64,000 nt of DNA, from NCBI GenBank assembly GCA_046350615.1, contig JAXMAA010000003.1, positions 9,695 to 73,694 on the forward strand, given 5' to 3'. The DNA comes from Candidatus Saccharimonadales bacterium (GTDB lineage: Bacteria; Patescibacteriota; Saccharimonadia; Saccharimonadales; UBA7683). The position numbers and the translations under genes are program-made. Numbering within the stretch: position 1 is the stretch's first letter; the number at the start of each line of letters is the position of its first letter. Positions 1-64,000 of the stretch are shown here, one piece after another. The notes under the pieces were generated by a model. It saw nothing but the letters and a program-made list of their open reading frames with translations. It was not told the origin of the DNA and ran no database searches.

Positions 1-2
1 GA

Positions 3-647
3 ACGAATGCACTCAGGCAAATGAGAGCCAAGGAGCGTCGAACGACCAGCTTTACCGGCCATTACATTGATGCTCTGCAAACCTTTGCTGAGCGCCTGGG
101 CTTCTGGCCTAAGCTGGTCTTTGACCGAGGCTTTGGCAATGAGTCATTGGTGACTCATTTGACAGCCGAAGGCTGCACGTTCTACATTCGCCTGAAAGGT
201 GGCCGGTTCGTACACCTGGACGGGCAACGGATTGCAACCAAAGCACTTGCCCAAACAGATGCTACCGCTGAGCTGTTTGGTCTGACCTTACGTATTGTCC
301 GCAGCCCCAAGAACAGACGAGCCAAAGAGCCATGGTATATTCTGACCAACGACCAAAACAGCAGCCGAGACAAGGTTGTTAGGATATACTACCACCGCTT
401 TGAGATTGAAGAGACATTCAGAGATATGAAGCATATCTGGGAGCTCAAACGTACTCGCCTCAACAAGCCCAATAGCCTGAAAGTAATTATGTGGCTCGTC
501 AGTATCGGTATTGGATTGCTGTATCTGGTGGCGAAGCCTACCAAGCATGTCGGGTGCTTCCACTCAAAGAAACAGATATCCTGGCTCCGCCAGGCCTACG
601 AACAACTGCAGCAAGCCACGAATCTACTGCTGTGGGGTCAGGGGTGA
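3..647 (+). CDS. IS4-family DDE transposase, C-terminal portion (frame open to left window edge)
   Basis: 208-aa ORF; same frame has no stop back to nt 3; YYHRFEIEETFRDMK fits the Y-x2-R-x3-E-x6-K signature of IS4-type DDE transposases; DRGF motif upstream. Confidence 0.7.
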   Translation, partial: TNALRQMRAKERRTTSFTGHYIDALQTFAERLGFWPKLVFDRGFGNESLVTHLTAEGCTFYIRLKGGRFVHLDGQRIATKALAQTDATAELFGLTLRIVRSPKNRRAKEPWYILTNDQNSSRDKVVRIYYHRFEIEETFRDMKHIWELKRTRLNKPNSLKVIMWLVSIGIGLLYLVAKPTKHVGCFHSKKQISWLRQAYEQLQQATNLLLWGQG

Positions 648-666
648 GGATGGAAGTGTGGGTGGT

Positions 667-1437
667 TCAGCTGTCGGGTCGCGCAAAGTACACAAACTCA
701 AAAATATCTAACTTTTCTTCTCCCTCTGCAAACTGCCGTGATTCAATACCATCTTTCGTGATGATTACTAGCTCACCGGGATTTATGGAGCGCTCGTGAG
801 CTGCTTCTACTACATCAAGCCCGTAGGTTTCAGAGGCGACAACATAGCCATCCGCAGTTCTCCCGAGCTCCAGGGGTCGTATCCCTTTCGGATCTCGAAA
901 CGCGACGATAGTGTTGTCGTGAAGGGCTACACTGGAATATGAACCCCGTAATAATGGCGCGGTGAGTTCTACAGCGTCTGCCAGATCATGATTACCTCTA
1001 ATGTGTTGTGCAACAGCAAGCGCTTGCATTTCAGAATCGTTTTGTTCGCGTATGCGCAGCCCGTTACGCTGTAAAAACGTTTGCAGCTTATCGGTAAGTG
1101 GTAGGTTGCCGTTTGTTGCTAAGGAAAATTCGATATCTGGCGCGACCACTGGCTGTAAATGCGCATACTTCGATCCGTTTGTCGAGTAACGGTTATGTCC
1201 AATCGCAAGATTACCAGTCAGCCTTTGTATTATCTCATCGTCGTAGACATCACGCACCATGCCCGGCTGTCTGTGCTCGTGCAGTTCACCATTATCGGAC
1301 ATCGTTGTTATGCCGCTAGCTTCGACTCCCCTGTGCTGGAGCGCAAACAATATGTGATAGAGCTGGCCTGCGGCGCAAACCTCGTCATTATTTGCTGCGA
1401 CCGCACCAACGGCGCATTTCTCTTTCAACTCTCCCAT
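667..1437 (-). pseudogene. purF: amidophosphoribosyltransferase (PurF) fragment: glutaminase domain only, PRTase domain missing
   Basis: Short propeptide plus Cys (MGELKEKC), AIGHNRYSTNG; ends ...FEFVYFARPDS* where the PRTase domain should begin; its stop lies about 20 nt from the transposase stop. Confidence 0.6.
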
Positions 1438-1480
1438 TTCATAGGCTAGTATAGCGTATTGTTTGTGTTATTTTGAGCGA

Positions 1481-1509
1481 TTGAAAATCTAACAGTAATC
1501 TAGTATGAT
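1481..1509 (+). promoter_or_regulatory. sigma70-like promoter for the tRNA-Thr/tRNA-Tyr unit
   Basis: TTGAAA (1481-1486), 17-nt spacer, TATGAT (1504-1509), about 24 nt upstream of tRNA-Thr. Confidence 0.45.
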
Positions 1510-1532
1510 GTAACAGTTCTCGAACAAGGTAT

Positions 1533-1609
1533 GCCACCTTAGCTCAGCTGGTTAGAGCAGCTGTTTTGTAAACAGCAGGTCGTCGGTTCGAATCCGACAG
1601 GTGGCTCCA
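1533..1609 (+). tRNA. tRNA-Thr (anticodon UGU), CCA encoded
   Basis: Cloverleaf by eye: acceptor GCCACCT/AGGTGGC, anticodon stem GCTGT/ACAGC with loop TTTGTAA, T-arm GTCGG-TTCGAAT-CCGAC. Confidence 0.9.
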
Positions 1610-1626
1610 AGCTTTGACGAGTCAAA

Positions 1627-1658
1627 GCAATTAACAAGTAGCAATTAACAAGTAGCAA
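1627..1658. repeat. 14-nt tandem repeat GCAATTAACAAGTA, 2 full copies plus partial third
   Basis: Identical units at 1627-1640 and 1641-1654, then GCAA; preceded by perfect hairpin GCTTTGAC-GA-GTCAAAGC (1611-1628). Confidence 0.85.
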
Positions 1659-1710
1659 CGCATAACTGTTTCGCAGAGAATTATTACAAAAGTCAAAGAC
1701 TTTTGGCAGA

Positions 1711-1744
1711 AATTGTAAATTGATAATTGTAAATTGATAATTGC
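1711..1744. repeat. 14-nt tandem repeat AATTGTAAATTGAT, 2 full copies plus partial third
   Basis: Identical units at 1711-1724 and 1725-1738, then AATTGC; preceded by hairpin CAAAAGTC-AAA-GACTTTTG (1687-1705). Confidence 0.85.
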
Positions 1745-1766
1745 TTTTAGCTTTAGCCAAAAGCCT

Positions 1767-1852
1767 GCTGGGATAGTGAAGCGGTCAAACACGGCAGACT
1801 GTAAATCTGCTGGCTTATGCCTTCGTAGGTTCGAATCCTACTCCCAGCACCA
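1767..1852 (+). tRNA. tRNA-Tyr (anticodon GUA), long variable arm, CCA encoded
   Basis: Acceptor GCTGGGA/TCCCAGC, anticodon stem GCAGA/TCTGC with loop CTGTAAA, T-arm GTAGG-TTCGAAT-CCTAC, class II variable arm. Confidence 0.9.
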
Positions 1853-2035
1853 CAGATTGGAGCATACAGGACGTTAGAACTTTTCTAGCGTCTATTTTTG
1901 CTCTTGTTAACGACCAGCTGCTTTATAATGATAGAAATGAGATCCGCAGAGTTTACCGAAGATTTTTTTGAAGAGTGCGCCGTGGTAGAAGTATTGGGAT
2001 CTCGCGTGGTCTTAGCTGTACTTCGTGGAGAAAAT

Positions 2036-3070
2036 ATGTCACTCAGCACTCAGGGCTCGAAAGCCCCAAATGTTTTACCGATTCCAGATGATGTAGTTGA
2101 ATGCAATGAGGAAATACTTACCACCCAGACATGGTTAGAGGATGGTGAGTTTCCAAGAAGATATGTCGATGCAGCCTCCTTTCCGGTCACATCAATACCT
2201 GATCTAGCTATAGGTCGGGTAGTGCACTACCATCAGGGTCGCTCAGAAGGTGATATGCGCAAGACGGCTTGGGTTTGCATTGGCCCAGATCAACTAGCAT
2301 TAGACGAAGTAAATGCTATAACTCAAGAACAACTACAAACACGTGAGGAGTTGCTAAGAAGGCGCGCAGCAGACTTAAGATCAGAGAGATATTATGCAAG
2401 AACCAGAATTGAGCGACTGGATCCTGGTCAGCCCTTTATGCTATTTGAAAATGCAGAAATAAGGCATCGTGAAAGTGGCAAACCTTTTATGTTTATTCCA
2501 GACCGTATATTCGTAAGTGAAAAGCGTGGTCCCCAGCGTCTCAGGGTTGCTGCCACAATTTTAACCCCAGATGACGATGAGTATTTCGGCTGGGAACGTA
2601 GGTATACTTCAAATGGTGCGGAGCTTCTTAAAGAACTGCACCGGCCTTTCGGAGATGAAGAGTTGGGTGTTCCAATGATTAAGGTTGATGTGTATACGTC
2701 TAGCCCACTCGGTGGCCACAAAAAGGCGCGCGAAGAACAGAAGCTTGAGCTCACTATAAACGGTGAAAGGTATTGGAGCGCAGTTGATCCAGAATATTCG
2801 CTGTTCGCAGATTTTGAGCCGGATCACGACCTTCTACACATGACAGATAAGGGTTTCGACGATTATATAGAGGTTGAGCGTCAAAGTGATGGTGATTTGT
2901 TATATTGTGACTTTCAAGTAGCTGGCAGGCCAAAGCCTAACGTTTTTTATAGGGCCCCAGGCTCCGAAGAATTGGTACGAACCGGTGCTGATTCTCCTGT
3001 AAGGGTACTTTTGCCGCTCGACCTTGTAGTACTAGGAGAAATAGAAGCAGAGTTCCCCGGGCTTTTCTAA
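2036..3070 (+). CDS. hypothetical protein (344 aa from the SD-supported ATG; ORF track starts at 1898)
   Basis: GGAG 5 nt upstream of ATG 2036; no motif recognised. Confidence 0.6.
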   Translation: MSLSTQGSKAPNVLPIPDDVVECNEEILTTQTWLEDGEFPRRYVDAASFPVTSIPDLAIGRVVHYHQGRSEGDMRKTAWVCIGPDQLALDEVNAITQEQLQTREELLRRRAADLRSERYYARTRIERLDPGQPFMLFENAEIRHRESGKPFMFIPDRIFVSEKRGPQRLRVAATILTPDDDEYFGWERRYTSNGAELLKELHRPFGDEELGVPMIKVDVYTSSPLGGHKKAREEQKLELTINGERYWSAVDPEYSLFADFEPDHDLLHMTDKGFDDYIEVERQSDGDLLYCDFQVAGRPKPNVFYRAPGSEELVRTGADSPVRVLLPLDLVVLGEIEAEFPGLF

Positions 3071-3240
3071 GAGGAGTTGCCACAGGGAATTGTTAAGGCA
3101 GTTAATGGATCGCATAGAAAGATCTTGGGAACTTCTTATGTTGATTGGTCTGATCCAGGATGGATTAGAGGTTTTTCGTAGTCGTTAGCTCATTGGTGGC
3201 AGTTGGCCTTGTTGTCTCTTGAGGTAAGTGTTGCGGGTGG

Positions 3241-3900
3241 TTACATCACCACTTTTCGTGGCTGTTTTATTTTTGGGGCTTTTTGAATTTTTACCTTAGC
3301 CTTCTTGACTGCAGACTCAATTTTTTTGGCGTCATCTTCTCGGCCAACTTTTCGGTAGGCGCCAGCAACAAGGGAGTATGTTTGCTGATTAGGTTGTAGC
3401 TTGGCGGCGTGTTCTAAGGCCTCTACCATTTTTTTGTCGTTCCCGAGTTTTTCCTGTACCTTTGCGTAGGCGATGTAACGCACAGGTATATCATCTTCTT
3501 CTTCCATGGCGGATTCAAGGGTGTGGGCGGCTTTTTGTAACTCACCGACTTCCATATAGACGAGACCGAGATTGTTGAGTGTTGAAGCGTTAGGCTCAAG
3601 ACTATGTGCTATCTCGAAGCATTCTATGGCATGCTCGAAGCTGCGCTGTTTGGCATAAAGAATACCAAGCCGGTTGTAAGCACCGGCGTTGCGCTCATCA
3701 AAGCGTAAAATGGTTAACAGCGCACGCTCGGCTCGTAGGAATTTGTTTTCCTTCAGTGATTGAAAGGCATCATCCCACAGGCGTTGTAACCGGTCTCCAA
3801 CACGTTTGGTGACAAGCTCTTCGGCCTGCTCCTCTGCGTTGGCAGTTGCATAAATTGTCCACGTGCCAATGGCGAGTACAGCTAATAATGCGTAAATCAT
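3241..3900 (-). CDS. membrane-anchored TPR-repeat protein
   Basis: N-terminal TM (IYALLAVLAIGTWTIY); repeated 34-aa TPR pattern (AGAYNRLGILYAKQRSFEHAIECFEIAHSLEPN, TLNNLGLVYMEVGELQKA). Confidence 0.75.
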   Translation of the reverse strand: MIYALLAVLAIGTWTIYATANAEEQAEELVTKRVGDRLQRLWDDAFQSLKENKFLRAERALLTILRFDERNAGAYNRLGILYAKQRSFEHAIECFEIAHSLEPNASTLNNLGLVYMEVGELQKAAHTLESAMEEEDDIPVRYIAYAKVQEKLGNDKKMVEALEHAAKLQPNQQTYSLVAGAYRKVGREDDAKKIESAVKKAKVKIQKAPKIKQPRKVVM

Positions 3901-3925
3901 TAGTGAGTATTATAGCATTCTTTTG

Positions 3926-4756
3926 TTAGAGGTTTTCAATCAGCTTTGTAAGTTGTATTTTTACACTCGCATTTCGCGCACTGATGTCTTTGGCTACTTC
4001 TTCAATCACTTCTGCTTGTTGCATGAGCTTTTTAAGGCGTGCAGCATTCGTTTTATTTGCTTGCACGAGACTATCTACAATGATAGCGAGCGTATCCAGA
4101 AGATCGATTGCCCAACTTCTTTCAAATTTCGCCATAATGCATGTGAGATGCCGTTGGTAGTTTGGGCCACTATAAAATTGTTTAGCTGTGTTGATTCTTG
4201 CAAGATGTGACTTTTGCAACTCAGAATTTTCTAATAAGCGAAATAGGCGGCCTGGCATCATATCGACGCTGCGCAAGAGCGATTGTATCTCATCAACTGG
4301 AATACTAGAACGTTCTTGCGCAGTGGCAACAATTTGATCTGTGGGTGGTGGGAGTACCTCAATATGCTGTGTGCGGGATTGAATGGTGGCAAGGAGCGAG
4401 TCGCGATGATTTGCTGTAAGGATGAAGTGAGTATGGGCTGGCGGTTCTTCAAGTAGTTTTAAAAATGCGTTTTGTGCCTCGTGGCTCATGGTCTGAGCAT
4501 TTTTAATAATAAGCGTGAGTGGCGACCCGCTCCGTGTGATCTGGTAGAGGTTTCGAACTTGCTCAATTGTAATTGACTGTGTGTCTGGCGCCGCTTCAAT
4601 AATGATTGGCTCACTTTCAAGGCTGGTAGCCAGCCACGTGGCAATAGTGGTTTTGCCTACACCATGTTTACCGCTTAGAATTAGGCCATGCGATGGATTG
4701 GATTGGTGGCGTTCTAGTGCGGCCAGAGTGCGGGAATGTATGATCGGCTGCTTCAT
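3926..4756 (-). CDS. holB: DNA polymerase III delta-prime subunit
   Basis: GLILSGKHGVGKTT Walker A-like motif, NAFLKLLEEPP, SRTQ sensor motif; typical length. Confidence 0.8.
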   Translation of the reverse strand: MKQPIIHSRTLAALERHQSNPSHGLILSGKHGVGKTTIATWLATSLESEPIIIEAAPDTQSITIEQVRNLYQITRSGSPLTLIIKNAQTMSHEAQNAFLKLLEEPPAHTHFILTANHRDSLLATIQSRTQHIEVLPPPTDQIVATAQERSSIPVDEIQSLLRSVDMMPGRLFRLLENSELQKSHLARINTAKQFYSGPNYQRHLTCIMAKFERSWAIDLLDTLAIIVDSLVQANKTNAARLKKLMQQAEVIEEVAKDISARNASVKIQLTKLIENL

Positions 4757-5730
4757 GTTTTGTGATACTCTGTAAATTCTGTGGGTGCCTTAGCATGCCA
4801 TGTTTTTCTGATACCACCGGGGAGTGTTAGTTCTAGTGAGGCTGCATGGAGCATTAGGCGCTGGGCGGTCTCACCATTATAGAATTCATCACCTACAATC
4901 GGGTGCTTAAGGTAAGCGAGATGTACGCGGAGCTGATGGGTGCGTCCGGTGTGGGGTTTGAGTTCTACCAAGGATGTAGTTTGTGGTTGGTGGTCGGTAG
5001 TTTGGAGGACTTTGAATTCGGTTTGGGCGGGTTTGCCGTTGACGCCAGCGCGGAAGGTGGCTGGTTTTTTGGGATTGCGCTCAATTGGTATATCTATCAA
5101 GCCTTCGTTTTCGGGAAGTTCTCCAGATACAACTGCAAGGTACGTCTTTTTTACATTTCTCTGAGCGAATTGTTTTTGCAGATGCTTTTGGGTAGCCGCA
5201 TTCTTAGCCACGATCATTAATCCGCTCGTTGCTCGATCGAGCCGATGCACAATACCTGCTCGATTAGAGCTCCAGAGATCGTCGATTCCGTCATCTCGAG
5301 TGTTAGTCGAAAGATCTGGTGTAGTTTGTATGCCTTCGGCATGACTCTTTTGACTGGATTCCGGATCAAGCCCGGAATGACGCTGAACGTGATTTTTTAG
5401 CCATGTAGCAACCGTGCCCTCCTTGTTAAAAGCACCTTTGGAGTGAGCTAACACACCAACCGGCTTGTTTATAACAACGACATTTTCATCCTCATAGATA
5501 ACTGGTAAATCGATACTATCTGGAGCAAGGTCAAGATCCGTAAAGTCAACCGATATTTGATCCCCAGTCTTTAAGATGTATTTTGATTTCGCCCTTTCTT
5601 GGTTTACTAAAACTTGCCCGCCACCAATCAACTTTTCAATGGCTGAACGTGAATAATCAGGGTAAAGCCGAGCAAGCGTCTTGTCAAGCCGCTCACCAAC
5701 CTCAAATTCCGTCAGAATCTCTTTACTCAC
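4753..5730 (-). CDS. rluD: RluA/RluD-family 23S rRNA pseudouridine synthase with N-terminal S4 domain (GTG start)
   Basis: Catalytic motif GIVHRLDRATSGLMIVAKN; S4-like N-terminus; about 40-aa low-complexity insert before the catalytic Asp. Confidence 0.8.
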   Translation of the reverse strand: MSKEILTEFEVGERLDKTLARLYPDYSRSAIEKLIGGGQVLVNQERAKSKYILKTGDQISVDFTDLDLAPDSIDLPVIYEDENVVVINKPVGVLAHSKGAFNKEGTVATWLKNHVQRHSGLDPESSQKSHAEGIQTTPDLSTNTRDDGIDDLWSSNRAGIVHRLDRATSGLMIVAKNAATQKHLQKQFAQRNVKKTYLAVVSGELPENEGLIDIPIERNPKKPATFRAGVNGKPAQTEFKVLQTTDHQPQTTSLVELKPHTGRTHQLRVHLAYLKHPIVGDEFYNGETAQRLMLHAASLELTLPGGIRKTWHAKAPTEFTEYHKT

Positions 5731-5843
5731 TGGTTTAATTGTACCCTACCCTTTGGTTGGAAAGATAATTCTGCTAATAAATTCGGCTACGCGTCTTAAG
5801 ATTTTGAAGCCAGATTCTTGGCTGATTGGCCGTTTTTCTCCAC

Positions 5844-6392
5844 TCATAGTGAACCACTTTCGGCGAACTGACTTGTTTTAAAGACAGTGTTGACATCATT
5901 TTGCTTGTTGGTGCAGAGATAGAAGTCGGTGAATTCCAGCTCTTTTATGCTCAAAACCTGGTCAATCACGGTTTCATGGTGAATATCGGGCAAAAACCAT
6001 ACAACTTTTATGTACCAAGTTGCAACGGTATACTTATCGCAACGCTTTTTTATAAATTTCACAAGCTCGTGAGTTTCTGAGAGCTCAAACTCAATTGCCA
6101 CATGTTCGGCTCCCGGTAGAGATTCCTCGTTCTTTACAAAAGCATTTTTAACATTGATCTTGAGGGGTAGAAATTTTCTCAAATCTTTCAGAAGTGTGAG
6201 CTGGTTGTTGAGGTCTTTGATGGTAGCATCTGGAATGAAAGTTAAGGTCAGATGACGAAAGATACTATATTGATCACCCTCTGGCTTTTGGCTGTAGTTC
6301 TTTTCAAGCTCATCAAAAAAGGCTTCCTGCTCTGTTGATAGCCGGCCGAAAATACCGAGTACCTTTATAGTATTGGAGGATAGTTCAAGCAT
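5844..6392 (-). CDS. hypothetical protein, weak 2H-phosphoesterase (LigT-like) resemblance
   Basis: 182 aa; one H-x-T-x motif (RHLTLTF) at the position expected for LigT; second motif not recognisable. Confidence 0.5.
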   Translation of the reverse strand: MLELSSNTIKVLGIFGRLSTEQEAFFDELEKNYSQKPEGDQYSIFRHLTLTFIPDATIKDLNNQLTLLKDLRKFLPLKINVKNAFVKNEESLPGAEHVAIEFELSETHELVKFIKKRCDKYTVATWYIKVVWFLPDIHHETVIDQVLSIKELEFTDFYLCTNKQNDVNTVFKTSQFAESGSL

Positions 6393-7448
6393 TTAACGCA
6401 GACCGATGGCCTTTTGAACTTTTAGGAGAGTAAGGTTGGCGACTTCGTTCATCTTGGCCTCCGAGGCTTCTAGTTTGGCTTGTAGGGCGTTTTGATCTAC
6501 GGTTGCTAGTTCTGCTTGGAATTTAGTTAAGAATGCCTCTACTGCCTCTGAGGTGGCTTTTTTCAGCTCGCCATACTGAGTTTGACCTCGATACATATCA
6601 ATGACCGCGTGGAGGTCTTTACCGCTGAGAAGCGCTAGAATTTGCAAGAGATTACTCACTCCCGGTTGGTTTTGGAGGTCGTAGTTAATTTCGCCTATGC
6701 TATCAGTAGTGGCACTCATGATTTTCTTAGCGGCAACAGCTAGTTCATCACCGAGAAAAATGATGCCTTTACCGCTTTCATCGGACTTACTCATCTTTTT
6801 GGTTGGATCTACGAGATCTTTTATCCTCAGACCCTGTTGATTTTCTGATTTGTCGGCTCCACCTTGGCCAAAAAATTCATGCTGCTCTTTGACGGTTTTC
6901 GGAAGAGTAAATAGCTCTTGATCAAATTTTGTATTGAGACGCTGCCCTAGATCACGTGTGATTTCAATATGCTGTGATTGATCATCACCTACGGGCACGA
7001 ATTCTGCGCCATAAAGAAGAATGTCACAGGCCATGAGTACCGGATAATCAAATAAACCAACAGTTACGCGGTCATTGCCAAGTTTAGCGGACTTGTCTTT
7101 AAACTGCGTCATACGTTCCATTTCGCCCATGCCGGTGAAATTATTGAGCAGAACTGTGAGTTCGCTGTGAGCTGGCACGTAACTTTGACGGTAAATGTGG
7201 ACATCGGGATTATCGAGCGGTAAGCCGGCAGCCACGAATAAATGCAAGTTGTGCATTATCTGCGCCTGAAGCTGGCTATGGTCGATTGGTGTGGTAAAAC
7301 TATGTAGATCTGGTACAAACAGGTTTACTTGATACTCACCCGCATGTTTCTTTGCCATATCAATCAGTGGCAACAAAGCTCCAAAGTAGTTGCCAATATG
7401 CAGATCGTTATTGGCCCGAAGGCCAGTTAAAATTACTGGTTTACTCAT
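6393..7448 (-). CDS. trpS: tryptophan--tRNA ligase
   Basis: Class I signatures: HIGH-type LHIGNYFG and KMSKS; TrpS-like length. Confidence 0.9.
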   Translation of the reverse strand: MSKPVILTGLRANNDLHIGNYFGALLPLIDMAKKHAGEYQVNLFVPDLHSFTTPIDHSQLQAQIMHNLHLFVAAGLPLDNPDVHIYRQSYVPAHSELTVLLNNFTGMGEMERMTQFKDKSAKLGNDRVTVGLFDYPVLMACDILLYGAEFVPVGDDQSQHIEITRDLGQRLNTKFDQELFTLPKTVKEQHEFFGQGGADKSENQQGLRIKDLVDPTKKMSKSDESGKGIIFLGDELAVAAKKIMSATTDSIGEINYDLQNQPGVSNLLQILALLSGKDLHAVIDMYRGQTQYGELKKATSEAVEAFLTKFQAELATVDQNALQAKLEASEAKMNEVANLTLLKVQKAIGLR

Positions 7449-8523
7449 TACTCTTCTCCATTGTAGCAGTCATTACGACGTATTCTTTCAATAATTGATA
7501 AAACTTCTCTATACTTTCGACAGATATCCATTCATTGTCACCATGAGCTCCTCCACCATCCGGCCTAAACATAATCACTGGTATATCGAGGGCTGCGAAG
7601 AAACGCGCGTCGGATGATCCAAAAGCTTTGGTACGTTCTACTGGTTTACCTATATGCTCTTCATAAAGTGTGACGAAGTTTTCTACGTGCTGGTTAGAAA
7701 GATCTAGCTGGTAATTGTCGCCTTCGACAAGTTTTAATATTTCACCGTTATATTTTTTCAACAAAATGTCTAGTTTGTACTTGATTTGCTCTAGGTCGGC
7801 TTTGTCTTTGTAGCGTATATCGAGCGTGGTGTCAGCATGTGCTGGGCCCTGATTTTCGGCACTTCCTGCGTTTAGAGTGGCTATAGTTACGGTTGAATTG
7901 TTAGTGTCGCTTGTATCGAAGATCTTCTCAACTTCAGAGAGGAAATGGATTAACTTTGCGCCAGCACCATCACCCTCCCACGGTCGTGAACCGTGGTGGC
8001 TCTTGCCATGTATACGTATCGTATGTGCGCTGATACCTTTTGCGGCTATACTCAATCCGCCAAAATTATTGCCCGCATCTGGCAGTATGCAGACGTCTGT
8101 AGTGTAACCCTGTTCCAAAAATGGCAATACTCCGTTAAAACCGCCAAGTTCTTCATCTCCGGAGAACATTAATCCGATGTCGTATTTTCTTAGGTTATCG
8201 CCAAGCTGCTCAATAAGCGTAAGGTATGCTGCTGCCGCAAATAACATATCGTATGCACCTCGGCCATAGTATCTTCCGCCCTCACTTCTAAAGGGCCGAT
8301 CTTCTGCTGGTACTACGTCTATGTGCGCTTGTAGTAACAGCTTGCAATGCCTACCTTTTGAGGTGCTGGCATAGAGACTATTGATTCCGTTTTTTTGCAG
8401 TAGTTTCGTCTGCATGCCGTGCAGTTCTAAGCAATTTTTGACATATTGCAAAAGTTGCAGAACATTTTCTTGATTCGAGCTCACAGGGTAAAAATTTACT
8501 AAATTCTTCAGATGTTGTTCCAT
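7441..8523 (-). CDS. M20-family metallopeptidase/deacylase (ArgE/DapE-like)
   Basis: AHIDVVPAE, GRGAYDM, DEELGG metal-binding blocks typical of M20 peptidases. Confidence 0.75.
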   Translation of the reverse strand: MEQHLKNLVNFYPVSSNQENVLQLLQYVKNCLELHGMQTKLLQKNGINSLYASTSKGRHCKLLLQAHIDVVPAEDRPFRSEGGRYYGRGAYDMLFAAAAYLTLIEQLGDNLRKYDIGLMFSGDEELGGFNGVLPFLEQGYTTDVCILPDAGNNFGGLSIAAKGISAHTIRIHGKSHHGSRPWEGDGAGAKLIHFLSEVEKIFDTSDTNNSTVTIATLNAGSAENQGPAHADTTLDIRYKDKADLEQIKYKLDILLKKYNGEILKLVEGDNYQLDLSNQHVENFVTLYEEHIGKPVERTKAFGSSDARFFAALDIPVIMFRPDGGGAHGDNEWISVESIEKFYQLLKEYVVMTATMEKSNE

Positions 8524-8527
8524 GCGT

Positions 8528-9595
8528 CTATTTTACCAGTACGGCCCCAGATATCGCATTAGAGGCTCCGTGAACGATGAGTTCTGGCCGAGCAACATAT
8601 GCACCGCCAATTGCGGTTGCACCTCTGACTGAAGTGCTACCACTGGCTTGCATAAGTACGAATATTCGGAGAATCGCATTATTCCTACCTTCAACATTAT
8701 CTATCTGTATCGGCGGCTCAAACGTTTGTACGAGTGCCCCGCTACCAAGTTCGTGGTACTTTCGTAGGTCTCGTATCAACCTCCCCGATTTAACCGTCCC
8801 GTGTTTACCAAATATTTTCACGTCTTCAGGCCTAAGGTAGACCGTAACCCCCATCGCCATTGAGCCGAGACGAGCTTTAACAACTTGAGATTCTAATTCA
8901 CCATCAGTTTGTAATAAATCGTCGATGCCTTCGGCTACTGAAACGATGCCGAGGCGCTCAAGGTACGATTTATTACCCTCAGTCACGAGGGGTGCTAAGC
9001 ATCTCTTTTGCAGAGTAAGGTATGGCTGGTGCGAATCCTGGTTACCAGGTATTGCCTTAATAATTACACCGCCACTCTCGCCTATGTCTGGAATGCGAAA
9101 GTCACCGGGTGTGTAGTGGTATCTGTCTCGCCCAACTACAATTTCATCATCGGTTCCATGTCTACGTGCCCCAGATATAATCACGTGCGGGACATCACCT
9201 GTGACTTGATCATAGTGGCTTAATACCCTTTCTTTTAAGCCTGAGCCAGTAGCTGCATGCATGAATCGATCAGTCACGCCGATCCCAGAAGGGCTATCTT
9301 CAAGTTCGTATGGTACGATGCGGTCGTCTACGATTGTGCAGTCAACGCGAACAACCAGGGAGTTTACACCATATGTGCGTTCGGCCAATGTTTGTTCTTT
9401 CAAGCCGTCTTGATCGCCATATGCGTCAACTGCAGCAAGCGCAAAGCTCTCTACTTCTTGTCTATGTTTATCTGTAAGCAGGACTGCATCTTCAGAAAAA
9501 GGTGTCTTGAGGCCACTGTATAGGTCAAGCATTGCCGTCTCTGCACCAAGCGCCACCTTGTTCGCACCCAGTTCTCCACTGCTAGTAACTTTCAT
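8528..9595 (-). CDS. hypothetical protein, possible ATP-grasp-type ligase fold
   Basis: Start moved to ATG 9595 (GGAGA 7 nt upstream); VRVDCTIVDDRIVPYELEDSPSG resembles an ATP-grasp Mg-binding strand; otherwise unrecognised. Confidence 0.55.
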   Translation of the reverse strand: MKVTSSGELGANKVALGAETAMLDLYSGLKTPFSEDAVLLTDKHRQEVESFALAAVDAYGDQDGLKEQTLAERTYGVNSLVVRVDCTIVDDRIVPYELEDSPSGIGVTDRFMHAATGSGLKERVLSHYDQVTGDVPHVIISGARRHGTDDEIVVGRDRYHYTPGDFRIPDIGESGGVIIKAIPGNQDSHQPYLTLQKRCLAPLVTEGNKSYLERLGIVSVAEGIDDLLQTDGELESQVVKARLGSMAMGVTVYLRPEDVKIFGKHGTVKSGRLIRDLRKYHELGSGALVQTFEPPIQIDNVEGRNNAILRIFVLMQASGSTSVRGATAIGGAYVARPELIVHGASNAISGAVLVK

Positions 9596-9913
9596 GTATA
9601 TTCTCCATTTAGATATTAAAAAATCGCCTGTTGTGGCGATCTTTTCGATATCTTTGATGTATGTAAGATTATGCAAACACACGGAACAAACCGCCACGGG
9701 AAGTGTCGGTAAACCAATAAGTACTTGTGTGCATGATCTGCTTCATAATGTTTGGTAGAGTATATATTATTGCACCTTACTTTGTCGAGGGTGATACTCT
9801 ATCTTATCATAATAACATATAAATAACATATTTGTCAAGTCTTATTCGTACGGTGTTGTATTGGTGAGGTGCTTAGTCACAAGGTTGCCCCTGCAGGCAT
9901 ACGGTTTTTTGTG

Positions 9914-9942
9914 TTGAAGATGGGTTATAAAATGCTTATACT
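9914..9942 (+). promoter_or_regulatory. sigma70-like promoter for the 9974 gene
   Basis: TTGAAG (9914-9919), 17-nt spacer, TATACT (9937-9942); GGGAG SD 5 nt before the ATG. Confidence 0.45.
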
Positions 9943-9973
9943 AAGCACATATTCATAAAATAATGGGAGTTTC

Positions 9974-10492
9974 ATGATGCGACAGTTAAAAGATGACATG
10001 AGTGGGTTTGGCGGTCTGGAAATCGTTCTTGTGCTGATAACCGTAGGGCTTGTTGGGTTCATTGGGTGGTATGCATATAGTCATCGTTCTGAGGAAGGTA
10101 CATCAGTAGAGCAGAAAACTGCTCAGACACCATTGCCACACGATAGTAGTGCTGACGTATCGGCGTTTGTTAACAAGTTCTACAAGCAGTACTATCAGGT
10201 ATCATCTTCAGTAGATACTCCCCTTGATACTACACAATTAAAAGCTTTAGTAGCGGCAAGTGGCACACAGAAGCTCGTTGAGGCATATGCAGACGCAGTT
10301 GGGAAAGATCCTGTTTTGTGTGCGCAGAATATGCCGACTAAGGCCCCTCAGGTTATTAGTAGTGAGGTGCAGGGCGCTACTACACTGTCGGTAGTGCGAA
10401 CAACCTGGGAGCGTGGCCCAGATCAAACCATAAAGGTCACTACTCTTGGCCGTGGCGACCTTAAGATTGATTCCATAACTTGTGGTGAGTAG
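9974..10492 (+). CDS. membrane-anchored protein with type IV pilin-like N-terminus
   Basis: MMRQLKDDMSG|FGGLEIVLVLITVGLVGFIGWYAY: short charged leader ending in Gly, Glu at +5, about 20 hydrophobic residues. Confidence 0.6.
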   Translation: MMRQLKDDMSGFGGLEIVLVLITVGLVGFIGWYAYSHRSEEGTSVEQKTAQTPLPHDSSADVSAFVNKFYKQYYQVSSSVDTPLDTTQLKALVAASGTQKLVEAYADAVGKDPVLCAQNMPTKAPQVISSEVQGATTLSVVRTTWERGPDQTIKVTTLGRGDLKIDSITCGE

Positions 10493-10574
10493 TTTGGCTG
10501 TTCGATCTGGTGGTGAGGCTTCGGTCAGTGGATTGAAGTTATTTTATGCATTAACACTACTATATCATGCCATA

Positions 10575-10602
10575 AAAAGAGCCGCATGGGGCGACTCTTT
10601 TT
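10575..10602. terminator. bidirectional intrinsic terminator between convergent genes
   Basis: AAAAGAG-C-CGC [ATGGG] GCG-A-CTCTTTT: stem with one mismatch, A-tract on one side and T-tract on the other. Confidence 0.45.
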
Positions 10603-10614
10603 GTCTTAGACGTA

Positions 10615-11013
10615 CTAACGCTTTGAGAACTGCTCGCGGCGTCGGGCACCTTTGAGACCAGGTTTTTTACGCTCTTTTTCTCGAGGGTCACGTTTTAGGA
10701 GACCATCTTTTTTAAGTGTTGAGCGAAGATCGTCGTTCATAGCACTGAGTGCTTTCGAAATCGCGAGCTTGCTGGCACCAACCTGTGAATGATGGCCACC
10801 ACCGTCAACCTTTAGGCTGATATCAAAGCTCTCTGTCTTTTGTAGCAAGCGGAGAGGCTCTGTTAGCTCGTAGACAAACGATTCGTTACCGTTAAAGTAT
10901 TCACTTGCAGGCTGTTCGTTTACAATTACTACGCCTTTACCACCTACGAGACGAGCACGGGCGGTGGCACTTTTACGTCGGCCGAGGCCGTAGAAATAAT
11001 CATTTTTAGCCAC
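10615..11013 (-). CDS. rpsI: 30S ribosomal protein S9
   Basis: GLGRRKSATARARL N-terminus, C-terminal ...RRREQFSKR. Confidence 0.95.
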   Translation of the reverse strand: MAKNDYFYGLGRRKSATARARLVGGKGVVIVNEQPASEYFNGNESFVYELTEPLRLLQKTESFDISLKVDGGGHHSQVGASKLAISKALSAMNDDLRSTLKKDGLLKRDPREKERKKPGLKGARRREQFSKR

Positions 11014-11446
11014 GTTTTACCTCAACTTTCTTAGGTTGTTGTGCTGCGTGGGTGTGGTTTTCATCAACAAATACACGGAGACGCGCTAGGCGCTCGGCTG
11101 CGAGTTTATTTTTTGGAACCATACCTTTTACTGCTGTTTTTATAACTGCGGTTGGATCTTTCACCATCTGCTCTTTCAATGTCGCTTCCTTCAGTCCACC
11201 AGGAAAACCACTGTAGCTATAGTATTTTTTTGCCTCAAGTTTATTTCCGGTAACCTGCAGGTTCTGCGCATTGATAACAACAACAAAGTCGCCGCAATCA
11301 ATGTGAGGCGTGTACATTGGCTTATTTTTACCAGTTAAATGACCGGCAATAACGGTTGCAATGCGGCCAAGTGGTGCTTCTGAAGCGTCGATGAGCAGCC
11401 AGTTACGAGTAACCTCGGTTGGTTTTGCAGAATAAGTTTTACTCAT
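11006..11446 (-). CDS. rplM: 50S ribosomal protein L13
   Basis: RNWLLIDASEAPLGRIAT..., YYSYSGFPGG; upstream of rpsI as usual. Confidence 0.95.
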   Translation of the reverse strand: MSKTYSAKPTEVTRNWLLIDASEAPLGRIATVIAGHLTGKNKPMYTPHIDCGDFVVVINAQNLQVTGNKLEAKKYYSYSGFPGGLKEATLKEQMVKDPTAVIKTAVKGMVPKNKLAAERLARLRVFVDENHTHAAQQPKKVEVKRG

Positions 11447-11907
11447 TATTTCTCTCCCTTTGCTTCAGCTCTTGCTGCTGGCTTCTTGGCTGGAGTAGCT
11501 TTTTTAGTTTCCACTGCCACAGTAGGTTTCTTCACTTCTGGCTTGGCGTTGATATCATCAACAAAGCTGATGCGTGCCATTTGAGTGTTGTCACCGCGGC
11601 GAAGGCTGGTGCGTTCGATTCGTAGATATCCACTGGTGCGCTGCACTGCTGGAGCAATTTGATCGACCAACTTATGTGCGGCTGGAACACTGCCGAGCAC
11701 GCTCACAATAAGACGGCGATTATGAAGATCGCCTTTTTTTGCTTTACTTACTAACTTTTCAAAATTCGGTCGAAGTTCTTTGGCTTTTGGAAGCGTGGTT
11801 TCAATGCTGCCATGTTCAACCAGTGCGATTGAAAGGCTGCGCATGAGTGCTCGGCGTTGATCACGCTCTCTGCCAAATTTACGACCAACATATCCGTGAC
11901 GATGCAT
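11446..11907 (-). CDS. rplQ: 50S ribosomal protein L17 with Lys/Ala-rich C-terminal tail
   Basis: GRKFGRERDQRRALMRSL, TTLPKAKELRP; follows rpoA. Confidence 0.95.
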   Translation of the reverse strand: MHRHGYVGRKFGRERDQRRALMRSLSIALVEHGSIETTLPKAKELRPNFEKLVSKAKKGDLHNRRLIVSVLGSVPAAHKLVDQIAPAVQRTSGYLRIERTSLRRGDNTQMARISFVDDINAKPEVKKPTVAVETKKATPAKKPAARAEAKGEK

Positions 11908-12831
11908 TTAGAACTCCAATTCAGCCATTTTATCTTTAACTTCGTCCAATGCTTTGCTGCCAAAGCCTTTTAGTTCGCGTAGCTCAACTTCGCCAAGCGT
12001 CACGAGATCACCGATGGTCTTGATGCCATTATTGAGCAGTGCGTTTGCGGTACGGGCAGTGAGGTTGAGATCTTCAATTGGTGTCATAAGCTCTGTGGCT
12101 TCATCATCAGCACCAGATTGCGTGAGTGGCTGTGCGGCTGCTACGGTCGTAGTACCAGCGAGTGCGGTGTATTGGTTGACCAAAATTGCAGCTGCTTCCT
12201 CAAACGCTTCTCGTGGTGTCAGCGAGCCGTCGGTATCAACGGTTAGGAGGAGTTTATCGAGATCAGTCATTTGACCAACACGAGTACTCTCGACTTTATA
12301 GCGAACACGTACAACTGGGCTGAAGATTGCATCAACAGCAATCATGTCACTTGGGCGGCTTTCTGCTGGTGTTGCCTCGATAGTTCTATAGCCACGACCA
12401 GACTCTACCAGGATATCCATAACAAATGGCTTGGCGCTGTCGAGCGTTGCAATCAGTTGATCTTGGTTGATGACTTCAACTTGATCTGTAGTTTTAATAT
12501 CTGCTGCGGTAATTGCGCCTTTTGTCTTCTTTTCAATACGCACCGTTTGAGGTTCGTCGCTATGTACCTTAAAGCGCACTTGCTTAAGGTTGAGCATGAT
12601 GTCTACGACATCTTCCTTTACACCTTCGACGGTTGTAAATTCGTGCGTGATACCTTCAATTTTGAATGCAACTACGGCCGCACCTTCAATTGAAGAAAGT
12701 AGTACGCGACGAAGACTGTTGCCGAGAGTCATACCATAACCGGTATGTAGTGGTTCAATAACGAAGGTTGCGCTTGTTGCTGAGTGGTCATCAACTGACG
12801 CTAGTGATGGGTTGTGAATCATTTTTGACAT
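11908..12831 (-). CDS. rpoA: DNA-directed RNA polymerase subunit alpha
   Basis: GNSLRRVLLSSIEGAAV N-terminal domain; C-terminal HhH (ARTANALLNNGIKTIGDL). Confidence 0.95.
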   Translation of the reverse strand: MSKMIHNPSLASVDDHSATSATFVIEPLHTGYGMTLGNSLRRVLLSSIEGAAVVAFKIEGITHEFTTVEGVKEDVVDIMLNLKQVRFKVHSDEPQTVRIEKKTKGAITAADIKTTDQVEVINQDQLIATLDSAKPFVMDILVESGRGYRTIEATPAESRPSDMIAVDAIFSPVVRVRYKVESTRVGQMTDLDKLLLTVDTDGSLTPREAFEEAAAILVNQYTALAGTTTVAAAQPLTQSGADDEATELMTPIEDLNLTARTANALLNNGIKTIGDLVTLGEVELRELKGFGSKALDEVKDKMAELEF

Positions 12832-12859
12832 ATCTTTTCTCCTATAGAATTATCATGCC

Positions 12860-13477
12860 TTAGCGTGAGTAGTACTCAACGATCAGTTGCTCATTAATAT
12901 CAACTTCTGCTTCTTCACGAGTGGGTAGACCCGTAATTTGCACAGATTTCTTCTTTACGTCGCTTTTAAGCCAACTAAGACTTGGTTGGTTGGCTGCTGC
13001 TGCAATATCGGCCAGTTGTTTAAAGTATTCGTTGGTTGCACTTTTGGTTCTGACGGTAATTTCGTCACCTTCACTCAACCGAATAGAGGGAATATCAACT
13101 CGACGTCCATTGAGCATAAAATGGCCATGACCAACAAGTTGGCGCGCGGCTCTTCTTGAGGTTGCAAAACCAGCTCGGTAAATTGCGTTATCTAATCTTC
13201 TTTCAAGAAACTGTAGCAAAATTTGGCCAGATTGACCTGTCGAGCGGTTGGCCTCCTTCATCAGGTTGCTAAACTGCTTTTCTAGCAAGCCATACAGGCG
13301 GCGCACCTTCTGCTTTTCGCGAAGTTGCAGGGCATAGCCACTTGGCTTTTGCTGGCGGCCACCACCGTGCTCGCCGGGGATATTAGTACGCTTAACCATG
13401 ATTTTGTGTGCTTTTGGATGAAGCGCATAACCTTCTCGGCGACTCTGCTTAACAATTGGAGATCTATCTCGTGCCAT
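12860..13477 (-). CDS. rpsD: 30S ribosomal protein S4
   Basis: LREKQKVRRLYG, S4 domain RLDNAIYRAGFATSRRAARQLVGHGH. Confidence 0.95.
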   Translation of the reverse strand: MARDRSPIVKQSRREGYALHPKAHKIMVKRTNIPGEHGGGRQQKPSGYALQLREKQKVRRLYGLLEKQFSNLMKEANRSTGQSGQILLQFLERRLDNAIYRAGFATSRRAARQLVGHGHFMLNGRRVDIPSIRLSEGDEITVRTKSATNEYFKQLADIAAAANQPSLSWLKSDVKKKSVQITGLPTREEAEVDINEQLIVEYYSR

Positions 13478-13869
13478 TATGGGTGCCTCACTTTCTTTGG
13501 TCGAACACCGCCATGCGGTACGCCGGTCTTGTCTGTAATGCTCTCAACCTCAATGCCAATAGTTGCTGCTGCACGAACTGCTGCATCTCGGCCTTGGCCA
13601 ATACCACTGATAAATACCGCTACTGTACTAAGGCCATTGTTCTGCTTTGCGGCCGTTAGGGCCTTTTCACCAGCAACTTGAGCTGCATATGCGGTACCTT
13701 TTTTACTCCCTCTAAAACCACAGGCTCCAGCACTTGCAGTTGCAATCACCTCGCCTTTTTTGTCAGTAATACTGATAATAGTATTGTTAAACGTTGCCTT
13801 AATGTGTAATTGTCCTGCTGGTACAATTCTCTTTGATTTCTTGCGTTTTGCTGTAGTTGTTTCTGCCAT
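13477..13869 (-). CDS. rpsK: 30S ribosomal protein S11
   Basis: HIKATFNNTIISITD, GFRGSKKGTAYAAQ, PHGGVRPKK. Confidence 0.95.
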   Translation of the reverse strand: MAETTTAKRKKSKRIVPAGQLHIKATFNNTIISITDKKGEVIATASAGACGFRGSKKGTAYAAQVAGEKALTAAKQNNGLSTVAVFISGIGQGRDAAVRAAATIGIEVESITDKTGVPHGGVRPKKVRHP

Positions 13870-13884
13870 GATATAATCCTAATC

Positions 13885-14271
13885 TTACGTCTTAGACGCA
13901 GCCTTCTTCTGTGTGCCGCCCACTGCAACACGCTTACCGCGCTTCGTTCGACCATTGGTACGAGTGCGTTGGCCCCTTACAGGGAGACCGTTTTTGTGGC
14001 GAATACCACGGTATGTCTGAATATCTTTCAAACGCTTGATATTGCCAGTTACAATACGCTGTAAGTCGCCTTCAACCGTAAAGTTTTTGTCGATCTCACC
14101 GCGAATTGCATCAAGTTCAGCCTCGGTAAGATCTTTTACGCGTGTGGTTGGATCTACTTTGGTTGCCTCAAGGATTTGTTTTGCATGTGCAGGACCAATG
14201 CCATACACATAAGTAAGGCTGATCTGCACTTGCTTTTCGGTTGGAATTGTTACGCCTGATATTCGAGCCAT
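13885..14271 (-). CDS. rpsM: 30S ribosomal protein S13
   Basis: [39 protein letters not shown]. Confidence 0.95.
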
Positions 14272-14273
14272 AA

Positions 14274-14390
14274 CTAACCTTGCCTCTGCTTGTGCTTAGG
14301 TTTCTTCTTGTTGATGACGTATAGTCTGCCTTTTCGGCGCACTAGTTGGTCATCCGGACTAATCTTTTTGACGCTTGCACGTACTTTCAC
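14274..14390 (-). CDS. rpmJ: 50S ribosomal protein L36, Cys-less (C-minus) form, GTG start; absent from ORF track
   Basis: Hand translation: [38 protein letters not shown]; canonical position between infA and rpsM. Confidence 0.85.
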
Positions 14391-14422
14391 GTAATCTCCT
14401 CACGTATAGATTAATTGGATTG

Positions 14423-14644
14423 TTATGATTTGCGATAGGTGATTCTGCCCTTTGTAAGATCGTAAGGGGTTAACTCAACCGTAACGCTATCGCCAGCAAC
14501 GAGTTTGATATAGTGCTTGCGCATTTTACCAGCCACGTGGGCGATGATCTGATGACCGTTTTCAAGTTCAACCCGAAATTGAGCGGATGGAAGAGCTTCC
14601 ACCACTTTCCCTTCAAGTTGTATTACTTCCTTGTTAACAGCCAT
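14423..14644 (-). CDS. infA: translation initiation factor IF-1
   Basis: [40 protein letters not shown]1-like fold, 73 aa. Confidence 0.95.
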
Positions 14645-14706
14645 AAGTTACAAGACTCCATTATACAGATGTGCAACGGATATGTAAAGAGTGGTCTCAA
14701 TAGTGG

Positions 14707-14961
14707 CTATATATGGATAGCGCTCAGATCTACTTTGGCATTCTTAGCCAGTACCTCAATGTATTTCTCCAAACGATCAATTTTATGCTGCATTGCTGCC
14801 ATCTCCACAGCATATGTGTCGATTTTAGCAGCGTAACCATCGATTACGCTTACTAGTCTTTCAATATCTTTTTTATCAGCCTTTTCGTCAAGTTTCTGTT
14901 CGATGATATCAAAGCGATCTTCTATATAGCTGAACAATTTTGTAAACTGATCGTCATCCAT
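14707..14961 (-). CDS. small coiled-coil protein, family member A
   Basis: 84 aa; MDDDQFTKLFSYIED... and KIDRLEKYIEVL; paralog of 45403-45645; TGaTATAAT 7 nt upstream of ATG. Confidence 0.7.
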   Translation of the reverse strand: MDDDQFTKLFSYIEDRFDIIEQKLDEKADKKDIERLVSVIDGYAAKIDTYAVEMAAMQHKIDRLEKYIEVLAKNAKVDLSAIHI

Positions 14962-15014
14962 GCGTTTGATTATATCATTAGACTTTAGTCTCTGCGACTC
15001 TTACATTACAAAAT

Positions 15015-15455
15015 TTAAGATTGTCCGAAAAGCTCGACAACCATTACCGAAATTATATAAAACATACTGGTTGCCAATATAAAGAGCGGTAATATGAAAG
15101 CTGTCCAATTCAGGATCGCCGCTATTCTGTTGCTTGAGATCACAATTGTACTATGATCACCGCATAACCTAGCTGGGGCTTTCGTGTCGAGTGACATATC
15201 GACGGATCTTTCATACCGAAATGGAAAGCCTGGCTCAATAATGTACCTCGCTTTGCCAATGGACATTTTTTCTAACTTCTCACATTGATCAGGGTAGATC
15301 GGAGGTGTCCATCCTATCGGGATTTTGATTGAAAGTTTAGTGAAGCCTACGGTTGAGAATATAGATATTGGTATACTCAGAAAAAGCCAACCGAATGAGA
15401 TTATAAATAGAACAGATGCTTTGCTTTGATTGTCAAGTTTGCGGAAAGGTAGCAT
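15015..15455 (-). CDS. hypothetical membrane protein (2 predicted TM helices)
   Basis: Hydrophobic stretches SVLFIISFGWLFLSIPISIF and AFILPLFILATSMFYIISVMVV. Confidence 0.55.
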   Translation of the reverse strand: MLPFRKLDNQSKASVLFIISFGWLFLSIPISIFSTVGFTKLSIKIPIGWTPPIYPDQCEKLEKMSIGKARYIIEPGFPFRYERSVDMSLDTKAPARLCGDHSTIVISSNRIAAILNWTAFILPLFILATSMFYIISVMVVELFGQS

Positions 15456-15464
15456 GTCTATTGA

Positions 15465-16862
15465 TTAGTAATCTTGGTCGTAGGTGACCATGAGGGCGCG
15501 AGATTCTAGCTGGCGGAGGGTTTCTAGGGCTACGGAGACGACGATGAGGAGTCCGGTGCCGCCAATTGTGAGTTGTGTTGTTCCAAGAATGCGTTCAACA
15601 AATAATGGGAGCAATGCTAGTAAGCCAAGGCTAAGTGCGCCGAATAAATTGAGGCGGCTGACGATCTTTTTTAAATATGTTTCAGTTTGTTCGCCAGGGC
15701 GAATCTTATCTATAAAACCGCCTTGCTTCTGGAGGTTTTCGGCAATTTCTTTTGCATTAAATACCACACTTGTATAGAAGTAAGTGAAAGCAAATATAAG
15801 CAGAAAATAAATAGCTGGATACGCATAAGTATTGATCGGATTATTGCTTAACTGCTGTTGTTGGCCCGGTTGCGCAAACCACACAGTAAGATTGGTTCCA
15901 AGTTCGGCTACCCACGGTTTACTGTTGCTCTTAATTAACTCTCCTACAAATTGAGGCACACTTAAAAAGGCAACTGCAAAGATAATGGGGATGACACCTG
16001 CGGTAATGAGCTTTACGGGTAAGATCGTCCCCACCCCTCCATAGGCTCTGTTGCCTTGCACCCTCTTGGCATAACTCACTTTTATAACTCGCTGAGCCTC
16101 ATTAAGCTTCACTACAAGATATGTAACGATTGCTGTTGCCACAAGAATGGCGGTGGTTATGGCCAAGCCTTTACCACTAATTGGCAACGTAAACCAATTG
16201 AAGACGTTCAGTTTCTGCTGTTCTCCAGTGACGGTTTGCACCAAGGTTGCACCGGTTTTAGGCAATCTTGAAACAATTCCCGCAAAAATAAGCAGGCTAA
16301 TACCATTGCCTATTCCTTGCTCAGTTATAAGCTCTCCGACCCACATAAGGAGCATTGAGCCACCTGTGAGTGTGGCAACCATGAGCACCCACTGGAATAG
16401 TGAGGTATTGCCCGTAATATCAATTCCAAGCGTACCTGCAGCCTGCTGACGAATTAAAAGTATGAGGCCAAAAGATTGCACAATGGCCAACGGTAACGTG
16501 ATAATACGAGTCCATTGGTTGATCTTACGTCTACCAACTTCGCCATCTTGTTGCAACTCCTCAAGCTTTGGGAACGCCTTGGTGAGCAGCTGCATAATGA
16601 TCGAGGCATTAATGTATGGGCCCAAACCCATGAGCATAATTGAGAGGCTTGAAAGGGCGCCACCTGAGAGGAGATCGAAAAATCCAAGTAATTGTTGTGA
16701 GCTAAACAGGTTGTTAATAAGCTGGCGTAACTGAGTTGGTTCTGCAAGCGGAATTGGAATATGTGAAAGCATGCGGTAGGCTACTATTAACAGCACAACT
16801 ATGAGGAGTCGTTTTTGCATATCTCTGCTTTTCAGCGATTGTCGGATTGTCTTCCAGCTCAC
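15465..16862 (-). CDS. secY: preprotein translocase subunit SecY
   Basis: 465 aa, about 10 TM; GLGPYINASIIMQLL and GGTGLLIVVSVALET motifs; follows rplO. Confidence 0.95.
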   Translation of the reverse strand: MSWKTIRQSLKSRDMQKRLLIVVLLIVAYRMLSHIPIPLAEPTQLRQLINNLFSSQQLLGFFDLLSGGALSSLSIMLMGLGPYINASIIMQLLTKAFPKLEELQQDGEVGRRKINQWTRIITLPLAIVQSFGLILLIRQQAAGTLGIDITGNTSLFQWVLMVATLTGGSMLLMWVGELITEQGIGNGISLLIFAGIVSRLPKTGATLVQTVTGEQQKLNVFNWFTLPISGKGLAITTAILVATAIVTYLVVKLNEAQRVIKVSYAKRVQGNRAYGGVGTILPVKLITAGVIPIIFAVAFLSVPQFVGELIKSNSKPWVAELGTNLTVWFAQPGQQQQLSNNPINTYAYPAIYFLLIFAFTYFYTSVVFNAKEIAENLQKQGGFIDKIRPGEQTETYLKKIVSRLNLFGALSLGLLALLPLFVERILGTTQLTIGGTGLLIVVSVALETLRQLESRALMVTYDQDY

Positions 16863-16985
16863 GTTTGTTTCCTTCTCTTGTAATCGTATTACAGTATAAC
16901 AGTAACGATGCTAATCGTCATTACCACTGGCTTGTCGAAAGATCTAATACTGTGATGCTTCGACTGCACGCAGGGCGACGGTTGA

Positions 16986-17453
16986 CTAGGCTTCAGCCTT
17001 AGCTTTCTCGCGCTTTGGTACCTCAGTAACCTCAAAGCTGCCACCACCTTTTTCAATCAGTTCAATTGCAGATTTACTGGCGTTTTGTACACTTACTTTT
17101 AAAGCGCCTTTGACTTCGCCGCGAGTAATAATCTTCACAGCATGGTACGGATTTGCAATTAAACCAGACTCAGCCAGAGTAAAATTATCGATGGTTTTGC
17201 CAGATACAAATTGCAGGTTTTCTGTGTATACAATCTGTGCCTTGGCTCTCGGACTTTTAAAGCCCTTGAGTTTCGGGATACGCATCATCAGTGGATTTTG
17301 ACCACCTTCAAAACCTGGGCGTAGTTTTTTACCAGTTCGCGCTTTTTGACCTTTCGTGCCACGGCCAGCAGTTTTACCTTGACCAGCGCTAATACCGCGG
17401 CCAACACGAGTTTTATTCTGCTTCTTTTGCATATCAAGTTCATGAAACTTCAT
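16986..17453 (-). CDS. rplO: 50S ribosomal protein L15
   Basis: RVGRGISAGQGKTAGRGTKGQKAR glycine-rich N-terminus. Confidence 0.95.
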   Translation of the reverse strand: MKFHELDMQKKQNKTRVGRGISAGQGKTAGRGTKGQKARTGKKLRPGFEGGQNPLMMRIPKLKGFKSPRAKAQIVYTENLQFVSGKTIDNFTLAESGLIANPYHAVKIITRGEVKGALKVSVQNASKSAIELIEKGGGSFEVTEVPKREKAKAEA

Positions 17454-17998
17454 TATTTAGTCTCCTTTGCGACTTTCGTAGCAGCTTTTTTGGTAGGAGC
17501 CTTGGTTTCGGTAGTGGTTGTCCATTCACTCTTCGGTTTTAATTGACCGAGCGCACGTAGGGTTGCGTAGGCAGCATTTACCTTGTTAGAACTCCCGAGT
17601 GACTTCGAGAGTACGTTGTGCACACCAGTGACGTTTAAGATTGCTCGCACAGTACCGCCTGCGATGATACCCGTACCGGGGGCAGCAGGTTTCAGAAGCA
17701 CCTTTGCACCGCCAACTTTTGCATATACGTCATGTGGAATGGTTGTGTTAAAGATTGAGATTTCAATGAGGTTCTTTTTGGCAACTGCAGTTGCTTTAGT
17801 CACCGCAGCTTGCACATCTGCACCCTTACTTACGCCAACACCAACACGCTTTTTGCCATCCCCAACAACTACCAGCGCTTTAAAGCGGAAGCGACGGCCA
17901 CCTTTTACCACACGAGCAACACGGTCGATGTTGATGACTACCTCTTCAAATTCTTTTACCTCTTCAACCTGAGGCTGACGGGAACGATTCTCTGCCAT
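17453..17998 (-). CDS. rpsE: 30S ribosomal protein S5 with Lys/Thr/Ala-rich tail (start at internal ATG 17998)
   Basis: VINIDRVARVVKGGRRFRFKALVVVGDG; ATG 17998 lies just after the rplR stop; ORF-track extension overlaps rplR. Confidence 0.93.
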   Translation of the reverse strand: MAENRSRQPQVEEVKEFEEVVINIDRVARVVKGGRRFRFKALVVVGDGKKRVGVGVSKGADVQAAVTKATAVAKKNLIEISIFNTTIPHDVYAKVGGAKVLLKPAAPGTGIIAGGTVRAILNVTGVHNVLSKSLGSSNKVNAAYATLRALGQLKPKSEWTTTTETKAPTKKAATKVAKETK

Positions 17999-17999
17999 A

Positions 18000-18356
18000 T
18001 TAGAACTCCAATCCATTCTCTCTTGCAGCTGTGGCAAGTGCATTAAGGCGTGCTTGGTACGCACGACCATTTCTATCCATCACAACTTTTGTAATTTTGG
18101 CTTTCACTGCTTTTTTTGCGATCTCGGTACCTACAAAAGTGCATTGCTCAGTTAAAGAATTTTCAGCTGCTTTACTCTGTACGGTTGTCGCCGATACTAA
18201 AGTGTTGCCAGTTGAGTCATCTATAATTTGAGCGCTCACATGGCGATTGCTGATATGCACGCTGAGTCTCGGTCGTTCAGTAGTTCCGCTCACCACGCTT
18301 CGTACGCGATTTTTGCGGATAACTTTGTTTGCTCGTTTATGATCAAGACGGTTCAT
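18000..18356 (-). CDS. rplR: 50S ribosomal protein L18
   Basis: RPRLSVHISNRHVSAQIIDD, DRNGRAYQARLNALATAARENGLEF. Confidence 0.95.
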   Translation of the reverse strand: MNRLDHKRANKVIRKNRVRSVVSGTTERPRLSVHISNRHVSAQIIDDSTGNTLVSATTVQSKAAENSLTEQCTFVGTEIAKKAVKAKITKVVMDRNGRAYQARLNALATAARENGLEF

Positions 18357-18892
18357 TATTTTGCTCCTGTCTTTCCGGCCTTGCGGATAATGTATTCACC
18401 TTCGTACTTAATCCCCTTGCCCTTGTAGGGCTCTGGTTTTTTAAGTTTGCGAATGTCTGCAGCAACTTGGCCAACTTGCTGCTTATTGATACCACTTACC
18501 GAGATATTCATTTTATCAACGGCTAGAGTGATGCCTTCTGGCGCAATAAAATCAATTGGGTGTGAAAAACCGAGGTTCAGCACTAGTTTATTGCCCTGCA
18601 GTGCTACTTTAAAACCAACACCGTTAACCTCAAGCTTCTTCTCAAAGCCTTTTGTAACACCCTCAACCATGTTGTTGATAAGAGCGCGCATTAAGCCGTG
18701 TTGAGCTTTGGCAGGTTTGTCATCACTTTTTCTGGTGACAGTTAATACGTTTTCACTAATTGCAACTTCTACGTGCGGTAGCTGGGTAGTCTCAAGGTTA
18801 CCTTTGGGACCGGTAACTTTGATTACGCCGCCATCGACCGTGATTGTCACGCCAGCAGGAATTTCTACTGGTAGTTTTCCGATTCGACTCAT
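18356..18892 (-). CDS. rplF: 50S ribosomal protein L6
   Basis: MSRIGKLPVEIPAGV, PEPYKGKGIKYEGE. Confidence 0.95.
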   Translation of the reverse strand: MSRIGKLPVEIPAGVTITVDGGVIKVTGPKGNLETTQLPHVEVAISENVLTVTRKSDDKPAKAQHGLMRALINNMVEGVTKGFEKKLEVNGVGFKVALQGNKLVLNLGFSHPIDFIAPEGITLAVDKMNISVSGINKQQVGQVAADIRKLKKPEPYKGKGIKYEGEYIIRKAGKTGAK

Positions 18893-18915
18893 AGTTTTAT
18901 ACCTTATTACTTTCT

Positions 18916-19329
18916 TTAATATACTTTACAAATTACTTCACCACCAAGGCGTTGTTTGCTGGCCTCAAAGCCGTTCATAACACCTTTACTGGTAGAGATT
19001 AGAACTAAACCACGACCACTTTTAACTCGAGGGATGTCTTTTACACTCGTATAGAATCTTCGACCTGGCGTGCTTACGCGTACGATTTCGGTAAAGCGCG
19101 GGTTCTGACCCTCTTCGTTAATCGCGATTACAATTTCACTCCGAGGAGTGCCTGCTTCAACGGTTACGTTTTTCAAGAAGCCGTTTTTAGCAAGTTCTTT
19201 TGCGATAGTTTCTTTAATTTTTGAATGCGGTACACGTACCTCGTGCTTGTTGACGCTAGCGGCGTTACGAATACGAGTGAGCATATCTGCAATTGGGTCT
19301 GTTGATACCATACTCATACTCCTTACCAA
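18916..19329 (-). CDS. rpsH: 30S ribosomal protein S8 (true start may be an internal Met at 19317 or 19311)
   Basis: [22 protein letters not shown]. Confidence 0.93.
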
Positions 19330-19592
19330 CTTGCCTTTGTTACGCCAGGGATCTCACCCTTGCTGGCATGATTTCTAAATGCAACACGGCTCAAGCCAAA
19401 CGTGCGCATAAAGCCACGTGGTCGGCCGGTTTCACCACAACGGTTTTTAAGCCTTGTTGGCGAGGAATTGCGCGGAAGTTTGGCTAATCCTTCAAGATCA
19501 CCGATCTTTTTGAGCTCGGCTCGCTTTGCAGCAAATTTTTCGTTCATCTTGTGACGCTTTAAGTCGCGTGCGATAGCAGATTTCTTAGCCAT
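19323..19592 (-). CDS. rpsN: 30S ribosomal protein S14, long form without CxxC zinc motif
   Basis: 89 aa; [23 protein letters not shown]...GVTKASW. Confidence 0.93.
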
Positions 19593-20182
19593 TACTTGCT
19601 CTCCTTTTGGGTTGTCTTTTCAAACGGTAGGCCGAAACCTTCTAGCAAAGCGCGGGAATTTTCAGGATTGCTACCACTAACTACAAAGTTAATCTGCAGA
19701 CCATGGAGCTGTGAGATGTCCTCAAACGTAAGCTCTGGAAAAACTGACTGCTCGGTGAGGCCAAGGCTGTAGTTACCTTTAGGGTCAAAGGCTTTAGCAC
19801 TGATACCATGAAAATCGCGTACACGAGGGAGAACGATATTAGTAAGTCGGTCGAGGAATTCGTACATCTTATCACCGCGAAGCGTTACCTTCATGCCGAT
19901 GGTATTCATGCCAGCGCGAATTTTAAAGCTCGCGATAGATTTTTTAGCAATTACCTCAACTGGCTGCTGACCAGTAATTTTACGTAGCGTGCCGCGAACA
20001 ATTTCGAACATGTGTTTGTCATCTTTACTGCGGCCGAGACCAACATTAATCACAATTTTCTCTAAGCTGGGAACTTCGTGAATGTTGTTTAGACCCAAGC
20101 TTTCCTTCAACTCGGCTGCAAGGCTCTGCTGAAACTGTAGCTTCAGACGTGGTGTGGTTACCACACTCGTATCTTTGCTCAT
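19592..20182 (-). CDS. rplE: 50S ribosomal protein L5
   Basis: [28 protein letters not shown]. Confidence 0.95.
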
Positions 20183-20496
20183 ACATCAATCTCCTTATTG
20201 GTCTTTTTGAATATGCGAACTTTGCTACCATCCTTCTTTGTTGTGTAGCCAACTCGGCTGGTGGCATTTTTTTTACCAGTTTGCAGCAGCGCTACCTTGC
20301 TGGCATCAATTGCAATGTGCTTATCAACAATACCGCCTTGGGGTTGTAGCATATTTGGCTTTACATGTCGTTTTACGACGTTGAGACCTTCAATTTTAAC
20401 GCCATTTGTTCGAGGAGAAACGGCAACAACTTTACCCGATTGGCCTTTTAGGCTGCCAGCAATAACTTTAACCTGGTCACCTTTTTTCAGTTTCAT
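20179..20496 (-). CDS. rplX: 50S ribosomal protein L24
   Basis: [26 protein letters not shown] motif. Confidence 0.95.
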   Translation of the reverse strand: MKLKKGDQVKVIAGSLKGQSGKVVAVSPRTNGVKIEGLNVVKRHVKPNMLQPQGGIVDKHIAIDASKVALLQTGKKNATSRVGYTTKKDGSKVRIFKKTNKEIDV

Positions 20497-20864
20497 TATA
20501 GAACCTCCGGTGCCAAGCTAATGATTTTTGTATATCCCATATCGCGAAGCTCGCGTGGAACTGGACCGAAAATGCGGGTTGCTTTGGGCAACTTTTCATC
20601 GCCTAGAATAACTGCTGCATTTTCATCAAACTTGATGGTGGAGCCATCTTTACGACGGATGGTATTAGTAGTACGTACTACAACGGCCTTCACAACCGAT
20701 TTCTTCTTAACATTACCGGTTGGGTTAGCCTCTTTTACAGTGGCCACGATAACATCGCCAACGCCCGCATAGCGTTTACGGCTACCGCCAAGTACGCGAA
20801 TACAAAGAATCTCCTTTGCACCACTGTTATCTGCTACCTTTAATCGAGATTCTTGCTGGATCAT
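20496..20864 (-). CDS. rplN: 50S ribosomal protein L14
   Basis: [27 protein letters not shown]. Confidence 0.97.
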
Positions 20865-21127
20865 GCAACCACCTCTTCAGCAGCACCTTCTTTTCGTTCA
20901 ATGACTGCCTCAAGTTTGAATGTCTTGTTTTTGCTTACCGGGCGAGTTTCAACGATTGAAACTTTATCACCAAGCTGCGCCTCGTTCTTTTCATCGTGAG
21001 CTTGGTACTTTTTGCTCACCGTATACTGTTTGCGGTAAATAGGGTGCGTAACACGTCGTTCAGTTTTGACGACGATAGTTTTGTCTTGCACGTCTGATAC
21101 CACTATACCAATTAACTTTCTCGACAT
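20861..21127 (-). CDS. rpsQ: 30S ribosomal protein S17
   Basis: [27 protein letters not shown]. Confidence 0.95.
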
Positions 21128-21128
21128 A

Positions 21129-21341
21129 TTACTTTTCCTCTCCGCTCAGTGCCGTTCGAATGGTTTTAGCACGAGCAATACTCTTCTTGATTGCACCTAA
21201 TTGGTGAGTCTTGGTTTCTTTGTTGGTGTTGAGGGCATGCGTAAGCTCTTGGTAGGATGTTTGGAGCTCAGCTATATAAGCACTAATTTCCGCATCTTTT
21301 TTGGTGCGCAGGTCTTTAACACTCAGGAGCTTAATTTTCAT
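21129..21341 (-). CDS. rpmC: 50S ribosomal protein L29
   Basis: 70 aa helical protein, KKSIARAKTI; between rplP and rpsQ. Confidence 0.9.
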   Translation of the reverse strand: MKIKLLSVKDLRTKKDAEISAYIAELQTSYQELTHALNTNKETKTHQLGAIKKSIARAKTIRTALSGEEK

Positions 21342-21757
21342 TATGCTTGCTCCTTTACAACAAACTTGGTTTTTACTGGTAGCTTGTGCGCCGCTAAACG
21401 CATAGCTTCACGAGCTTGCTCTTCAGTAACGCCACGGCCCATCTCAAACAAAACAGTGCCTGGCTTTACTTTAGCTACAAAGAACTCCGGATTACCTTTG
21501 CCGCTACCCATCTTTACATCTTGTGGCTTACGGGTTACTGGTGTGTGTGGGAAAATTCGGATCCATACCTTACCGCCACGTTTGATGTAGCGAGTCATTG
21601 CCTGACGTGCAGACTCGATCTGGCGGGAGGTGATGCGTCCGGCATCTTGACTTACTAGACCGTAATCACCAAAAGCAACATAGTGGCCGCTGGTAGCAAC
21701 ACCGTTGATTTTGCCTTTACGAACTTTTCTAAATTTAGTCTTCTTTGGTAACAGCAT
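21341..21757 (-). CDS. rplP: 50S ribosomal protein L16 (start at ATG 21757, TAATG overlap with rpsC stop)
   Basis: [15 protein letters not shown]..., [10 protein letters not shown]-type block ([12 protein letters not shown]). Confidence 0.95.
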
Positions 21758-22389
21758 TATTGTACCTCGCCTTTGTAGATCCACACCTTCACACCAATGA
21801 TACCAGCGCCTGGATACTTGGCACGTGCTGCATGATAATCAATATCTGCTCGAAGTGTGTGAAGCGGTACACTGCCTTCAATATGCTTTTCTCGGCGGCT
21901 CATTTCGGCACCTTGCAATCGTCCGGCAACTTCAATGCGAATACCTTTTGCTCCGGCTCGCATTGTTGCGGCAGCGGTAGATTTAACAGCTCGGCGGAAT
22001 GCAATACGGCGCTCTAATTGACGGGCAATATTTTCAGCCACCAGTTTAGCAGCTAGCTCTGGTCGTTTAACTTCCTCAATATTGACTCGCACTGTGGTTT
22101 GTAAGATTTTCTCACATAATGCTTTGATTTCTTGTGCGCCAACACCGCCGCGACCAATGACTACACCGGCTTTGCTGGTGTGAATGGTAACAGTTACGAG
22201 GTTTGGCGAACGTTCGATATCAATTCGGTCAATTACTGCTCGGGTTTCAAACTTCTTTTCGATCTCTCTTCGTACTTGGATGTCTTGACTTAGGAAACTT
22301 GCGTATTCCTTCTTGCCAGCAAACCATTTACTGCGCCACTGCTTATTAACCTGAAGGCGCATGCTAATAGGATTAACTTTCTGACCCAT
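21757..22389 (-). CDS. rpsC: 30S ribosomal protein S3
   Basis: [14 protein letters not shown] domain, [12 protein letters not shown]. Confidence 0.95.
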
Positions 22390-22790
22390 TACTTGCTCTC
22401 CTTCTTAGTTGTTTTAGTAGTGGACTTGGTTGTGGTTGGCTTTTTAGCCTTTTCAGCGCCGGAAACAATAACAGTAACGTGCGTAGTTCGTTTTTGATAC
22501 GGGTGAGCCGAACCACGAGCCACTGGGCGAAAACGCTTCATACGAGGTCCTGGACTAACATTAAGCGTATCAATAACGAGGTCATCACCTTTGGCATTGT
22601 GATTGTGTGTAGCATTTGCCTGAGCGCTTTTGATCACCTTGATAATAGGTAATGCGGCACGGCGTGGTGTGTGTTCTAAGATAACCAAAGCGTCGGTAAC
22701 ACTACGGCCGCGAACAAGGTTGGCTACTTCACCAACTTTGCGTGGTGTCATAGCAAGGCCTTTAGCTTGTGCTTTTACGTATACAGCCAT
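22389..22790 (-). CDS. rplV: 50S ribosomal protein L22 with Lys/Thr-rich tail
   Basis: PRKVGEVANLVRGRSVTDAL, RFRPVARGSAHPYQKRTTH. Confidence 0.95.
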   Translation of the reverse strand: MAVYVKAQAKGLAMTPRKVGEVANLVRGRSVTDALVILEHTPRRAALPIIKVIKSAQANATHNHNAKGDDLVIDTLNVSPGPRMKRFRPVARGSAHPYQKRTTHVTVIVSGAEKAKKPTTTKSTTKTTKKESK

Positions 22791-22792
22791 GA

Positions 22793-23056
22793 TTACTTAT
22801 CCTTACCACCGTGTTTACGGAACTTGCGGGTTGGACTAAATTCACCAAGTTTATGACCAACCATGTTTTCGCTTACAAATACTGGCACGTGGACCTTGCC
22901 GTTATGTACTGCAATTGTGCGACCAACAAATTCTGGGGCAATCGTGCTGGCACGTGCCCATGTTTTAATAACGGTGCGATCATCTTGACCAAGAGCTGCT
23001 ATTTTTTTAGCGAGCTTCGGGTCTACAAATGGTCCTTTTTTAAGTGATCTAGACAT
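22793..23056 (-). CDS. rpsS: 30S ribosomal protein S19 (start at ATG 23056)
   Basis: [12 protein letters not shown]...; GGGGAGAGG SD directly upstream; ORF-track N-terminal extension rejected. Confidence 0.95.
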
Positions 23057-23384
23057 CCTCTCCCCTTCTATTTGTAAGTTCTGAAATAATTTGTGTATCG
23101 CGAGCATCGTTGAAAAGAGCGTTCAGTATGTCATATTCTTCTTGCCCATGTAAATCGGAACCCGTAGTTAAATCAAAGTCTCTCGATAATTGTCTTCGAT
23201 AACCCATTAGACCTATGCGCTCTAAATCAGTAAGCTCTGGATCTAAAACCGTTAAATCTCCTGATAGTCGTCCTAACGAACGTGCTGTTCTGTGATTAAG
23301 CTGTGCGTTTGTAGCAAACTTAGCTTTTTGGAATTCAGCATCATGCGCTTCTTTGAATGTGGGTATGCGTAAATCAACAGCCAT
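23049..23384 (-). CDS. hypothetical 111-aa protein inserted between rplB and rpsS
   Basis: ATG 1 nt after rplB stop with GAGGAAATAAT SD; its last codons (RRGEDV*) contain the rpsS SD and start; no recognisable motif. Confidence 0.65.
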
Positions 23385-23385
23385 A

Positions 23386-24222
23386 TTATTTCCTCTTAGC
23401 CTGATGACGGCTTCTTACGATAAATGTAGTTGAACGTTTGTTGCGACGTGTTTTGTAACCAAGAGCAGGTTTGCCCCAAGGAGTTTTTGGCGCACGGCCA
23501 ACACCATGAGAACCACCATCACCACCACCGTGTGGGTGATCTGCTGCATTCATAACGAGACCACGAACTTGCGGGCGGCGTCCAAGATGGCGTTTACGTC
23601 CAGCAGAGCCGATCTTAACGTTCTGGTGCTGTTCGTTTCCAACTGCACCAATGGTTGCCATGCTGTTGATGTTAATGCGGCGAATTTCACCACTCGGGAG
23701 CTTGACCTGAGCGTATTCACCCTCTTTGGCAGTCAACTGAGCTTTTGCACCAGCCGAGCGTACCATTTGAGCGCCACGACCAGGCTGGATTTCGATACCA
23801 TGAATGAAACTACCTACTGGAATCGCCTGTAACGGTAGGCGGTTGCCATCTTCAATAGGAGCTTTTTCGCCAACAACTATAGTTTGACCAACCTTCATGC
23901 GACCAGTAGCGATAATATAATGGTACTTCTGGTTCTCATCTTTAATACGTGCGATATTTGCACTACGGTTCGGATCGTATTCGATCGCCTCAATTTCAGC
24001 CTTACCGAAATCTAGTTGCTTAAAGTTAACAAGTCGGTAGAACTGCTTTGCGCCACCGCCACGGTGGCGAACAGTAATAACACCCCTGTTGTTGCGTCCA
24101 CTCGAGCGCTTTTTTGCTACAAGCAGCGACTTCAAAGGCTTTTTGGTTGTGATCTTATCAAAATCTTGCGAGCTCATGCCACGGCGAGAAGGAGTTGTTG
24201 GTTTGTACTGAGTGACAGCCAT
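23386..24222 (-). CDS. rplB: 50S ribosomal protein L2
   Basis: GRNNRGVITVRHRGGG, MNAADHPHGGG. Confidence 0.97.
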   Translation of the reverse strand: MAVTQYKPTTPSRRGMSSQDFDKITTKKPLKSLLVAKKRSSGRNNRGVITVRHRGGGAKQFYRLVNFKQLDFGKAEIEAIEYDPNRSANIARIKDENQKYHYIIATGRMKVGQTIVVGEKAPIEDGNRLPLQAIPVGSFIHGIEIQPGRGAQMVRSAGAKAQLTAKEGEYAQVKLPSGEIRRININSMATIGAVGNEQHQNVKIGSAGRKRHLGRRPQVRGLVMNAADHPHGGGDGGSHGVGRAPKTPWGKPALGYKTRRNKRSTTFIVRSRHQAKRK

Positions 24223-24530
24223 TATTTCTTCTCCTCTTCTTCAAAGATCTTGATGCTATAGCCATCTTTCAGCTTTACGTAAGCCTTTTTGAATGTGCTA
24301 CGCTCACCAACGATCGGGCGAGCACGACGATTACCAAGGCGAACTGATCGAGCTTTCTTACCGTTTTGCACAATAACGTTCACCTCTTCAACAGTTACGT
24401 TGAACTGTGTTTGAACAGCATCTTTGATCTGCACCTTATTAGCACTAGTTGGCACTACAAACACGTATGTTTGCTTGAGTAAGCTCTGTTGATAAGCTTT
24501 TTCGCTCATGCGTGGTTTCAGATTAAGCAT
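24222..24530 (-). CDS. rplW: 50S ribosomal protein L23
   Basis: YVFVVPTSANKVQIKDAV; between rplD and rplB. Confidence 0.92.
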   Translation of the reverse strand: MLNLKPRMSEKAYQQSLLKQTYVFVVPTSANKVQIKDAVQTQFNVTVEEVNVIVQNGKKARSVRLGNRRARPIVGERSTFKKAYVKLKDGYSIKIFEEEEKK

Positions 24531-25182
24531 TTACTGCCTCCTTTTTGGCTGCAGGCGCTTTAGCCGGTAATGAAAGCCATTCTTTAATGAGCTCAACCGA
24601 CTTTTTGTTCAAAACAATATGGTCAGCGTTAAGAATATCGTAAACATTCAAGTAAGTGGCTTGCACTGCTTTTACGTTTGCAACATTACGAGTAGCGCGG
24701 TCCACAAGCTCGTCTTTGACATCGACTACAAGTAATACACGGCGCTCTAGCTTGTTTTTTGTGAGGAATTCTACGGTGTTTTTGACTTTGCCATCCGTCG
24801 CTTTAAATTCAGCAATGGTGATCTTCTTAGAAGTGTTAGCAAGTGAAAGTGCCTGGCGTAGTGCCTGACGTTTTTGTGCGGTTGAAAGACTTTTGGTGTA
24901 GTTTTCTGTGCCTGTAGGGCCGAAAACTATACCACCACCACGCCAAATTGGGTTACGTGATGAACCAACACGAGCACGTCCAGTGCCTTTTTGGCGCCAT
25001 GGCTTTTTACCACCACCACGTACAAGTCCGCGAGTTTTAACTTGCGCAAGGTTCGAACGACCATTTGCAAGGTAAGCCTCGTACGCTCTTTTAACAAGAT
25101 CGTGATTTGCTACCTCAACCGCAAATACCTCTTTTGGTAGCGTTACGGTTGTTGGCTTCGCTGCTGTTTTAACATCTGCCAT
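24523..25182 (-). CDS. rplD: 50S ribosomal protein L4
   Basis: [29 protein letters not shown]. Confidence 0.95.
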
Positions 25183-25183
25183 A

Positions 25184-25801
25184 TTACGCTCCTACCACCG
25201 TTATGAGGCTCTTTTTTGGGCCAGGGATAGCGCCTTTAAAGCCTATAAGATTATTTTCGAGGTCAATATAGGCAACCTTTAGACCAGAAACAGTCACCTG
25301 TTCGGCGCCCATTTGGCCAGCCATTCGCTTGCCCTTAAAGACTTTTTGCGGATACATAGATCCGATTGAACCAGGCCGACGAACCATTCCGTTACCACCG
25401 TGTGTGCTAGCGCTGGTCGCGAAGTTATTACGCTTTACGTTGCCCGCAAAACCCTTACCTTTGCTGGTGCCAGTTACTTTGACTTTGTCGCCGACTTCGA
25501 AGATTGAAACATCAAAAGAGGAGCCTAGTTTTTGCTCCTCTGAGATTGCCTCAACACGAAATTCTTTAATGATGCGTGGCATGAGATCTTTGCTTGCCTT
25601 CGCTGCATGGCCCTTTACAGACTTGCTCACGTTCTTACCGCCACCGAGTGAAAGCTGAATAGATGTATAGCCATCAGTTTCATCGGTTTTAATTTGGGTA
25701 ATAACGCAAGGACCAGCCTGTACGAGAGTTACAGGAATTAAAACACCATCCTCTTGGAGGATCTGGGTCATACCAATTTTTGTACCCAATAATGCTTTCA
25801 T
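25184..25801 (-). CDS. rplC: 50S ribosomal protein L3
   Basis: LLGTKIGMTQI, TSKGKGFAGNVKR, FKGKRMAGQMG. Confidence 0.95.
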   Translation of the reverse strand: MKALLGTKIGMTQILQEDGVLIPVTLVQAGPCVITQIKTDETDGYTSIQLSLGGGKNVSKSVKGHAAKASKDLMPRIIKEFRVEAISEEQKLGSSFDVSIFEVGDKVKVTGTSKGKGFAGNVKRNNFATSASTHGGNGMVRRPGSIGSMYPQKVFKGKRMAGQMGAEQVTVSGLKVAYIDLENNLIGFKGAIPGPKKSLITVVGA

Positions 25802-25927
25802 GTTGTCCCTTATTTACCATCAGAGCAAACAAAAATCTTGGACTGCTTCTGGTATCTGGTGATTTTTTCAAACCTCAGACCTGGAAACATGCCAAGTGCT
25901 TGATAAATGGCGTAAAATTACCATCAC

Positions 25928-25957
25928 AGCATATCAGATTACACTCAGTAGTGTCAA
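25928..25957 (-). promoter_or_regulatory. candidate promoter driving rplC and downstream genes
   Basis: Minus-strand TTGACA (25952-25957), 18-nt spacer, TATGCT (25928-25933), about 125 nt upstream of rplC ATG. Confidence 0.4.
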
Positions 25958-25972
25958 GTGTTTCTACTAAAA

Positions 25973-26269
25973 CTACCCACCAGCATTGTATGTTGTTTCG
26001 CCATCTCGTGCAGGCCTAAACCTTGCACCACTCGTAGGCACTAGAAATTCGCCGTCTCCTATCGCTTCGTCTCGCGCAATTCTAACATGTTCACGAGTGA
26101 ATGTACCATCGGGCTGAACAGCCATTACGCCATCTGTGATCTCGGTTCCTTTCCAGGGATGGCCTTCATCAGTTGCGCAAAACTCAGCCAAGGCCGCACG
26201 TGCAGCGGGCATGGCACGATGGAAATTATTCCGCATTTTTGATATTCTTTCATGATTTGTCGTGTTCAT
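25973..26269 (-). CDS. hypothetical protein (98 aa from internal ATG; ORF track 118 aa)
   Basis: Longest ORF start would overlap the IS hairpin at 26317-26337; start uncertain; no motif recognised. Confidence 0.45.
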   Translation of the reverse strand: MNTTNHERISKMRNNFHRAMPAARAALAEFCATDEGHPWKGTEITDGVMAVQPDGTFTREHVRIARDEAIGDGEFLVPTSGARFRPARDGETTYNAGG

Positions 26270-26316
26270 AGCTCTATACAATGTAACCGATGTACTCAAA
26301 CGGCGCAAATAAACTT

Positions 26317-26872
26317 CCCACGACCTCACGGTCGGGGTATTGGCTCCTTCAAACTAACCGAAGGTTAGTTTGCCCACTATCCTGTTTGCCTTGGTTTTCT
26401 ATGTAGCTTCGTATAGTGCTTTCGTTTATGCCAACTGTGCTAACAAAGTAGCCTTCCGACCAAATACTGTCTGTGCCCCAGTAGATCTTTTTTAGAAATG
26501 GTAGCTCGGCCTTCATGCCTCTTGCAGTGTTTGCCTTAATTATACCCACCACCTTACCTACGGACCACGTTGGTGGAATGGAAACGAGCATGTGTATGTG
26601 GTCTTTGTCGGTATTGGCAGTTTTGAAGATGACTTCAGGGTAGTGGTCCTGGATTTCTTTGATACGAGATGTAATGAAGGCCTTAACGCCTTCGTTGATG
26701 ATACTGCGTCGGTATTTGGTCGGAAACACTATATGGTAGTCACAGAGGAATACACAGTGGGATTTATGACGATAGAGCGTTGGCATTACCTACTCATGAT
26801 AGTCGGTGCAGGCCGAAAGCGGCAAACAAGCTAGTGGGTTAGGGCATACTGCCCACGACCTTACGGTCGGGG
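26317..26872 (-). mobile_element. IS200/IS605-family element (tnpA only), bounded approximately by two subterminal hairpins
   Basis: CCCACGACC-TCAC-GGTCGGGG (26317-26337) and CCCACGACC-TTAC-GGTCGGGG (26852-26872), same orientation, each followed by GTAYTG, flanking tnpA. Confidence 0.7.
26349..26786 (-). CDS. tnpA: IS200/IS605-family Y1 (HUH) transposase TnpA
   Basis: 145 aa; YHIVFPTKYRR, HIHMLVSIPP (HUH), SEGYFVSTVG (catalytic Tyr region). Confidence 0.85.
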   Translation of the reverse strand: MPTLYRHKSHCVFLCDYHIVFPTKYRRSIINEGVKAFITSRIKEIQDHYPEVIFKTANTDKDHIHMLVSIPPTWSVGKVVGIIKANTARGMKAELPFLKKIYWGTDSIWSEGYFVSTVGINESTIRSYIENQGKQDSGQTNLRLV

Positions 26873-26915
26873 TACTGTGCGCCTGGAATAGAAGACGACA
26901 CACCACGAGCCTGTA

Positions 26916-27200
26916 TTAGACGATAATACCGACTGGGAGATAGAAACTGATGATGGTTGCTACTAAGAGGACTGCTAATTCGATTTTTTTATCAGTTTGA
27001 AAATGCTCATGTGATGCGAACACAAGGCCCAATACCAGTCCCAGGGGCAGACTGAGATGTTCGAACGGGCCAATGTTCACATTCAAAAGCCTGACCCAAA
27101 AGGTGCCAAATATAAAGAATAGGACAAGTTTCAACAAGTATGTGGTGTCAGTCTCGGTATTTTTACGAGCTTTTTTGCTCTTCACTTTTTGTTTTGCCAT
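26916..27200 (-). CDS. small hypothetical membrane protein (basic N-terminus, 3 hydrophobic segments)
   Basis: 94 aa; AAGG SD 6 nt upstream. Confidence 0.5.
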   Translation of the reverse strand: MAKQKVKSKKARKNTETDTTYLLKLVLFFIFGTFWVRLLNVNIGPFEHLSLPLGLVLGLVFASHEHFQTDKKIELAVLLVATIISFYLPVGIIV

Positions 27201-27275
27201 ATCTAACCTTCATTAAAGCATAAACAAAATCAAATAGAAAGCCCGTACTCTGCTGCGGGTCCGTCCTCCAGCAAA

Positions 27276-27533
27276 TTATTTTTTGCCGGTGGCGAGGTTT
27301 TTTACGAAGAGCAATATGAGTGCGCCAGCGACAGCCACAAAGAAGCTGCGGAGGTTGAAGCCGGTAACGCCGACACCATTCAAGAGAAAGCCCGAAATCC
27401 AGCCACCGATAGCCGCGCCGATGATGCCCACGATGATGTTGCCAATCGCTCCTTGCTCTTTGTTATTTCCTGCAATCAGAGATGCAAGCCAGCCTGCGAT
27501 TGCTCCAAAGATTATCCACGATAGTATACCCAC
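27276..27533 (-). CDS. GlsB/YeaQ/YmgE-family (transglycosylase-associated) small membrane protein, GTG start
   Basis: GILSWIIFGAIAGWLA...GNIIVGIIGAAIGGWI glycine-zipper pattern; strong AAGGAGG SD. Confidence 0.75.
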   Translation of the reverse strand: MGILSWIIFGAIAGWLASLIAGNNKEQGAIGNIIVGIIGAAIGGWISGFLLNGVGVTGFNLRSFFVAVAGALILLFVKNLATGKK

Positions 27534-27590
27534 CTGATCCTCCTTATGATTACTTTTCTATTATATCAGCTCGTGTCAACGGGTATGTTT

Positions 27591-27620
27591 TAAAATGAAA
27601 GACCCACTTTCAGGTGGGTC
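27591..27620 (-). terminator. intrinsic terminator 25 nt downstream of rpsJ
   Basis: Minus-strand GACCCAC-CTGAAA-GTGGGTC followed by TTTCATTTTA. Confidence 0.6.
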
Positions 27621-27644
27621 AGTCTAAGCTCTGAGAACTAAGAT

Positions 27645-27968
27645 CTAGTTCATACGAATTTCGGCGTCGCAACCAGCTGGCAGGCTGAGGTTCATCAGGC
27701 TGTCGATAGTTTTTGGAGTTGGCTCTAAAATATCAATCAAGCGCTTGTGAACACGCATTTCAAACTGTTCCATACCTTTTTTGTACACGTGCGGGCTTTT
27801 TACTACTGTAAATTTGCTCTTACGAGTTGGCAAAGGAATTGGCCCGTTGACAGTAGCACCAGTTCTCAGTGCGGTATCAATAATCTGCTTCGCAGATTGG
27901 TCGATAATTTTATGGTCGTATGCCTTTAGGCGAATACGAATTTTTTGCTTTGGTGTAGCGTCAGCCAT
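27645..27968 (-). CDS. rpsJ: 30S ribosomal protein S10 (start at ATG 27968)
   Basis: [21 protein letters not shown]..., [20 protein letters not shown]. Confidence 0.95.
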
Positions 27969-28110
27969 TATGACTTCCCTTCTTGTGCTGTGATGTAACA
28001 TCTTTACAGGTCTATTGAGAGTACCCATAACGACTTTTCGTCACCACGTTTATATTGTGTGAGTAACTATACTGTACTTTGCTTCAAAAGGAAAGCATTA
28101 GCAGCATCTT

Positions 28111-28626
28111 CTATAGTCGACTTGCTTCAATAAATAATTCTATATCTCTTGGAGCTGGAAGTCCGATAACCAAACTTCCCAGTTTCTGCGCGTAATCTTG
28201 CGCCCAACTGAGCGCCCTATCGGATCCAAGCGTTTCCGGCGCATTAACTGTTGTAGCGAAGTTTCGACTGGAGTCGCAGAATTTAATAACATGCCCGAGC
28301 GGATGCGACCTTGCTTTGTCGACCTTATTGAGCGTATCAATACCATTTTGCCAAGTAACTGCCTCGACACCATCCGCAACAATAGGTGGAATTCCTAGTC
28401 TTGAAAGATCCTCGCGCCTTAGTACTGTGTCTTCTAGTACATCATGGAGTAAGCACCCTGCCACTACCTCGGGTGCATATCCGAGTAATTGAGCTAGCGA
28501 AGCCACTTCAATAGGATGTTCAATATATGGCAGGTCTCCATACTTTGCTCCGGTTGCCTCATGTGCTTCAAAGGCAATGTCGTAGGCAAGTTTGATCAAA
28601 GGGGTGTCTACATTAAGATTTCTCAT
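28111..28626 (-). CDS. HD-domain protein resembling the SpoT/RelA-type (p)ppGpp hydrolase domain
   Basis: AHEATGAKYGDLPYIEHPIEVA...LLHDVLEDT...VEAVTW follows the H..HD..ED pattern of the HD_4-type hydrolase domain; 171 aa, no synthetase domain. Confidence 0.6.
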   Translation of the reverse strand: MRNLNVDTPLIKLAYDIAFEAHEATGAKYGDLPYIEHPIEVASLAQLLGYAPEVVAGCLLHDVLEDTVLRREDLSRLGIPPIVADGVEAVTWQNGIDTLNKVDKARSHPLGHVIKFCDSSRNFATTVNAPETLGSDRALSWAQDYAQKLGSLVIGLPAPRDIELFIEASRL

Positions 28627-28668
28627 AAGTATATATTCGCATAATTATCCATCGTTAGCAAATGATTA

Positions 28669-28701
28669 CAAATAGAGCTGCTTTTATTGCAGCTCTATTT
28701 G
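28669..28701 (-). terminator. 13-bp perfect stem-loop downstream of tuf (possible terminator, weak U-tract)
   Basis: CAAATAGAGCTGC-TTTTATT-GCAGCTCTATTTG. Confidence 0.35.
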
Positions 28702-28742
28702 CTTACCAGATCCTTCGGCTGTGCTCAGGATGACAGGGTAAG

Positions 28743-29924
28743 TTATTTGGTGATGTTTGTTACAACACCTGCGCCAACTGTTCGGCCACCTTCACGGATT
28801 GCAAAAGTAAGACCTTGATCCATGGCAATTGGGGCGAGCAGTTTCACTTTGAAAGTGATTGTGTCACCTGGCATAACCATTTCTTTGTCGGCTGGAAGTT
28901 CAACCTCACCGGTTACATCAGTTGTACGGAAGTAGAACTGTGGCTTGTAACCTTTGAAGAATGGCGTGTGACGGCCACCCTCTTCTTTGGTAAGGATGTA
29001 CACTTCGGCATCAAATTCAGTGTGAGGTGTAATCGTACCAGGCTTTGCAATAACTTGGCCGCGTTCAATGTCATCGCGCTCAATACCACGAAGCAAGATA
29101 CCAGCGTTATCACCAGCTTGGCCCTGATCAAGAGATTTTTTGAAGGCCTCAATACCAGTTACAACAGACTTCTGGCTGTCTTTCACGCCAACGATTTCAA
29201 CTTCGTCGTTTACTTTTACGATACCAGTCTCAATACGACCAGTAGCAACGGTGCCACGACCTTTAATTGAGAACACATCCTCGATAGGCATCAAGAATGG
29301 CTTATCAAGATCACGAGTTGGTTCTGGTACGTAGTCGTCAAGAGCCTTAACGAGTTCCATAACAGCATCTTCGCTTGCTGGATCACCCTCAAGTGCTTTG
29401 GTGGCAGAGCCCTTGATGATAGGACAGTCACGGTCAAAGCCATTCTTTGCAAGCAGATCACGGATATCTTCTTCAACAAGTTCTACGAGCTCGGCATCAG
29501 CCAAGTCCATCTTGTTCATGAAGACAACAATTTTAGGTACACCAACTTGTTTTGCAAGCAGAACGTGTTCGCGGGTTTGTGGAAGTGGGCCATCATTAGC
29601 ACCAACCACCAAGATAGCGCCGTCGATCTGAGCAGCACCAGTAATCATATTCTTGACGTAGTCGGCGTGACCAGGCATATCAACGTGAGCGTAGTGGCGC
29701 TTTTCGCTTTCATACTCTTGGTGAGAAGTAGCGATGGTGATACCACGTTGCTTTTCTTCTGGTGCGTTGTCGATTTCGTCGTAGTTCTTTGGCTTGTTCA
29801 CATCGCTCGGAAGCTTCTTTGCCAATACGTGCGTAATCGCAGCGGTTAGTGTCGTTTTACCGTGGTCAACGTGGCCCATAGTACCAACGTTCACATGCGG
29901 TTTTGTTCGGTCAAAATCTGCCAT
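28743..29924 (-). CDS. tuf: elongation factor Tu
   Basis: [22 protein letters not shown]; 393 aa. Confidence 0.98.
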
Positions 29925-30103
29925 CGAGATTTCTCCTTTTACCCTGAGCTTGTCTAAGGGTTAACCCTAAAGCTCAATTAATAATATTCATTTTGTCACG
30001 CGGTCCTTATTGCGAGTTTCCACTCCAGCAAAACCCTCACGCGAGATACTGTAGTAGTATAAAGCATTTCGTATCTGGTAGCAAGCAATCTCGGGCGAAT
30101 TCG

Positions 30104-30775
30104 CTACCTTATGGCACTATCTATAAATGCGCCTGCTAGTTCTCGAACATCATTCTCGACGCCTGAAAGCCCATTGTATATCTCATTTACTCCAATAGCG
30201 ATAGATGCTACCGAAAACTCTCCTTTGGGTTGCCTGATTAGCTCATCATACCCGAAACGCGTGCTGTTTGGCCCGATCAGGGGAACCACGAGCTCACGGC
30301 CTTCAAGAGTGACTGGGGCGGCCTTTCTCGGCGAGATTTTATGTGGCTTCCATCCATGAACTAAGCGAAAGGAGGCACCTAAATGATGGCCTAAAGGGTT
30401 GCTTTTTTCGTCACCAAAGAGGGTTGCGCTAAATGATACGAATGGATCGTCACCAACAATTCCCATGCACTGCAGTTTCGTTTCGGCCGGCAGACTAAAG
30501 TAAGGATTAGTGCCTAAGGTTCTATCGACAAAAACAGCAACCAGAGAGCCTGGCTTTATTTGTGCCAGCCTCCCTAGCCGTTCTGTTGTCTCTGGGTAAA
30601 CTGCAGCAAATTGGCCATTAGTTGCGAGAAATATGAAATCTTTGAGTTCGCACGTGTCACCAGCCGCAAGCCGAGCTGCTGCCGCAGATATCGCCTCTCT
30701 TCGCTCAGTCTCTGCTTTAACCGTAGTCTCTTTGCTTGCTGCTAAAATTTCAGCGATACTTTGAGCTTGTGTCAT
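30104..30775 (-). CDS. hypothetical 223-aa protein inserted between fusA and tuf
   Basis: GGAGA SD 4 nt upstream; TATACT box about 25 nt upstream; no motif recognised. Confidence 0.6.
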   Translation of the reverse strand: MTQAQSIAEILAASKETTVKAETERREAISAAAARLAAGDTCELKDFIFLATNGQFAAVYPETTERLGRLAQIKPGSLVAVFVDRTLGTNPYFSLPAETKLQCMGIVGDDPFVSFSATLFGDEKSNPLGHHLGASFRLVHGWKPHKISPRKAAPVTLEGRELVVPLIGPNSTRFGYDELIRQPKGEFSVASIAIGVNEIYNGLSGVENDVRELAGAFIDSAIR

Positions 30776-31016
30776 GTGTTCTCCGATAAATTTTAGCTAG
30801 TATAGCTTACCGAAAACAATATCTGCAACCATAAGAACTAGAATATATCTGGTGTAGGTAAGCTAGATATGGCTGACAGATGTATGTGATACTGTCTAGA
30901 CTGGACCGATCTTTCGACCTTACCCAAGATAGCACCATTTCGCTGACACTAAACACTTATTTAGCAGCGCTTGGTTGTGTAGGTGCTTTGCATTAGGAAG
31001 ATCTTAGATCTGTAGC

Positions 31017-33104
31017 CTACTTTGAGCGGTTAGCAATGACGGCTTCGGCTACGTTCGGTGGAACTTCGGCATAGTGGTCGAGCTCCATAGTCGAGCTGGC
31101 GCGGCCTTGGGTCATTGAACGGATGTCGGTAGTATAGCCGAACATCTCGGCTAGTGGTACGAAGGCTAGGATAACTTTAGCTTGTGAGCGGTCTTCCATG
31201 CTCTCAACACGGCCGCGGCGAGAGTTTAGGTCGCCAATAACATCACCCATGAATTCTTCAGGCGTAACAACCTCTACCTTCATGACTGGCTCCAACAGTA
31301 CTGGAGCGCCTTGTTTTACACCACTTTGTAGTGCCATTGAACCGGCGATTTTAAAGGCCATTTCGTTGGAGTCAACATCGTGGTAGCTACCGTCGTAAAG
31401 TTCGGCAGTAAGATCTACTACCGGATATCCGGCAATAACACCATTGCCCATCGCCTCTTTAATACCGGCCTCAACAGGTTTAACGTATTCCTGCGGAACC
31501 ACACCACCCTTAATAGAGTTAATAAACTCAAATCCCTTGCCAGGCTCTTGTGGGGCAAGGCGGAGCCAAACATCACCGTATTGACCACGACCACCCGATT
31601 GCTTGATAAATTTACCCTGAACTTCAATAGTCTTTTTGATAGTTTCGCGGTAAGCAACCTGTGGCTGGCCAATGTTAGCCTCTACGCTAAACTCACGCTT
31701 CATACGGTCTACCAGGATCTCAAGGTGAAGCTCACCCATACCAGAAATAATAGTTTGACCGGTTTCTTCATCGGAGTGTACGCGGAATGTTGGATCTTCT
31801 TCAGCAAGACGTTGCAGAGCTAGAGCCATTTTTTCTTGGTCGGCCTTAGTTTTTGGCTCAATTGCGATTGAAACCGGCGGCTCTGGGAACTCAATACTCT
31901 CTAGAATGATCGGATTGTTAATGTCGCACAATGTGTTACCGGTGGTAACCTTTTTGAGTCCTACGATCGCGGCAATATCACCTGCTTCTACAAAATCAAC
32001 ATCTTCTCGCTTATCAGCGTGCATACGAACTACGCGGCCAACACGTTCTTTCTCACCAGTCGTGCTGTTGTAGATGTATGAACCCGCTTCAATCTTACCG
32101 GAATAAACGCGGAAGAAGCAGAGCTTACCCATGAATGGATCGGTTGCAATTTTAAAGGCCAGGCCGGCAAATGGCTGTTCGTTAGCAGGCTTGCGTTCGA
32201 TTTCATCACCACTCTTAGGGTGCGTACCCCAAACCGAGCCACGATCGATTGGGCTTGGCAAGAACTCGGTCATGAGATCAAGAACTTTTTCTACAATCAC
32301 ACCACGACCGTCTCCACCAGTTACTAAGAATAGTTCGCCGGAAAGCACGCCTTTACGGAGCGCTGCTCGGAACTCTTCGTTAGAGATGGCTTCTTCACCT
32401 TCCTCAAGGAACTTCATCATGAGGTCGTCATCGTGTTCAACGGCTGCTTCAAGGAGCAGTGAGCGAGCATGCTTGGCTTTTTCTTGTAGGTCTTCAGGGA
32501 TTTCACCTTCAACTAAGGCTTTGTCGTGATACTCGGTATAGGTATAAGCCTTCATATCGAGCAAATCAACAACGCCATTGATGCTTTGCTCAAAACCGAT
32601 TGGAATGTGAACAGCAAAAGCTTTTTTAGTTAGTCGAGCGTGAATAGTCTCCAGAGATTTCCAGAAGTCACCACCGGTTTGGTTGATTTTATTGATAAAG
32701 CAAACGCGCGGAACACCGTACTTATCAGCCTGACGCCATACAGTTTCAGACTGTGATTCCACACCCATTTTACCGTCAAAGACGGTTACTGCGCCGTCAA
32801 GCACACGAAGTGATCGTTCTACCTCAACGGTAAAGTCGATGTGGCCTGGGGTGTCGATAATATTGATTTGGTGGTCTTTCCAGAAACAGGTTACGGCAGC
32901 AGAGGTAATGGTAATACCTCGCTCTTTCTCCTGCTCCATCCAGTCGGTGGTAGCGCCATCGCCTTCACCGCGTACCACACCAATTTTGTGGTTAATACCT
33001 GTTCGATACAAAATACCTTCAGTTGTGGTAGTTTTACCGGCATCAATATGCGCGATAATACCCACATTCCTAAGTTTTGCTAAATCTAATTTCTTCGTCG
33101 CCAT
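31017..33104 (-). CDS. fusA: elongation factor G
   Basis: [25 protein letters not shown]; 695 aa. Confidence 0.98.
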
Positions 33105-33115
33105 AGCTCTCCCTC

Positions 33116-33475
33116 TTAATTATCAAATGGTGATCTTACTTCTTGTATATTAGTTCCACCTTTTAAAATGCCATTAACTGCTAAATCTGCTGAAAGCTCA
33201 GAGAGTAGGTCGCTATTTGGACATATCCCATCTACCATTCCACCACAGGCTGCCCGTATGCAAACCCTAGATGGTACACGCCTAGCTCTTAAGGATAAAC
33301 GAGTACTTCTGTCGTGGTCCTCCGCTGAAGTTATATGAACTGGCACTCCAGCGTAACGAGTATCTATTCTATAAGTAAGCTCACCTGCCTCGCTCGCGAA
33401 GAGGTCGTTAGTGACTACTGGTGCGAACGCACAATCTGGAGAGCAGCCGAGAGAGATTTCAACGCTTGCCGCCAT
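33116..33475 (-). CDS. hypothetical 120-aa Cys-containing protein inserted between rpsG and fusA
   Basis: ATG 33475 follows the rpsG stop after 1 nt (TAAgATG), AAGG SD inside rpsG; ends 11 nt before fusA; 5 Cys; ORF-track start overlaps rpsG by 98 nt. Confidence 0.55.
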
Positions 33476-33476
33476 C

Positions 33477-33956
33477 TTAGAACCTTGCGAAGTGGGCAAA
33501 GGCGCGGTTTGCTTCGGCCATCTTGTGAGTGTCTTCACGCTTTTTAACGGCTGCACCGGCTTGGTTGTGGGCATCTACAATCTCGTTGGCCATTCGCTGC
33601 CAGTATGGCATGCCTTTGCGCGCGCGAGCAGCGGCCACAAACCACATTAAACCAAGGTGGATTTTGCGGTGGCCCTCAACAGGAAACGGTACTTGGTAGT
33701 TTGCACCACCGACACGGCGAGATTTAACTTCTACACCTGGGAAAACGTTCGCAAGTGCTTGTTCGAGTACCTCAATTGGATCCTCAACTTTAACTTTTTT
33801 AGCGGCTTCTTCCATAGCTTTATAGATAGCAGCTTCAGCTGAAGCCTTTTTACCATCTACCATGCTCCGGTTGATTAAGCGCTGTACCAGAACTGAGTTG
33901 TACTTGCGGTCTGGTTGAATATTTCGAATCAGTGATTTGGTCTTTTTGCGCGGCAT
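33477..33956 (-). CDS. rpsG: 30S ribosomal protein S7
   Basis: SRRVGGANYQVPFPV, KREDTHKMAEANRAFAHF. Confidence 0.97.
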   Translation of the reverse strand: MPRKKTKSLIRNIQPDRKYNSVLVQRLINRSMVDGKKASAEAAIYKAMEEAAKKVKVEDPIEVLEQALANVFPGVEVKSRRVGGANYQVPFPVEGHRKIHLGLMWFVAAARARKGMPYWQRMANEIVDAHNQAGAAVKKREDTHKMAEANRAFAHFARF

Positions 33957-34369
33957 TATTTACCTGCTTTCTTGGCACCGTACTTAGAACGGCTCTGTTT
34001 TCTATCGGCAACACCTTGTAAATCAAGGTTACCGCGGACAATGTGGTAGCGAACGCCTGGAAGATCTGGCACGCGTCCACCGCGAACAAGCACTACGGCG
34101 TGTTCCTGGAGGTTGTGGCCTTCACCACCAATGTATGCCCATACTTCATGACCGTTTGAAAGTCTTACACGAGCAACCTTACGGAGCGCTGAGTTAGGTT
34201 TGCGCGGGGTTTTAGTGGTTACTTTAATACAGACACCGCGTTTGAACGGGGCAGGCTTTTCGTAACTCTTTACCTTGAGAGTGTTATTCACCTTGCGTAG
34301 TGCAGCGGTTTTCACCTTGTTGCCGCTACTACTGCGAGGTTTTCGCACGAGTTGGTTGATTGTTGGCAT
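33956..34369 (-). CDS. rpsL: 30S ribosomal protein S12
   Basis: [41 protein letters not shown]. Confidence 0.98.
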
Positions 34370-34556
34370 GTATAAAAATTCTCCGGAATTTTTATAGTGA
34401 TGAGTGCGAAGTGTTTAGTGATTAGTACTCAGCACTTCCTAATAACTTTCACTTTTTACTGACCACATTGTTAATATATGAAACTCTTTAGTTAGATTGT
34501 AACAGTTTTGGGGCTGGAAGGCAACCTCTATCTCACCTAACCTCTAGGCCCGTCTC

Positions 34557-34584
34557 TGTCATTCCCGCGAAGGCGGGAATGACA
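34557..34584. other. perfect 12-bp stem-loop 10 nt downstream of rpoC
   Basis: TGTCATTCCCGC-GAAG-GCGGGAATGACA; no adjacent U-tract. Confidence 0.5.
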
Positions 34585-34594
34585 ACGTGAATGT

Positions 34595-37500
34595 TTACAG
34601 CGAGGCTTCGTCGTTTTGGACTACACCGGTTCCAACTGGAATCTTGCGGCCGATGATGACGTTTTCCTTCAAACCGTAGAGTCGGTCTACGCGGCCACTG
34701 GTTGCGGCGTTGATAAGCACGCGGGTAGTATCTTGGAATGATGCGGCCGAGAGGAAGCTATCGCTCCATGTTGAAACTTTAGCAATACCCAGAAGTAATT
34801 GACTAAACTCGGCAGGCTCTTTACCTTCGGCAACAAGCTTAGCGTTTTCTTCAATAACAGCTGCTTTGCTGACAATATCACCGGTAACAAAGAGTGTATC
34901 GCCGCTATCTTCAATCTGAACACGACTAAACATTTGACGAACGATGATCTCAAGATGCTGATCGGCAAGATCTACACCTTGCTGCGCAAACATTCCCAGA
35001 ATCTCGTTAATAATGTAACGCTGCGTTTCTTCAACACCACGAAGCCGCATTAGATCATGCAAGTTCAGCGAACCATTTGTGAGGCGATCGCCAGCCTTAA
35101 CAGTGTCGCCATCTTGAACGGTAACAACTTTGGTAGCGGGCACCTCATACTTCACCGGCGCAGTGTGATGCGCGGTTAAGATTGCGCTGGTTTTGGTGAA
35201 TTCCACGGTGGCTGCAAATGGAGCAACTAGTGGTCGATCACCGTCCTTATCAGAGGCAATAACATCACCAGCTAGAATCTCGGTTCCGCTCTTAATTTGT
35301 GGCTTACGCTTTTCAAGTGGCAGTTCTTCAACCTTGGCGTCTGTTGGACTAACTTGCACTACGTAGTGATTGCCATCTTCCCAGACGTTTACTGTGCCAT
35401 CGAGCTCGCTTAGGAACGCCTGAGAACGAGGTACACGAGCTTCAAGAAGCTCCTCAACACGCGGCAAACCCTGGGTCACATCCTCGGAGAGGGCGGCACC
35501 AGCGGTGTGCTTAGTGCGCATAGTGAGTTGGGTTCCTGGCTCACCAACAGATTGAGCGGCAATAACGCCAACCGGCTGGAATGGCTTTACCACCTCGCCA
35601 GTTGCCATATCTATACCGTAACTCTTCGGACTGATGCCACGAAGATTGGCGGCCGATAGCACGCTTCTGATACGAACCTCATTTAGATCACTTGTATCTA
35701 TCTGTGTAGCAACCTCTTCAGTAATGAGCTCGTTCGCTGCAACAACTAGCTTGCTAGCAATAGTTACATCTTCAGCAGCAAAACGGCCGCTTAAGCGAAC
35801 ACCAAAGTTCATACCAAGGCTTTCAGTTTCTGCTCGGTTCATCACCAAGCCTTTGTCTTCCCCATCTTCTGAAACAGTAAAGACATCCTGTGCAACATCT
35901 ACCATACGACGAGTTAAGTAACCTGAATCGGCGGTACGCAGTGCAGTGTCGATCAAACCTTTGCGAGAACCACGTGTATCCACAAAGTATTCAATTGGGG
36001 TAAGGCCTTTTTTGTAGTTATTTCTAATTGGAAGCTCAACTTCGCGACCAACCGCATCCACAACAAGTCCCTTCATGCCGGACACCTGTTTGATCTGAGA
36101 TGTTGAACCTCGAGCACCAGAGATCATTGCAATGCTAATGCCCGTATCAACCTCATTATATGCATCAACCAGTTTAGCCTGCGCTTTTTCATCAACCTCA
36201 CGCCAGTTATTCACGGTGAGACGATATCGTTCTTCTTCAGTAATCAAGCCTTGCTCGTACTGATCAGAGATAGCCGAAGCCTTTTCTTCACCAGCACCAA
36301 TGAGTTCGTCAAGACCATCAAGATCGATATAGTCATCCATACCGGTTGAAATACCTGCAAACGTTGCGTAACTAAAGCCAAGGCGTTTTAGCTCATCGGC
36401 AATTTGTGCGGTCGTATCTGCACCGTACTGCGCAAACACACGGCCCATAACACTAACTAGCTTCTTCTTGCTCATAGCTTCGTTCTGGAATGTAAAATCT
36501 TCAGGGAAGATTGCGTTAAACAGTAGGCGGCCAACTGTTGTTTCAACAGTTTGGCCACGGAAGCTCGTTCGCACACGACTTTGCAATTTCAGCTTACCTG
36601 ATTCAAGTGCCATGATTGCTTCGTCTATATTAGCCATAGGTGTAACTGCGTCAGTTGTAACCTCAGGCTTCTCGTACGTTAGGTAATAGCAACCAAGTAC
36701 AATATCTTGTTCGATGTGCAAAATTGGAGAACCATCAGCAGGTTTAAGCAGGTTTTTGCTTGCTTGCATAAGCTCTTGGGCCTCTTTTTGAGCAACACTT
36801 GAAAGCGGTAAGTGCACAGCCATTTGATCACCATCAAAGTCGGCATTGAAACCCTTACAAACAAGTGGGTGTAGTTGAATTGCCTTGCCTTCAATCAATT
36901 TTGGTTTGAAAGAAAGGATTGAAAGACGATGTAACGTTGGCGCACGGTTGAGAAGTACGTATTTACCTTGAATAACGTCGTCAAGTGCATCCCAAATAAC
37001 ACTCTCATTGGCTTCAATCAAACGAGTCGCGCTCTTAATATTATGGGCGTATTCGCGCTCCATAAGCCAACCAATCACAAATGGTTTGAAGAGTTCCAGC
37101 GCCATAAGCTTTGGAAGCCCACATTCATCAATTTTCAGTTCTGGGCCAGCAACAATGACGCTACGACCAGAATAGTCCACACGCTTACCGAGTAGGTTCT
37201 GACGGAATCGGCCCTGCTTACCTTTCAGCTGATCGCTCAAAGACTTCAGGCGTCGGCGACCACCAGTTGCGCTTACTGCACGACCAGAGCGAGCCGCTGA
37301 GTTATCAATGAGTGCATCTACCGCCTCTTGCAGCATTCGTTGTTCGTTTCGGCGAATAACCTCTGGAGCGTTCAAGTCCATTAGCTTCTTTAGGCGATTA
37401 TTACGGTTAATAACGCGACGATACAAATCGTTCATGTCACTTGTCGCGAAACGACCACCTGTTAGTTGCACCATTGGACGAAGATCGGGAGGAATAACCG

Positions 37501-38395
37501 GCAAGATACTGACGCACATGCTGCCCGGGTCAACTCCGGCGCTTTGCATGCCTTCAAGCATCTTAAGTCGCTTCATAAGCTTCTTTTTGCGCTGACCCTT
37601 CGCTCCTTCAACTTCCTCACCAAGTTCGGCAATTAATGCGTCGAGCTTAATTTCATCAAGCAATTTCTGTAGTGCCATACCTCCCATACCAACCTCAGCA
37701 ATATCTTGATACTCATCAGGCATTGCCCGATAGTCAGTTTCAGAGATAAGACCGGCCTTAGAAAGAGAATCGAGCTGCTGTTTTTTAGTGAGATATTGGC
37801 TTGTAACTTCATCTATTTCTTTGCTCTGAGCCTCCGCAAGTGCCTTAATATCGGCGCCTTCAACTTCTGCCTCTTTTTCCATACGTGCTTTGATTGCAAC
37901 TTTGGCTGCCTCAAGCTCAGCCTCGGCATCTGCCAAAAGCTGTTCTTTTTTAGTTTCATCAACCGAGATAATCACATAGGAAGCAAAGTACACAATTCGT
38001 TCAAGGTTCTTAACCGTAATGTTAAGCAACAGGCCAATTGGGCTCGGCGTGCCACGTAGAAACCAGATATGAGCAACTGGCGCTGCCAAGCTAATGTGCC
38101 CCATGCGTTCTCGGCGAACAATTGATTTAGTAACGAGCTCTCCATTTTTATCAACAGCAGCCTCGCGCGAGCGAACCCCTTTGTATTTTGCATCGTGTGG
38201 ATTGATATCTTTAACTGGGCCAAAAATGCGTTCACAGAATAGACCATCACGCTCAGGTTTTTGAGTACGATAGTTGATGGTTTCTGGTTTTGTGACTTCG
38301 CCGTAACTCCAGTCGAGAACATCACTTGGGCTCGCAACAACAAGTCGCACTGCGTCGAAATCAGTTATTGTGGTAGTGAATAAACCTGGTCTCAT
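34595..38395 (-). CDS. rpoC: DNA-directed RNA polymerase subunit beta-prime
   Basis: 1266 aa; [12 protein letters not shown] catalytic motif. Confidence 0.98.
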
Positions 38396-38396
38396 A

Positions 38397-41300
38397 CTAC
38401 GCCTCCTCTTCTACCTCGGGCGTTGCCGCGAGATCATCATCTTGGTTATCGTCGGTTGTAAGCGGGTCGTCTGTGGCTACATCGGAGGTGCCAGTGTCAT
38501 CAAGTACTTCGAATTCACTTGCCACCATTTCTTCAGTCACGTCCATTGGTGTCATCTGTTCAGCGGTTACTTCCGGAAGATTCTTGGCCTCTTCCGCCAC
38601 TGTTGCCTCAAGTACCGCCTCGGCATCAACTTCCGTACCATTCTCGTTGATCAGGTCAACTCGCAAGCTTAGGCCCTGAAGCTCTTTTACAAGCACGTTG
38701 AAGCTCTCTGGAATCTTTGGCCCAACAATTGGCTCCTGCTTAATGATGCTCTCGTAGGCCTTAGAACGACCGTACACATCATCAGACTTAAGTGTTAGCA
38801 TCTCTTGTAGCGTATTGGCAGCGCCATATGCTTCGAGTGCCCAAACTTCCATCTCTCCAAAGCGTTGACCACCGTTTTGTGCCTTACCACCAAGTGGCTG
38901 TTGAGTGACCATAGTGTATGGGCCAATACTTCGTGCGTGAATTTTATCTGCAACCATGTGGTGCAGCTTAATAATGTGCATCACGCCAACTGAAACACGT
39001 TCTTTAAAGTACTCACCGGTACGGCCGTCAATAAGCTCCTGCTTGCCATCTTCAGGTAAGCCAGCTTTTTTAAGCTCAGCTTTAATTGCCTCAACGGGCA
39101 CACCGTTAAAGGCAGGGGTTGCAACCTTATAGCCAAGTGCTCTTGCCGCCATGCCAAGGTGGGTCTCGAATAATTGTCCGATGTTCATACGTGATGGCAC
39201 ACCAAGCGGATTCAAAACAATGTCAACCGGAGTCCCATCTTCCATAAACGGCATGTCTTCTTCAGGCATGATCCGTGCAATAACACCCTTGTTACCATGA
39301 CGTCCTGCTAATTTATCGCCGACTGCGATTTTACGCATTTGTGCAACAAAAACCTGTACTTGCATTAACACGCCAGCCTTCAAATCGTGGCCATTGGCAC
39401 GACTGAATATTTTTACGCCAACCACTTTACCGTGCTTGCCGTTGCTCATTCGCTGCGAAGTGTCTCTCACGTCTTTCGCTTTTTCACCAAAGATTGCACG
39501 GAGTAGGCGTTCCTCACTAGAAAGCTCTTGTTCACCTTTTGGTGTAATTTTACCCACTAATATGTCACCTGCTTTCACTTCGGCGCCTATGCGCACAATA
39601 CCGTTTTCATCAAGATGACGAAGACTTTCTTCCGACACATTTGGAATATCTCGCGTGACAATTTCAGGGCCAAGCTTAGTTTCACGCACCTCAACCATGT
39701 AATCTGTGATGTGCACAGAGGTGAGCTCATCATCTTCAACAAGTCGGCGCGAAATGACAATCGAGTCTTCAAAGTTGTAGCCATTCCATGGCATAAATGC
39801 AACCACAAGGTCTTTTCCGAGAGCCAGCTCGCCGTCTTCCACACTCATACCTTCAATAAGTACGTCACCGGCTTTAACGGCATCGCCAGTGCTCACAACA
39901 ACCTTTTGGTTCATGCTTGAACCTTCATTGGTGCGAACGAAGTGCTGTGGACGGTAGGTTTTAGAAGTTTTTTCGTACTTCACAACAACCTCATTACCGT
40001 CAGCTTTTGTTACCGTACCAGCACCTTCGGCGTAGATAACCTGGCCGCTGTTTGCGGCAACTACTACTTCCATACCGGTACCTACTACTGGAGCTTTCGT
40101 TTTGATCAGCGGCACGGCCTGCTTTTGCTGGTTTGATGCAATTAAGGCACGTCCCACGGCGTCTTTCTCCGCAAATGGAATAAGCGAGGCGGTTGAACCC
40201 AAAATTTGATTACGGGCGGCATCCATGTGAGTTACTAGTTCGGCATCAACTTCCTCAGGCTGAAGTTTCACACGAGCCGAAACACGTTCATCTTCGAATG
40301 AGCCATCACTCTTCAGTTCCAAACCAGCCGAAGCGATTACAGCTCGCTTTTCTTCATCAGAATCAAGATACACGACCTCTTTTGTCACCTTACTATTTTT
40401 CACTACGCGGTAAGGCGTTTCAATAAAGCCATATTCATTTACACGTGCGTGTGATCCGAGATTAAGCACTAAACCAATATTGGCACCTTCAGGCGTTTCT
40501 ACCGTACAAAGACGACCGTAGTGAGTTGCGTGTGCGTCACGAACCTCAAAGCCAGCACGCTCTCGCGAAAGACCGCCAGGGCCCATTGAGCTCAGGCGAC
40601 GTTTGTGTGCAAGTTCAGAAAGCGGGTTTGTTTGATCCATAAACTGTGAAAGCTGTGATGAAGCAAAGAATTCACGAACCGCTGCCACAATAGGTCGAGC
40701 GTTAATAAGCTGTGCTGGAGTAACTGTTTCAATTTCAGACATACTCATGCGATCTTTAGCGTTGCGCTCCATTCGTAGCAAGCCAATGCGGAACTGTCGC
40801 TGTACGAGCTCGCCTACCAACTTCACTCGGCGATTTGCAAGGCTATCAATGTCATCTGGTGCTTCCTGCGTGTTATTCAAACGAATGATTTCTTTTACAA
40901 TTGCAACAAGATCATCAAGGCGCATAACCCGATTCTCAGCCGTATTTGCAACATCAATATCAAGTCGTTTGTTCATTTTATAGCGACCAACTCGTGAAAG
41001 ATCAAAGCGCTTGAAGTTAAAGAAGACGTTTTCAATCAAGCTACGTGCGTTATCAACTGTTGCCAGATCTCCAGGACGAATACGGCGATACACTTCAATC
41101 AGCGCATCGCTTCCACCCTTGCTTGGATCTTTCGCAATAGTTGCATCGAGATAGTTTATTTCACCGGTATCAACATCTTTAAACAAGTCTTTGAGTTGTG
41201 CATTCTGCGAGTAACCAAGTGCTCGAAGCAGTGTCGTTACGGTAAGCTTGCGGCGACGGTCGATTTTTACATAAATTGCACCATTTGCAGCAGTTTCAAA

Positions 41301-41828
41301 TTCAAGCCAGGCACCGCGACCCGGAATTAACTTAGCACCATAGAGGTTGCGACCACCATTTTGTTCGGCAGTAAAGAAGATACCAGGGCTGCGAATTAAC
41401 TGACTGACAACCACACGTTCAGCGCCATTGATCACAAAAGTACCTCGCGATGTCATCCATGGGTAGTCACCAAGATAGATCTCTTGCTCTTTTACTTCAC
41501 CGGTAACTTTATTGGTCAATTCCAGATTTGCATACAATGGAGCCTCGAAGCTTACATTATTCTCGCGCGCTTCAAGCTCATCCATTTTTGGATCACCAAA
41601 GTGATACTCCTTAAATCTCAACTCAATCTTGGTACCCGTGTAGTCCTCAATTGGGTTAATTTCTGCAAAAATCTCTCCTAGTGCCTCTTGCACAAACGTT
41701 TGAAAAGACTTGGTCTGGTGCTCAATCAAATTTGGGATAGAGAGCGCATCGTCTGATTTTGTAAAATACACTCGCTTGTTCGTTGCTGCTTTGTCAGTTT
41801 TGGTTTTGCTTGTTTGCGTGGTCGCCAT
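38397..41828 (-). CDS. rpoB: DNA-directed RNA polymerase subunit beta, acidic C-terminal tail
   Basis: 1143 aa; GRHGNKGV, GGQRFGEMEVWALEAYGA; AAGGAG SD. Confidence 0.98.
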   Translation of the reverse strand: MATTQTSKTKTDKAATNKRVYFTKSDDALSIPNLIEHQTKSFQTFVQEALGEIFAEINPIEDYTGTKIELRFKEYHFGDPKMDELEARENNVSFEAPLYANLELTNKVTGEVKEQEIYLGDYPWMTSRGTFVINGAERVVVSQLIRSPGIFFTAEQNGGRNLYGAKLIPGRGAWLEFETAANGAIYVKIDRRRKLTVTTLLRALGYSQNAQLKDLFKDVDTGEINYLDATIAKDPSKGGSDALIEVYRRIRPGDLATVDNARSLIENVFFNFKRFDLSRVGRYKMNKRLDIDVANTAENRVMRLDDLVAIVKEIIRLNNTQEAPDDIDSLANRRVKLVGELVQRQFRIGLLRMERNAKDRMSMSEIETVTPAQLINARPIVAAVREFFASSQLSQFMDQTNPLSELAHKRRLSSMGPGGLSRERAGFEVRDAHATHYGRLCTVETPEGANIGLVLNLGSHARVNEYGFIETPYRVVKNSKVTKEVVYLDSDEEKRAVIASAGLELKSDGSFEDERVSARVKLQPEEVDAELVTHMDAARNQILGSTASLIPFAEKDAVGRALIASNQQKQAVPLIKTKAPVVGTGMEVVVAANSGQVIYAEGAGTVTKADGNEVVVKYEKTSKTYRPQHFVRTNEGSSMNQKVVVSTGDAVKAGDVLIEGMSVEDGELALGKDLVVAFMPWNGYNFEDSIVISRRLVEDDELTSVHITDYMVEVRETKLGPEIVTRDIPNVSEESLRHLDENGIVRIGAEVKAGDILVGKITPKGEQELSSEERLLRAIFGEKAKDVRDTSQRMSNGKHGKVVGVKIFSRANGHDLKAGVLMQVQVFVAQMRKIAVGDKLAGRHGNKGVIARIMPEEDMPFMEDGTPVDIVLNPLGVPSRMNIGQLFETHLGMAARALGYKVATPAFNGVPVEAIKAELKKAGLPEDGKQELIDGRTGEYFKERVSVGVMHIIKLHHMVADKIHARSIGPYTMVTQQPLGGKAQNGGQRFGEMEVWALEAYGAANTLQEMLTLKSDDVYGRSKAYESIIKQEPIVGPKIPESFNVLVKELQGLSLRVDLINENGTEVDAEAVLEATVAEEAKNLPEVTAEQMTPMDVTEEMVASEFEVLDDTGTSDVATDDPLTTDDNQDDDLAATPEVEEEA

Positions 41829-42127
41829 AAACAGCCTGCTCCTTGTTTAACCAACACAACTGATTTTCATAATACTCAAATGCCACTCTGGCAACTCCAG
41901 AGCGCTAAACCCTACACGTTAATTTGTTTGCGTGAGTGTGAGTATAATCAAAACGTAAATGCGCCGTTTCTTGTTTGATTAGATTTAGTGATCTTTAAAG
42001 AAGTCACCCTAAGCCGGTTCCAATCTAAAGAATAGATTGATGATTTACTACCGTGCACCAACAGTAAATCAAGGGCTTTACTACCTCTATGGGTACCATT
42101 CTGACCGAGTCAAAACAAAATGTCAAG

Positions 42128-42778
42128 CTACATCGGGTGAACTTCAACAGGATAATGCAGCTCCGCGTAGCACCCTGCCGTCTGCGCAACATCACCTGCT
42201 TGTGCCACATACAGCTGCCGCTTAGCCGAAACACCATCACCAACCTCGTACATTTCAGGTGTTCCCACGGCGCTCATCCCAATATGTGCCAGCCAGTGTA
42301 CAGAAGGTGCATTATCTGGCCGTGCCACGGTCCAGAGTGTACGATTCGGGTTAACCAATTGATCAAATTCAGAACTAATGCGTGTAGCAACGCCCTGATT
42401 ACGATGGTCAGAACCGAGCCACACCGCAAAGTTAACACCATCATGAGTCTCAGGCACATCATACATCCCACCAGGCACTAAAGTCAGCATGCCAATAGGT
42501 TGCGATAGAGAACAAGGGACACCTACATATGTAGAACCCTTTACTACAACACGAGCAATCGGCCGGATAGCCCGCATCCTACGGGCAACCGACAACAAAC
42601 TTTGATTGTATCTGTCGACCACATACGGAAAGTCACCACCTATGCTCGCGGCGTTTTCCCTCACCAATGCTCTCACGCCCCTAGCGTGTTGCACTCCCGG
42701 TACAACTAAGTCCACGAAATCAGTTTGATCAACTTCCTCTGTTCTTTCATCCACAAATTCACGTAACGTTATCGCCAT
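42128..42778 (-). CDS. hypothetical protein, possible GNAT-type acetyltransferase
   Basis: VWLGSDHRNQGVATRISSEF resembles GNAT motif A (R/Q-x-x-G-x-G/A); weak call. Confidence 0.45.
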   Translation of the reverse strand: MAITLREFVDERTEEVDQTDFVDLVVPGVQHARGVRALVRENAASIGGDFPYVVDRYNQSLLSVARRMRAIRPIARVVVKGSTYVGVPCSLSQPIGMLTLVPGGMYDVPETHDGVNFAVWLGSDHRNQGVATRISSEFDQLVNPNRTLWTVARPDNAPSVHWLAHIGMSAVGTPEMYEVGDGVSAKRQLYVAQAGDVAQTAGCYAELHYPVEVHPM

Positions 42779-42784
42779 ATTCGC

Positions 42785-43369
42785 CTACTTTGCCGGTTTA
42801 GATACAATCGTATCTACCAGTCCATACTGTACCGCTTCATCGGCAGTAATCCAGAAATCCCGTTCCATATCTTCGTGAATCTTCTTTACTGTTTGTCCAG
42901 TGTTCTTGGCCATAATCTCTTCCAGCAAACGCTTTACTCGAAGTGATTCACGCAGATCGATTTCTTGATCGGTCACTTTACCTCTCGTGCCACTAGAAGG
43001 CTGATGTATCATGACTGTGGCATTAGGAAGCAAAAAGCGTTTACCTTTGGCGCCAGAACTGAGTAAAAATGCAGCCGCCGAGGCTTGTACGCCAATACCA
43101 AACGTTTGCACATCGTTACCAATAAATTGCATGGTGTCATATATCGCAAGAGCATCATACACACTGCCACCTGGGCTGTTAATATAGAGGTAGATGTCTT
43201 TTTTCGGATCTTCACTCTGTAAAAAAAGTAGTTGCGCCACAATCAAGCCAGCCGTGTGTTCATTAACTTCATCGTGAAGAAAGATAATACGCTCACGCAA
43301 CAGTCGGCTATAGATGTCAAAAGCGCGTTCTCCTTGACCTGATGGTTCGATAACAGTAGGAACTAACAT
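42785..43369 (-). CDS. clpP: ATP-dependent Clp protease proteolytic subunit (start at ATG 43369)
   Basis: [35 protein letters not shown] (Ser), MIHQP (His). Confidence 0.95.
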
Positions 43370-43386
43370 AATTCCATTATAGCAAT

Positions 43387-43413
43387 TTAGCACTCAAAAC
43401 ACAAGAGTGCTAA
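43387..43413. promoter_or_regulatory. CIRCE inverted repeat (HrcA operator), perfect consensus, 18 nt upstream of clpP
   Basis: TTAGCACTC-AAAACACAA-GAGTGCTAA equals TTAGCACTC-N9-GAGTGCTAA. Confidence 0.8.
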
Positions 43414-43454
43414 ACACTATTGCTTAAACTTGACTGATGTGATATAATAAAAGT

Positions 43455-43850
43455 ATGGATACATCGCAGGCCGTGAAGCGTAAGGTGGTTGAGCTGACTT
43501 TTTCGCGTGATTTTGAAGCCTTGCTATTAGGGCATCCCACTCCTCATACCTCGTTGACACACGATCTTGAGCTGGCAATTGAGCGTGGTCTGCAACGGTT
43601 GATTGAGCTTGAAGATGTGCGAGAGTTGCAGCATCAGAGTCTCATCACCCATTTAGTGGCGCAGACGAATCTGTATCAAGCAATGGAAAGTGAGTATTTT
43701 GACCACTGGAAGATCGCAGTCTCAGAAGACTTGCTTGATGAAGTTGATTTGCTACTTTTAAGTCACGGCAAGGATCTCGTTAAACTCGGTTTATTTGCCG
43801 AAACGACTGCTGCTACATTACTCATGTTGGCCGTTGCAGGATTGCGATAA
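43455..43850 (+). CDS. hypothetical 131-aa protein
   Basis: TTGCTT-17-TGaTATAAT promoter ending 6 nt before the ATG; no motif recognised. Confidence 0.55.
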   Translation: MDTSQAVKRKVVELTFSRDFEALLLGHPTPHTSLTHDLELAIERGLQRLIELEDVRELQHQSLITHLVAQTNLYQAMESEYFDHWKIAVSEDLLDEVDLLLLSHGKDLVKLGLFAETTAATLLMLAVAGLR

Positions 43851-44066
43851 GCCGCGATCACGACGAATAATCGGCCACAACTTTGTCGTAAGTGCTGTTA
43901 ATGTAAATCCACCAGAAAGAGCATTTCTGCCAAGATTTGAGATAGTAGTATCAAATTGCACCATAACAGCGCAACCCAGTTCTGTCGCTGCATTGCAGAC
44001 TCTCTGATTCTTTGTCAGGCCTAAGAGATCCGTAGCACCTTCTCGAAGCATCTCTCGCAGTGCCAT
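43818..44066 (-). CDS. possible small protein (82 aa) downstream of tig
   Basis: Starts 4 nt after the tig stop; many G-initial codons in my hand translation; overlaps the 3' end of the convergent 43455 gene by 33 nt. Confidence 0.35.
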   Translation of the reverse strand: MALREMLREGATDLLGLTKNQRVCNAATELGCAVMVQFDTTISNLGRNALSGGFTLTALTTKLWPIIRRDRGLSQSCNGQHE

Positions 44067-44072
44067 GCAACC

Positions 44073-45359
44073 CTACTTTGAGCTGACAGCCAGCAAATAA
44101 AGTCGATCAACAGTCTTTTCAGTAAGTAGTCTTGAGGCAACCTCACGACGCATATCTGGTGTATCAAATTGTGCGGCAGATTGCTGGTATTGCTGTTTAT
44201 AAAGCTCAATCCTCTGAGCAAGTTCGGCATCATCCACCGAAAGGTTCTCCTTTTCAGCCACTTCAGCCAGGACCATACCAACCGAAACTCGGCGCTCGGC
44301 CTGTTCCTTCAGCTCTTTCGCCTTCCATTCGGCCTCGTCTTTAAAACCGGCTTGCTTGATATATTCTTGCTTCGTAATTCCACGATATACAAGATTTTGA
44401 TTAAAATCATGCTCTAGCATCGCAACCTGATCGTTCACCAGTATCTCGGGAAGTGGAAACTTTGATTTCTTAACCAATTCTTTAACAATCTCATCCTTAA
44501 TTTTGTTGATCGCCTCAGACTCCTTCTGTTCGAGTAGCTGCGCCTTTACATCGCTCTTCAGATCCGCCAATGTCTTGAACGGACCAACACTTGCCGCAAA
44601 CGCGTCATCAATTTTTGGTAATTCAGAAACTTGCACATTCTTAACTGTCACCGAAAAAACAATGTCGGTGCCGGCTAGATTCTTAGCATGATAATCTTTA
44701 GGAAATACTAACTTCAGCTCCTTTTTATCATCCTTTTTTACGCCAACCAACCCTTCTTCAAAACCAGGAATAAAGCTTTTGCTCCCAAGGCTTAGTCGAT
44801 AGTCTACTCCGCTTGCCCCAGCAACCTTTGCGCCACTTTCATTGGTACCTTCAAAATCTATAACAACATCATCGCCGTTCTTCGCCGGCTTATCACTATC
44901 CTTCTTTGAAGCACTTCGGCTCGCTAGATTTTGCAGCACTTCATCGATATCTTTTGCCGTGACGGTCGATTTTGGAGCAGTTTTTTTAATCTTCTTGTAA
45001 TCGCCCAGCTTTACAGCTGGCATAACTTCTACCTCAGCAGTAAACTCAAGCTCTGTGTATGGCACAAATTTGCCGATCTCAATCTCAGGTAGATTTAAGG
45101 TTCGCAGCTTTTGTTCATCAAGTGCATTACCGTAGAAATCGTTGATTGCGTGATTAATAACACTCGCTTGCAGTTGATTTTGATCAAGCTGTTTTTCAAC
45201 AACGCTCAGCGGCGCCTTGCCTTGACGGAAACCCGCAACCTTCATTTTTTTTGCCTGCACCTGAAGCTCATGCTGTTTGGCATGTGTCAGCTCCTCAAGG
45301 CCCAGGATGATAGTTAGTTTTACTTTTGTCTCTGAAATGTCTTTACGTGATACTTGCAT
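44073..45359 (-). CDS. tig: trigger factor
   Basis: 428 aa; FRQGKAPLSVVEK ribosome-binding motif (GFRxGxxP type); central FKBP-like segment. Confidence 0.9.
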   Translation of the reverse strand: MQVSRKDISETKVKLTIILGLEELTHAKQHELQVQAKKMKVAGFRQGKAPLSVVEKQLDQNQLQASVINHAINDFYGNALDEQKLRTLNLPEIEIGKFVPYTELEFTAEVEVMPAVKLGDYKKIKKTAPKSTVTAKDIDEVLQNLASRSASKKDSDKPAKNGDDVVIDFEGTNESGAKVAGASGVDYRLSLGSKSFIPGFEEGLVGVKKDDKKELKLVFPKDYHAKNLAGTDIVFSVTVKNVQVSELPKIDDAFAASVGPFKTLADLKSDVKAQLLEQKESEAINKIKDEIVKELVKKSKFPLPEILVNDQVAMLEHDFNQNLVYRGITKQEYIKQAGFKDEAEWKAKELKEQAERRVSVGMVLAEVAEKENLSVDDAELAQRIELYKQQYQQSAAQFDTPDMRREVASRLLTEKTVDRLYLLAVSSK

Positions 45360-45402
45360 AAGATGCCATTATGCCATAACAGATTACAAATTACCACTCC
45401 TG

Positions 45403-45645
45403 CTAGAGATTCTCTAAAGGGATGCCGGTTTTTTCTGAAACCTTACGTGCCCAGGCGAGCAGTTTCTCAAATTGACTGTCGCGCGCCAACATCTCTGTCT
45501 CGTGATCATCAAGTCTCTTTGCAAACTTATCAAGAGTATTGGTTAGACGATCTATCTTTGCATCAAAATCGTCCATTCGCTGATTCACTTCAGAACGAAA
45601 TTCCTCAATATACGCAAATAGTTTCGTGAATTGCTCGTCATTCAT
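45403..45645 (-). CDS. small coiled-coil protein, family member B
   Basis: 80 aa; MNDEQFTKLFAYIEE..., KIDRL; colinear with member A; TGtTACAAT 6 nt upstream of ATG. Confidence 0.7.
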   Translation of the reverse strand: MNDEQFTKLFAYIEEFRSEVNQRMDDFDAKIDRLTNTLDKFAKRLDDHETEMLARDSQFEKLLAWARKVSEKTGIPLENL

Positions 45646-45649
45646 GGTC

Positions 45650-46942
45650 TTATTGTAACATCTTCACAATCTCATCAGTGTCCAACACGTCCTCTTTTTG
45701 GGTTTCGACATTCCGTAGGATGTACTTTTTGTTTTGGAGTTCGTCCTCACCAATAAACAGCAAGTATGATACGCCGAGTTTGAGAGCGGCTTTTATTTGC
45801 TTATCGGGTTTTCTGTCTGTGAGATCAACTGCCACGTTCACGCCGTTTTCTCGAAGTTCTCGCACGACCGCTTGGGCCTCCTTTAGCACATCGCCTATGG
45901 TCACTACATATAGCTGCGTGGAAGATTGTAGTTTTGGCAGTAGATTATGACTTTCTAAAAAGTTCTCAATAGGCGCATCACCCATGCCAAAGCCCACAGT
46001 AGCAATTGGCTCCACACCAAATGCCCCGACCAAGCCATCGTAACGACCGCCACCAAACATCGAACGGTTGTTTTCAGGGTCAAGATCTACCACCTCAAAT
46101 ACAATATCAGTGTAATAATCGAAACCGCGCATTAAGGTAATGTCGAAAGTAACTGAGGTAATTTGATGCTCAGCCATGAGTGTGAACAATAATTGAACCT
46201 CCTTCACGGCATTTGTCTCACGTACGCTCTCTGGTAAATCTGCCAAAGTTTTAGCTTTAATTAACGTATACAGCCGCTGTAAGCCCACCTCTGCCTGATC
46301 TGGTTTAAATATGGCGCGTGCCTTTTCAACAAAAGCATCAGCTGGCATCTTGTCTTTTCTATCAAAGAGCTGTACCATCTGCTTGGCCTGCGTGGCGTCA
46401 AGCTCTAGGTACTGGTTCATAATCAGATTAATAAGCTTGCGGCTATTGATTTTAATCTGATACATCGTTTCGTCAGCACCAAATTCCTTCATAATAGCGT
46501 CAACTACCGAGATAATCTCCAAATCTGCGTCAATTGTTGCCACGCCGAACAGATCAACATTCAACTGCCAGAATTGTCTGTTACGCCCCCTCTGCGGGCG
46601 TTCGTAGCGCCAGCAATCAGGAATAGAAAACCACCTAAGCGGATAGGCCAGTTCTTGCCGCCGAGCTGCCACCATTCGCGAGACACTCGGCGTCATCTCT
46701 GGTCGCATCACTACCGTTCGACCGCCGCGGTCAGTAAAGCTATAGGTCTGTTCATTCACAATTTCATCACTGGTTTTGCTGGTGTAGAGCTCAATCGGCT
46801 CCAAAACCGGCGCAGTGTACTCTTCGTAGCCGTATCGCTGGCAGACCCGCCGCCAGACATTAAAAATGTATTCCTGCAAGCGTTTATCCTCAGGATAAAA
46901 ATCCCGCGCCCCTTTGTAACTTTGTGTACTTAATTTTGCCAT
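45650..46942 (-). CDS. hisS: histidine--tRNA ligase (start at ATG 46942)
   Basis: KGARDFYPED, RYERPQRGRNRQFWQ (motif 2), GGGRYDGL (motif 3). Confidence 0.93.
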   Translation of the reverse strand: MAKLSTQSYKGARDFYPEDKRLQEYIFNVWRRVCQRYGYEEYTAPVLEPIELYTSKTSDEIVNEQTYSFTDRGGRTVVMRPEMTPSVSRMVAARRQELAYPLRWFSIPDCWRYERPQRGRNRQFWQLNVDLFGVATIDADLEIISVVDAIMKEFGADETMYQIKINSRKLINLIMNQYLELDATQAKQMVQLFDRKDKMPADAFVEKARAIFKPDQAEVGLQRLYTLIKAKTLADLPESVRETNAVKEVQLLFTLMAEHQITSVTFDITLMRGFDYYTDIVFEVVDLDPENNRSMFGGGRYDGLVGAFGVEPIATVGFGMGDAPIENFLESHNLLPKLQSSTQLYVVTIGDVLKEAQAVVRELRENGVNVAVDLTDRKPDKQIKAALKLGVSYLLFIGEDELQNKKYILRNVETQKEDVLDTDEIVKMLQ

Positions 46943-46953
46943 ATTAATCTCCA

Positions 46954-47667
46954 TTATACATTTATTTTATTAAGTAAGCCCCCGTAGTTGTAGGGCGTAA
47001 ACCCGTCACCGATGAAGATCGGATACGCAGGCGACGCTACCCCCATAGCGCTGGCAAGTTCTTTGCTGAGTGCTTGAAATGCCCTAAGCTCTTGCTTATC
47101 AAGCTGCAACCGTCTCTTATCTTCAATTGTCATCCTGTATACAAAACGAAATTTTTGAATGTTCGCTTTAGTATCGAAACCATCCACTCGAGATAACATA
47201 ACAATACGTTCGTACCACAGCCGGTCATCATTCAGGGCACTCCCCAGGCTCACTTCAATCGAAAGACAGTTCTTTGCAGCCTTGTTGATACAATCGTAGT
47301 CTGCAACAATAACCTTATCTAAGCCAAGCAACCATGCGACATCTGTTAATGTGTCATTGGCGGCCTCTCCAATAAAGCCACAGTCGTTATCTGGGCAGTA
47401 AGTGTTGTGAAAGTCCAGCACAACATCGTAGTCAGTAGTTTTCTTTAGTATTTCCGCGGCTCGCCGTGCTTCATAGTCAACTGCTTTCGGGTTTCCCGGA
47501 AATGAACGGTTCAGGTCTTGGTCTGTGAAGCGACAGCTGGCCGCAATAGCCCGTTTGTTCGCGAGTAGTGTATCAACTTGACTGATGGGGTTCTTTTGAA
47601 ACAGTTTAACCACCTCCAGCCCTAGCCTCTCATTACCGTGCATCCCACCGATTACTAAAATTTTCAT
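46954..47667 (-). CDS. succinylglutamate desuccinylase/aspartoacylase (AstE/AspA) family zinc hydrolase
   Basis: GGMHGNERLG, DLNRSFPG, VLDFHNT. Confidence 0.65.
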   Translation of the reverse strand: MKILVIGGMHGNERLGLEVVKLFQKNPISQVDTLLANKRAIAASCRFTDQDLNRSFPGNPKAVDYEARRAAEILKKTTDYDVVLDFHNTYCPDNDCGFIGEAANDTLTDVAWLLGLDKVIVADYDCINKAAKNCLSIEVSLGSALNDDRLWYERIVMLSRVDGFDTKANIQKFRFVYRMTIEDKRRLQLDKQELRAFQALSKELASAMGVASPAYPIFIGDGFTPYNYGGLLNKINV

Positions 47668-48326
47668 ATTACCTCCGCCAGATTACTAATTACGACAAAG
47701 TCTCGTCTGTCAGGTACGTCTACACTACGCTCTAAAATCACCGCATTGTCTGCAAAATCTCGTGTTGCTACAGTGGTCATTCGAGGCTCTATAGTTCTAT
47801 AAGCAACCGTTGAGCACTCCAGTATGGAAGCAAGACCCATAACAAGTTCTCCGAAGTTTCTTAAATTGCCACTGGGTCTTAGCCGTCTATTGGCAAATAC
47901 CTCATCGAGCCACATAATCGGCTCTGCGCCAAGTCGACCCGCCATCCAGTCGCTCATTTCTGGCACATCAGTGTACTTTTCAGCGGCTACACGCAGTGGC
48001 GAAGCCTTCCACGCTACTGCCGCCATCGCTAAACCCAACTCATTTCTTTCAACATACCATGCAGTTTTTCGTAACGCACCAAGCGCATCAAAACGCTGCG
48101 TCAACTCATCAACTTCGTACGCAGGTTGCATAGGGCACAGTCCGCATGTATCGCATTGTGCACCTACCGCAAGCGAAGACAGCCCACCAATACACCTCAT
48201 TTGCTTATCAACACACTTACTTACCTCATTCCACGGGGGTCCTTCGAATGCGACCTGATACGCTGGTACTATTTCACTATAAAGAGAGCGTATCTCCTCG
48301 GGTGTATAAAAAGTTCTCTTACTCAT
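47664..48326 (-). CDS. hypothetical 220-aa protein with Cys cluster (start at SD-supported ATG 48326)
   Basis: GGAGA SD; C-x2-C-x2-C (QCDTCGLCP) plus two upstream Cys; 4-nt overlap with the AstE-like gene. Confidence 0.6.
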   Translation of the reverse strand: MSKRTFYTPEEIRSLYSEIVPAYQVAFEGPPWNEVSKCVDKQMRCIGGLSSLAVGAQCDTCGLCPMQPAYEVDELTQRFDALGALRKTAWYVERNELGLAMAAVAWKASPLRVAAEKYTDVPEMSDWMAGRLGAEPIMWLDEVFANRRLRPSGNLRNFGELVMGLASILECSTVAYRTIEPRMTTVATRDFADNAVILERSVDVPDRRDFVVISNLAEVI

Positions 48327-48531
48327 ATTATTTTCTCCAAAATTACAACTTAATAGACAAAACGCCCCGTTGGCCGGAGCGTTTGTTGTACAAATTTGAA
48401 GTATGAAAAAACTATCCGACCAAGCGAGGCTGGGTATGTGCATGGCTGGCGTTAGCCAGAGGGTTAAAACTGGTATTTAGATTTGATTTACTCATCTATC
48501 ATTTCATTATAGCATATAATAATACAACTTG

Positions 48532-48777
48532 TCAAGCAGCTTGTGTTTCTGGGTGTTGAGTGCGTATTCCATGGTCGGCAACTTTGTTCACTGTAGCGTC
48601 AAGTTTATTTTCAATACGCACACTCGACACCTTAAGTTCGCTGAAATCACTTTTAATTTCTTGGATTTCTGGCGAGAGTGCGTTAAGAATTTTTTGCATG
48701 AATCCTTCCATCGCAGCATTCATGCGCTGCTCTAATTCTTGTAGATCTTGTTTTGTTGTCCCTTGAGTATTATTCAT
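48532..48777 (-). CDS. small coiled-coil protein, family member C (divergent)
   Basis: 81 aa, heptad-rich; TGaTAAACT 6 nt upstream of ATG. Confidence 0.55.
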   Translation of the reverse strand: MNNTQGTTKQDLQELEQRMNAAMEGFMQKILNALSPEIQEIKSDFSELKVSSVRIENKLDATVNKVADHGIRTQHPETQAA

Positions 48778-48815
48778 ACGCTTAGTTTATCACTTATTTT
48801 TGTTATACTAGAAGC

Positions 48816-49103
48816 ATGTTGAACCAAGATGATCTGAAAAACTTAACCGGTTGGCTCCAAGCAATTTTTAAAGAAGTGCAAGAATCTAAAGGCATTTCAA
48901 ACGAACTGCGCGATAAACTCAATATGCTTCCGGAAATCCGTGATTTTGTTTCACGAGAGCGTGGCGGCAATAGCGAGATTGATCGACGAATTGAAGACAC
49001 CAAAAACCACCTTGAAGGCAAAATCGATCGGCTTGAACAGCAAATCCACGACCTCCGCAATATCTTAAACGATATCAAAAACAAAGTTGACCGCTTGAAT
49101 TAG
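48816..49103 (+). CDS. small coiled-coil protein, family member D
   Basis: 95 aa; EGKIDRLEQQIHDL matches the KIDRL block of members A and B; TGtTATACT 6 nt upstream of ATG. Confidence 0.6.
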   Translation: MLNQDDLKNLTGWLQAIFKEVQESKGISNELRDKLNMLPEIRDFVSRERGGNSEIDRRIEDTKNHLEGKIDRLEQQIHDLRNILNDIKNKVDRLN

Positions 49104-49801
49104 GCAGCAAGCAGCTCTGTAACGGCATCTGGGTCGCCGTGCCGCTCCATGTACTCACGTACATTATCAAACTGTGTTTGACTTAAAGCACTGTTAGCGC
49201 GAAGTATTCTAACTGTGGTTGCTAGCCCAAGAGCTGGCGTAACATCCAACCTTGCGGCTTCTTGTAATTCTGCTCGACCGCCTTCTTGCCGGTCAAGAAC
49301 CACGTAGTAATCAGCCACCACCAGACCATTACAGCCGAGTGCACCCATAGTTTCAACCTTTGTGGCACCATCTGTAATCACATCATCAAAAGCTGCTATG
49401 CGATCACCCTCTCGGTATTTTCCGAGAATTGGCGATTTATTTCCTGTCACTTTGGACAAGTTTACCCTCGGCTGCAACAAACTCATTCCAGCCGTATCTG
49501 CAATACTCGCTGCGTAAGACGTCATTGCCTCGGGACTTCCGACAAAATGTTCGTAATGGTCGGCAAGATCATAGACATCTGCGGCGCCTGTTCTATGCAA
49601 TGCTAACGCCACCATTGCCTCAGCCACCAATTCTCTTGTATCTGGACATGAAAGGCCCTGTCGAATATCGAAGTAGTGGGGTGATTTTCTGCCGCTCTTC
49701 AAAGTAATAAATTCATCAGGATTTTCTTTTATGCCGAACAATCCTTCTTCATAAAGATGCATTGCCAGCCGCTCCTGCTCCGCCCCTGGTAGTAGTGCCA
49801 T
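49100..49801 (-). CDS. pyrE: orotate phosphoribosyltransferase-like PRTase
   Basis: FITLKSGRKSPHYFD, PRPP loop RIAAFDDVITDGATK. Confidence 0.65.
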   Translation of the reverse strand: MALLPGAEQERLAMHLYEEGLFGIKENPDEFITLKSGRKSPHYFDIRQGLSCPDTRELVAEAMVALALHRTGAADVYDLADHYEHFVGSPEAMTSYAASIADTAGMSLLQPRVNLSKVTGNKSPILGKYREGDRIAAFDDVITDGATKVETMGALGCNGLVVADYYVVLDRQEGGRAELQEAARLDVTPALGLATTVRILRANSALSQTQFDNVREYMERHGDPDAVTELLAA

Positions 49802-50044
49802 GGGTTATCCTCTCTATTTATACAGTTATGTCTGCACCAGTGCCGCTAGGGAACAGCTGCCTCAAGTTCTGCGACTAATGCTTCATAAGCCTGTGCCGAA
49901 TCTTCTGCTTGAGTGATATGACGGCCTTACTTACGCCCACCATTAGTGATGTCGTTTTGATTATATATGAATTCAGAGCTTTGGCAAATCAAGAAGACTG
50001 CCTTACAGCAATCTTTGGTACCCCGTAGTCGACGCACTTCGAAC

Positions 50045-51136
50045 CTACAGCGTTGGTAAAACCGAACCGGAAGGGAGGAATGACTTCAGCATTTCATTGT
50101 AATCATCAACACTTTGATTGAACGAAGCTCGGTCACGCTCATATTCTTCAATATCACGATTGTATATCTCTCCGTTTTTATTCAGCGCATCTACATTTTG
50201 ATTGTATCGCCGTATGTCACCATAATAAATATTACTTGGCAGATAGCCTTCAATTTTATCTATATACTCAGCTTTAAAATTATCTAGGTTGTTTAACTTT
50301 GTAACTAATTCAGCTCGTTTCAACTCAATCGAACTTGCCTTCTCTTTTATCTTTGCGTCAAATAAATTTTTTGCAAGATAAGGATTATTCCTATTAGAAA
50401 AATATTCTGAATAATAATCATTCATGGTTTGGCTCGAGTGATAACTTGGTACAGCGGAGAAGAACGAGTGGAGCTCATTTTTTCTGAGCTCTGGGTCGGC
50501 AGGGTATTTTTCTATTATTTCTTTGATTGTGGTTATCGAAGGTTCCTGAGTCTTATTCAACACCGCTTCGATTTCCACTAACAAGCCTTGCGCAGGAGGG
50601 TCGTCAGCATAAATTTTGTGCATTAGCTCATGCGCCGCTGCCCAGCCTTCTATGCTATCGAGCTCAGCATATTTCGCATCTAAAATGTATATTTTGTCTA
50701 AGCCAGTTACGTAGCACCCATATTCAATGGTATTTGGGGTATCATTCGGACATACTTCATTAAGACCATCTGCCGTCACCAGCTCTGGTTTTGCGCTGTA
50801 AAATTCGACCTTGCCTTTATAGCTAAAGCCTGCACGATTTGCTAAATCGCTTATTGCGCTATCTCCAAGGTATTCACCAGAGACAAAGGTTATTGCGTTA
50901 CTTATTGGATTCGCCAGAAACAGGAGTACTAATGCAATTATTGGTATACCAATTGGTGCAACTTTCTTAAACTTTTTAGACTTATGATTGCTCTTCCTGC
51001 CAACCTGTTTCAAATTTGTTTCGACTTTGTTCTGCTGAACAGTAACAACTGGGCTCAAAGATTTACCGCAACTATGACAGTATTTACCATTTACACGCGC
51101 CTTCTCACCGCAATGTCTACAGTATTTAGCAACCAC
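50045..51136 (-). CDS. zinc-ribbon / TM / HExxH putative metalloprotease with coiled-coil C-terminus
   Basis: N-terminal CRHC...CHSC; TM VAPIGIPIIALVLLFLA; AAHELMHKIY (HExxH). Confidence 0.6.
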   Translation of the reverse strand: MVAKYCRHCGEKARVNGKYCHSCGKSLSPVVTVQQNKVETNLKQVGRKSNHKSKKFKKVAPIGIPIIALVLLFLANPISNAITFVSGEYLGDSAISDLANRAGFSYKGKVEFYSAKPELVTADGLNEVCPNDTPNTIEYGCYVTGLDKIYILDAKYAELDSIEGWAAAHELMHKIYADDPPAQGLLVEIEAVLNKTQEPSITTIKEIIEKYPADPELRKNELHSFFSAVPSYHSSQTMNDYYSEYFSNRNNPYLAKNLFDAKIKEKASSIELKRAELVTKLNNLDNFKAEYIDKIEGYLPSNIYYGDIRRYNQNVDALNKNGEIYNRDIEEYERDRASFNQSVDDYNEMLKSFLPSGSVLPTL

Positions 51137-51139
51137 GCA

Positions 51140-51718
51140 TCACTTCCTTGCCACGTTTGGAACTACGCCATATTTGTTTTTCGATGGCTCACTTCGAAGC
51201 AAAAAGAAAATTAACAATATAAGGACTCCGAGGTAAGGTATGAAGCCCAGTAATACGTACCAGGCCGAGTAGCCTGAGTCATGCAATCTCCTAGTCATCA
51301 ATGCCAGTGTCGGAAGAGCTACACCAATACAAAAGATGATTAATAAGAGGCTACCGAAACCTGCAAATATTTCGTATTGCTGCAAAGAGTAACTACTTGC
51401 AGAATACATAGATGCAAGGACAATAAAATATAAACCAAAAACCGCACAAACAATTATCTGGAATAATATAAAAAACCAGAACTCCGACCTTGAAGATCTC
51501 GTTTGAAAATTCACATAATTACGGAAGCCAAGCACTACTGATTTGTTTAATCCAACAACTTTTTGAGCTCCATTTGCTGAATAATGTTCGGCATCTTTTT
51601 GTATTTGACTTTCGCTTTGATGATCGTTGTGAGAATGATTTAAGCTGTTGCCACATTCAGGGCAATATGAGTCTGTCGGTAGCACAGCGTGACCACATTC
51701 GTTACAAAATTTTGCCAT
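51140..51718 (-). CDS. zinc-ribbon plus DUF805-like membrane protein
   Basis: N-terminal CNEC...CPEC; RSSRSEFWFFILF...RRLHDSGYSAWYVLL pattern of the DUF805/YhaH family. Confidence 0.65.
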   Translation of the reverse strand: MAKFCNECGHAVLPTDSYCPECGNSLNHSHNDHQSESQIQKDAEHYSANGAQKVVGLNKSVVLGFRNYVNFQTRSSRSEFWFFILFQIIVCAVFGLYFIVLASMYSASSYSLQQYEIFAGFGSLLLIIFCIGVALPTLALMTRRLHDSGYSAWYVLLGFIPYLGVLILLIFFLLRSEPSKNKYGVVPNVARK

Positions 51719-51771
51719 AAGCTGAGTATACTATAATTAAAAATACTTCGTGGTTGCAAGGTGCTCATGCT

Positions 51772-51856
51772 TGGTACCGCGGAGAGGACTTGAACCTCCA
51801 CGCCTTGCGGCACTAGCTCCTAAGGCTAGCGTGTCTACCAATTCCACCACCGCGGC
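51772..51856 (-). tRNA. tRNA-Leu (anticodon UAG), long variable arm, CCA encoded
   Basis: Reverse complement: acceptor GCCGCGG/CCGCGGT, anticodon stem-loop GCTAGCCTTAGGAGCTAG, T-arm GGAGG-TTCAAGT-CCTCT. Confidence 0.88.
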
Positions 51857-51911
51857 ACATTATATATTGATTGTTAAGTTATATTTCTGCACCTCTACTT
51901 ACAGTACGCTG

Positions 51912-51958
51912 GCGTGTCTACGATTATTTACGTTTCACGCAGCCACCACCGCGGCACA
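51912..51958 (-). other. degenerate duplicate of the tRNA-Leu 5' part
   Basis: 16-nt exact repeat CCACCACCGCGGCACA (51844-51859 and 51943-51958) plus GCGTGTCTAC repeated; no T-arm. Confidence 0.6.
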
Positions 51959-52032
51959 AATGATGTTGGAACGGTTCTATTGTACGACAGATCAGTAATT
52001 TATTCTACAAAAAAGTAGGCACCAAGCGGCGC

Positions 52033-52560
52033 CTACTGTAAATGGTAGTAAGCAAGTGCAGCATCGCCATAATTTCGATTGTCCACCACAACAACTCCAT
52101 TGGACGAAGGCACGTCTTCTCTACCTGGGTACGATAATACCATAAGCCCGTTCGGGTTTAAATGCTGTTTTAGTGCAAAAACTGTGGATAACTGAAGATC
52201 ATTATAGGGTGGATCGCACAAAATGATATCAAATTTTTTATCCACATTCTGTTTACTCCAAGCTTTGCACCCCGCTTTGACAACGTCAATGTTGGTGATC
52301 CGCAGCTTCTCAACGTTAGCCTTTGCAGTCTGATAAGCTTCTGGATCTCGATCTGTAGCCAAAGCATAGGCCGCACATCTACTAACCGCCTCTATTGCCA
52401 AGGCTCCACTGCCAGCAAATGCATCCCACACCTTTTTCCCAGTTAAATCGCCGAGAGTATTAAACAGAGCCGAGCGTGGTCGTTCGCCCATAGGATGAGT
52501 CGTGTAACCACGTGGCGTTTTTATAATCCTACTGCCATGTGTGCCGCCAATAATACGCAT
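52033..52560 (-). CDS. rsmD: 16S rRNA (guanine966-N2)-methyltransferase
   Basis: DAFAGSGALAIEAVSR SAM motif and DPPY; 175 aa. Confidence 0.85.
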   Translation of the reverse strand: MRIIGGTHGSRIIKTPRGYTTHPMGERPRSALFNTLGDLTGKKVWDAFAGSGALAIEAVSRCAAYALATDRDPEAYQTAKANVEKLRITNIDVVKAGCKAWSKQNVDKKFDIILCDPPYNDLQLSTVFALKQHLNPNGLMVLSYPGREDVPSSNGVVVVDNRNYGDAALAYYHLQ

Positions 52561-53363
52561 CAGGCTTCGGCCTCATCGAGCGCGAGTATCCATGCTGCGG
52601 CAATGGTGCGTACAATGCGCGGCGCAAGCTCAGTACGTATCTGCCTGGCAAGTTTCACGCTCCAGCCGCGCCCAAGAAAGCGTTCGTACATATTGAGCTC
52701 GTAAATTTCCAGTGCTTGCTCTCGTATGTAGCCCTCAAAACCGATGTTGCGGATATGCCTGATGTCGGCGTCGGTAAGGTAGTACTTTTTAAACTTCATA
52801 GGGCGAACGGTGGAAGAAACGCCCCATTCAAAATATGCATGACTGATAATTAGACCCTTCGCGCCCCACAGCTTCCAGTTTTTGCTAAGAGTCTGGCGTT
52901 TTGTGTCGCCTTTAATCATTACTTTGTGCTTAAAGCTGGTTCGGGTTTCAATCCCTTCGCCGCGCAGTTCTATCAGCTTTTTCTCGTATGGATAATGATG
53001 CGCGGGAGTAAGGCCGTCAACAACTGCATGTGCCAGCCACGCGGCCTCAAAGGCTGCCTTCTCTTCGTCGTTACCTTTTAGGGCTGCCTTAAGGCTCGCT
53101 AAGTGATTGTTAATAATATCAAGTAATCGTGTATCGTCTGGGTCGGTGGGATCCCAGTAATGCCACGGCTCATCAACAGCCGGACTTTTGCGTTTAATGC
53201 CGTCCGGCCCGTTATTGCCCTCAAAGTGTAGGATGAGCTTTGAAGACGGAAACCTCGCATCTGGTCGCGATACCTGAACAAACTTTCGTGCGACACGATC
53301 AAACTTTTGATGTGCACCAATTAAGTTTCCGGATTTATTGTGTAACGTCGTTCCTGAGTACAT
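52560..53363 (-). CDS. hypothetical protein, weak zinc-dependent phospholipase C / S1-P1 nuclease-like His pattern
   Basis: WLAHAVVDGLTPAHH; weak call. Confidence 0.5.
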   Translation of the reverse strand: MYSGTTLHNKSGNLIGAHQKFDRVARKFVQVSRPDARFPSSKLILHFEGNNGPDGIKRKSPAVDEPWHYWDPTDPDDTRLLDIINNHLASLKAALKGNDEEKAAFEAAWLAHAVVDGLTPAHHYPYEKKLIELRGEGIETRTSFKHKVMIKGDTKRQTLSKNWKLWGAKGLIISHAYFEWGVSSTVRPMKFKKYYLTDADIRHIRNIGFEGYIREQALEIYELNMYERFLGRGWSVKLARQIRTELAPRIVRTIAAAWILALDEAEA

Positions 53364-53380
53364 GGTGTTTTGATCCTAGT

Positions 53381-53848
53381 CTAACGCTCAGCCAAATCTT
53401 CATTTGTAAAGTACTGTACGCCTAGTTCTAATCGTTTACCGGATTTTAACGCTATAACATAGTTTGCCACGCAGCCAAAAAGAGGGCTTGGCAGATTGTC
53501 GAGATCGTACCACCCCCATGAAGTCAACTTATCTGGCTCCATAACCACCGGTTCGCCATCTACATATTCGGCCACCATGCCTACATCGAGATAGTGCTTA
53601 GGCATATAACGTGTTAGGTTTGTTATGCACAAAAGCCCCAGATCCTTCACTCTTAAGTCTGGCCCGGCCTCTTCTTTTAATTCTCGTAAGATACTTGATT
53701 CAAGAGATTCGCCATGTTCAAAATGTCCACCTGGACCGCCAAACTCTCCAGCACCATGCGATCCTTTACGCTGGCCAAGTAATATAGTATTGCCTCTTTG
53801 TACAATAAGACCTATGCCAATTTTTGGTATTTGCTCTACCATAGACAT
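53381..53848 (-). CDS. NUDIX hydrolase
   Basis: Nudix box GGPGGHFEHGESLESSILRELKEEAG. Confidence 0.85.
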   Translation of the reverse strand: MSMVEQIPKIGIGLIVQRGNTILLGQRKGSHGAGEFGGPGGHFEHGESLESSILRELKEEAGPDLRVKDLGLLCITNLTRYMPKHYLDVGMVAEYVDGEPVVMEPDKLTSWGWYDLDNLPSPLFGCVANYVIALKSGKRLELGVQYFTNEDLAER

Positions 53849-53884
53849 AGCATACCATCTTTAGGAGCTGCCAGGATAGGCTAG

Positions 53885-55912
53885 TCAGTTAAGATAGGTT
53901 AAGCTGAGAGATTTTTGCACTCTTGCGCGGAGCTCGGGATAATGCTCGATCTGCTCTTTTTTGATGAAGGTTTCGGCAGCACTTTTTGCTTGTTTAATTA
54001 AACTCAGGTCGGTGATGTTGGCGATTTTAAGGTCTAGCGCACCGTGCTGCTTGCTGCCATAAATTGCGCCGGGACCGCGAAGCTCCAGATCCATTTCTGC
54101 CAGCTTGAAGCCGTCATTTGTCTGTTCCATCGCCCGAAGACGTTTTGAGGGTTTCTGGCTCGTGCTCGGAATAAGGTAGCAGTAACCCTGATGTTCGCCA
54201 CGACCCACTCGGCCCCTCAGTTGGTGCAGCTGAGCCAGGCCAAACTGATCTGCTCCTTCAATCAGCATGACCGCAGCATTCGGGATATCTATGCCAACCT
54301 CAATAACGGTTGTGCTCACTAGAATATCCAGTTCCCCCTGAGCAAACGCTTGCATCACTTGTGCCTTTTCTTCATCCTTCATCTTGCCGTGAAGCGTAGC
54401 TATTCTCCGATGCTTAAACACACCCGTCTTCAATCGTTTTACTTCCTCGTTCACACTTTTAGCCTCAGAGTTTTCAGAATCGTCAATCAACGGACAAACC
54501 ACAAATACCTGGCGACCGGCTTTAATTTCATCATCGATAATTTGGTAGAGTTGCGGCCGCGAATTGGGCGGCCAAAGGTGAGTTTCAATCGGCAAGCGGT
54601 TTTTCGGCTTGGCTCCGATAATTGAAATATCAAGCTCACCGTACACTGTTAATGCTAGTGAACGCGGAATTGGCGTGGCTGTCATGCTCAGAATATGCGG
54701 AATCTTTTCGCCTTTATCCACCAGTTTTTGCCGCTGTTTAACGCCAAACCGATGCTGTTCGTCAACAATAATAAAACCGAGGCGCTTAAATTGAACCGAC
54801 TCTTGAAGCAAGGCGTGTGTACCAACAATAATATCAATTTCGCCACCCGCCAGCTGCTGCTTTAAGACAGTTTTTTGCTTGCCCTTCACGGCTGAGGTAA
54901 GAAGCGCGATGTTGATGCTGAGCGGTTCCAGCAAATCTGCGAGTGTTGCCGCATGTTGCCGAGCTAGCAGCTCAGTTGGAGCCATAAAGGCACTTTGAAT
55001 ACCTTGACGAGCCGCCATAAAAGCCGCCATCGCCGCTACAACCGTTTTACCAGCTCCGACGTCGCCCTCAAGGAGCCTGTTCATAGGAGTTTCTTTGTCG
55101 ATATCCTGCAAGATCTCCCAGGCGGCCTTCTTTTGCTGGGCAGTTAACTCAAACGGCAACGCTCCGATGTATTTTTTGGCAAAGGTTTGATCAAACTCGA
55201 TCTGCAAAGCAATTTCGGCCTCTACCTGCTTTTTATTGAGCTGTCCCGCCAGCACATACGCAAAAACCTCTTCAAAGCCAATTCGATCTTTCGCCTCGGC
55301 TAGTTTTGTTTGGTTCTCTGGCCAGTGCAGCTGATACGCTGCCTCTGCGTAGCTCATGAAGTCACGCTGCTTCACCAACCATTCTGGCAATGTTTCTGGA
55401 AGCTCTTGAAACATACTTGTAACTTCAGTGAGCGCTCTTCTGATTTCCCGAGAATCCAGGCCTTTTGTTTGCGGATAGATCGGCACAATTCGCGCTGTGT
55501 TAGCAGTAAACTCCTTGGCTTCCTCAACTGATGGATTTTGCAGTACATAGCGATTGAAGCTGAAATCGTAGAGGCCTGAGAAATAGTACTCGTGATGGGG
55601 CTTAAAATACTTCTCTCGATAAGGCTGGTTAAACCAAACCACTCTTATGGCCGAGCTTGTATCACGAATGACCGCTTCCGTAATATGCATACCACGGCGC
55701 ACGCGCTTTGTTTTGATTGATTCAATGCTCGCCTTTACGGTTACTGCACCAGGCTGAATGTCGGCAATCGGCAAAACCTCGGAGTAGTCGTCGTAACGGC
55801 GCGGCCAAAAGGTAAGCAAGTCAGAAATCGTCTCAATACCAAGCTTCAACAGCTTTTTAGCAGTTTCCGGCCCCACCCCTTTAATTTTTTGTACTGAGGA
55901 CTGTAAATTCAT
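53885..55912 (-). CDS. recG: ATP-dependent DNA helicase RecG (start probably ATG 55912)
   Basis: LPFELTAQQ, GDVGAGKT, DEQHRFG, wedge domain N-terminus. Confidence 0.92.
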   Translation of the reverse strand: MNLQSSVQKIKGVGPETAKKLLKLGIETISDLLTFWPRRYDDYSEVLPIADIQPGAVTVKASIESIKTKRVRRGMHITEAVIRDTSSAIRVVWFNQPYREKYFKPHHEYYFSGLYDFSFNRYVLQNPSVEEAKEFTANTARIVPIYPQTKGLDSREIRRALTEVTSMFQELPETLPEWLVKQRDFMSYAEAAYQLHWPENQTKLAEAKDRIGFEEVFAYVLAGQLNKKQVEAEIALQIEFDQTFAKKYIGALPFELTAQQKKAAWEILQDIDKETPMNRLLEGDVGAGKTVVAAMAAFMAARQGIQSAFMAPTELLARQHAATLADLLEPLSINIALLTSAVKGKQKTVLKQQLAGGEIDIIVGTHALLQESVQFKRLGFIIVDEQHRFGVKQRQKLVDKGEKIPHILSMTATPIPRSLALTVYGELDISIIGAKPKNRLPIETHLWPPNSRPQLYQIIDDEIKAGRQVFVVCPLIDDSENSEAKSVNEEVKRLKTGVFKHRRIATLHGKMKDEEKAQVMQAFAQGELDILVSTTVIEVGIDIPNAAVMLIEGADQFGLAQLHQLRGRVGRGEHQGYCYLIPSTSQKPSKRLRAMEQTNDGFKLAEMDLELRGPGAIYGSKQHGALDLKIANITDLSLIKQAKSAAETFIKKEQIEHYPELRARVQKSLSLTYLN

Positions 55913-55932
55913 CACCAACAGATTATAGATCA

Positions 55933-55961
55933 TTGACATTTATAATAATCTGTGCTATAAT
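55933..55961 (+). promoter_or_regulatory. consensus sigma70 promoter with extended -10
   Basis: TTGACA (55933-55938), 17-nt spacer, TGcTATAAT (55953-55961). Confidence 0.65.
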
Positions 55962-56025
55962 GAAGATAGTAGTTCAACTCATGAGCTGCAAGGGGTGAAG
56001 AACCCCGTATACCTTTGGAGCATGC

Positions 56026-56331
56026 ATGGGCATCTTCGATGCATTCAAGCGTGGTGCCCAGCAGGGCTACGAGAGTGGTAGGCGCATCCAGCCTCGTGTA
56101 ACCATGAACTGGGATGCGATCACCAAAACTGTGGCAGAACTGTGGTGTACCGAACGGTTCTCGTACATAGTTGTTCGTTCTTCGAGCACAGGTGTGGAAT
56201 ATGGCCGGCTCGAGGAAGCAAGGGATCGTAGCGTGGGCGTGTCTGGCGCCTACTACTACATCGTTCAGTGCAAACCAGGAGCTGAATCTCTCGCAGAGCC
56301 GGTAGCAGAGCAGATCCATTCCATGCTGTGA
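56026..56331 (+). CDS. hypothetical 101-aa protein
   Basis: GGAG 5 nt upstream; many G-initial codons in this frame; the overlapping 176-aa minus ORF looks like a shadow. Confidence 0.55.
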   Translation: MGIFDAFKRGAQQGYESGRRIQPRVTMNWDAITKTVAELWCTERFSYIVVRSSSTGVEYGRLEEARDRSVGVSGAYYYIVQCKPGAESLAEPVAEQIHSML

Positions 56332-56432
56332 AAATAACGCACTACCAGAGGTTTCTGAGATCCATAGTTGGATACGCTGGGAAGGCCCCAGCCGAGAAGC
56401 GTTGATACTACCAATCCGCTCTTTCAGAAAAA

Positions 56433-56464
56433 GACCCCGAGCAATCGGGGTCGTTTTCATTTTT
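56433..56464. terminator. bidirectional intrinsic terminator
   Basis: GACCCCGA-GCAA-TCGGGGTC flanked by AAAAA upstream and GTTTTCATTTTT downstream; serves the MFS gene (minus) and possibly the 101-aa gene (plus). Confidence 0.7.
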
Positions 56465-58037
56465 AACCGTGAACCACTTCGTCAAGAGATTCTTCTGACT
56501 TATTTGGAAGCCAGATGAAAGCGACCAGTGAAGAGATGGCGATAATAATGGCACCGACAACCAAAGCCCGTCTGAAACCGCTGATCCAAGCCTCTTTTGC
56601 AACACTTAATACCGAAACACGGATAGGCTCTGGCAACATTTCGCTTATCTTTAACGCCCCGGCAAGCGAGCTGGCAGCGATCTCCTTTGCCTGATCGGGC
56701 AAGTTTGCAATTGCTGGCGCAATCTTACTCCCGTACTGCGAGGCTAGTAAGCTACCGAGAACCGCAACTCCAAGACTACCGCCAAGTTCACGCGTTGTGT
56801 CGTTCATAGCTGAGCCCATTCCAGCTCTTGCGCGCGGTACGGCAGACATCATAAGGTCAGTAGTTGGTGACATAGCTGTGGCCATGCCAAGTGCAGCAAT
56901 ACACATAGATGTCACCAGTACAATGTAATTTGGCGAGACACCCATAGTTGCAAGCATGGCCACGCCGACAGACATAATGAGCATTCCTGAGCCAACCACC
57001 ACCTTTTTCCCAAATCGTTCGACAAGCCGTGGTGAAAGTATTGAACCTACAACCATCACCAATGACATGGGCAACATCTTAACCGCTGAGTCGAGCGGCT
57101 GATAACCCCATACAAGCTGCATGAGCTGGCTCATATTGAAGAACATTCCCATCAAGGCAAAGAACACCAGTGAAAGCACCAACGAACTTACCCCAAAAGC
57201 AGCGATTTTGAAAAGCCGAACATCAAGCATTGGGTGCTTAGCCCGCAGCTCCCACCACACAAAGAGTGCCATTATAATAAACCCAAGACCAAACACACCT
57301 AGCGTTTCGGCACCGAGCCAGCCGTGATTTGGAGCCTCAATAATAGCGTAAACAATGCTCGTCAGACCAAATACAGAAAGAATGGACCCAAAAATGTCAA
57401 ACTTTGTTTGACCAGGATCTGATGAGCGAGGCACCAAGAGCGCCCCTGAAACAAGGGCGACGAGAATTAAAGGAATATTAATCAAGAACGCACCATGCCA
57501 TGATCCGTGTTCTAGAATAAAGCCTGTCAAGAGTGGCCCAAACGCCATACCAGCACCACTGATACCGGCCCAAAGAGAAATCGCTCGAGCTCTTTCTTCA
57601 TTCGGGAACACGTTGGTCAAGATTGAAAGTGTCGCCGGCATAATCATAGCTCCGGCGAGGCCCATTAAAGCCCTGGCTGCAATTAGCTGATTGGCAGTAT
57701 CAACACCAAAGGCCGCATATGCCGAAGCTGCTCCAAAAAGCACCAGACCGGTTTGCAAAATACCCTTTCGGCCAAATCTATCCCCGACTGATCCTGCCAA
57801 AAAGAGGAAGCCTGCGAAAACTAAAGAGTAGGAATCAACAAGCCACTGCAGCTGCGTATTGGTGGCGGCCAAATCTTCGCTCAGCCTTGGTAATGCAACA
57901 TTAAGCGTTGTATTACCCACCATAACAATCAGCAGCGACAGGCAGAGCACCCCAAGTATATGCCAACGTCTTTGGTATACTTTTTCGGATTCATGAATCC
58001 GACGTTTAGGCAGTATTTTTTTAATCTTTTCTCTCAT
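56463..58037 (-). CDS. MFS transporter, DHA2 (EmrB/QacA-like, about 14 TM) drug:H+ antiporter
   Basis: 524 aa; GSVGDRFGRK motif A-like loop; overlaps the marR stop. Confidence 0.85.
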   Translation of the reverse strand: MREKIKKILPKRRIHESEKVYQRRWHILGVLCLSLLIVMVGNTTLNVALPRLSEDLAATNTQLQWLVDSYSLVFAGFLFLAGSVGDRFGRKGILQTGLVLFGAASAYAAFGVDTANQLIAARALMGLAGAMIMPATLSILTNVFPNEERARAISLWAGISGAGMAFGPLLTGFILEHGSWHGAFLINIPLILVALVSGALLVPRSSDPGQTKFDIFGSILSVFGLTSIVYAIIEAPNHGWLGAETLGVFGLGFIIMALFVWWELRAKHPMLDVRLFKIAAFGVSSLVLSLVFFALMGMFFNMSQLMQLVWGYQPLDSAVKMLPMSLVMVVGSILSPRLVERFGKKVVVGSGMLIMSVGVAMLATMGVSPNYIVLVTSMCIAALGMATAMSPTTDLMMSAVPRARAGMGSAMNDTTRELGGSLGVAVLGSLLASQYGSKIAPAIANLPDQAKEIAASSLAGALKISEMLPEPIRVSVLSVAKEAWISGFRRALVVGAIIIAISSLVAFIWLPNKSEESLDEVVHG

Positions 58038-58473
58038 TTCTTCCTCCTTGTTCTTGAATTGATTGACTTAATTTTTTGAGCAGACTTGCTAGCGTTTCAA
58101 GCTCCGAATCGCTCAGAGGCGCAAGTATCTGGTTCAGCTTAGTAAGTTTTGCTCTTTTTAATTCCTTTAATGCGGCTTCGCCTTTTTGCGAAAGCTTTAA
58201 TTTTGTAACACGACGATCCCTCTGATCAACCAGCCGCTCAATGTAGCTCGACTGCACTAATGCATCCGCAAGCTGTGTCGCAGCACTTGGTGTCACGCCA
58301 AGAAATCCAGCCAGTTCACTCACAGTAACCTCGTTATTGTGAAAAACACAAAATAGCGCCTCGCCCTGTGCGTGCGGCAGCTTTAATACAGCGTTGTGCT
58401 CACCCCTCACCAAGCCCTTACGAAAGTTGATAAAGCTAAAGACTATCTCATTGATGTTTTCTTCACGTGTCAT
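58021..58473 (-). CDS. MarR-family transcriptional regulator
   Basis: 150 aa winged-helix: VSELAGFLGVTPSAATQLADALVQSSYIERLVDQRDRR. Confidence 0.85.
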   Translation of the reverse strand: MTREENINEIVFSFINFRKGLVRGEHNAVLKLPHAQGEALFCVFHNNEVTVSELAGFLGVTPSAATQLADALVQSSYIERLVDQRDRRVTKLKLSQKGEAALKELKRAKLTKLNQILAPLSDSELETLASLLKKLSQSIQEQGGRNERKD

Positions 58474-58496
58474 AGATTGCCTTAGAATCTTATTAT

Positions 58497-58509
58497 TTTA
58501 GAATCTAAA
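58497..58509. promoter_or_regulatory. candidate MarR operator palindrome
   Basis: TTTAGA-A-TCTAAA perfect palindrome; TTAGAATCT also at 58482-58490; lies in the marR/PCD divergent region. Confidence 0.4.
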
Positions 58510-58563
58510 GAATATTACGCTTGAAAAAACTTGTTGTCAACATGTTTTGTTATACTCTTTATT

Positions 58564-58863
58564 ATGAGGACACCAAAAGGATGGAGCGAAAAAGATGGGG
58601 CGTTAATTTTTGCAGTAAAATGCAAGGATTTTACTCATGCACTCGCATTATTAAACTCAGTTGGTGATATTGCTGAACAGCTGAAGCACCACCCGGATCT
58701 TGGTATTCGAAACTACAATGAAGTTTTTGTCACGACCAAAACTCATGAAACCAACTCAATAACCAGCAAAGATTACGAACTCGCAAACAGAGTTAACAAC
58801 CTGCTTGACTATCATGAAAACAAGAAGAATACTGAAAAGTACGATACCGATTTGAGTGACTAG
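58564..58863 (+). CDS. pterin-4-alpha-carbinolamine dehydratase (PCD/DCoH) family (start at ATG 58564)
   Basis: DFTHALALLNSVGDIAEQLKHHPDLGIRNYNEVFVTTKTHE. Confidence 0.7.
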   Translation: MRTPKGWSEKDGALIFAVKCKDFTHALALLNSVGDIAEQLKHHPDLGIRNYNEVFVTTKTHETNSITSKDYELANRVNNLLDYHENKKNTEKYDTDLSD

Positions 58864-60173
58864 CGTCTGTAGCCTTGTTTATCCAGATCACGTTCGGGAC
58901 GGGTGAGATACTCGAGCACGTTATCTTGCACGTTACCATTATGAACAATCTTTCTTGCACCAAGTGCGCGAGCAATAAACTTTGTTTTATTGAATACCTC
59001 GCGCCAACCGACTGTTCTAGCACCTGCTCTAAATCCTTTTTCAGCTCGAAACACATACACTGCATTCCCGCTCACCGGGTTCTCCGCAACTACATGCTCA
59101 ATAACACCGTGATCTGTATCTTCGGGTAAAATAGCTGCTACATAATCGTGTTCGCCGGAGGTGTCAAGATCAGCGACAGCCAAGTATGCTCTTTGTGGAT
59201 CCCATTGTAGCGCTATTGAAGCGAGCCACTTCAATCTTCCAAGATCAATAAAGCGTCTATCACCATCTTCTGAACCGTAGCTTCCATCTGAGATCTTCTC
59301 CAGGACCTCTGGAGGTAGAATTTCCCACTCGGTCTCCACGACAGGCAAGCTACTGCTATCGGTATTCTGTTTGCGCTGTTGTTCAAACAAAAGAAGGTTG
59401 CCGATTTCCTCATGGAACTGAGTGGAGCTGAATTCACCTGAAAGAATGTAGTCTCTAAGGTCCAGGGCAGCATTAGATACGCCAGTCAATATCCGGCCTT
59501 CGCGAAGAACTTCATTTCCAGGCATAGCCATCATTTTGTCGAATCTTTCATCGAGATTTTCTGAACTCTGTGCTGCGAGTGCATCATATGCCTCGTGCAG
59601 TAACCGCACTTCTCGTCTTCTGCCCAGCTGCACGAAGTAACTAAGATCACTTATCGCCGTCCGAAATACAATGTCTTCATCGGTTTCATTCTTATGCTTT
59701 TTCGGTACTTGTCCGTCTGCCCAGTGCCCTGGCTTTGCGACGCCGGCTATAAACGCAGCGTTGCAAACAGCCCGAAGTTTATCGACTGGATCATTGCTTT
59801 TTATCAGTTCTCTCCGACCATACTTAAGTGCCGTGTAACTAATATCAACAGTTTCTACTTCAGGACGCTTCACACCGTTTTTATCAAATATTTGCTCACC
59901 CCACTTAGATAGCCCCGCATTGTTCGCCACTTTTTGCCGAATAAGCTGCGCAAATTCGGCTCGATCCACGATACTCGCGTTCCACAAGCTAGGCATCACT
60001 TCGCCCTCACTATAAATGGGCATATTCAAGCAACCTACCTGCATCAAATCAAGCAACGCCGATGGTGGCACATCTGGCTCAAGTTCTCGCTCATCATTTG
60101 TAAGTTCAAGAATAAGCTGGTCTAAGCCAGTGGCAAAACTTTGCAACAGCTCGTCGCGAGTAGATATTTCCAT
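58860..60173 (-). CDS. hypothetical 437-aa protein
   Basis: Long intact ORF; TATAAT 7 nt upstream of ATG; no motif recognised. Confidence 0.6.
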   Translation of the reverse strand: MEISTRDELLQSFATGLDQLILELTNDERELEPDVPPSALLDLMQVGCLNMPIYSEGEVMPSLWNASIVDRAEFAQLIRQKVANNAGLSKWGEQIFDKNGVKRPEVETVDISYTALKYGRRELIKSNDPVDKLRAVCNAAFIAGVAKPGHWADGQVPKKHKNETDEDIVFRTAISDLSYFVQLGRRREVRLLHEAYDALAAQSSENLDERFDKMMAMPGNEVLREGRILTGVSNAALDLRDYILSGEFSSTQFHEEIGNLLLFEQQRKQNTDSSSLPVVETEWEILPPEVLEKISDGSYGSEDGDRRFIDLGRLKWLASIALQWDPQRAYLAVADLDTSGEHDYVAAILPEDTDHGVIEHVVAENPVSGNAVYVFRAEKGFRAGARTVGWREVFNKTKFIARALGARKIVHNGNVQDNVLEYLTRPERDLDKQGYRR

Positions 60174-60243
60174 ATTAATTATTATACATCAATATAATCA
60201 CTTAGTCAAGCAGGGTCATCCGAATCTAAGTGCCTCGGATCTG

Positions 60244-61458
60244 TCACTCCCTCGTTAGAATGAAGGTATTTTTGCCTTTTTTGAGTAAGCTTGCTTGGGT
60301 GATTTCTTGGTCTTCGGTAATTTTTTCACCATTAACCGAGACTGCACCTCCTTGAATAAAGCGCCGGGCTTCACCATTACTTATGGCTGCGCCGGTTGCA
60401 ACGAGCGCTTCCATCACCGAACTCTTCTTGGTAACTGGTATCTCTTTTGCGAGTTCTTCAAGGTCGGCACCTGAAAGATCACTGAAACTTGCGGTTCCAA
60501 AAAGTACGTCTGAAACTTTTCTGACGCTCTGAGCCGATCCTTCGCCGTGCACTAATTTGGTTACCTCATACGCTAAGTACTTCTGCGCAGCTCTTCCGGC
60601 TTTGTTGGCCTCAAACTCTTCCGTCAAAGCGTCGAATTCATCAGGTTGAATAAGCGTGTAGATTTTAAGGTAGTCGCCCACTCCTTCGTCATCAACATTC
60701 AACCAGAACTGATAGAACTTGTACGGGCTTGTCTTATTTGGGTCAAGCCATACCGCACCATCTTCAGATTTACCGAACTTCACGCCAGTCGCCTTATTAA
60801 TAACAAGCGGCGTTGACCACACATGCGCTTCTGCACTTTCAACTTTTCGTATTAACTCAACACCGGCGAGACTATTTCCCCATTGATCGGCTCCACATAG
60901 CTGCAAGGTAATGCCAGATTCTCGATACAAGTGCAGAAAATCATAGCCTTGAATAAGTGCATAGCTGAACTCTGCGTAGCTAATGCCAGCACCACCTTCA
61001 CCAATGCGGTTTTTTACAAACTCCCTATCAAGCAGTTGCGTCATAGAGAAGTGTTTGCCGTAATTCCTCAAGAAATCGACAAATTGAATATCCTTAAACC
61101 AGTCATGATTATTGACAATAGTAAATGGCTGACCTGCAAATACCGTTTTATATTGTGCGGATATCCCGGCTACATTTTGAGCAACTAACTCAAGCTCTTT
61201 GAGATCGCGCTCTTGTTTTTTGCCATCAGGATCACCAATTAATCCTGTTGCGCCGCCTATAAGTAGTGTCGCCTTATGTCCGTGATTAATAAAATGGCGC
61301 ACCATCATAGCGGCGGCCAGGTTGCCAACAGTCATACTGTCGGCACTTGGATCCACGCCAAAGTAAAAACTGATTGGAGTTCTGTCAAGCACTGTTACAT
61401 CTTTAAAGGTTGTTTGATTTACAAATCCGCGCCAGGTAAGTTCTTCTGAGAGTGTCAT
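60244..61458 (-). CDS. tyrS: tyrosine--tRNA ligase (start at ATG 61458)
   Basis: GFDPSADSMTVGNL-type N-terminus, KFGKSE (KMSKS variant), C-terminal S4 domain; GAGGAAATT SD. Confidence 0.92.
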   Translation of the reverse strand: MTLSEELTWRGFVNQTTFKDVTVLDRTPISFYFGVDPSADSMTVGNLAAAMMVRHFINHGHKATLLIGGATGLIGDPDGKKQERDLKELELVAQNVAGISAQYKTVFAGQPFTIVNNHDWFKDIQFVDFLRNYGKHFSMTQLLDREFVKNRIGEGGAGISYAEFSYALIQGYDFLHLYRESGITLQLCGADQWGNSLAGVELIRKVESAEAHVWSTPLVINKATGVKFGKSEDGAVWLDPNKTSPYKFYQFWLNVDDEGVGDYLKIYTLIQPDEFDALTEEFEANKAGRAAQKYLAYEVTKLVHGEGSAQSVRKVSDVLFGTASFSDLSGADLEELAKEIPVTKKSSVMEALVATGAAISNGEARRFIQGGAVSVNGEKITEDQEITQASLLKKGKNTFILTRE

Positions 61459-61637
61459 AATTTCCTCTATACATTTAGGTGGTTTAATGATTCTAAAGTT
61501 TAAAAAATTGTGCCCTACAGGGCATATGTTGGATAGCAATAGTTTCTGAGCTGTTTCATCAAAGTCTAGTATACCATCTGTATTTCACTCGCTAAAGTGC
61601 TATACTTTATACCATAAGCATGAGGTACAATTAAGGT

Positions 61638-64000
61638 ATGAAGAAAAACGACAAGAAAGCCGCAGCTGGCTCGATCCGTAAACCATCACACCGAAAGGGT
61701 GCGCACTCGGTCTATAGTAATCTCGCTACGAAAAAACGTGTAAAAGCTGATGCTAAATCACGTAAGAAGGCAGAATTCTTAGCCACCCTACCCAAATCCC
61801 GATTAAAGCGTGCTACCTACCGGTTACATCCAAAACGATTCTTTAAGTACTGGTTCTCTAAGCAGGGTGCAATTATGGCACTGAAGCTGACTGGCCTTGG
61901 GTTGGCCGCAGGGATTATCTTAATCTTAGCTGTCTTTGCTATCTTCCGGAAAGATCTTGCCATTGGTCCGGATGAACTTACTAAGCGTGTCCAGAGTCGC
62001 ACCACCAAATTTTATGATCGTACAGGTCAGGTATTGCTGTATGAGCTCTACAAGGATCAGCAACTCACTTTTGTGAAACCCGATCAGATTAATAACAACA
62101 TGAAGTGGGCCACAGTGGCGATTGAAGATAAGGACTTTTACAAGCACGGCGGTTTTGATATTCGCGGCATTATCCGTTCTGTATGGGTAAATGTAAGTGG
62201 CACCGGAAGGCAGGGCGCTTCTACTATTACACAACAGCTTGCTCGTAACGTTATTCTGGAAGATAACACCCGCTCCGGACTGGCTGGTTATACACGAAAA
62301 TTGAAAGAAATCATTCTTTCGATCGAGCTTGAGCGCACCTATTCAAAAGATGAGATCCTCAATTTCTATCTAAACTCAATCGGCTATGGTGGTACCGCAT
62401 ACGGCGTTGAATCTGCTGCGCAACGCTACTTTGGTACATCGGCAAAAAACCTCAGTATTGAGCAAGCAGCATACATTGCAGCAATACCACAATATCCGAG
62501 CTTATACGATAGAAACAGCCCAAATTTTGATCCTGAAGCCACACTGGCACGACAGCGTACCGTAATTGATTACATGCGCGATCAAGGATACATAAAAAGT
62601 GATCAAGCAAAGGCAGCAAAACAAACAGATATTCTGGCGAGTATTAAGCCACTCTCAAGCGAGCCAACTGCAAAAATAGCGCCTCACTTTATTGATGAGC
62701 TCGTTAAGCAACTCGAAGGAAAGTATGGTGCCGATAATGTGCGAAAAGGTGGTTGGCGCGTTACCACCACACTTGATTGGGATATGCAGCAAATCGCCGA
62801 ACAATCAGTTGCCAATAATATGAATGCCGTTGAAAGACAACATGGTGATAATGCTGCGCTCGTGGCAGTAGATGTGCCTACCAACCAAGTTCTTACATTA
62901 GTTGGTAGTCGTGATTACAAGTACCCGGGTTTTGGCTCATATAACGCTGCAACAGCAAACCTTCAGCCAGGTTCAAGCCTTAAGCCTATTGTTTATAGCA
63001 AGCTCTTTGAAGGCAATCAATATGGGCCGGGCAGTACGCTGGCAGACGATAAGAAGTGTTGGGGGGGCTGGTGTCCTAATAACTTTGATAAAGGTTTTCG
63101 TGGCAGTATATCTATCCGTCAGGCGTTGGCTGAATCAAGAAATATTCCTGCCATTAAGGCCGCAGAAGCCTCCGGTATGGCATCGGTAGTCGATCTTGCT
63201 AAAAACATGGGCGAAACTGACATCGGCTGCGGAGAGAGCTGTGATTCGCTTGGCCTTGCAATTGGTAGTGGTACCGTGCGTCTTGACGAACACACTGCTG
63301 CCTATGCAACGCTCGCACGCGGTGGCGTCTCGAAGCCAGAAACGTACGTTCTGAAGATTGAGAAATCGAATGGAGAGATTGTGCAAGAATGGAAAGACAC
63401 ACCCGGCACGAAAACTATGGGTGAAAAAGGTGAAGAAATTTCATACCTTGTAAGCGACATCCTAGCAGACGACAAAGCCCGCCGAGTGACCTTTGGTAAT
63501 CCTGTCGGTTTTAATCCAAAAGGTGTGAAAGCTGCCGTTAAAACAGGCACTACCGATAATTCTAAAGATGGCTGGATGATGGGTTACTCGCCCAAGCTAG
63601 CTGTTGGTATTTGGGTTGGTCGCTCAGATGGAACGGTTATGAATAGCACCACTCACCTTCAGACAGGGCCGATGTTTGGTGATTTTATGGCACGTGCACA
63701 TGCCGAGGTCATGACCAAACCACAATATGGGTATAAGGCTAACGAGTGGTTCACAAAGCCAGCTGGGATTCAGACTCTAAAAGTTTCCGGTCGCTCAGAC
63801 ATATTCCAATCATGGTATAAGAAACCCCGCGAAACCAATAAAGACTTTGTCATGGATAAGGTCTCACGCAAACTCGCAACCGATTGTACTCCTCCGGCAG
63901 CACGAGAGACTATTCAGGTGATGGCTTCTGTTGATCCTGTTACTAACCAAGAAACCACCGGTACTCCGCCAGAAGGCTGGGACATTAAGAATAGCGATGA
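61638..64000 (+). CDS. class A penicillin-binding protein (GT51 transglycosylase + transpeptidase), 3' end beyond window
   Basis: Not in ORF track (no stop in window). Hand translation: EDKDFYKHGG, GASTITQQL, then SSLK (SxxK), SRN (SxN), KTGT. Confidence 0.88.
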   Translation, partial: MKKNDKKAAAGSIRKPSHRKGAHSVYSNLATKKRVKADAKSRKKAEFLATLPKSRLKRATYRLHPKRFFKYWFSKQGAIMALKLTGLGLAAGIILILAVFAIFRKDLAIGPDELTKRVQSRTTKFYDRTGQVLLYELYKDQQLTFVKPDQINNNMKWATVAIEDKDFYKHGGFDIRGIIRSVWVNVSGTGRQGASTITQQLARNVILEDNTRSGLAGYTRKLKEIILSIELERTYSKDEILNFYLNSIGYGGTAYGVESAAQRYFGTSAKNLSIEQAAYIAAIPQYPSLYDRNSPNFDPEATLARQRTVIDYMRDQGYIKSDQAKAAKQTDILASIKPLSSEPTAKIAPHFIDELVKQLEGKYGADNVRKGGWRVTTTLDWDMQQIAEQSVANNMNAVERQHGDNAALVAVDVPTNQVLTLVGSRDYKYPGFGSYNAATANLQPGSSLKPIVYSKLFEGNQYGPGSTLADDKKCWGGWCPNNFDKGFRGSISIRQALAESRNIPAIKAAEASGMASVVDLAKNMGETDIGCGESCDSLGLAIGSGTVRLDEHTAAYATLARGGVSKPETYVLKIEKSNGEIVQEWKDTPGTKTMGEKGEEISYLVSDILADDKARRVTFGNPVGFNPKGVKAAVKTGTTDNSKDGWMMGYSPKLAVGIWVGRSDGTVMNSTTHLQTGPMFGDFMARAHAEVMTKPQYGYKANEWFTKPAGIQTLKVSGRSDIFQSWYKKPRETNKDFVMDKVSRKLATDCTPPAARETIQVMASVDPVTNQETTGTPPEGWDIKNSD

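Follow-up and report, generated by a model that had tools for sequence, protein, structure and literature searches.

Do the genes of this locus that carry a promoter -10 box 6-8 nt before the start codon give mRNAs which begin at the AUG, without any leader to bind the ribosome? The question concerns a window of 64,000 nucleotides (the whole stretch of DNA that we analysed) from Candidatus Saccharimonadales, an ultrasmall bacterium of the Saccharibacteria (TM7), in which an earlier note had listed 13 such sites; in bacteria, a distance of 6-8 nt between Pribnow box and start codon has been published as the mark of leaderless transcription (PMC6028130). The answer is that they probably do. The leaderless reading of the promoter pattern is well supported by the sequences, and each of its predictions that could be tested at this level (position, exclusivity with Shine-Dalgarno sequences, flanks, conservation and start codons) agreed with what we found.

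All 13 sites can be read back exactly, in the hexamer, in the TGn extension where one had been claimed, in the spacer of 6-8 nt and in the ATG or GTG. On the reverse strand lie the sites of the TPR protein gene 3241-3900 (site 3898..3917: TGcTATAAT, hexamer 3909-3914, 8-nt spacer, ATG 3900; a Pfam TPR match, with a start identical to that of NCBI MFO0971486.1), of the RluD/RluA-family pseudouridine synthase gene rluD, 4753-5730 (site 5728..5743: TACAAT 5738-5743, 7-nt spacer, GTG 5730; start identical to MFO0971488.1), of clpP, 42785-43369 (site 43367..43384: TGcTATAAT, hexamer 43376-43381, 6-nt spacer, ATG 43369; start identical in MFO0971539.1), of the trigger factor gene tig, 44073-45359 (site 45357..45376: TGgCATAAT, hexamer 45368-45373, 8-nt spacer, ATG 45359), of a Zn-ribbon/DUF805 protein gene, 51140-51718 (site 51716..51730: TATACT 51725-51730, 6-nt spacer, ATG 51718; NCBI start identical), and of the gene of a hypothetical 437-aa protein, 58860-60173 (site 60171..60209), where TTGACT, 17 bp, TATAAT (60181-60186), a 7-nt spacer and ATG 60173 form a promoter with 11 of 12 consensus matches and NCBI has the same start. 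On the forward strand are those of a hypothetical 131-aa protein gene, 43455-43850 (site 43440..43457: TGaTATAAT, hexamer 43443-43448, 6-nt spacer, ATG 43455; NCBI start identical), whose box is kept in the related loci L001 (7 nt) and L002 (6 nt), of the pterin-4a-carbinolamine dehydratase (PCD) gene, 58564-58863 (site 58548..58566: TGtTATACT, hexamer 58551-58556, 7-nt spacer, ATG 58564; Pfam Pterin_4a match), and of a class A PBP gene with Pfam Transgly and Transpeptidase matches, which runs from 61638 to beyond the window end (site 61626..61640: TACAAT 61626-61631, 6-nt spacer, ATG 61638). A second TGcTATACT stands 31 nt upstream in the PBP case.

The remaining sites belong to small coiled-coil proteins: ccA, 14707-14961, reverse strand (site 14959..14977: TGaTATAAT, hexamer 14969-14974, 7-nt spacer, ATG 14961), whose exact product is absent from the public collection; ccB, 45403-45645, reverse (site 45643..45660: TGtTACAAT, hexamer 45652-45657, 6-nt spacer, ATG 45645; NCBI start identical), with its hexamer within the 3' end of hisS; ccC, 48532-48777, reverse (site 48775..48792: TGaTAAACT, hexamer 48784-48789, 6-nt spacer, ATG 48777); and ccD, 48816-49103, forward (site 48801..48818: TGtTATACT, hexamer 48804-48809, 6-nt spacer, ATG 48816). 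The ccC hexamer, with two mismatches, is the weakest of those listed, yet its arrangement TGaTAAACT-6-ATG is kept in L001, where the ccD counterpart reads TGcTATACT-6-ATG. This two-mismatch hexamer and the single GTG start, that of rluD, are the atypical members of the list. The TGn extension, described earlier as frequent, is present at 9 of the 13 sites against a TG frequency of 0.069 (p=2e-8).

Three sites of the same type were absent from the list: that of an M20 peptidase gene, 7441-8523 (8521..8538, reverse: TGgTAAAAT, hexamer 8530-8535, 6-nt spacer, ATG 8523; NCBI start identical), where the hexamer lies within the end of the upstream gene; that of a hypothetical 377-aa protein (1924..1939, forward: TATAAT 1924-1929, 7-nt spacer, ATG 1937); and a weak candidate at a NUDIX protein gene, 53381-53842 (53840..53857, reverse: TGgTATGCT, hexamer 53849-53854, 6-nt spacer, ATG 53842). 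For recG (53885-55912; site 55910..55927, reverse) the earlier description as a near miss was accurate: TATAAT 55922-55927 is followed by a 9-nt spacer and ATG 55912. An alternative GTG at 55915 would shorten this spacer to 6 nt.

The 13 genes had all been taken to begin transcription units. This holds without ambiguity for six of them, which form divergent pairs; the other seven come 4-113 nt behind a gene or tRNA of the same strand, so that their status as heads rests on the promoter itself, and read-through transcripts in which the region is internal sequence probably exist as well.

Is the spacing more than chance? We took the 82 genes of the window with starts chosen blindly (longest ORF or first ATG) and counted as a box any TATAAT with at most one mismatch at 6-8 nt. 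Such a box precedes 11-12 genes, against 2.6±1.6 in shuffled upstream regions (maximum 9 in 2000 shuffles) and 0-7 genes at other 3-nt offsets. Among TGn-extended -10 boxes found 0-60 nt upstream of starts in the window, 9 of 14 fall at 6-8 nt (p=3e-9). An identical scan gave 1 in the syntenic E. coli region versus 14 in the window. The same peak is seen in the loci of 80 other species. A generic two-hexamer promoter scan showed no enrichment (34 found, 30.8 expected); only the position relative to starts is significant, not promoter-like hexamer pairs as such.

These counts bear on the possibility that starts were mis-assigned, or that the boxes are chance matches in AT-rich intergenic DNA, the real starts lying downstream behind ordinary leaders. 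It could be argued for clpP and PCD, whose ORFs extend upstream of the chosen ATG, and for the extra starts 1937 and 53842, which were picked using the motif. We consider it extremely improbable, given the blind counts and the E. coli control. Moreover, for 11 of the 13 genes (all but clpP and PCD) no possible start codon of the ORF lies upstream of the chosen one, and the PBP ATG directly follows an upstream in-frame stop. Pfam alignments begin at residue 1 in tig (Trigger_N model positions 1-144 on residues 1-145), 4 in the zinc ribbon, 12 in ClpP (CLP_protease) and 13 in RluD (S4 domain). The NCBI annotation of this MAG has the identical start at 11 of 12 testable listed sites, and this agreement is not fully independent since its gene finder is able to model such promoters; it prefers the 99-aa form of PCD to the longer TTG ORF, and it independently annotates the identical 377-aa product at 1937 and the identical 153-aa product at 53842. 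Searching about 45 codons downstream of the listed starts, we found no in-frame start preceded by a Shine-Dalgarno sequence save two marginal matches, at ccB GTG 45588 (GAGG 14 nt before) and ccC ATG 48699 (AGGA 3 nt before); the former would delete the N-terminus MDDDQFTKLF that ccB has in common with its paralog ccA. The arrangement recurs in orthologs from about 80 species.

One can also ask whether the boxes are promoters at all. They might instead be AU-rich translation signals in 5' UTRs, like the Bacteroidota motif of GeneMarkS-2 group B: the motif is A/T-rich, it stands where a ribosome-binding site is expected, and the ribosomes of CPR bacteria are peculiar in that bS1 is short and some proteins are missing (PMC9297842). 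The composition of the flanks, which were not used in selecting the sites, speaks for sigma recognition rather than general AU-richness. Over 79 non-redundant sites, the bases just 5' of the hexamer are T (70%), R (71%), T (73%) and G (70%), that is, TRTGn, the Gram-positive extended -10 consensus; a TTG occupying -23 to -21 relative to the hexamer makes a weak -35 at 17 bp; and the T, A and final T of the hexamer are near-invariant. The motif is also absent from operon-internal genes, which carry AGGAGG, while group B motifs precede all genes (PMC6028130).

The same TGnTATAAT-type boxes are found, too, 26-30 nt upstream of genes led by a Shine-Dalgarno sequence. In a Transgly_assoc small protein gene (27531..27568, reverse), TGaTATAAT (hexamer 27560-27565) stands 26 nt upstream of GTG 27533 and the leader contains a perfect AGGAGG; in secY (16860..16901, reverse), TGtTATACT (hexamer 16893-16898) stands 30 nt upstream of GTG 16862 and the leader contains AAGGA. 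Finally, the divergent genes ccC and ccD are only 38 bp apart, and the 85 bp between clpP and the 43455 gene contain back-to-back promoters plus a 27-bp CIRCE, so that there is no room for a leader; promoters placed further upstream in the 38-bp pairs would fall inside the neighbouring gene. Hence we hold the translation-signal explanation to be very improbable, and take the boxes as promoters. The CIRCE operator is perfect (TTAGCACTC-N9-GAGTGCTAA, 43387..43413, between the two promoters) and overlaps the predicted -35/spacer of the clpP promoter; of 80 related loci, 32 have one perfect copy in the corresponding position.

The second initiation mode is equally visible. We found the clear Shine-Dalgarno sequences claimed for rpoB, rpsL, tuf, tyrS (60244-61458) and the 9595 and 9974 genes, and operon-internal genes have theirs at 6-9 nt. 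Of 897 genes, 3 combine a Shine-Dalgarno sequence with a -10 box at 6-9 nt, 248 have the box only and 296 the Shine-Dalgarno sequence only (p=2e-48). The two are nearly exclusive and gene families are bimodal. The proposal of two initiation modes in one genome is also upheld.

The loci of the 80 other Saccharibacteria species (1.29 Mb) show the peak with 105, 104 and 117 counts at 6, 7 and 8 nt over a background of about 30; all being centred on tig, they resample the same approximately 40 gene families and are a sample of loci, not genomes. For tig the box lies at 7-9 nt in 78 of 79 species (spacer of 8 nt in 68), and no Shine-Dalgarno sequence precedes it in the 79 examined. Orthologs of recG have the box at 6-9 nt in 14 of 16 cases, with no Shine-Dalgarno sequence in the 16, and 52 of 70 hisS orthologs are of leaderless type. 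Conversely, the box is present in 0 of 38 rpoC, 1 of 23 rpoB and 1 of 11 rpsL orthologs, rpoC and rpoB carrying Shine-Dalgarno sequences instead. The clpP orthologs (box at 5-9 nt in 55 of 70, mostly 6-7) keep TGnTAnnnT while the inner hexamer positions vary, and seven species represent a naturally swapped state, with the -10 about 13-26 nt upstream (six of them at about 20-25 nt); GGAG/GAGG precedes the ATG in these seven alone. Each gene family, in our reading, conserves its initiation mode throughout the class Saccharimonadia.

From the position, composition and conservation of the motif, its exclusivity with Shine-Dalgarno sequences and the correct start codons, all directly observed, we infer where exactly transcription of the leaderless-type genes starts and how their mRNAs are translated. 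These promoters are very probably of the housekeeping sigma-70/sigma-A type, with a transcription start that coincides with the A of the start codon or falls no more than 1-3 nt away from it. RNA polymerase would recognise the extended -10 element (TRTGnTAnnnT) and the weak -35 (TTG at 17 bp) and begin transcription 7-9 nt past the hexamer, on the A of ATG, so that this purine is +1 and a pyrimidine is at -1. The mRNA would have neither 5' UTR nor Shine-Dalgarno sequence, and ribosome and initiator tRNA would bind its 5'-terminal AUG directly, by analogy with the leaderless mRNAs of Actinobacteria, Deinococcus and E. coli lambda cI. Operon-internal genes, and heads with a promoter about 24 nt or more upstream, use a canonical AGGAGG-type sequence at 6-9 nt.

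It is unlikely, though less so than the preceding alternatives, that most transcripts from these promoters begin 1-4 nt ahead of the ATG and have very short leaders. Spacers of 8 nt (TPR, and tig in 68 species) and of 9-11 nt (recG, hisS, the purF-like gene) are at the far end of the usual distance, some spacers have a purine at the 7th position, and 188 N. lyticus starts inferred from RNA-seq coverage show a variable -10-to-start distance (PMC12641261). Against this, the canonical spacer of 6 nt, with A exactly at the 7th position, occurs at 29 of the 79 non-redundant sites; a pyrimidine at -1 is found at 81% of box sites versus 59% of Shine-Dalgarno genes (p=8e-4), and the pyrimidine -1/A +1 step is enriched whichever of the three spacers is taken (25/29 for 6 nt, 18/24 for 7 nt and 21/26 for 8 nt). 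For recG, hisS, the purF-like gene and tig, leaders of 1-4 nt may nevertheless apply, and spacers of 8-10 nt may leave a leader of 1-3 nt. Very short-leader mRNAs would still lack a Shine-Dalgarno sequence and would probably be handled like leaderless ones.

The leaderless pattern is the established bacterial one of GeneMarkS-2 group C (Actinobacteria, Deinococcus). In genomes of this group (Mycobacterium tuberculosis, Corynebacterium, Streptomyces, Deinococcus deserti) the box precedes first operon genes, without a Shine-Dalgarno sequence there, internal and leadered genes have one at 6-8 nt, and leaderless operons make up 25-50% of the total, or about 60% for D. deserti (PMC6028130). The window has the same geometry and a similar share: about 16 of its 82 genes, roughly 40-50% of transcription-unit heads, are of leaderless type. 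Unlike those genomes, the host belongs to the Saccharibacteria (Patescibacteria/CPR), with about 46% GC and a reduced ribosome, its promoters lean heavily on TRTGn, and its leaderless transcription is predicted from sequence. TRTG, one free base and the hexamer, with a weak -35 reduced to TTG at 17 bp, recall the extended -10 ('-16 region') promoters of Gram-positive bacteria and E. coli; in model organisms these usually give leaders of 20-50 nt, whereas the predicted +1 here is the start codon. Archaeal leaderless mRNAs (group D) likewise begin at the start codon, with Shine-Dalgarno sequences for internal genes, but the promoter element there is a TATA box, about 26 nt upstream (PMC6028130), rather than a bacterial -10 box at 6-8 nt.

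The model leaderless mRNAs of E. coli (lambda cI from PRM, Tn1721 tetR) are translated via a 5'-terminal AUG without Shine-Dalgarno pairing, and the same dependence is predicted here. In E. coli leaderless mRNAs are exceptional and rare; here they would represent a conserved mode which includes the housekeeping genes tig, clpP, hisS and recG. In our literature search we did not find leaderless transcription described for Saccharibacteria or the wider CPR group. This way of starting translation is a known one, and what is new, going by the literature found, is its probable occurrence in Saccharibacteria (TM7).

All 13 genes for which the earlier note had reported a -10-like hexamer 6-8 nt before the start codon read back exactly as listed. 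The frequent TGn extension is borne out as well, being present at 9 of the 13 sites, as compared with a TG frequency of 0.069 (p=2e-8). For eleven of the 13 genes the start used is the earliest possible one in the ORF, which leaves little freedom in the choice of the start. We found three further sites which had been missed: 8523 (TGgTAAAAT, 6 nt), 1937 (TATAAT, 7 nt) and 53842 (TGgTATGCT, 6 nt). The supposed lack of a Shine-Dalgarno (SD) sequence between box and start is also correct, as 15 of the 16 leaderless-type sites of the window have no SD and the sole GAGG lies upstream of the hexamer. As heads of transcription units, 6 of the 13 are unambiguous, since they belong to divergent pairs; the other 7 lie behind a same-strand gene or tRNA, with a gap of 4-113 nt.

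The position of the boxes was then compared with shuffled sequences, using starts assigned by a blind rule (the longest ORF or the first ATG) and a box defined as TATAAT with at most one mismatch. Under this rule the box is found at 6-8 nt in 11-12 of the 82 window genes, versus 2.6±1.6 when the upstream 50 nt are shuffled gene by gene (maximum 9 in 2000 rounds), and alternative 3-nt offsets give 0-7 genes with a box. A second count started from the motif: the window has 14 TGn-extended -10 boxes at 0-60 nt upstream of a same-strand start, and 9 of them are at 6-8 nt (p=3e-9); an identical scan of the syntenic 50-kb region of E. coli gives 1, versus 14 in the window. As a check, the earlier note had proposed the genome-wide positional enrichment of TANNNT relative to starts, compared with shuffled controls. 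In the window, TATAAT with at most one mismatch is enriched at starts. A count of TANNNT-N(d)-ATG over all ATGs shows no peak, the signal being drowned by internal ATGs and by the looseness of the motif; the peak emerged once the count was limited to ATGs near the 5' ends of ORFs and to at most one mismatch. A generic scan of 42-62 kb for the -35/-10 consensus found 34 matches, versus 30.8 expected from shuffles, that is, no enrichment. The signal is therefore the position of the boxes and not the number of promoter-like matches, which are uninformative alone.

The start codons themselves can be compared with protein families. In Pfam, positions 1-144 of the Trigger_N model align to residues 1-145 of the tig product, and the alignments begin at residue 4 for the zinc ribbon, at residue 12 for ClpP and at residue 13 for the S4 domain of RluD. 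The small coiled-coil proteins ccA (14707-14961) and ccB (45403-45645) are paralogs and have MxDxQFTKLF in common from residue 1. No SD-preceded in-frame start occurs within about 45 codons downstream of the 13 starts, save two marginal SD-like matches in ccB and in a third coiled-coil gene, ccC (48532-48777). Exact protein look-ups lead to an NCBI MAG, 'Candidatus Saccharimonadales bacterium' (contig of 114,199 bp), as the source of the window. Its annotated products (MFO0971484-MFO0971560, locus tags U0520_) are identical end to end with 11 of the 12 testable genes among the 13, a match which covers the shorter forms of clpP and of PCD (pterin-4a-carbinolamine dehydratase) and the GTG of rluD; for the ccA product, exact look-up returned no NCBI record. 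The starts of two extra candidates were curated with the motif as a guide, and the NCBI annotation concurs, its products matching 1937, 8523 and 53842. This agreement is only partly independent, as the NCBI gene finder can itself model such promoters. In the public record of the closest relative (L001, CAZXUE010000001.1), tig has 404 aa and starts at Met25, without 24 conserved N-terminal residues of Trigger_N, and recG has 684 aa versus 675 aa in the window. These two starts are probably errors from gene finders without a leaderless model, and for annotation in general the finding bears on start mis-calls by such gene finders at leaderless genes.

An alignment of 79 non-redundant sites, anchored at the hexamer, was scored only in the columns which had not been used in the selection. 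The bases 5' of the hexamer are T at -5 (70%), R at -4 (71%), T at -3 (73%) and G at -2 (70%): these columns read TRTGn, an extended -10 or '-16' region. Further upstream, TTG is found at -23 to -21 from the hexamer (59%, 48% and 39%), which is a weak but positional -35 element with 17 bp spacing, as at site 60173 (TTGACT, 17 bp, TATAAT); the mean best -35 match is 3.18 at 16-18 bp versus 2.29 and 2.52 at control spacings. A pyrimidine directly precedes the ATG in 81% of leaderless-type sites versus 59% of SD genes (p=8e-4), as is expected of transcription starts, which prefer Y(-1)R(+1), if the A of the ATG is the +1. The ATGs of the divergent ccC and ccD (the fourth coiled-coil gene, 48816-49103) are 38 bp apart; those of clpP and gene 43455 are 85 bp apart, and this gap holds two back-to-back extended -10 boxes and a 27-bp CIRCE, the operator of HrcA. 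Such gaps leave no room for leaders. In the mechanism we propose, the extended -10 box would be bound by the housekeeping sigma holoenzyme, transcription would begin at the A of the ATG, and the resulting 5'-AUG mRNA would be translated without SD pairing. For spacers of 8-11 nt, the alternative is a leader of 1-4 nt instead of a strictly leaderless mRNA.

Leaderless-type starts (a -10 box 6-8 nt away) stand beside SD-type starts in one genome, just as the earlier note had supposed: with curated starts, 16 of the 82 window genes are of the leaderless type, 51 of the SD type and 15 of neither. Genes internal to operons do use SD, with a peak at 6-9 nt (for example AGGAGG at rpoC and AGGAG at tuf). 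A manual tally from the gene tables gives about 33 unit heads by gene geometry, about 13 being of the leaderless type, 3 near misses at 9-10 nt and about 14 leadered with SD, while three more leaderless-type sites are found close behind a same-strand gene. The TGnTATAAT box also occurs at the leadered genes 27533, secY (16862) and 30775, where it stands 24-30 nt upstream and an SD follows it. Start-codon usage in the window does not differ significantly between the two modes (15 ATG and 1 GTG versus 47 ATG and 4 GTG).

At three genes of the (-) strand, TA(T/C)AAT is immediately followed by GGAG: the trpS-like gene at 7448 (11 nt to the ATG), infA at 14644 (15 nt) and hisS at 46942 (10 nt). This GGAG would be an SD on read-through transcripts, and would be untranscribed, within the discriminator, if the adjacent -10 fires; these may be dual-mode starts. 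Two small (-) genes, 42778 and 44066, which follow clpP and tig after a 6-nt gap, are preceded by AAGTAGG in place of a canonical SD, which may be a variant ribosome-binding site or may reflect translational coupling. The four coiled-coil proteins are paralogs of 80-95 aa (identity to A is 31% for B, 12% for C and 28% for D), dispersed in the window with one inside the ribosomal spc/alpha cluster, and all four have a leaderless-type promoter; they match no Pfam family, and few orthologs were found even in close relatives.

The window has a GC content of about 46% and contains rpoBC, the str, S10, spc and alpha ribosomal clusters, tig, clpP and three tRNAs. The relatives of its tig protein are found only in genomes of Saccharibacteria (TM7, Patescibacteria/CPR), L001 being 84% identical and 79 other species 43-76%. 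For the best 120 tig homologs listed, identity is 61% or more; few of them have an organism name, and the labels given are Saccharibacteria, Saccharimonadales or, probably in error, Nomurabacteria. The uL30 gene is absent between uS5 and uL15, which adjoin, an arrangement described as a hallmark of CPR (PMC9297842). Three of the related contigs (L003, L005 and L041) are titled 'Candidatus Nomurabacteria' (tig 70% and 63% identical to that of the window) and 'Dongiaceae bacterium', yet have tig-clpP loci of the Saccharibacteria type, and are probably misclassified or mis-binned. The S10 operon is split by about 1.8 kb (25802-27644) between rpsJ (27645-27968) and rplC (25184-25801); the insert contains an IS200-like transposase (26349-26786), a small Transgly_assoc membrane protein (27276-27533), whose gene has a leadered promoter of its own, and two further small ORFs with no identity assigned. 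A fragment of a DDE transposase lies at 21-647.

The leaderless type extends to the related species. In 1.29 Mb from 80 species, all of it from loci surrounding tig, TATAAT-like boxes before ATGs at the 5' ends of ORFs number 105, 104 and 117 at 6, 7 and 8 nt, versus a background of about 30. When starts are assigned ortholog by ortholog without regard to the motif and the box is counted at 5-9 nt, it is present in 78 of 79 tig orthologs (SD in 0), 55 of 70 for clpP (SD in 7), 52 of 70 for hisS (SD in 8), 14 of 16 for recG (SD in 0) and 18 of 25 for the 53363 family (SD in 1). For rpoC it is present in 0 of 38 (SD in 38), for rpoB in 1 of 23 (SD in 17) and for rpsL in 1 of 11 (SD in 9). Clustering of all the genes called in the related loci shows that families are bimodal, about 10 being mostly of the leaderless type and about 15 mostly or entirely SD. 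The gene calls in these loci are crude (960 genes, many with wrong starts). In the pooled genes, a box at 6-9 nt and an SD occur together in 3 and singly in 248 (box) and 296 (SD), with neither in 350 (Fisher p=2e-48), this last number being due to the many wrong starts. TGnTAnnnT and the ATG are retained in close relatives while the inner positions of the hexamer and the spacer sequence vary, as would be expected for a -10 element. The pattern is also seen in the Nanosynbacter loci L043 and L080, and there cultivated strains allow a direct test.

The clpP orthologs provide a natural swap. Seven species have their -10 box farther from the gene, about 13-26 nt upstream (six of them at about 20-25 nt), and GGAG, GAGG or GGAGG is found before the clpP ATG in exactly these seven. 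The CIRCE of the window is a perfect consensus (TTAGCACTC-N9-GAGTGCTAA, 43387-43413; 0 expected by chance) which covers the predicted -35/spacer of the leaderless clpP promoter and not a 5' UTR. One perfect CIRCE is found upstream of clpP at the same place in 32 of the 80 loci, including L001, L011 and L017-L035; judging from this operator, clpP appears to be regulated by HrcA in the Saccharibacteria lineage.

Other candidate regulatory elements were seen in the window. A 12/12 consensus promoter (TTGACA, 18 bp, TGcTATAAT; 48506-48535, (-)) lies within the 3' end of ccC; from there it is about 179 nt to the ATG of a hypothetical gene at 48326, which has an SD and whose NCBI product is shorter (155 aa). 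The leader between them (48327-48499), with a GC-rich hairpin at 48360-48384, may be a cis-regulatory leader of a new type. A second 12/12 consensus promoter with TG (55933-55961, (+)), divergent from recG, leads to an SD-preceded ORF of 101 aa (56026-56331, (+)) which overlaps an ORF of 176 aa (55930-56460, (-)); neither ORF has a match in Pfam. A hairpin with a T-run lies directly upstream of the SD of gene 9595 (atcgccacaacaggcgattttttaa; 9596-9640, (-)) and another in the 179-nt leader region of tyrS (61511-61524, (-)); both look like attenuators or terminators. At the gathering threshold Rfam reports only the three tRNAs, and permissive Rfam scans of the leaders of tyrS (61430-61660), gene 48326 (48300-48540) and gene 9595 (9570-9990) gave chance-level matches only, without any T-box or riboswitch.

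Leaderless transcription is well known as a kind, and the case of Saccharibacteria is apparently unreported. Genomes of group C, the GeneMarkS-2 class of bacteria with leaderless transcription, have a Pribnow box 6-8 nt from the start, and 25-50% of their operons are leaderless (about 60% in D. deserti; PMC6028130). The window is like them, with a Pribnow box 6-8 nt before the starts of unit heads, no SD there and SD at internal and leadered genes. Our literature searches turned up no account of leaderless mRNAs in Saccharibacteria (TM7) or in Patescibacteria/CPR at large, although a TM7 genome may already stand as group C in the supplementary tables of GeneMarkS-2. The bioRxiv version of PMID 35975994 has no content on transcription starts or promoters. 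A paper on CPR ribosomes treats the loss of the anti-SD for some Parcubacteria only (PMC9297842), a promoter survey of 2025 contains 188 coverage-inferred transcription starts of N. lyticus and does not comment on leaders (PMC12641261), and the cassettes used in Saccharibacteria genetics borrow the leadered tuf and rpsJ promoters (PMC10633639).

We regard as about equally likely to hold or to fail, taken as a whole, the reading that leaderless initiation is old, gene-specific and selectively maintained across the class Saccharimonadia, and possibly more widely in Patescibacteria/CPR. Under this reading, near half of the transcription units would be leaderless, including the core genes tig, clpP, hisS and recG; one and the same promoter would switch, from lineage to lineage, between leaderless and SD-leadered versions, as at clpP; and regulators would be forced onto the -35/spacer, as is CIRCE at clpP, because no 5' UTR exists. 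For the same reason riboswitches, attenuators and UTR operators would be impossible for about half of the units, and control would be exerted on the promoter itself. Saccharibacteria have become genetically tractable only recently; leaderless promoters of about 40 bp would be very compact native expression signals. If the reading is true, these ultrasmall episymbionts resemble their hosts, the Actinobacteria, and other Terrabacteria in a translation style rich in leaderless mRNAs. A leaderless share that is conserved and comparable to that of Actinobacteria and Deinococcus would then be a character for the relationships between CPR and Terrabacteria, with a bearing on the place of CPR in the bacterial tree and on initiation by reduced ribosomes.

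Follow-up and report, generated by a model that had tools for sequence, protein, structure and literature searches.

The reading that we hold, with modest confidence, is that genes A and B are old paralogues, that is, coiled-coil modules with a promoter of their own and leaderless expression, which belong to a mobile family and are fixed here. Both genes lie in a stretch of 64,000 nucleotides that was analysed as a whole and is called the window below (Table 1). According to this reading, they would be fixed copies without tRNA scars, held in place by strong purifying selection.

Table 1. Positions of the two genes, their promoter signals, their neighbours and two unsupported candidates in the window
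Feature	Position	Strand	Description
Gene A	14707..14961	minus	84 aa, acidic, pI 4.8; A-type subfamily coiled-coil protein
Extended -10 of A (TGATATAAT)	14977-14969	minus	ends 7 nt before ATG
Gene B	45403..45645	minus	80 aa, acidic; B-type subfamily coiled-coil protein
Extended -10 of B (TGTTACAAT)	45660-45652	minus	ends 6 nt before ATG
infA	14423-14644	minus	flanks A, with secY on the other side
146-aa predicted membrane ORF	15015..15455	minus	separates secY from A; outside the family
secY	15465-16862	minus	flanks A, with infA on the other side
tig (trigger factor)	44073-45359	minus	downstream neighbour of B
hisS	45650-46954	minus	upstream neighbour of B; 3' end is the left insertion junction
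ORF C	48532-48777	minus	proposed distant member, not supported
ORF D	48816-49103	plus	proposed distant member, not supported

Homology, family and predicted fold

Over their full length, the proteins of A and B share 30% identity (composition-corrected BLASTP E=5e-14), and the HMM profiles built from the homologues of each gene find the other gene at E=1e-17 to 5e-18 among the 1,140 open reading frames (ORFs) of the window. These results bear out an earlier sequence-only reading, in which the two genes were called homologous, and support their being true paralogues from a multi-copy family of unassigned function. It could be argued that the resemblance reflects coiled-coil composition only and that the ORFs are not genes, since the sequences are low in complexity and rich in heptads and give many weak matches to unrelated coiled-coil families. 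However, the alignment score is already corrected for composition, and the signs of homology include a non-repetitive N-terminal motif (M-x-D-D-Q-F-T-K-L-F) together with the invariant columns D39, E51 and L62. In addition, hundreds of homologues are known, and purifying selection between B-type genes is strong (dN/dS 0.01-0.04). The explanation by composition can be regarded as refuted, and the chance left to it is negligible.

Gene A has 53 homologues at 49-81% identity and carries the A-type core motif IDGYAAKxDTYAxEMAAMQHKIDRLEKYI. Gene B has 441 homologues, and the C-terminus of the B-type is near-invariant (ARDSQFEKLLxWARKVSEKTGIPLENL). The family as a whole comprises about 1,100 clusters at 50% identity (1,121 at E≤1e-3 and 247 at E≤1e-10), with a median pI of 5.0, and all named sources of its members are Saccharibacteria. 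The B protein has an identical NCBI entry from a Candidatus Saccharimonadales MAG, where it bears the annotation "hypothetical". The curated cut-off is reached in none of Pfam, NCBIfam, PHROG, PADLOC and PDB sequences, in which only weak matches of coiled-coil type occur, and a Foldseek search of the PDB gives no match at E≤0.001. For DUF2730 (PF10805), the gathering score of 24.9 bits is reached neither by A (14.6 bits) nor by family member P0013 (22.7 bits). The family is known so far only from Saccharibacteria. It is uncharacterised, and the sequence-only reading had likewise described a multi-copy family to which no function could be assigned.

That reading had also placed two distant members at 48.5-49.1 kb. 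This part finds no support, as ORF C scores E=0.16-2.5 against the HMMs with an hhalign probability of 0.6%, and ORF D scores E=0.04-0.08 with an hhalign probability of 1.85%; no further ORF among the 1,140 of the window scores E<0.03 against the A and B profiles. Both are other small helical ORFs. ORF D is conserved, with an ortholog at 47% identity in the relative L003, and is a gene of a different small helical family.

A helical hairpin had been considered for these proteins; in the AlphaFold prediction, B is a single continuous helix over residues 3-73 (pLDDT 95), which does not support the hairpin. The model of A contains helices at residues 3-25 and 30-75 (pLDDT 79). In B, the a/d heptad register is continuous over residues 6-70, and a periodicity of 3.5 residues is dominant. 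No membrane segment is present, in that neither A, B nor the family has a hydrophobic run of at least 17 residues. On the basis of these models, the family proteins would essentially be cytoplasmic, acidic proteins of about 80 residues, each forming a single amphipathic helix of about 70 residues. Because such a helix has an unbroken heptad register, it would have to assemble as a coiled-coil oligomer, presumably a homo- or hetero-oligomeric rod about 10 nm long. The single-helix model in itself says little about function; the most likely role may be that of a coiled-coil adaptor or scaffold, on which a conserved partner would dock via the near-invariant C-terminal 25-45 residues.

Promoters and the start of translation

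Each of the two genes has its own TGnTAnAAT box 6-7 nt from the ATG, just as the sequence-only reading had reported. The hexamer of A is TATAAT at -13 to -8, and that of B is TACAAT at -12 to -7. The same extended -10 arrangement was found in all A-type orthologs checked, and the signal is common family-wide: the figures are 69% for family genes, 23% for control ORFs at the same loci and 9% for window genes. The TG extension is nearly always part of it, and the most frequent spacing between hexamer and ATG is exactly 6 nt, seen in 49 of 77 family genes. No usable -35 element is present in the family modules. A Shine-Dalgarno site is absent before A, and Shine-Dalgarno-like sites occur before 8% of family genes compared with 49% of window genes.

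Since the -10 box lies 6-7 nt before the ATG and the Shine-Dalgarno site is missing, the mRNA of the family is probably leaderless. Judging from this spacing, transcription would start at or beside the start codon, and translation would begin without a leader or a Shine-Dalgarno site. According to the published rule for leaderless bacterial genes, a TANNNT box precedes the start codon by about 12 bp (PMC3160421). The family resembles them in that the first T of its hexamer stands at -12 without a Shine-Dalgarno site, and differs in that here the signal is a trait of one family, with the 69% set against 9-23% of other genes. B begins 4 nt past the hisS stop codon, so that its translation might instead be coupled to that of hisS.

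A module that needs nothing from its surroundings can work wherever it has landed. No terminator was found after A or B; consequently, their autonomy is limited to the promoter end.

Insertion sites and tRNA-Gln repeats

The positions given in the sequence-only reading hold, with A between secY and infA, B between hisS and tig, and all of these genes on the minus strand. The site of A contains in addition the 146-aa ORF, which is without a Pfam match and has an ortholog at 48% identity in the relative L001, where the ortholog of A occupies the identical secY-infA position. In other genomes, A-type copies are found on either side of secY or immediately downstream of smpB, rny, xth or gltX. The neighbours of family genes, which include transporters, Fic/Doc toxins and reductases, fall into 73 different Pfam families among 103, with no recurrent partner. 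B-type genes that are 85-95% identical to each other nevertheless have non-homologous neighbours.

One explanation of these sites ties the family to the genes upstream of it (hisS, smpB, secY, gltX and rny). The family genes would be co-transcribed and translationally coupled with them, and their products would work in translation or protein biogenesis, for example as factors associated with the ribosome or the translocon. The genes are co-oriented and the gaps are very short (4 nt after hisS, 8-24 nt after smpB, 16 nt after gltX and 32 nt after rny), and no terminator separates family genes from the next gene. However, no partner is conserved among the neighbours, the hisS-tig junction is usually empty, and each copy has its own promoter, which makes such a tie quite unlikely.

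The order hisS-tig-clpP-rpoB is conserved. The hisS-tig junction is empty in five relatives (L101, L098, L097, L099 and the P0420 locus) and holds an unrelated ORF in L100, so that six relatives have no family gene there. In a neighbour-joining tree of hisS, the window genome and L003, the two genomes that carry B, are sisters. The promoter of B overlaps the last three codons of hisS (M-L-Q) and its stop codon. A hisS ending in ...MLQ* is found in B-carrying genomes only; that of L003 also ends in ATG-yTA-CAA-TAA, and genomes with an empty junction end hisS otherwise. The tig gene has a box of its own (TGGCATAAT) 8 nt before its ATG, and in all four relatives whose junction was read, tig likewise follows a -10-like box (TGnnATAAT in three and GGTATACT in L099). 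The comparison supports B being a lineage-specific insertion into a conserved array. The event would date from the ancestor that the window genome shares with one sister lineage, and its target would be the 3' end of hisS.

Elsewhere in the family, a tRNA-Gln gene or a fragment of its 3' end lies within about 200 nt of 28 of 82 related genes. Such repeats bracket one-gene cassettes of 320-420 bp at five distinct loci. In sister subfamilies, the module stands between direct copies of the final 25-31 nt of tRNA-Gln; one such case is a B-type gene of 82 aa with 62% identity to B. The bracketing is seen in L068, L018 and L035, and more weakly in L043/L044, L083 and L084/L087 (each of the two pairs represents one sequence sampled twice). 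In L068, a 43-nt repeat, of which the last 31 nt are identical, recurs 410 nt apart, and its second copy is the 3' end of an intact tRNA-Gln. In L018, copies of a 25-nt repeat are 379 nt apart, and in L035 three repeat copies are interleaved with two family genes. The repeat-bounded cassettes sometimes occur in tandem arrays and sometimes beside toxin-antitoxin cassettes (L035, L037 and L087). Matches resembling the T-arm, at -38 to -64 on the right strand, number about 17, compared with about 0.2 expected by chance on our own estimate. When cassettes from unrelated contexts are compared, their DNA homology begins at the CCA end of the fragment and runs to the stop codon or up to about 75 nt past it (about 100 nt in one pair). 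Modules of fragment plus gene are also found away from any tRNA, such as after rsgA and before adk.

Direct repeats of the tRNA-Gln 3' end are the scar pattern that site-specific integration into a tRNA gene leaves. The family has therefore most likely spread by recombination at that 3' end, with a recombinase that would be supplied in trans. No integrase was found among the 25 commonest families of the 66 ORFs at 19 tRNA-Gln loci, on contigs that are mostly short, or in ten large ORFs scanned singly. According to a counter-view, the tRNA fragments are scars of larger, decayed elements in which the family gene was a frequent passenger. A bolder proposal, which we put forward as tentative and rather doubtful, is that Saccharibacteria possess a new minimal mobile unit of 320-420 bp, composed of a copy of the 3' end of tRNA-Gln, an extended -10 promoter and a single coiled-coil gene with a leaderless mRNA. 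If true, such units would insert at tRNA-Gln, where they would build up arrays similar to integrons together with toxin-antitoxin modules and other cassettes, and now and then also at the 3' end of a housekeeping gene. In that case, A and B would be domesticated copies, and their product would have become useful or addictive to the cell.

Around A and B themselves, no tRNA-like fragment, terminal repeat or tRNA-Gln gene is present in the window, and the closest relative carries both genes at unchanged positions. Because they lack flanking repeats and are fixed in that relative, the data do not speak for a recent movement of either copy. The autonomy and mobility claimed for A and B in the sequence-only reading thus hold in part: their own promoters, the insertion of B and the varied sites elsewhere agree with it, and the missing repeats, the synteny and the missing terminator do not.

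The same observations enter into a more conventional explanation, in which the family is an ordinary set of vertically inherited paralogues, whose different positions go back to old duplications, rearrangements and differential loss, and the tRNA-Gln fragments are scars of unrelated integrated elements that share the variable regions with it by coincidence. It is in keeping with the synteny, with the lack of repeats at A or B, and with the failure to find an integrase among the families listed or the ten large ORFs. Moreover, purifying selection is strong, as it is in host genes, and 54 of the 82 related genes have no fragment nearby. However, this explanation does not readily account for repeats that, at each of five distinct loci, enclose precisely one gene of the family, for cassette homology that begins precisely at the CCA end in unrelated contexts, or for an enrichment of tRNA-Gln fragments far above chance. 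The six relatives without a family gene at the B site and the B-type genes of 85-95% identity with non-homologous neighbours also speak against it, and we consider it unlikely on balance.

Repeats of tRNA 3' ends are also typical of prophage integration, and the family shows weak, sub-threshold likeness to phage coiled-coil families such as DUF2730, XhlA and BhlA-like PHROGs, as would fit genes left behind or carried as cargo ("morons") by phages or plasmids of Saccharibacteria. However, the patterns of the B-type and of a third type match no IMG/VR viral contig, none of 50,697 GenBank phages contains a member, B is found in none of 72,556 plasmids, and no phage genes occur in the neighbourhoods. 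Such an origin is very improbable.

Comparison with known systems

In size, predicted single helix and continuous register, B resembles ZapB-type proteins, which have about 80 residues and one long self-assembling helix. ZapB is single-copy in gammaproteobacteria. No ZapB match is listed at E≤10 with HMMER, whose filters drop most matches above about E 0.1, and the likeness, as far as the models go, is one of shape only, a sequence relationship being absent.

DUF16 (PF01519) of Mycoplasma pneumoniae is similar in comprising many small coiled-coil paralogues of no known function in a reduced genome. It is the best-scoring curated family for the long variant P0140 (35.7 bits, E=1.2e-8), the highest score in our family; the gathering score of 40 bits is not reached, and A and B score 14.4 bits each. 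Most of the match falls on the repetitive heptads at the N-terminus of long variants rather than on the conserved C-terminal core, and the taxa differ. DUF16 is not known to have a tRNA-linked cassette arrangement.

A toxin-antitoxin module was rejected as an identity, as there is no recurrent neighbour and the cassettes hold one gene only. Integron cassettes are similar in forming arrays of short one-gene units with a repeat, mixed with toxin-antitoxin cassettes. In contrast to them, family cassettes have their own promoter, and the repeat is the tRNA-Gln 3' end instead of an attC hairpin; neither an IntI-type integrase nor an attI site was seen at family cassettes. The promoter, the tRNA-Gln repeat and the lack of an integrase in the searches speak against an integron identity.

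The remaining comparison is with integrative elements that target tRNA genes and with their derivatives without an integrase, such as cis-mobilisable elements and tandem accretions at att sites. A and B cannot be classed with these elements, as no tRNA-like repeat flanks them in the window. The family modules differ in being only 320-420 bp long with one small gene, and in that no integrase was found near them (among the families listed and the ten large ORFs). They share with these elements the tandem arrays of repeat-bounded modules and the flanking by direct repeats of the 3' end of a tRNA, where one copy completes an intact tRNA-Gln.

Extent and predicted structure of the coiled-coil family

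The small coiled-coil genes A and B are homologous, as the sequence-only reading had claimed. BLASTP with composition correction aligns them over their full length at 30% identity (E=5e-14), and the homologue profile of either gene retrieves the other from the 1,140 six-frame ORFs of the window (E=1e-17 to 5e-18) and, apart from these two, no ORF with E<0.03. Their likeness exceeds that of heptads: both carry the N-terminal motif M-x-D-[DE]-Q-F-T-K-L-F-x-Y, and in the alignment D39, E51 and L62 (B numbering) are invariant and D46, K72 and G74 nearly so. The two more distant members proposed at 48.5-49.1 kb (ORFs C and D) were dropped from the family, with HMM E-values of 0.04-2.5 and hhalign probabilities of 0.6% and 1.85%. 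By the same profile tests, ORF D, which has a 47% identical ortholog in the B-carrying sister genome (L003, 662-949), is a conserved gene of a separate small helical family unrelated to A and B. ORFs of 94-95 aa in a similar position lie upstream of hisS in the relatives L097 and L101.

Coordinates and sequence elements of genes A and B and of associated features
Feature	Location	Strand	Description
A	14707-14961	minus	84-aa ORF; same strand as neighbours
B	45403-45645	minus	80-aa ORF; same strand as neighbours
A promoter box	14977-14969	minus	TGATATAAT, 7 nt before ATG
B promoter box	45660-45652	minus	TGTTACAAT, 6 nt before ATG
tig -10-like box	45360-45376	minus	TGGCATAAT; TGnnATAAT in L097, L098 and L100; GGTATACT in L099
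ORF between secY and A	15015-15455	minus	146 aa, predicted membrane protein, no Pfam match
ORF C	48532-48777	minus	Proposed distant member
ORF D	48816-49103	plus	95-aa helical ORF
B C-terminal 25 residues			ARDSQFEKLLAWARKVSEKTGIPLENL
B-type subtype			C-terminus ...WARKVSEKTGIPLENL
A-type subtype			C-terminus ...EMAAMQHKIDRLEKYIQVLAxKAGVDLDAIH
Third subtype			C-terminus ...ARDHKIDRLERWIEQIAKKTGVKLEY
Long A-type variants	L012:4797-5237; L008:4773-5219; L006:4333-4755		4-6 tandem 7-residue repeats before core
Filled hisS-tig junction	L100:2522-2833		Unrelated Cys-rich 103-aa ORF
Reverse-transcriptase-like ORF	L016:1176-2138		Weak RVT_1 match
A-type fusion (P0047)	L011:4872-5162		In-frame fusion to MmeI_N fragment
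Longer arrays	L037:717-7747; L087:1769-5319		Modules separated by tRNA-Gln 3'-end copies

B is identical to an NCBI hypothetical protein from a Candidatus Saccharimonadales MAG (114-kb contig). Word-index searches returned 53 homologues of A and 441 of B, and a combined A+B profile run against 1.84 billion representatives matched 1,121 clusters at E<=1e-3, of which 247 reach E<=1e-10. This puts the family at about 1,100 clusters (50% identity), and every named record comes from Saccharibacteria. The claim that it has no assignable function still holds. No model of Pfam, NCBIfam, PHROGs or PADLOC was matched at cut-off, the hits being sub-threshold coiled-coil noise; the nearest curated family is DUF16, to which a long variant scores 35.7 bits against a 40-bit cut-off and A and B score 14 bits. 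Neither profile searching against PDB sequences nor Foldseek against PDB structures gave a meaningful relative, a single helix being an uninformative fold query, and literature searches found no paper on the family or on tRNA-Gln cassettes in Saccharibacteria. B-type pairs are 93-95% identical in protein and only 82-88% in DNA, with dN/dS of 0.01-0.04, which identifies the family members as real genes. The family is therefore large, uncharacterised and under purifying selection. Saccharibacteria have tiny, highly syntenic genomes in which much of the coding content lacks annotation; this family is widespread, strongly selected and apparently present in several copies per genome, yet without annotation.

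Long variants (87-190 aa) have extra N-terminal runs of near-perfect heptads, for example RFESIDS six times over. In the three long A-type variants of the table, the tandem units (RFESIDS, QRFESID, DRFEKID) are near-perfect and precede the conserved core, so that coiled-coil length differs by whole heptads between genomes. Two further proteins were noted in the searches. P0047 joins, in one reading frame, the C-terminal half of an A-type protein to part of the N-terminus of an MmeI-type restriction enzyme (Pfam MmeI_N, 30 bits), which is probably a chimera or pseudogene made by insertion. P0189, a giant Cys-rich protein of 3,925 aa on a 1.73-Mb contig, has 12 stretches matching the N-terminal two-thirds of the family profile (E=5e-23), probably through repeat-level coiled-coil similarity.

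The predicted architecture is a single-helix coiled coil. In AlphaFold models, based on a 117-sequence alignment for B, B forms one uninterrupted helix from residue 3 to 73 (mean pLDDT 95), rather than the helical hairpin that had been considered, and A forms helices 3-25 and 30-75 (pLDDT 79) with a short break at a two-residue insertion. Column hydrophobicity keeps to one a/d register between residue 6 and about residue 70, with a 3.5-residue periodicity. With a pI of 4.8 (family median 5.0), the proteins are acidic, and a hydrophobicity scan found no run of membrane-spanning length in any of them. A lone 70-residue amphipathic helix is not stable by itself; consequently, an oligomeric coiled-coil rod is the expected native state. 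Such rods may serve as oligomeric adaptors through their conserved C-termini, and the family proteins are candidates for expression, oligomer and partner work in the few cultivated strains.

Promoter geometry and predicted leaderless expression

The co-orientation of A and B with their neighbours and the presence of an own promoter box 6-7 nt from each ATG were both borne out. No Shine-Dalgarno site is found in the sequence upstream of A or B. The -10 hexamer stops exactly 6 nt short of the ATG in 49 of 77 related genes, and the arrangement of promoter and ATG is identical in all A-type orthologs checked. A -10 signal is present in 69% of family genes (61% with the TG extension), compared with 23% of other ORFs of the same loci (9% with TG) and 9% of window genes (4% with TG), and a Shine-Dalgarno-like sequence precedes 8% of family genes versus 49% of window genes. 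Bacterial leaderless genes have a published signature, a TANNNT box whose first T stands about 12 bp before the start codon (PMC3160421). Judged from upstream sequence, the family-wide promoter geometry is typical of such genes, and transcription would start at the ATG itself.

These promoters have no -35 element and are missed by a simple sigma-70 scan. The sigma-70/terminator scan found no intrinsic terminator after A or B. Initiation would thus be self-sufficient, but read-through from A into infA and from B into tig may occur. A promoter abutting the start codon, with no ribosome-binding site needed, would explain how copies come to be wedged into conserved arrays, and the family would be an example of a gene packaged to work anywhere.

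Two other upstream elements were observed. In every genome whose junction was read (the window, L097, L098, L099 and L100), the -10-like box of tig ends 8-9 nt before its ATG, which suggests that leaderless or near-leaderless expression is not limited to the coiled-coil family. Five loci (L017, L019, L023, L025 and L026) have a conserved GC-rich hairpin, AAAGACyTCTTCGGrAGTCTTTT, about 20-45 nt before the ATG of the B-type gene. It stands directly upstream of the promoter in several 82-aa B-type genes with differing neighbours and may either terminate transcription of the preceding gene or belong to the module.

Sites inside conserved gene arrays

The array hisS-tig-clpP-(variable gene)-rpoB is kept down to 61% hisS identity. 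In the closest relative, on a 226-kb JGI contig, A and B stand at the same places as in the window (secY-148aa-A-infA and hisS-B-tig-clpP). The hisS-tig junction is empty, at 37-65 nt, in five relatives (L097, L098, L099, L101 and the P0420 locus), and in a sixth, L100, it is filled by an unrelated ORF. The claim that A and B are inserted, mobile units therefore stands in part: B is absent from the junction in six relatives, and both genes keep their positions in the closest one. More generally, the observations of the sequence-only reading were largely right and its interpretation is partly supported; the predicted leaderless design and the tRNA-Gln cassettes described below extend it.

A neighbour-joining tree of hisS pairs the two B-carrying genomes as sisters, and the simplest history is therefore one gain of B. 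Their hisS ends in ...MLQ*, coded by ATG-yTA-CAA-TAA, which is at the same time the TGyTACAAT promoter of B. In the genomes with an empty junction, hisS ends in unrelated residues after the shared ...IVK, which suggests that the incoming module replaced the last hisS codons. The presence of B is thus lineage-specific, inside a conserved array and at a recognisable junction. The clpP-rpoB junction holds a different gene in each genome, and in one metagenome locus (L073) a B-type gene lies there. The junctions of this array repeatedly accept small genes.

A-type genes occupy other positions: between rplO and secY (L008, L015), directly after smpB (L014, L016), and after RNase Y (L005), exonuclease III (L006, L009) and gltX (L012). 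The scan of genome contigs ran on A-type patterns only and gave 9 loci. The reverse-transcriptase-like ORF of L016 is some 4 kb away from the A-type gene that follows smpB. Genes around secY differ among L008, L015 and the window, which marks this stretch of the ribosomal gene cluster as variable; adk and map, usual after secY, are absent there in the window, and a predicted membrane ORF lies between secY and A.

The 103 genes immediately next to B-type genes in 80 metagenome loci represent 73 Pfam families, none of them a recurrent partner, and B-type genes that share 85-95% identity stand beside non-homologous genes. On this heterogeneity a conserved partner gene was rejected. Together with the usually empty hisS-tig junction, it also makes a function tied to the housekeeping gene upstream unlikely. 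A phage or plasmid origin finds no support, with no relatives in IMG/VR (two pattern sets), INPHARED (A and B) or PLSDB (B).

tRNA-Gln cassettes and their proposed mobility

Many long-variant genes are preceded by TGGCTGGGGnnGAGGGATTCGAACC, the reverse complement of a tRNA T-arm and acceptor strand plus CCA, with the ...CCAGCCA end found in tRNA-Gln. In locus L068, a 43-nt direct repeat, with copies 410 nt apart and the last 31 nt identical, encloses exactly one family gene (91 aa), and an intact tRNA-Gln (ARAGORN, Rfam) ends in its second copy. L018 has an 82-aa B-type gene, 62% identical to B, between an intact tRNA-Gln and a 25-nt repeat of the 3' end of that tRNA at a distance of 379 nt, and L035 has three copies, at spacings of 354 and 321 nt, that alternate with two family genes. 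An nhmmer fragment model places a fragment or tRNA-Gln within about 200 nt of 28 of 82 family genes, 10 of which are flanked on both sides, some weakly. About 17 T-arm-like matches were seen at -38 to -64 on the right strand, where an estimate from the match counts gives about 0.2 by chance. Among cassettes in unrelated contexts, DNA homology starts at -63 to -71, the CCA end of the fragment. Its other limit falls somewhere from the stop codon to about +75, or up to about +100 in one pair; L068 and L077 share 439 nt at 75%, running exactly from fragment to fragment. Sister subfamilies therefore contain repeat-bounded one-gene cassettes at tRNA-Gln. In the longer arrays L037 and L087, the separated modules comprise Doc/AbrB and RelE/YefM toxin-antitoxin pairs, ABC transporters, a TetR regulator and a coiled-coil gene, and a module of fragment, Doc and AbrB is present in both with different neighbours.

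Site-specific integration into a tRNA gene leaves repeats of the tRNA 3' end, and the cassettes match this pattern, reduced to one-gene units. A reading of the upstream TGG... element, which is complementary to the tRNA-Gln 3' end, as a retroelement-type primer-binding site was set aside, since intact tRNA-Gln genes complete the repeat pairs, gene orientation relative to the tRNA varies (L018 versus L068), and the predicted transcript would start downstream of the element. Among the 25 commonest families of the ORFs in the 19 tRNA-Gln-associated loci, most of them on short contigs, and among ten large ORFs scanned singly, no integrase appeared. A and B have no such fragment, the fragment model giving nothing at E<=1 in the window, and the tRNA genes of the window are tRNA-Thr, tRNA-Tyr and tRNA-Leu only. 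Plain vertical inheritance, accompanied by rearrangement and loss and with coincidental tRNA scars, is the main rival; it suffices for A and B taken alone but leaves unexplained the exact one-gene bracketing, the homology boundaries and the fragment enrichment. If integration at tRNA genes is the process, the cassettes would move by recombination at the tRNA-Gln 3' end with an enzyme supplied in trans, and A and B would derive from such modules. Truly mobile cassettes would rank with the smallest mobile units known to encode a protein and would offer a handle on gene-content change in epibiotic Saccharibacteria.

Several known systems invite comparison. The proteins resemble ZapB-type single-helix coiled coils in shape, and their genes resemble the DUF16 paralogues of Mycoplasma in genomic behaviour, but in sequence they fall outside both. 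The cassettes appear to work like integrase-less derivatives of tRNA-targeting integrative elements. Their arrays look like integrons; however, these cassettes carry their own promoters and have a tRNA 3' end in place of attC, and no adjacent integrase was found at them.

Follow-up and report, generated by a model that had tools for sequence, protein, structure and literature searches.

Non-ribosomal genes are well known from ribosomal-protein operons. The genes rplB and rpsS belong to a gene array that ranks among the most conserved in biology and is widely used as a phylogenetic marker set for uncultivated bacteria. The window analysed here, a stretch of 64,000 nucleotides from a Saccharimonadales bacterium (Saccharibacteria/TM7, Candidate Phyla Radiation, CPR), contains an open reading frame (ORF) of 111 codons exactly at the junction between these two genes. 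This raises the question of whether the ORF is a gene at all, where else such an ORF occurs and what its product might do. Based on sequence comparison we conclude that it is probably a real, translated accessory gene that belongs to a class defined by its position and that is under selection for charge. The ORF has been annotated before as a hypothetical protein (U0520_04220 of a Saccharimonadales MAG, NCBI entry MFO0971519.1); its unusual trait is a conserved position, length, coupling and charge together with a sequence that is not conserved. The coordinates of all features of the window are listed in Table 1.

Table 1. Features of the window around the rplB-rpsS junction and in the rpsJ-rplC region
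Feature	Coordinates	Strand	Remarks
rpsS (ribosomal protein S19, 87 aa)	22793..23056	minus	downstream cistron; ATG 23056-23054
ORF/rpsS overlap, 8 nt, ATGTCTAG	23049..23056	minus	rpsS start codon and TAG of the ORF; putative termination-reinitiation junction
Inserted ORF, 336 nt, 111 aa	23049..23384	minus	between rplB and rpsS in the S10 operon
rpsS Shine-Dalgarno (SD) region, AGAAGGGGAGAGG	23057..23069	minus	supplied by the final codons of the ORF (R-R-G-E)
SD of the inserted ORF, AAGAGGA	23391..23397	minus	within the final rplB codons
rplB (ribosomal protein L2, 278 aa)	23386..24222	minus	upstream cistron, from the ORF listing
rplC	25184-25801	minus	left flank of the rpsJ-rplC region
118-aa orphan	25973-26329	minus	rpsJ-rplC region
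IS200-type Y1 transposase	26349-26786	minus	rpsJ-rplC region; Pfam E=7e-32
94-aa membrane ORF	26916-27200	minus	rpsJ-rplC region
Transgly_assoc small membrane protein	27276-27533	minus	rpsJ-rplC region
rpsJ	27645-28028	minus	right flank of the rpsJ-rplC region

The inserted ORF is tightly packed between rplB and rpsS

The stop codon of rplB (TAA, 23388-23386) is separated by a single nucleotide (23385) from the ATG of the inserted ORF at 23384-23382, and the GAGG of the AAGAGGA motif is located 7 nt 5´ of this ATG. At its 3´ end the ORF reads AGA AGG GGA GAG GAT GTC TAG, with the TAG at 23051-23049. The first-pass annotation had described this geometry, with the spacing of 1 nt, the SD inside rplB, the 8-nt overlap with rpsS and the final codons that carry the rpsS SD, and every one of these details is correct in the sequence; only the strand had been omitted, since the genes are located on the minus strand. 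A start of rpsS at the upstream in-frame ATG 23107, which would give the mechanically called ORF of 104 aa with a 59-nt overlap with the inserted ORF, is contradicted by the alignment. Since S19 of every relative aligns from MSRSLKKG, the rpsS start is at 23056.

The packing had been taken to imply co-transcription and coupled translation with the ribosomal-protein genes. This agrees with our data, as no excess of promoters or terminators that would uncouple the ORF from the operon was found on the gene strand, and a like start/stop geometry is present in 33 relatives. Judged from the geometry of the sequence, termination-reinitiation coupling probably operates at both ends of the ORF. The identical protein is encoded in ENA ERZ724538 and in Logan SRR26348422, two independent assemblies of the same strain with 99.8-100% DNA identity, and the inserted ORF is thus not an assembly artefact. 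The encoded protein has a pI of 4.96, a net charge of -6 and a lysine content of 2.7%, and it contains no transmembrane segment (maximum 19-residue hydropathy 0.32).

About a quarter of the related loci carry an ORF at the same junction

To compare the junction between genomes, L2 was used as a handle: the 160 best L2 matches (at least 63% identity) are Saccharimonadia loci, in which L2 is 63-96% identical to that of the window, and the prevalence values given here apply to that neighbourhood. The closest relative (L001) has an L2 that is 96% identical, an S19 that is 100% identical and about 86% DNA identity overall, and it does not contain the ORF. Here, rplB and rpsS are only 2 nt apart and the AAGAGGA site at the end of rplB serves rpsS, as it does in insert-free relatives. 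Compared with this locus the window shows a clean insertion of exactly the ORF, and in the presence/absence pairs the indel is likewise exactly the ORF.

Inserts of more than 60 nt were present at the junction in 41 of the 154 assessable loci and inserts of more than 150 nt in 36 of 152, and about a quarter of the loci (24-27%) carry an ORF in this slot, which we refer to as slot ORF. The first-pass annotation had assumed that the L2 and S19 genes are almost always adjacent; for this lineage the assumption does not hold. Inserts of more than 150 nt occur in 1% or less of the loci at eight further tight junctions within the operon, and only rpsJ-rplC is comparable, a junction at which the two genes are never adjacent in this lineage.

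Each of the junction inserts consists of one ORF on the same strand, 71-132 aa in length (median 103), that fills the gap. The end of rplB, '...AAGAGGAnA-TAA', is conserved in all loci. Among the 33 distinct slot ORFs the ATG is located 1-4 nt past the rplB stop, the overlap with rpsS is ATGA in 22 and 8 nt long in nine, and a GGAG or GAGG is found 6-10 nt upstream of rpsS in all of them. The window ORF shares all features of this class: it fills the gap exactly, has coupled junctions, a matching length, an acidic and lysine-poor product and no transmembrane segment. With conservation in relatives as the yardstick, which the first-pass annotation had set, the sequence of the ORF fails; its position, length, junction architecture and acidic charge are conserved. 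Since a slot ORF is missing from the closest relative, from 73-76% of the related genomes and from the cultivated Southlakia epibionticum, in which L2 and S19 are adjacent, any function of the slot gene has to be dispensable.

Slot ORFs match no known family and resemble each other weakly

Searches of Pfam, NCBIfam, PHROGs, PADLOC and the PDB sequences returned zero matches to the window ORF, and in Pfam and NCBIfam no family was found at E values up to 10. In a word-indexed search of 5.8 billion protein clusters the ORF matched itself alone. The exhaustive HMMER (phmmer) scan of 1.84 billion representatives found only P0002 beyond the ORF itself; this is a Ser/Thr-rich, mucin-like tandem-repeat protein, the score of which is the sum of weak repeat matches, and it was rejected as spurious. 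A JGI metagenome scan with the window ORF revealed no relative. The early observation that the protein matches nothing recognisable is thereby borne out by searches of families, structure sequences, protein clusters and metagenomes, and together with the positional class in Saccharimonadia this agrees with the suggestion of a lineage-specific gene. A full-text search of the published literature yielded no account of a recurrent gene in the rplB-rpsS slot. Similarity of the ORF to the rest of the window or to the loci was detected neither at the DNA level nor after translation, and an origin by duplication or overprinting is therefore unsupported. With AlphaFold2, a mostly helical model of low confidence was obtained for the window ORF alone (pLDDT 45), and the confidence was also low for a member of the core family described below, which was modelled with a 5-sequence alignment (pLDDT 51).

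The slot ORFs differ strongly from each other as well. In a global alignment the mean column identity was 12%, each slot ORF is a singleton in the large database, and the common C-terminal 'EG..' tail is the rpsS SD translated as codons. Weak similarity was 9-28 times enriched in real slot-ORF pairs over shuffled and six-frame decoys. A core family could be defined (L006, L031, L037, L038, L065, L079 and L162), each member of which beats all 3401 decoys with a leave-one-out profile. Searches of a large protein database with the core alignment and with L065 retrieved only the queries themselves, and a five-member profile picked by eye recruited nothing above decoys.

The window ORF resembles the core family only marginally. 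With the leave-one-out core profile it scored 2.9 bits and took rank 50 among 3401 decoys (p about 0.015). In pairwise comparisons L065 matched it best (shuffling p=0.0014, corrected about 0.04), and the aligned blocks coincide with the core-family motifs. Alignments to the window ORF are better for the slot ORFs as a group than for decoys (Mann-Whitney p=1.3e-5); the probability that hhalign assigned to a match with the core family was 0.2%. From these comparisons, the chance that the window ORF is homologous to the core family seems to be roughly even.

The slot-ORF products are acidic without exception

All 33 distinct slot ORFs, including the window ORF, encode products with a pI between 4.05 and 5.50, a set that is not phylogenetically independent. 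The lysine content of the products is 2.8% and transmembrane segments are absent. When random open frames were generated with the base composition of each ORF, 4% were acidic and the median pI was 9.8; the acidic share is 47% for the real long genes of this genome and 8% for six-frame decoys. The third-position identity within the window's own clade is 0.45-0.55, showing that synonymous sites are saturated between the sampled species, and an unselected charge would therefore have drifted. The universal acidity is the strongest argument from sequence that the product is made and probably matters, at least in the sense of being 'not harmful'. Since a protein constrained in its bulk properties becomes unrecognisable at saturated distances, the 'hypervariability' of the slot ORFs needs no special mechanism.

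The coding signal was analysed with codon models. As a class, the slot ORFs, with a frame-0 score of -0.10, lie between random ORFs (-0.39) and real genes (+0.24), and in 88% of them no other frame scores better than frame 0. With a genome-specific codon model the window ORF scores -0.03, which is reached by 0.5% of random ORFs, lies within the range of real genes and neighbours the score of the IS200 transposase gene. A pooled cross-genome model gives it a score typical of random ORFs, and a higher one in frame +1. The codon-model tests are consistent with a translated product but weaker than the charge argument.

In 31 of the 33 cases the slot ORF is AT-richer than its own locus, and its GC3 is 0.35, compared to 0.58 for rplB, with a poorer codon adaptation than that of the ribosomal neighbours. 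Slot ORFs are therefore not codon-optimised like their neighbours, which is unexpected if the proteins are under selection for expression at the ribosomal level. Pairs of carriers are either from the same strain or identical, or they are saturated at synonymous sites. The near-identical strains L015 and L091 differ by 9 SNPs over 5852 aligned nt, two of which are located in the 294-nt slot ORF (0.45 expected) and none in the 852-nt rplB. Both slot-ORF SNPs are non-synonymous; this pattern is not significant but suggests relaxed constraint on the slot ORF.

The distribution on the L2 tree is patchy

The distribution of slot ORFs was analysed on a neighbour-joining tree made from one protein, L2. 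With 31 carriers among 139 tips, 24 Fitch changes are required, compared to 28.1±1.6 with permuted tips (p=0.01), and a single origin of the slot ORF would need 49 losses on this tree. Core-family members are found in distant clades, with L006 belonging to the window's own genus-level clade. Because the core members span distant clades, the gene would be either old and frequently lost in a clean manner, or transferred by recombination through the conserved flanks.

The rpsS gene of the window (start region 23045-23056) and that of L006 both start with ATG TCT AGA TCA CTT, and they share the identical 15-mer ATGTCTAGATCACTT. In 12 of 15 insert-free clade-mates rpsS starts with ATG AGT AGA AGT CTn. 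The codons TCT-AGA at positions 2-3 of rpsS occur at nine of 34 insert-bearing junctions and at four of 112 adjacent ones; AGT-AGA at the start of rpsS would make the TAG stop equally. These codons are the only hint of linkage between the insert and its flanks. A wider recombination tract was not detected in the comparison with L006, as both flanking genes of the window, rpsS and rplB, are equally distant from L006 and from the rest of the clade. The search for terminal repeats or a target-site duplication at the ORF yielded only repeats of 11-17 nt, which is the chance level.

Possible nature of the slot genes

In the explanation that we consider probable, ribosomes that complete rplB would meet the ATG of the ORF 1 nt past the stop, behind an SD from which rpsS is served where the insert is missing. 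Judging from the geometry, rplB, the ORF and rpsS would all be read by termination-reinitiation, and because of this the amounts of the product would be tied to those of L2 and S19. The window ORF would be one position-locked slot gene of a class that is present in about a quarter of the Saccharimonadia. Because the constraint on residues is too weak to leave recognisable orthologs, selection would act on bulk properties, namely negative charge, solubility and length. Charge and position might indicate a role as an abundant, dispensable polyanionic partner that shields new basic ribosomal proteins (L2, S19 and their neighbours) or modulates assembly; we propose this role tentatively and would sooner expect another one. 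The wider idea that many Saccharibacteria possess a position-locked, fast-evolving polyanionic protein that acts by its bulk charge on new ribosomal proteins or assembling ribosomes is speculative and rather improbable. If true, it would represent a bacterial counterpart of dedicated ribosomal-protein chaperones and a protein family in which position, length and charge are kept and the sequence is not.

The main alternative, which we consider rather unlikely, would be that the ORF is a tolerated filler with a functionless product, which is kept open for the expression of rpsS and the downstream genes. An insert would then survive only if it is open and has both coupling junctions, and only a base-precise deletion would be safe. 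A basic or sticky abundant protein would bind rRNA and ribosomes, hence selection for harmlessness would result in an acidic, lysine-poor and soluble product. The extremely weak sequence constraint, with all members being singletons in large databases, fits well with a filler, and so do the weak coding signal, the low GC3 and the codon adaptation that is poor compared to the neighbours. The gene is dispensable and very labile, with at least 24 changes on the tree, both insert SNPs between L015 and L091 are non-synonymous, and the C-terminal likeness among members is only the rpsS SD in the form of codons. However, a costly cistron of 300 nt should be eliminated from streamlined genomes of about 1 Mb, and since clean losses are evidently frequent, persistence in a quarter of the lineages over saturated divergence needs either a benefit or re-gain. 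In addition, the core-family motifs are kept across saturated distances, which points to some residue-level constraint, and the narrow length range around the median of 103 aa is unlike that of a neutral spacer. That the ORF is not a gene, but either arose by chance in an intergenic spacer that has expanded or belongs to a non-coding RNA element, has next to no probability. Its orphan status, the weak signal in the pooled codon model and the low-confidence structure models would agree with this, but the probability that 111 codons stay open by chance is roughly 1e-3 at about 41% GC (estimated from base composition), and 33 distinct sequences show the arrangement, in every case on the gene strand. 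Acidity of 33 out of 33 products would be impossible without selection at the level of translation, no Rfam match at E values up to 1 was found for the ORF region, and RNA folding of this region is no more stable than that of shuffled sequences (z-score +0.85).

The patchiness and the unrelated sequences in close relatives would be accounted for by a mobile or selfish cassette, which might spread passively, by transformation and recombination via the rplB and rpsS flanks, or actively in a homing-like manner. Sister genomes differ in the presence of the insert with exact boundaries, the phylogenetic signal is weak and the GC content of the insert is below that of its surroundings. The first rpsS codons match those of the carrier L006 and are unlike those of insert-free clade-mates, TCT-AGA is enriched at insert-bearing junctions, and similar ORFs at other operon junctions are found in carrier genomes only. 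Saccharibacteria are moreover naturally transformable (PMC10633639). Nevertheless, we consider a cassette very unlikely: Pfam, NCBIfam, PHROGs and PADLOC revealed no nuclease, recombinase or transposase domain in the window ORF, and with respect to anti-phage defence or toxin-antitoxin systems PADLOC was empty and both neighbours are ribosomal-protein genes, leaving no partner gene. A protein of about 100 aa without a conserved motif is unlikely to be an enzyme, terminal repeats are not above chance, a recombination tract to L006 is missing and no donor sequence is present in the databases searched; a costly insert without a drive mechanism would not spread. The proposal of a selfish gene that exploits a highly expressed operon, made in the first-pass annotation, thus has little support, although the patchiness is compatible with transfer. 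Even less probable is a new structural ribosomal protein or a dedicated ribosome-binding factor of some Saccharibacteria. The location in the S10 operon and a synthesis coupled to L2 and S19 would suit such a protein, and size and acidity may be reminiscent of bL12 or RsfS-like factors. Yet the slot ORFs had no significant profile match to families of ribosomal proteins or ribosome-binding factors, including RMF, HPF and RsfS; when all 32 slot ORFs were scanned against Pfam and NCBIfam nothing was significant, the best hit being RMF with E=0.05 in one member. The gene is also missing from most relatives, although their ribosomal proteins are otherwise near-identical. The lack of a family match and the dispensability of the gene bear equally on the candidate ribosome-associated protein of the first-pass annotation. 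Hypervariability is incompatible with a fixed binding site on rRNA or protein.

Comparison with known systems and implications

Genes for non-ribosomal proteins are found in other ribosomal-protein operons, namely secY, adk, map and infA in the spc operon and rpoA in the alpha operon. Like these, the slot gene is tightly packed and co-transcribed among ribosomal-protein genes, and its expression would be tied to ribosome synthesis. In contrast to these universal and essential genes of known function, it is a dispensable, hypervariable orphan, confined to some members of one CPR class and embedded in an S10 block that otherwise consists of ribosomal genes only. Similar to orphan small-protein genes, slot ORFs are restricted to a narrow lineage, short, AT-richer and less codon-adapted, and have a weak coding signal. 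Orphan genes are normally scattered and located in variable regions, whereas the slot ORFs are tied as a class to a single junction within the most conserved operon and keep their coupling architecture and charge.

Free-standing homing endonuclease genes (seg, mob) are known from T4-like phages. By analogy, the slot ORFs might be compared to these, since they are patchily distributed and located exactly between conserved genes with clean boundaries; unlike seg and mob genes they have no GIY-YIG, HNH or LAGLIDADG domain and no conversion tract, they encode about 100 aa, are mutually unrelated in sequence and reside in a cellular chromosome. Eukaryotes possess dedicated chaperones for ribosomal proteins, such as Yar1, Acl4 and Tsr2, which are conserved and specific. 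The slot product is acidic as well and would meet very basic ribosomal proteins at their synthesis, but it is hypervariable, and the likeness would be one of function by analogy alone.

With a recurrent coupled gene at this junction, which about a quarter of a CPR class possesses, even the S10 operon turns out to contain a variable slot that is specific to a lineage. The slot genes also provide a clean natural system for studying how selection acts on the bulk properties of proteins. An interaction of the product with nascent ribosomal proteins, if it exists, could indicate an unrecognised layer of ribosome biogenesis in reduced genomes. Homology-based annotation will never flag slot genes as related, and pipelines that presume contiguous blocks of ribosomal-protein genes should expect an insertion between rplB and rpsS.

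Inserts at other junctions and unusual loci

In the window, rpsJ and rplC are split by four genes (25802-27644, minus strand), one of which encodes the transposase. This IS200/IS605-type insertion shows that the S10 region of this genome tolerates foreign insertions; the rplB-rpsS ORF differs from it in having neither a mobility gene nor repeats. A gap of more than 150 nt between the S10 and L3 genes is found in all 54 assessable Saccharimonadia loci, with a median of 774 nt. Since this gap amounts to about 1361 nt in the window and to about 517 nt in L001, the transposase region is a recent addition.

Gap-filling ORFs were also observed between the S19 and L22 genes (L077 5410-5736 and L073 5363-5829), between those of L22 and S3 (L080 5775-6071) and between those of L23 and L2 (L029 3681-4001). 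They are rare, located on the same strand and 81-145 aa in length, and all four genomes also carry a slot ORF between rplB and rpsS. An acidic product is encoded by three of these four ORFs, and the core-family profile detects none of them; a motif match seen by eye between the second insert of L077 and the core family was not confirmed by the profile.

Some rplB-rpsS junctions deviate from the usual arrangement. In L032 (1259-1848) and L118 (1128-1717) the gap is 589 nt long, with a first ATG 2 nt past the rplB stop and, after it, a second ORF of 131 aa; these gaps contain two small ORFs in succession or else a single gene with a frameshift. In L059 (4834-4958), L155 (1401-1510) and L160 (854-965) the gap is about 110 nt long and holds only ORFs of 34-42 aa, which may have been left behind by the partial deletion of slot genes. 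The peptide of L059 starts with MAET..HPEF and resembles the slot ORF of L006 (MAETHFTITEHPP). Most of the apparent gaps of 240-310 nt between the L23 and L2 genes (for example L137 1117-1393) are not inserts but C-terminal extensions of L23, which are long, rich in Lys, Glu and Ala, and variable between lineages.

Follow-up and report, generated by a model that had tools for sequence, protein, structure and literature searches.

A conserved structured leader upstream of rplC in Saccharibacteria as a candidate uS8-responsive regulator, and a minimal IS200-group element in the neighbouring rpsJ–rplC spacer

In most bacteria, rplC comes straight after rpsJ. Arrangements in which rpsJ is attached to tuf (the str side) are found in cyanobacteria, plastids and archaea. 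Concerning the mobile elements which bear on the present locus, IS200 is about 0.7 kb long, and in IS608 the left cleavage site lies 19 nt from the hairpin. At the S8 site, seven conserved loop nucleotides break a helix, and A642 is invariant (PMC4176348); the E. coli S8 element is described as narrowly gammaproteobacterial (PMC3616713; PMC10931766). [quoted passage not shown]

The window analysed here is a stretch of 64 kb (64,000 nt) from a Candidatus Saccharimonadales bacterium, and it was compared with 80 species-level Saccharibacteria relatives (loci, labelled L where one has to be named). In the window rpsJ would be the final gene of its own transcription unit, with tuf and an HD-domain ORF upstream of it; rplC is the first gene of a fused S10-spc cluster, and 1843 bp (25802-27644) separate the two. 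This gap is very probably made of four stacked layers of differing age: the split between the two genes, a promoter with its leader, a putative S8 mechanism acting through that leader, and an IS. The coordinates are collected in Table 1.

Table 1. Features of the rpsJ–rplC junction and the proposed ligand gene, in window coordinates
Feature	Position	Strand	Evidence or remark
rpsH (uS8), proposed leader ligand	18916..19329	-	PF00410, E 8e-39
rplC (uL3)	25184..25801	-	PF00297; 83-89% identical to nearest relatives
Structured 5' leader of rplC, ~120 nt	25802..25921	-	model R1: 49.4 bits, E 7e-9 in window
Leader Shine-Dalgarno sequence	25806-25811	-	
Leader U-run	25831-25835	-	
Leader P1	25892-25896 paired with 25837-25841	-	
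Leader helix 21-like internal loop, strand 1	A25882 G25881 G25880 U25879 C25878	-	
Leader helix 21-like internal loop, strand 2	G25856 A25855 U25854 A25853 C25852 C25851	-	
Predicted native sigma-70-type promoter of the rplC-led operon	25928..25957	-	TTGACA(25957)-18-TATGCT(25928), TG extension
98-aa ORF, function-unknown accessory gene	25973..26269	-	NCBI call; 98 aa
Minimal IS200-group IS, ~579 bp, tnpA only	26308..26886	-	100% identity in at least 9 contigs; ends ambiguous by 1 nt
Right-end subterminal hairpin	26317..26337	-	element ends 9 nt later at ...AAGTTTATT
tnpA, Y1 HUH transposase, 145 aa	26349..26786	-	PF01797 110.5 bits; NF033573 124.8 bits
Left-end subterminal imperfect hairpin	26852..26872	-	CCCCGACC-GTAA-GGTCG(T)GGG on tnpA sense strand
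CTATT, putative target and left cleavage sequence	26887..26891	-	IS inserted 3' of CTATT
94-aa membrane protein (TM94)	26916..27200	-	lineage-conserved rpsJ neighbour
GlsB/YeaQ-type small membrane protein	27276..27533	-	PF04226, 39.7 bits, E 5.5e-10
Intrinsic-terminator-like hairpin and U-run directly after rpsJ	27591..27620	-	7-bp stem, 5 GC pairs
rpsJ (uS10)	27645..27968	-	PF00338, E 6e-35; 92-96% identical to nearest relatives' rpsJ

The leader upstream of rplC is conserved in Saccharibacteria both as sequence and as predicted structure. The covariance model R1 matches all 81 sources, once each save for an assembly duplicate in L031; the matches all precede rplC in sense orientation, and none lies elsewhere in 0.95 Mb. 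The leader folds into P1, P2 and P3, and P1-P3 is reproduced by the single-sequence fold. Pairing is kept in 87.7% of the alignment cells, against 30-49% with slid partners; 15 of the 18 pairs show compensatory changes, and the covariation score is reached by none of 500 shuffles. The alignment was built from anchored segments (MAFFT of the 230-nt upstream regions was too gappy), and column frequencies are those of 79 distinct leader sequences. A conserved U-run directly follows P1, about 20 nt before the Shine-Dalgarno sequence; in the window fold an alternative pairing partner for it exists 5' of P1, so that P1 and the U-run are less easily read as a simple terminator. Two other pairings, CTCCCAC/GTGGGAG (which would sequester the Shine-Dalgarno sequence) and a 5'-hairpin/tail pairing, display no covariation by eye and are not claimed. 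In Rfam 15 no family reaches the gathering score for the leader, and the window yields only three tRNAs; permissive scans of the leader from the window and from L058 return chance-level matches only. The leader RNA is apparently undescribed so far. It is present in all 81 Saccharibacteria sequences examined, and annotation of these genomes could use it to mark where the operon begins.

The predicted promoter of rplC is the best match in the region (10/12) and aligns with TTGACA...TAYRMT in the nearest relatives; 50 of 79 loci have the strict form TTGAC-N17-20-TAnnnT ahead of rplC. These matches point to a native, conserved promoter belonging to rplC itself, at which transcription would start.

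A weak match of R1 to helix 21 of 16S rRNA, which is not significant (5.9 bits, E 2.8), led to the idea of S8 as the ligand; the case for S8 mimicry is argued from the position-by-position identity of invariant nucleotides. Helix 21 was taken from E. coli 16S rRNA, on which the numbering was checked. The two strands of the leader loop comprise an unpaired A, an R-Y pair, G-C, U and C opposite G, A, W, A and C. Across the 79 distinct sequences the G-C pair, the A and the C-G pair are invariant (79/79 each) and the U-A is kept in 76; the unpaired A is seen in 64, and the R-Y pair covaries (G-C in 57, A-U in 21). This core maps one-to-one onto A595, A596-U644, G597-C643, U598-A640, C599-G639 and A642, the equivalent of A642 being 25853 and those of G597-C643 being 25880/25852, and every element of the uS8-site sequence (A595; A596-U644; G597-C643; U598; A640; N641; A642) is found in the leader. 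A descriptor of the leader core has exactly one site in the 13 kb of E. coli rrnB (both strands), namely 16S 595-644, and outside leaders its background rate is one site in about 1.9 Mb. The helix 21 descriptor under-calls: its strict form passes 19 of the 79 leaders and its relaxed form 55, and the strict form fails on the window's own leader owing to a C·A next to the loop, which is the pair adjoining the loop in the window's clade. P1 and the GAAU loop of the leader are without a counterpart in helix 21. From the rplC AUG it is 50-80 nt back to the loop and about 35 nt to the 3' end of P1. The putative S8 site thus lies some 30 nt ahead of the start codon and overlaps neither this codon nor the ribosome-binding site, unlike the uS8 operator at E. 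coli rplE, which overlaps the start codon.

Concerning the protein, the S8 encoded in the window can be aligned with solved structures of S8 and has retained the ISTSKG motif, which is involved in RNA contact (PMC4176348). The gene rpsH is located 6.5 kb downstream of the leader, on the same strand and in the same gene cluster. The leader heads this tightly packed rplC...rpsH...secY cluster, in which the genes from rplC to rpsH overlap or are 1-23 nt apart. We infer an S8 autoregulation via the rplC leader in which the invariant asymmetric internal loop would copy the uS8 site of 16S helix 21. Surplus uS8 from rpsH would bind the leader and stabilise P1-P3, and binding would lower expression by premature termination or blocked initiation, both suggested by the position of P1 and then the U-run some 20 nt before the Shine-Dalgarno sequence. 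This would be feedback of the E. coli S8/spc kind, but at the 5' end of the operon. On balance, and with reserve, we favour the leader as a uS8-responsive regulator of the fused S10-spc(-alpha) cluster, probably a P1 and U-run attenuator.

A different ligand, uL4 (as for the E. coli S10 leader) or uL3, is an unlikely reading of an otherwise real leader. It draws on rplC and rplD being the first two genes downstream, on the precedent of uL4 for operons starting with rpsJ or rplC (PMC3616713), on an L4 candidate upstream of rplC in Archaeoglobi (PMC7247131), and on the resemblance of the hairpin and U-run to an L4 attenuator. Against it, the invariant loop fits the S8 site of helix 21 at every position, and the leader resembles neither the E. 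coli S10 leader nor any Rfam family. Mimicry of 23S rRNA was also considered and rejected: R1 run against E. coli rrnB gives no structured match in the 23S rRNA, only a 10-nt match to the tail. Still less probable is that the leader has some other role (riboswitch, RNase processing site or constitutive stabiliser) and that its likeness to helix 21 is coincidental. Such a role would accommodate the P1 and GAAU loop that helix 21 lacks and the ambiguous expression platform, and uS8 is a ligand proposed on sequence evidence; however, the motif is found exclusively upstream of the ribosomal protein operon which encodes S8, eleven positions of the core are the same as in a known protein site, and the chance rate of the descriptor is low.

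Upstream of the promoter, the gap holds genes of varied distribution. TM94 has homologues in 34 of the 80 loci (tblastn); of the 47 loci holding both rpsJ and rplC, 31 have it between these two genes. In Pfam it matches 2TM alone, and weakly (E 0.082). YeaQ homologues are found by tblastn in the same position in L015 (65% identity) and L014 (48%), and among the 80 relatives only these two share YeaQ at the junction with the window. The 98-aa ORF has no match in Pfam, NCBIfam, PHROG or PADLOC. A search of 5.8 billion proteins found only itself, and full HMMER searching gave weak relatives only, among them a 113-aa protein of 43% identity. That 113-aa relative adjoins a gene with a faint TrwB-like Pfam match. 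A longer reading of the ORF extends to 26329 (118 aa), with a GTG start inside the IS. As judged by these searches, the 98-aa ORF is a window-specific near-ORFan located outside the IS. Exact-protein look-ups (the 94-aa protein, the 98-aa ORF, rpsJ and P0001) found nothing on record, and no sister-strain contig or empty site was obtained from them. ORF111 does not resemble the ORF that L048 carries at this junction, and the structure predicted for ORF111 has a mean pLDDT of 45 and is unusable.

The sequence-only reading had recognised in tnpA and two same-orientation imperfect hairpins the ends of an IS200/IS605 element, and this holds: the element is intact, its transposase scores 124.8 against a cut-off of 55 with the NCBIfam IS200 model NF033573, and identical copies exist elsewhere. 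TnpA aligns to the IS608 TnpA (PDB 2A6M) with E 4e-18 and conserves the HUH (DHIHMLV) and YIENQ motifs. The two 21-nt hairpins, each with a bulged T, have the same orientation and lie within a 30-nt direct repeat (90% identical); they are the only matches in the 64 kb, even at 3 mismatches, with 0 expected by chance. The left-end hairpin has 8 bp with one extrahelical T and a guide tetranucleotide AGTA, and the right-end consensus of the family, based on more than 100 metagenome copies, is the hairpin followed by AAGTTTAT and then variable sequence. The ends, CCAGGCGC... and ...AAGTTTATT, are not inverted repeats, and an 18-nt complementarity exists between the left and right ends. CTATT is found immediately 5' of the element in all five distinct left flanks (window, L001, L002, L006 and L010), and no direct repeat that would indicate a target-site duplication brackets the IS. 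Y1 HUH protein, same-strand subterminal palindromes, target-specific insertion and multi-copy mobility together place the element in the IS200 group of IS200/IS605, the exact cleavage phosphodiester being ambiguous by 1 nt. Following the IS608 paradigm, it would move as single-stranded DNA by peel-and-paste, with the tetranucleotides 5' of each hairpin guiding cleavage.

The exact TnpA protein is found on 13 contigs. The IS DNA is 100% identical over 26308-26886 in at least nine contigs with at least six different flanks, and several assemblies carry it as a free-standing 584-585-bp contig. At least four further accessions hold the exact TnpA sequence, apparently from the same MAG. Since the DNA is fully identical in different flanks, we consider the IS recently mobile; it is also taken to be multi-copy in the MAG, a copy number based on accession numbers, with DNA examined in the 64-kb window. 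A lack of other hairpin or tnpA copies had been named as evidence against a mobile insertion; copies were found, and for the IS this objection falls. It is very unlikely that the IS brought in the 98-aa ORF as cargo or as a remnant, the two making up a single composite insertion of some 0.92 kb. The ORF does adjoin the IS, neither is present in any of the 80 relatives, and the 118-aa reading frame begins within the right end of the IS; yet the 98-aa ORF lies outside the right-end cleavage site, six other identical IS copies have unrelated right flanks directly after TTTATT, and the sole relative of the ORF is in a different context without the IS. We regard as highly improbable a domesticated RAYT whose hairpins are REP elements, not IS ends, although RAYTs are also PF01797-like and hairpin-flanked and many metagenome contigs have this 21-nt hairpin by itself. 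It was rejected on model scores and hairpin orientation: the RAYT model NF047646 gives 19.9 against a cut-off of 80, and the hairpins are direct, not inverted. In addition, the window holds no other hairpin copy, and the complete 579-bp unit, with its gene, exists in several copies that are 100% identical although their contexts differ.

Looking at the junction as a whole, the sequence-only reading had placed all its features correctly (they lie on the minus strand) and had concluded that a 1.8-kb insert with an IS and five inserted genes had recently split the S10 operon. The comparison overturns that conclusion. The contiguous rpsJ then rplC of the canonical bacterial S10 operon occurs in none of the 80 Saccharibacteria loci, which is the ancient fixed arrangement that the same reading had set against a recent insertion. 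The gap is 220-4911 nt with a median of 1362 in the 47 loci with both genes, and 19 of the 80 have no rpsJ within 4-6 kb of rplC; the shortest gap (220 nt, L040) still contains a match to the leader model. The order rpsJ-YeaQ-TM94-rplC is seen in L015 and L014 and rpsJ-TM94-rplC in L011 and L013. Aligned with relatives, as had been suggested, the junction proves to be part old, part new: TM94 is lineage-conserved and YeaQ is found in two relatives, and only the IS and the 98-aa ORF, about 0.92 kb, are specific to the window. GC content is 0.42-0.50 across the gap, as in the flanks, with no composition anomaly of a foreign insert. The IS is absent from this locus in all 80 relatives. The terminator noted after rpsJ is present as a hairpin (GACCCAC-CTGAAA-GTGGGTC at 27620-27601, then TTTCATTTTA) and would end the rpsJ unit, but it is not special to the window: L015 and L011 have terminator-like sites in the same position. 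Likewise, the TTGACA-18-TATGCT promoter is there, but in place of a new re-start it is, with its ~120-nt leader, a lineage-conserved feature. That a recent mobile insertion of about 1.8 kb with five genes broke rpsJ-rplC, a fortuitous or imported promoter restarting transcription, is already refuted by these comparative data, for all that the IS is real and mobile and rpsJ precedes rplC in most bacteria: the two genes are nowhere adjacent among the relatives, IS-less relatives carry TM94, YeaQ, the terminator-like site, the promoter and the leader, and the IS covers just 579 bp.

The position of rpsJ outside the rplC operon is evidently ancient in Saccharibacteria. The spacer before rplC tolerates insertions and gathers lineage-specific small genes, of which the 94-aa membrane protein is widespread and YeaQ is present in the two closest arrangements. 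The IS entered 3' of CTATT, downstream of the membrane gene and ahead of the promoter, where the near-ORFan gene is its neighbour. The element is co-oriented with the promoter, lies upstream of it in an insertion-tolerant spacer, and therefore leaves the operon uninterrupted.

The flagged feature is ordinary, an IS200-group member sitting harmlessly in a lineage-wide variable spacer, and the practical lesson is that Saccharibacteria normally have an rpsJ-rplC gap, which should not be mistaken for a disruption. The IS has modest value as a very small autonomous element, seemingly still active in a reduced, host-dependent lineage, with clean ends and with relatives which give natural covariation of guide and cleavage site. 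More useful is the leader. If the proposal is true, no earlier S8 feedback site would be on record outside Gammaproteobacteria, as far as the searchable literature shows, and helix 21 mimicry would have been re-invented independently at a new position, a case of convergent rRNA mimicry. If S8 binds the leader, it would also give one phylum's answer on the feedback of a large ribosomal protein cluster outside E. coli-like bacteria.

Compared with known systems, the IS shares with IS200 of Salmonella and its group a tnpA-only content, a Y1 HUH transposase of ~145-150 aa that falls within the NCBIfam IS200 equivalog, subterminal hairpins instead of inverted repeats, the absence of target duplication and a very small size. 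It differs in being shorter (~579 bp), in its two nearly identical hairpins and 18-nt complementarity between the ends, and in belonging to a clade that is almost metagenome-only, the few named members being Saccharimonadales or Patescibacteria. With IS608 of Helicobacter pylori (structures 2A6M, 2VJV) it has in common a TnpA with HUH and YIENQ, imperfect hairpins with an extrahelical T, insertion 3' of a fixed short sequence, and, across its relatives, 4 nt 5' of the hairpin which covary with the cleavage site (AAAA/AATA with TTAT, AATG with TTAC, GAAA/GATA with TCAT, GATT/AATT with TCAA). By this rule the left guide AGTA would predict cleavage at CTAT. Unlike IS608, it has no tnpB, its target is CTAT(T) and not TTAC, and its left cleavage site is 14 nt from the hairpin (19 nt counting CTATT). 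It belongs to the same protein superfamily as RAYT/TnpA-REP and follows the same hairpin-binding logic, but fails the RAYT model, is multi-copy, has direct hairpins and has no REP cloud in the window.

As in cyanobacteria, plastids and archaea, rpsJ of Saccharibacteria is downstream of tuf and probably transcriptionally apart from the rplC cluster; unlike there, non-ribosomal genes are interspersed at the fusA/tuf, tuf/rpsJ and rpsJ/rplC boundaries. The leader recalls that of the E. coli S10 operon, which binds uL4 and through which uL4 exerts attenuation and translational control, as a structured element before rplC...rpsQ with a hairpin and U-run shortly before the first cistron. However, the E. 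coli leader precedes rpsJ and that of Saccharibacteria lies between rpsJ and rplC; the two have no similarity in sequence or structure, and the conserved loop of the latter points to uS8. Set against the gammaproteobacterial E. coli uS8 element, the leader, a candidate operator, is a saccharibacterial one. With the E. coli uS8 operator, in the spc mRNA at the start of rplE, it shares the same conserved asymmetric loop interrupting a helix; that operator is on the mRNA encoding S8, and the leader is in the same gene cluster as rpsH. Unlike the operator, whose place at rplE is an internal one, it overlaps no start codon and belongs to the rplC 5' UTR, with which the fused S10-spc cluster begins. 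Its loop is set in a larger P1/P2/P3 fold with a U-run behind it, which would make attenuation possible.

rpsJ and rplC directly adjoin in none of the 80 species-level loci compared, and the genes between them in the window are partly shared with the relatives; the separation of the two genes, present in every relative examined, is therefore ancient. The features of the window are presented in the following table. All those reported by the sequence-only reading were found with every detail right. This includes the two hairpins: the 21-nt sequence occurs in the whole window at 26317 and 26852 only, in the same orientation, with a chance expectation of 0, which confirms that observation.

Features of the window around the rpsJ–rplC interval and at two neighbouring gene boundaries
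Feature	Position	Strand	Remark
223-aa ORF	30104-30775	minus	fusA/tuf boundary
tuf	28743-29924	minus	
HD-domain ORF, 171 aa	28111-28626	minus	tuf/rpsJ boundary
rpsJ	27645-27968	minus	
Terminator-like hairpin and U-run	27620-27591	minus	3' of rpsJ
GlsB/YeaQ-type gene	27276-27533	minus	
94-aa membrane ORF (TM94)	26916-27200	minus	
IS200-group element (IS), ~579 bp	26308-26886	minus	
tnpA	26349-26786	minus	
98-aa ORF	25973-26269	minus	
Promoter TTGACA-18-TATGCT	25957-25928	minus	
Structured leader	25802-25921	minus	
rplC	25184-25801	minus	
111-aa ORFan	23049-23384	minus	between rplB and rpsS

The relatives were collected by a scan with the L3 protein, keeping one genome per species, and almost all of the 80 loci belong to Saccharibacteria/Saccharimonadales. 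L3 identity to the window is 83–89% in the five nearest loci (L011–L015) and 63–77% in the remainder. The proteins of the window were mapped onto these loci, 14 of which have insufficient upstream sequence for judging. rpsJ is found upstream of rplC in 47 of the 80 loci, with a gap of 220–4911 nt (median 1362), and is absent from at least 4–6 kb upstream of rplC in 19. Homologues of TM94 are present in 34/80 loci; in 31 of the 47 loci with rpsJ upstream, they occupy the rpsJ–rplC interval. The YeaQ-type gene is limited to L015 and L014, where the order is rpsJ–YeaQ–TM94–rplC; the order in L011 and L013 is rpsJ–TM94–rplC. Both tnpA and the 98-aa ORF are missing from all 80 loci. In the alignment of the TM94–rplC spacer, homology restarts at the promoter, ~170 nt upstream of rplC, and the extra DNA of the window consists of the IS and ~340 nt containing the 98-aa ORF. 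The genome-specific part of the gap is only ~0.92 kb, and the total of 1843 bp is unremarkable among relatives.

The sequence-only reading had described a conserved operon split by a mobile element. The comparison contradicts this. The gap is ancient and was not opened by the IS: rpsJ and rplC are separated in all judged relatives, and the IS is absent there. Of the 1.8-kb insert, the IS and the 98-aa ORF are indeed genome-specific, whereas TM94 and YeaQ are shared with some relatives. The terminator placed 3' of rpsJ corresponds to a terminator-like sequence, and such sites are also found in L015 and L011. In some other lineages, too, rpsJ travels with tuf, and the arrangement in Saccharibacteria resembles these. 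Across Saccharibacteria, rpsJ has TM94 as a conserved neighbour; this protein has a weak 2TM match and no assigned family. Concerning the two non-ribosomal genes further upstream, the product of the HD-domain ORF is a phosphohydrolase which resembles the RelA/SpoT N-terminal region (PF13328; phrog_990), and the 223-aa ORF has no family match. The fusA/tuf and tuf/rpsJ slots vary in gap size among relatives, and L015 holds a 248-aa ORF.

As a new member of the IS200 group, the IS conforms to the IS608 paradigm. TnpA scores 124.8 bits with the NCBIfam IS200 equivalog (cut-off 55) and aligns to the TnpA of IS608 (2A6M; E 4e-18); both the HUH motif, DHIHMLV, and the helix with the catalytic Tyr, YIENQ, are kept. 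A RAYT identity was rejected (RAYT model 19.9 bits, below the cut-off of 80). The left boundary lies between (T)CTATT, of which CTATT is found in 5/5 distinct left flanks, and CCAGGCGC; the right boundary follows AAGTTTATT, after which other copies continue with unrelated sequence. The IS ends carry neither inverted terminal repeats nor a target duplication, and each of the two hairpins, when folded, leaves one T extrahelical, like those of IS608. The empty target site would read ...TCTTCTATT joined straight to (T)GCGCCGTTTGAG, and the junction of an excised circle would read TTTATT joined to CCAGGCGC.

Further copies, for which the sequence-only reading had proposed a search, do exist: the IS DNA is 100% identical in at least nine of ten aligned sequences over 579–585 bp, with wholly divergent flanks, and 13 contigs, from independent assemblies, code for the exact TnpA protein. 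In several assemblies the IS is a free-standing contig of 584–585 bp, which is the assembly pattern of collapsed repeats. The exact protein is also recorded under at least four further GenBank accessions whose numbers run in the series of this MAG, which suggests that the IS is multi-copy in this genome. One JGI contig (L003:1-110) contains the exact tnpA and right end and a different left side without the left-end hairpin; this copy is either a truncated IS or a chimeric assembly.

At E <1e-10, 967 members of the TnpA family were found, mostly on short metagenome contigs; the few named members are from Saccharimonadales or Patescibacteria. A metagenome search with the 21-nt hairpin gave more than 120 contigs among the matches listed. 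In the relatives listed, the right end consists of the hairpin and AAGTTTAT and is variable beyond, and the tetranucleotide 5' of the hairpin covaries with the presumed cleavage site (AAAA/AATA with TTAT, AATG with TTAC, GAAA/GATA with TCAT, and GATT/AATT with TCAA). The left guide AGTA of the IS would predict CTAT, matching the sequence that flanks it. Some listed contigs (for example L113, L122:4480, L127:8266, L188, L199 and L207) carry the identical hairpin without tnpA, left-end-like on one side and with the right-end-like AAGTTTAT on the other; these copies have the look of solo or miniature derivatives. In L179, two right-end-like hairpins are spaced by 66 nt, and a hairpin of L199 immediately follows a 16S rRNA gene on its 3' side. 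Within the IS, an 18-nt stretch just inside the left end (26821-26838) is 89% complementary to the tnpA 3' end close to the right end (26373-26390), and this complementarity is kept with different sequences in L110, L146 and L191 (CCCCGCATCGT, CCCTGCATCA and CCCTGCATCTTTT); the pairing could join the IS ends in single-stranded DNA or loop the mRNA. The last codons and stop of tnpA are inside a perfect 10-bp hairpin, CAAACTAACC-TTCG-GGTTAGTTTG (26335-26375, minus), just before the right-end hairpin; relatives have a shorter CAAAC-GAAG-TTTG.

The IS is located between TM94 and the rplC promoter, co-oriented with both, and interrupts no gene or signal. The plus strand of the window is C-rich; the strand with the hairpins, the tnpA sense strand, would then be the lagging-strand template; this placement fits the strand bias of the IS200/IS605 family. 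The IS is real and unexceptional.

The 98-aa ORF (NCBI MFO0971524.1, locus tag U0520_04245, from a Candidatus Saccharimonadales MAG) is outside the IS, because the other identical copies have unrelated right flanks. A word-indexed protein search returned only the self match; full HMMER found a 113-aa relative with 43% identity over 86 residues. This only detectable relative (contig L211:4001-4342) stands among several small ORFs and adjoins a gene with a faint TrwB-like Pfam match and an HD/HD_assoc gene, a neighbourhood which hints at a mobile-element origin of the family. The best description of the ORF is that of a rare accessory gene with no function assigned.

The real case of a foreign gene within a conserved operon is not the IS but the 111-aa ORFan (NCBI U0520_04220), which is separated from one neighbour by 1 nt and overlaps the other by 8 nt. 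The rplB–rpsS junction measures 2–12 nt in 73 of 74 relatives, and only L048 has an insert (about 8607-8951), an equally tightly packed 113-aa ORF unrelated to the ORFan. A domain search of the ORFan detected none, and its structure model was unusable. It is a genuine foreign gene inside a tightly packed operon; the finding of the sequence-only reading, in the form given, is ordinary and misread in part.

Of greatest interest in the rpsJ–rplC interval is the leader. The promoter, previously read as re-starting transcription after the insert, is native, its -35/-10 architecture being common to relatives upstream of rplC, and the leader is a real conserved structure, found upstream of rplC in 81/81 Saccharibacteria sequences. 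The order shared by all loci begins with the -35/-10 promoter and a small 5' hairpin, followed by P1 (CTTGGYR/YRCCAAG; one clade has CTAGAY/RTCTAG), the (G)AAU loop, a 3–4-bp P2, an unpaired A and the P3 base GGUC/GA-[AA/UA]-CC, with a P3 apex of 4 to ~60 nt; a U-run directly follows the P1 3' strand, and then the Shine-Dalgarno sequence and AUG. RNAalifold recovers P2 and P3 from a 51-sequence MAFFT alignment, in which the full structure is 87.0% paired vs 31–51% in slid controls, compensatory changes are found in 15 of 18 pairs, and the covariation score was reached by 0/500 shuffles. Single-sequence folds reproduce the structure. The covariance model built from this alignment (R1; 30 of the 80 loci outside the seed) matches the window at 25814-25904 (49.4 bits) and all 80 loci; the matches all lie on the sense strand, upstream of rplC, with no other in 0.95 Mb; the R1-based alignment is 87.7% paired vs 30–49% in slid controls. 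Rfam 15 gave no match to the leader, permissive mode included, and literature text searches found no reports of such a Saccharibacteria leader. In a survey of r-leaders, the sole entry upstream of rplC is an L4 candidate from Archaeoglobi, and Saccharibacteria have no entry (PMC7247131).

The invariant internal loop of the leader is identical to the uS8 site in E. coli 16S helix 21, as the column frequencies of 79 distinct leaders demonstrate.

Leader positions and their 16S equivalents (E. coli numbering)
Leader position	Occurrence	16S equivalent
Unpaired A	64/79 leaders	A595
Covarying R-Y pair	G-C 57, A-U 21	A596-U644
G-C	79/79 leaders	G597-C643
U-A	76/79 leaders	U598-A640
C-G	79/79 leaders	C599-G639
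W	A 52, U 27	position 641
A	79/79 leaders	A642

In the uS8 site, A595-(A596-U644) and (G597-C643)-U641 form base triples and A642 is invariant, and the element is reused on the spc mRNA (PMC4176348). Unfiltered, R1 places E. coli rrnB 16S 591–649 (helix 21) at 5.9 bits (E 2.8), which is not significant alone. A descriptor of the invariant core only finds one site on both strands of rrnB, 16S 595–644, and 20 sites in 1.9 Mb of Saccharibacteria DNA; these are presumed to correspond, by count and not by position, essentially to the 19 leaders passing it. rpsH is located in the same strand-contiguous cluster as rplC, with overlapping genes, and its product uS8 keeps the conserved ISTSKG contact motif. 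From the loop identity, the descriptor, the position of rpsH and this motif we infer a candidate uS8 feedback that would act on the fused S10-spc cluster at its 5' end.

Bound uS8 would stabilise P1–P3, with termination at the conserved U-run, whose position directly after P1 suggests protein-stabilised termination. The U-run can pair alternatively with sequence upstream of P1 in folds. Translational occlusion would be the alternative read-out, and this step is the least certain of the model; the helix-21-like site and the start codon do not overlap. In the clade of the window, the pair beside the loop is C·A. For r-protein operators of the E. coli type, a narrow gammaproteobacterial range is reported (PMC3616713), and a 2024 review calls spc-operon regulation elsewhere unknown (PMC10931766). 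With uS8 feedback, the leader would resemble the E. coli S8/spc operator in its working and differ from it in position, scaffold, probable read-out and lineage.
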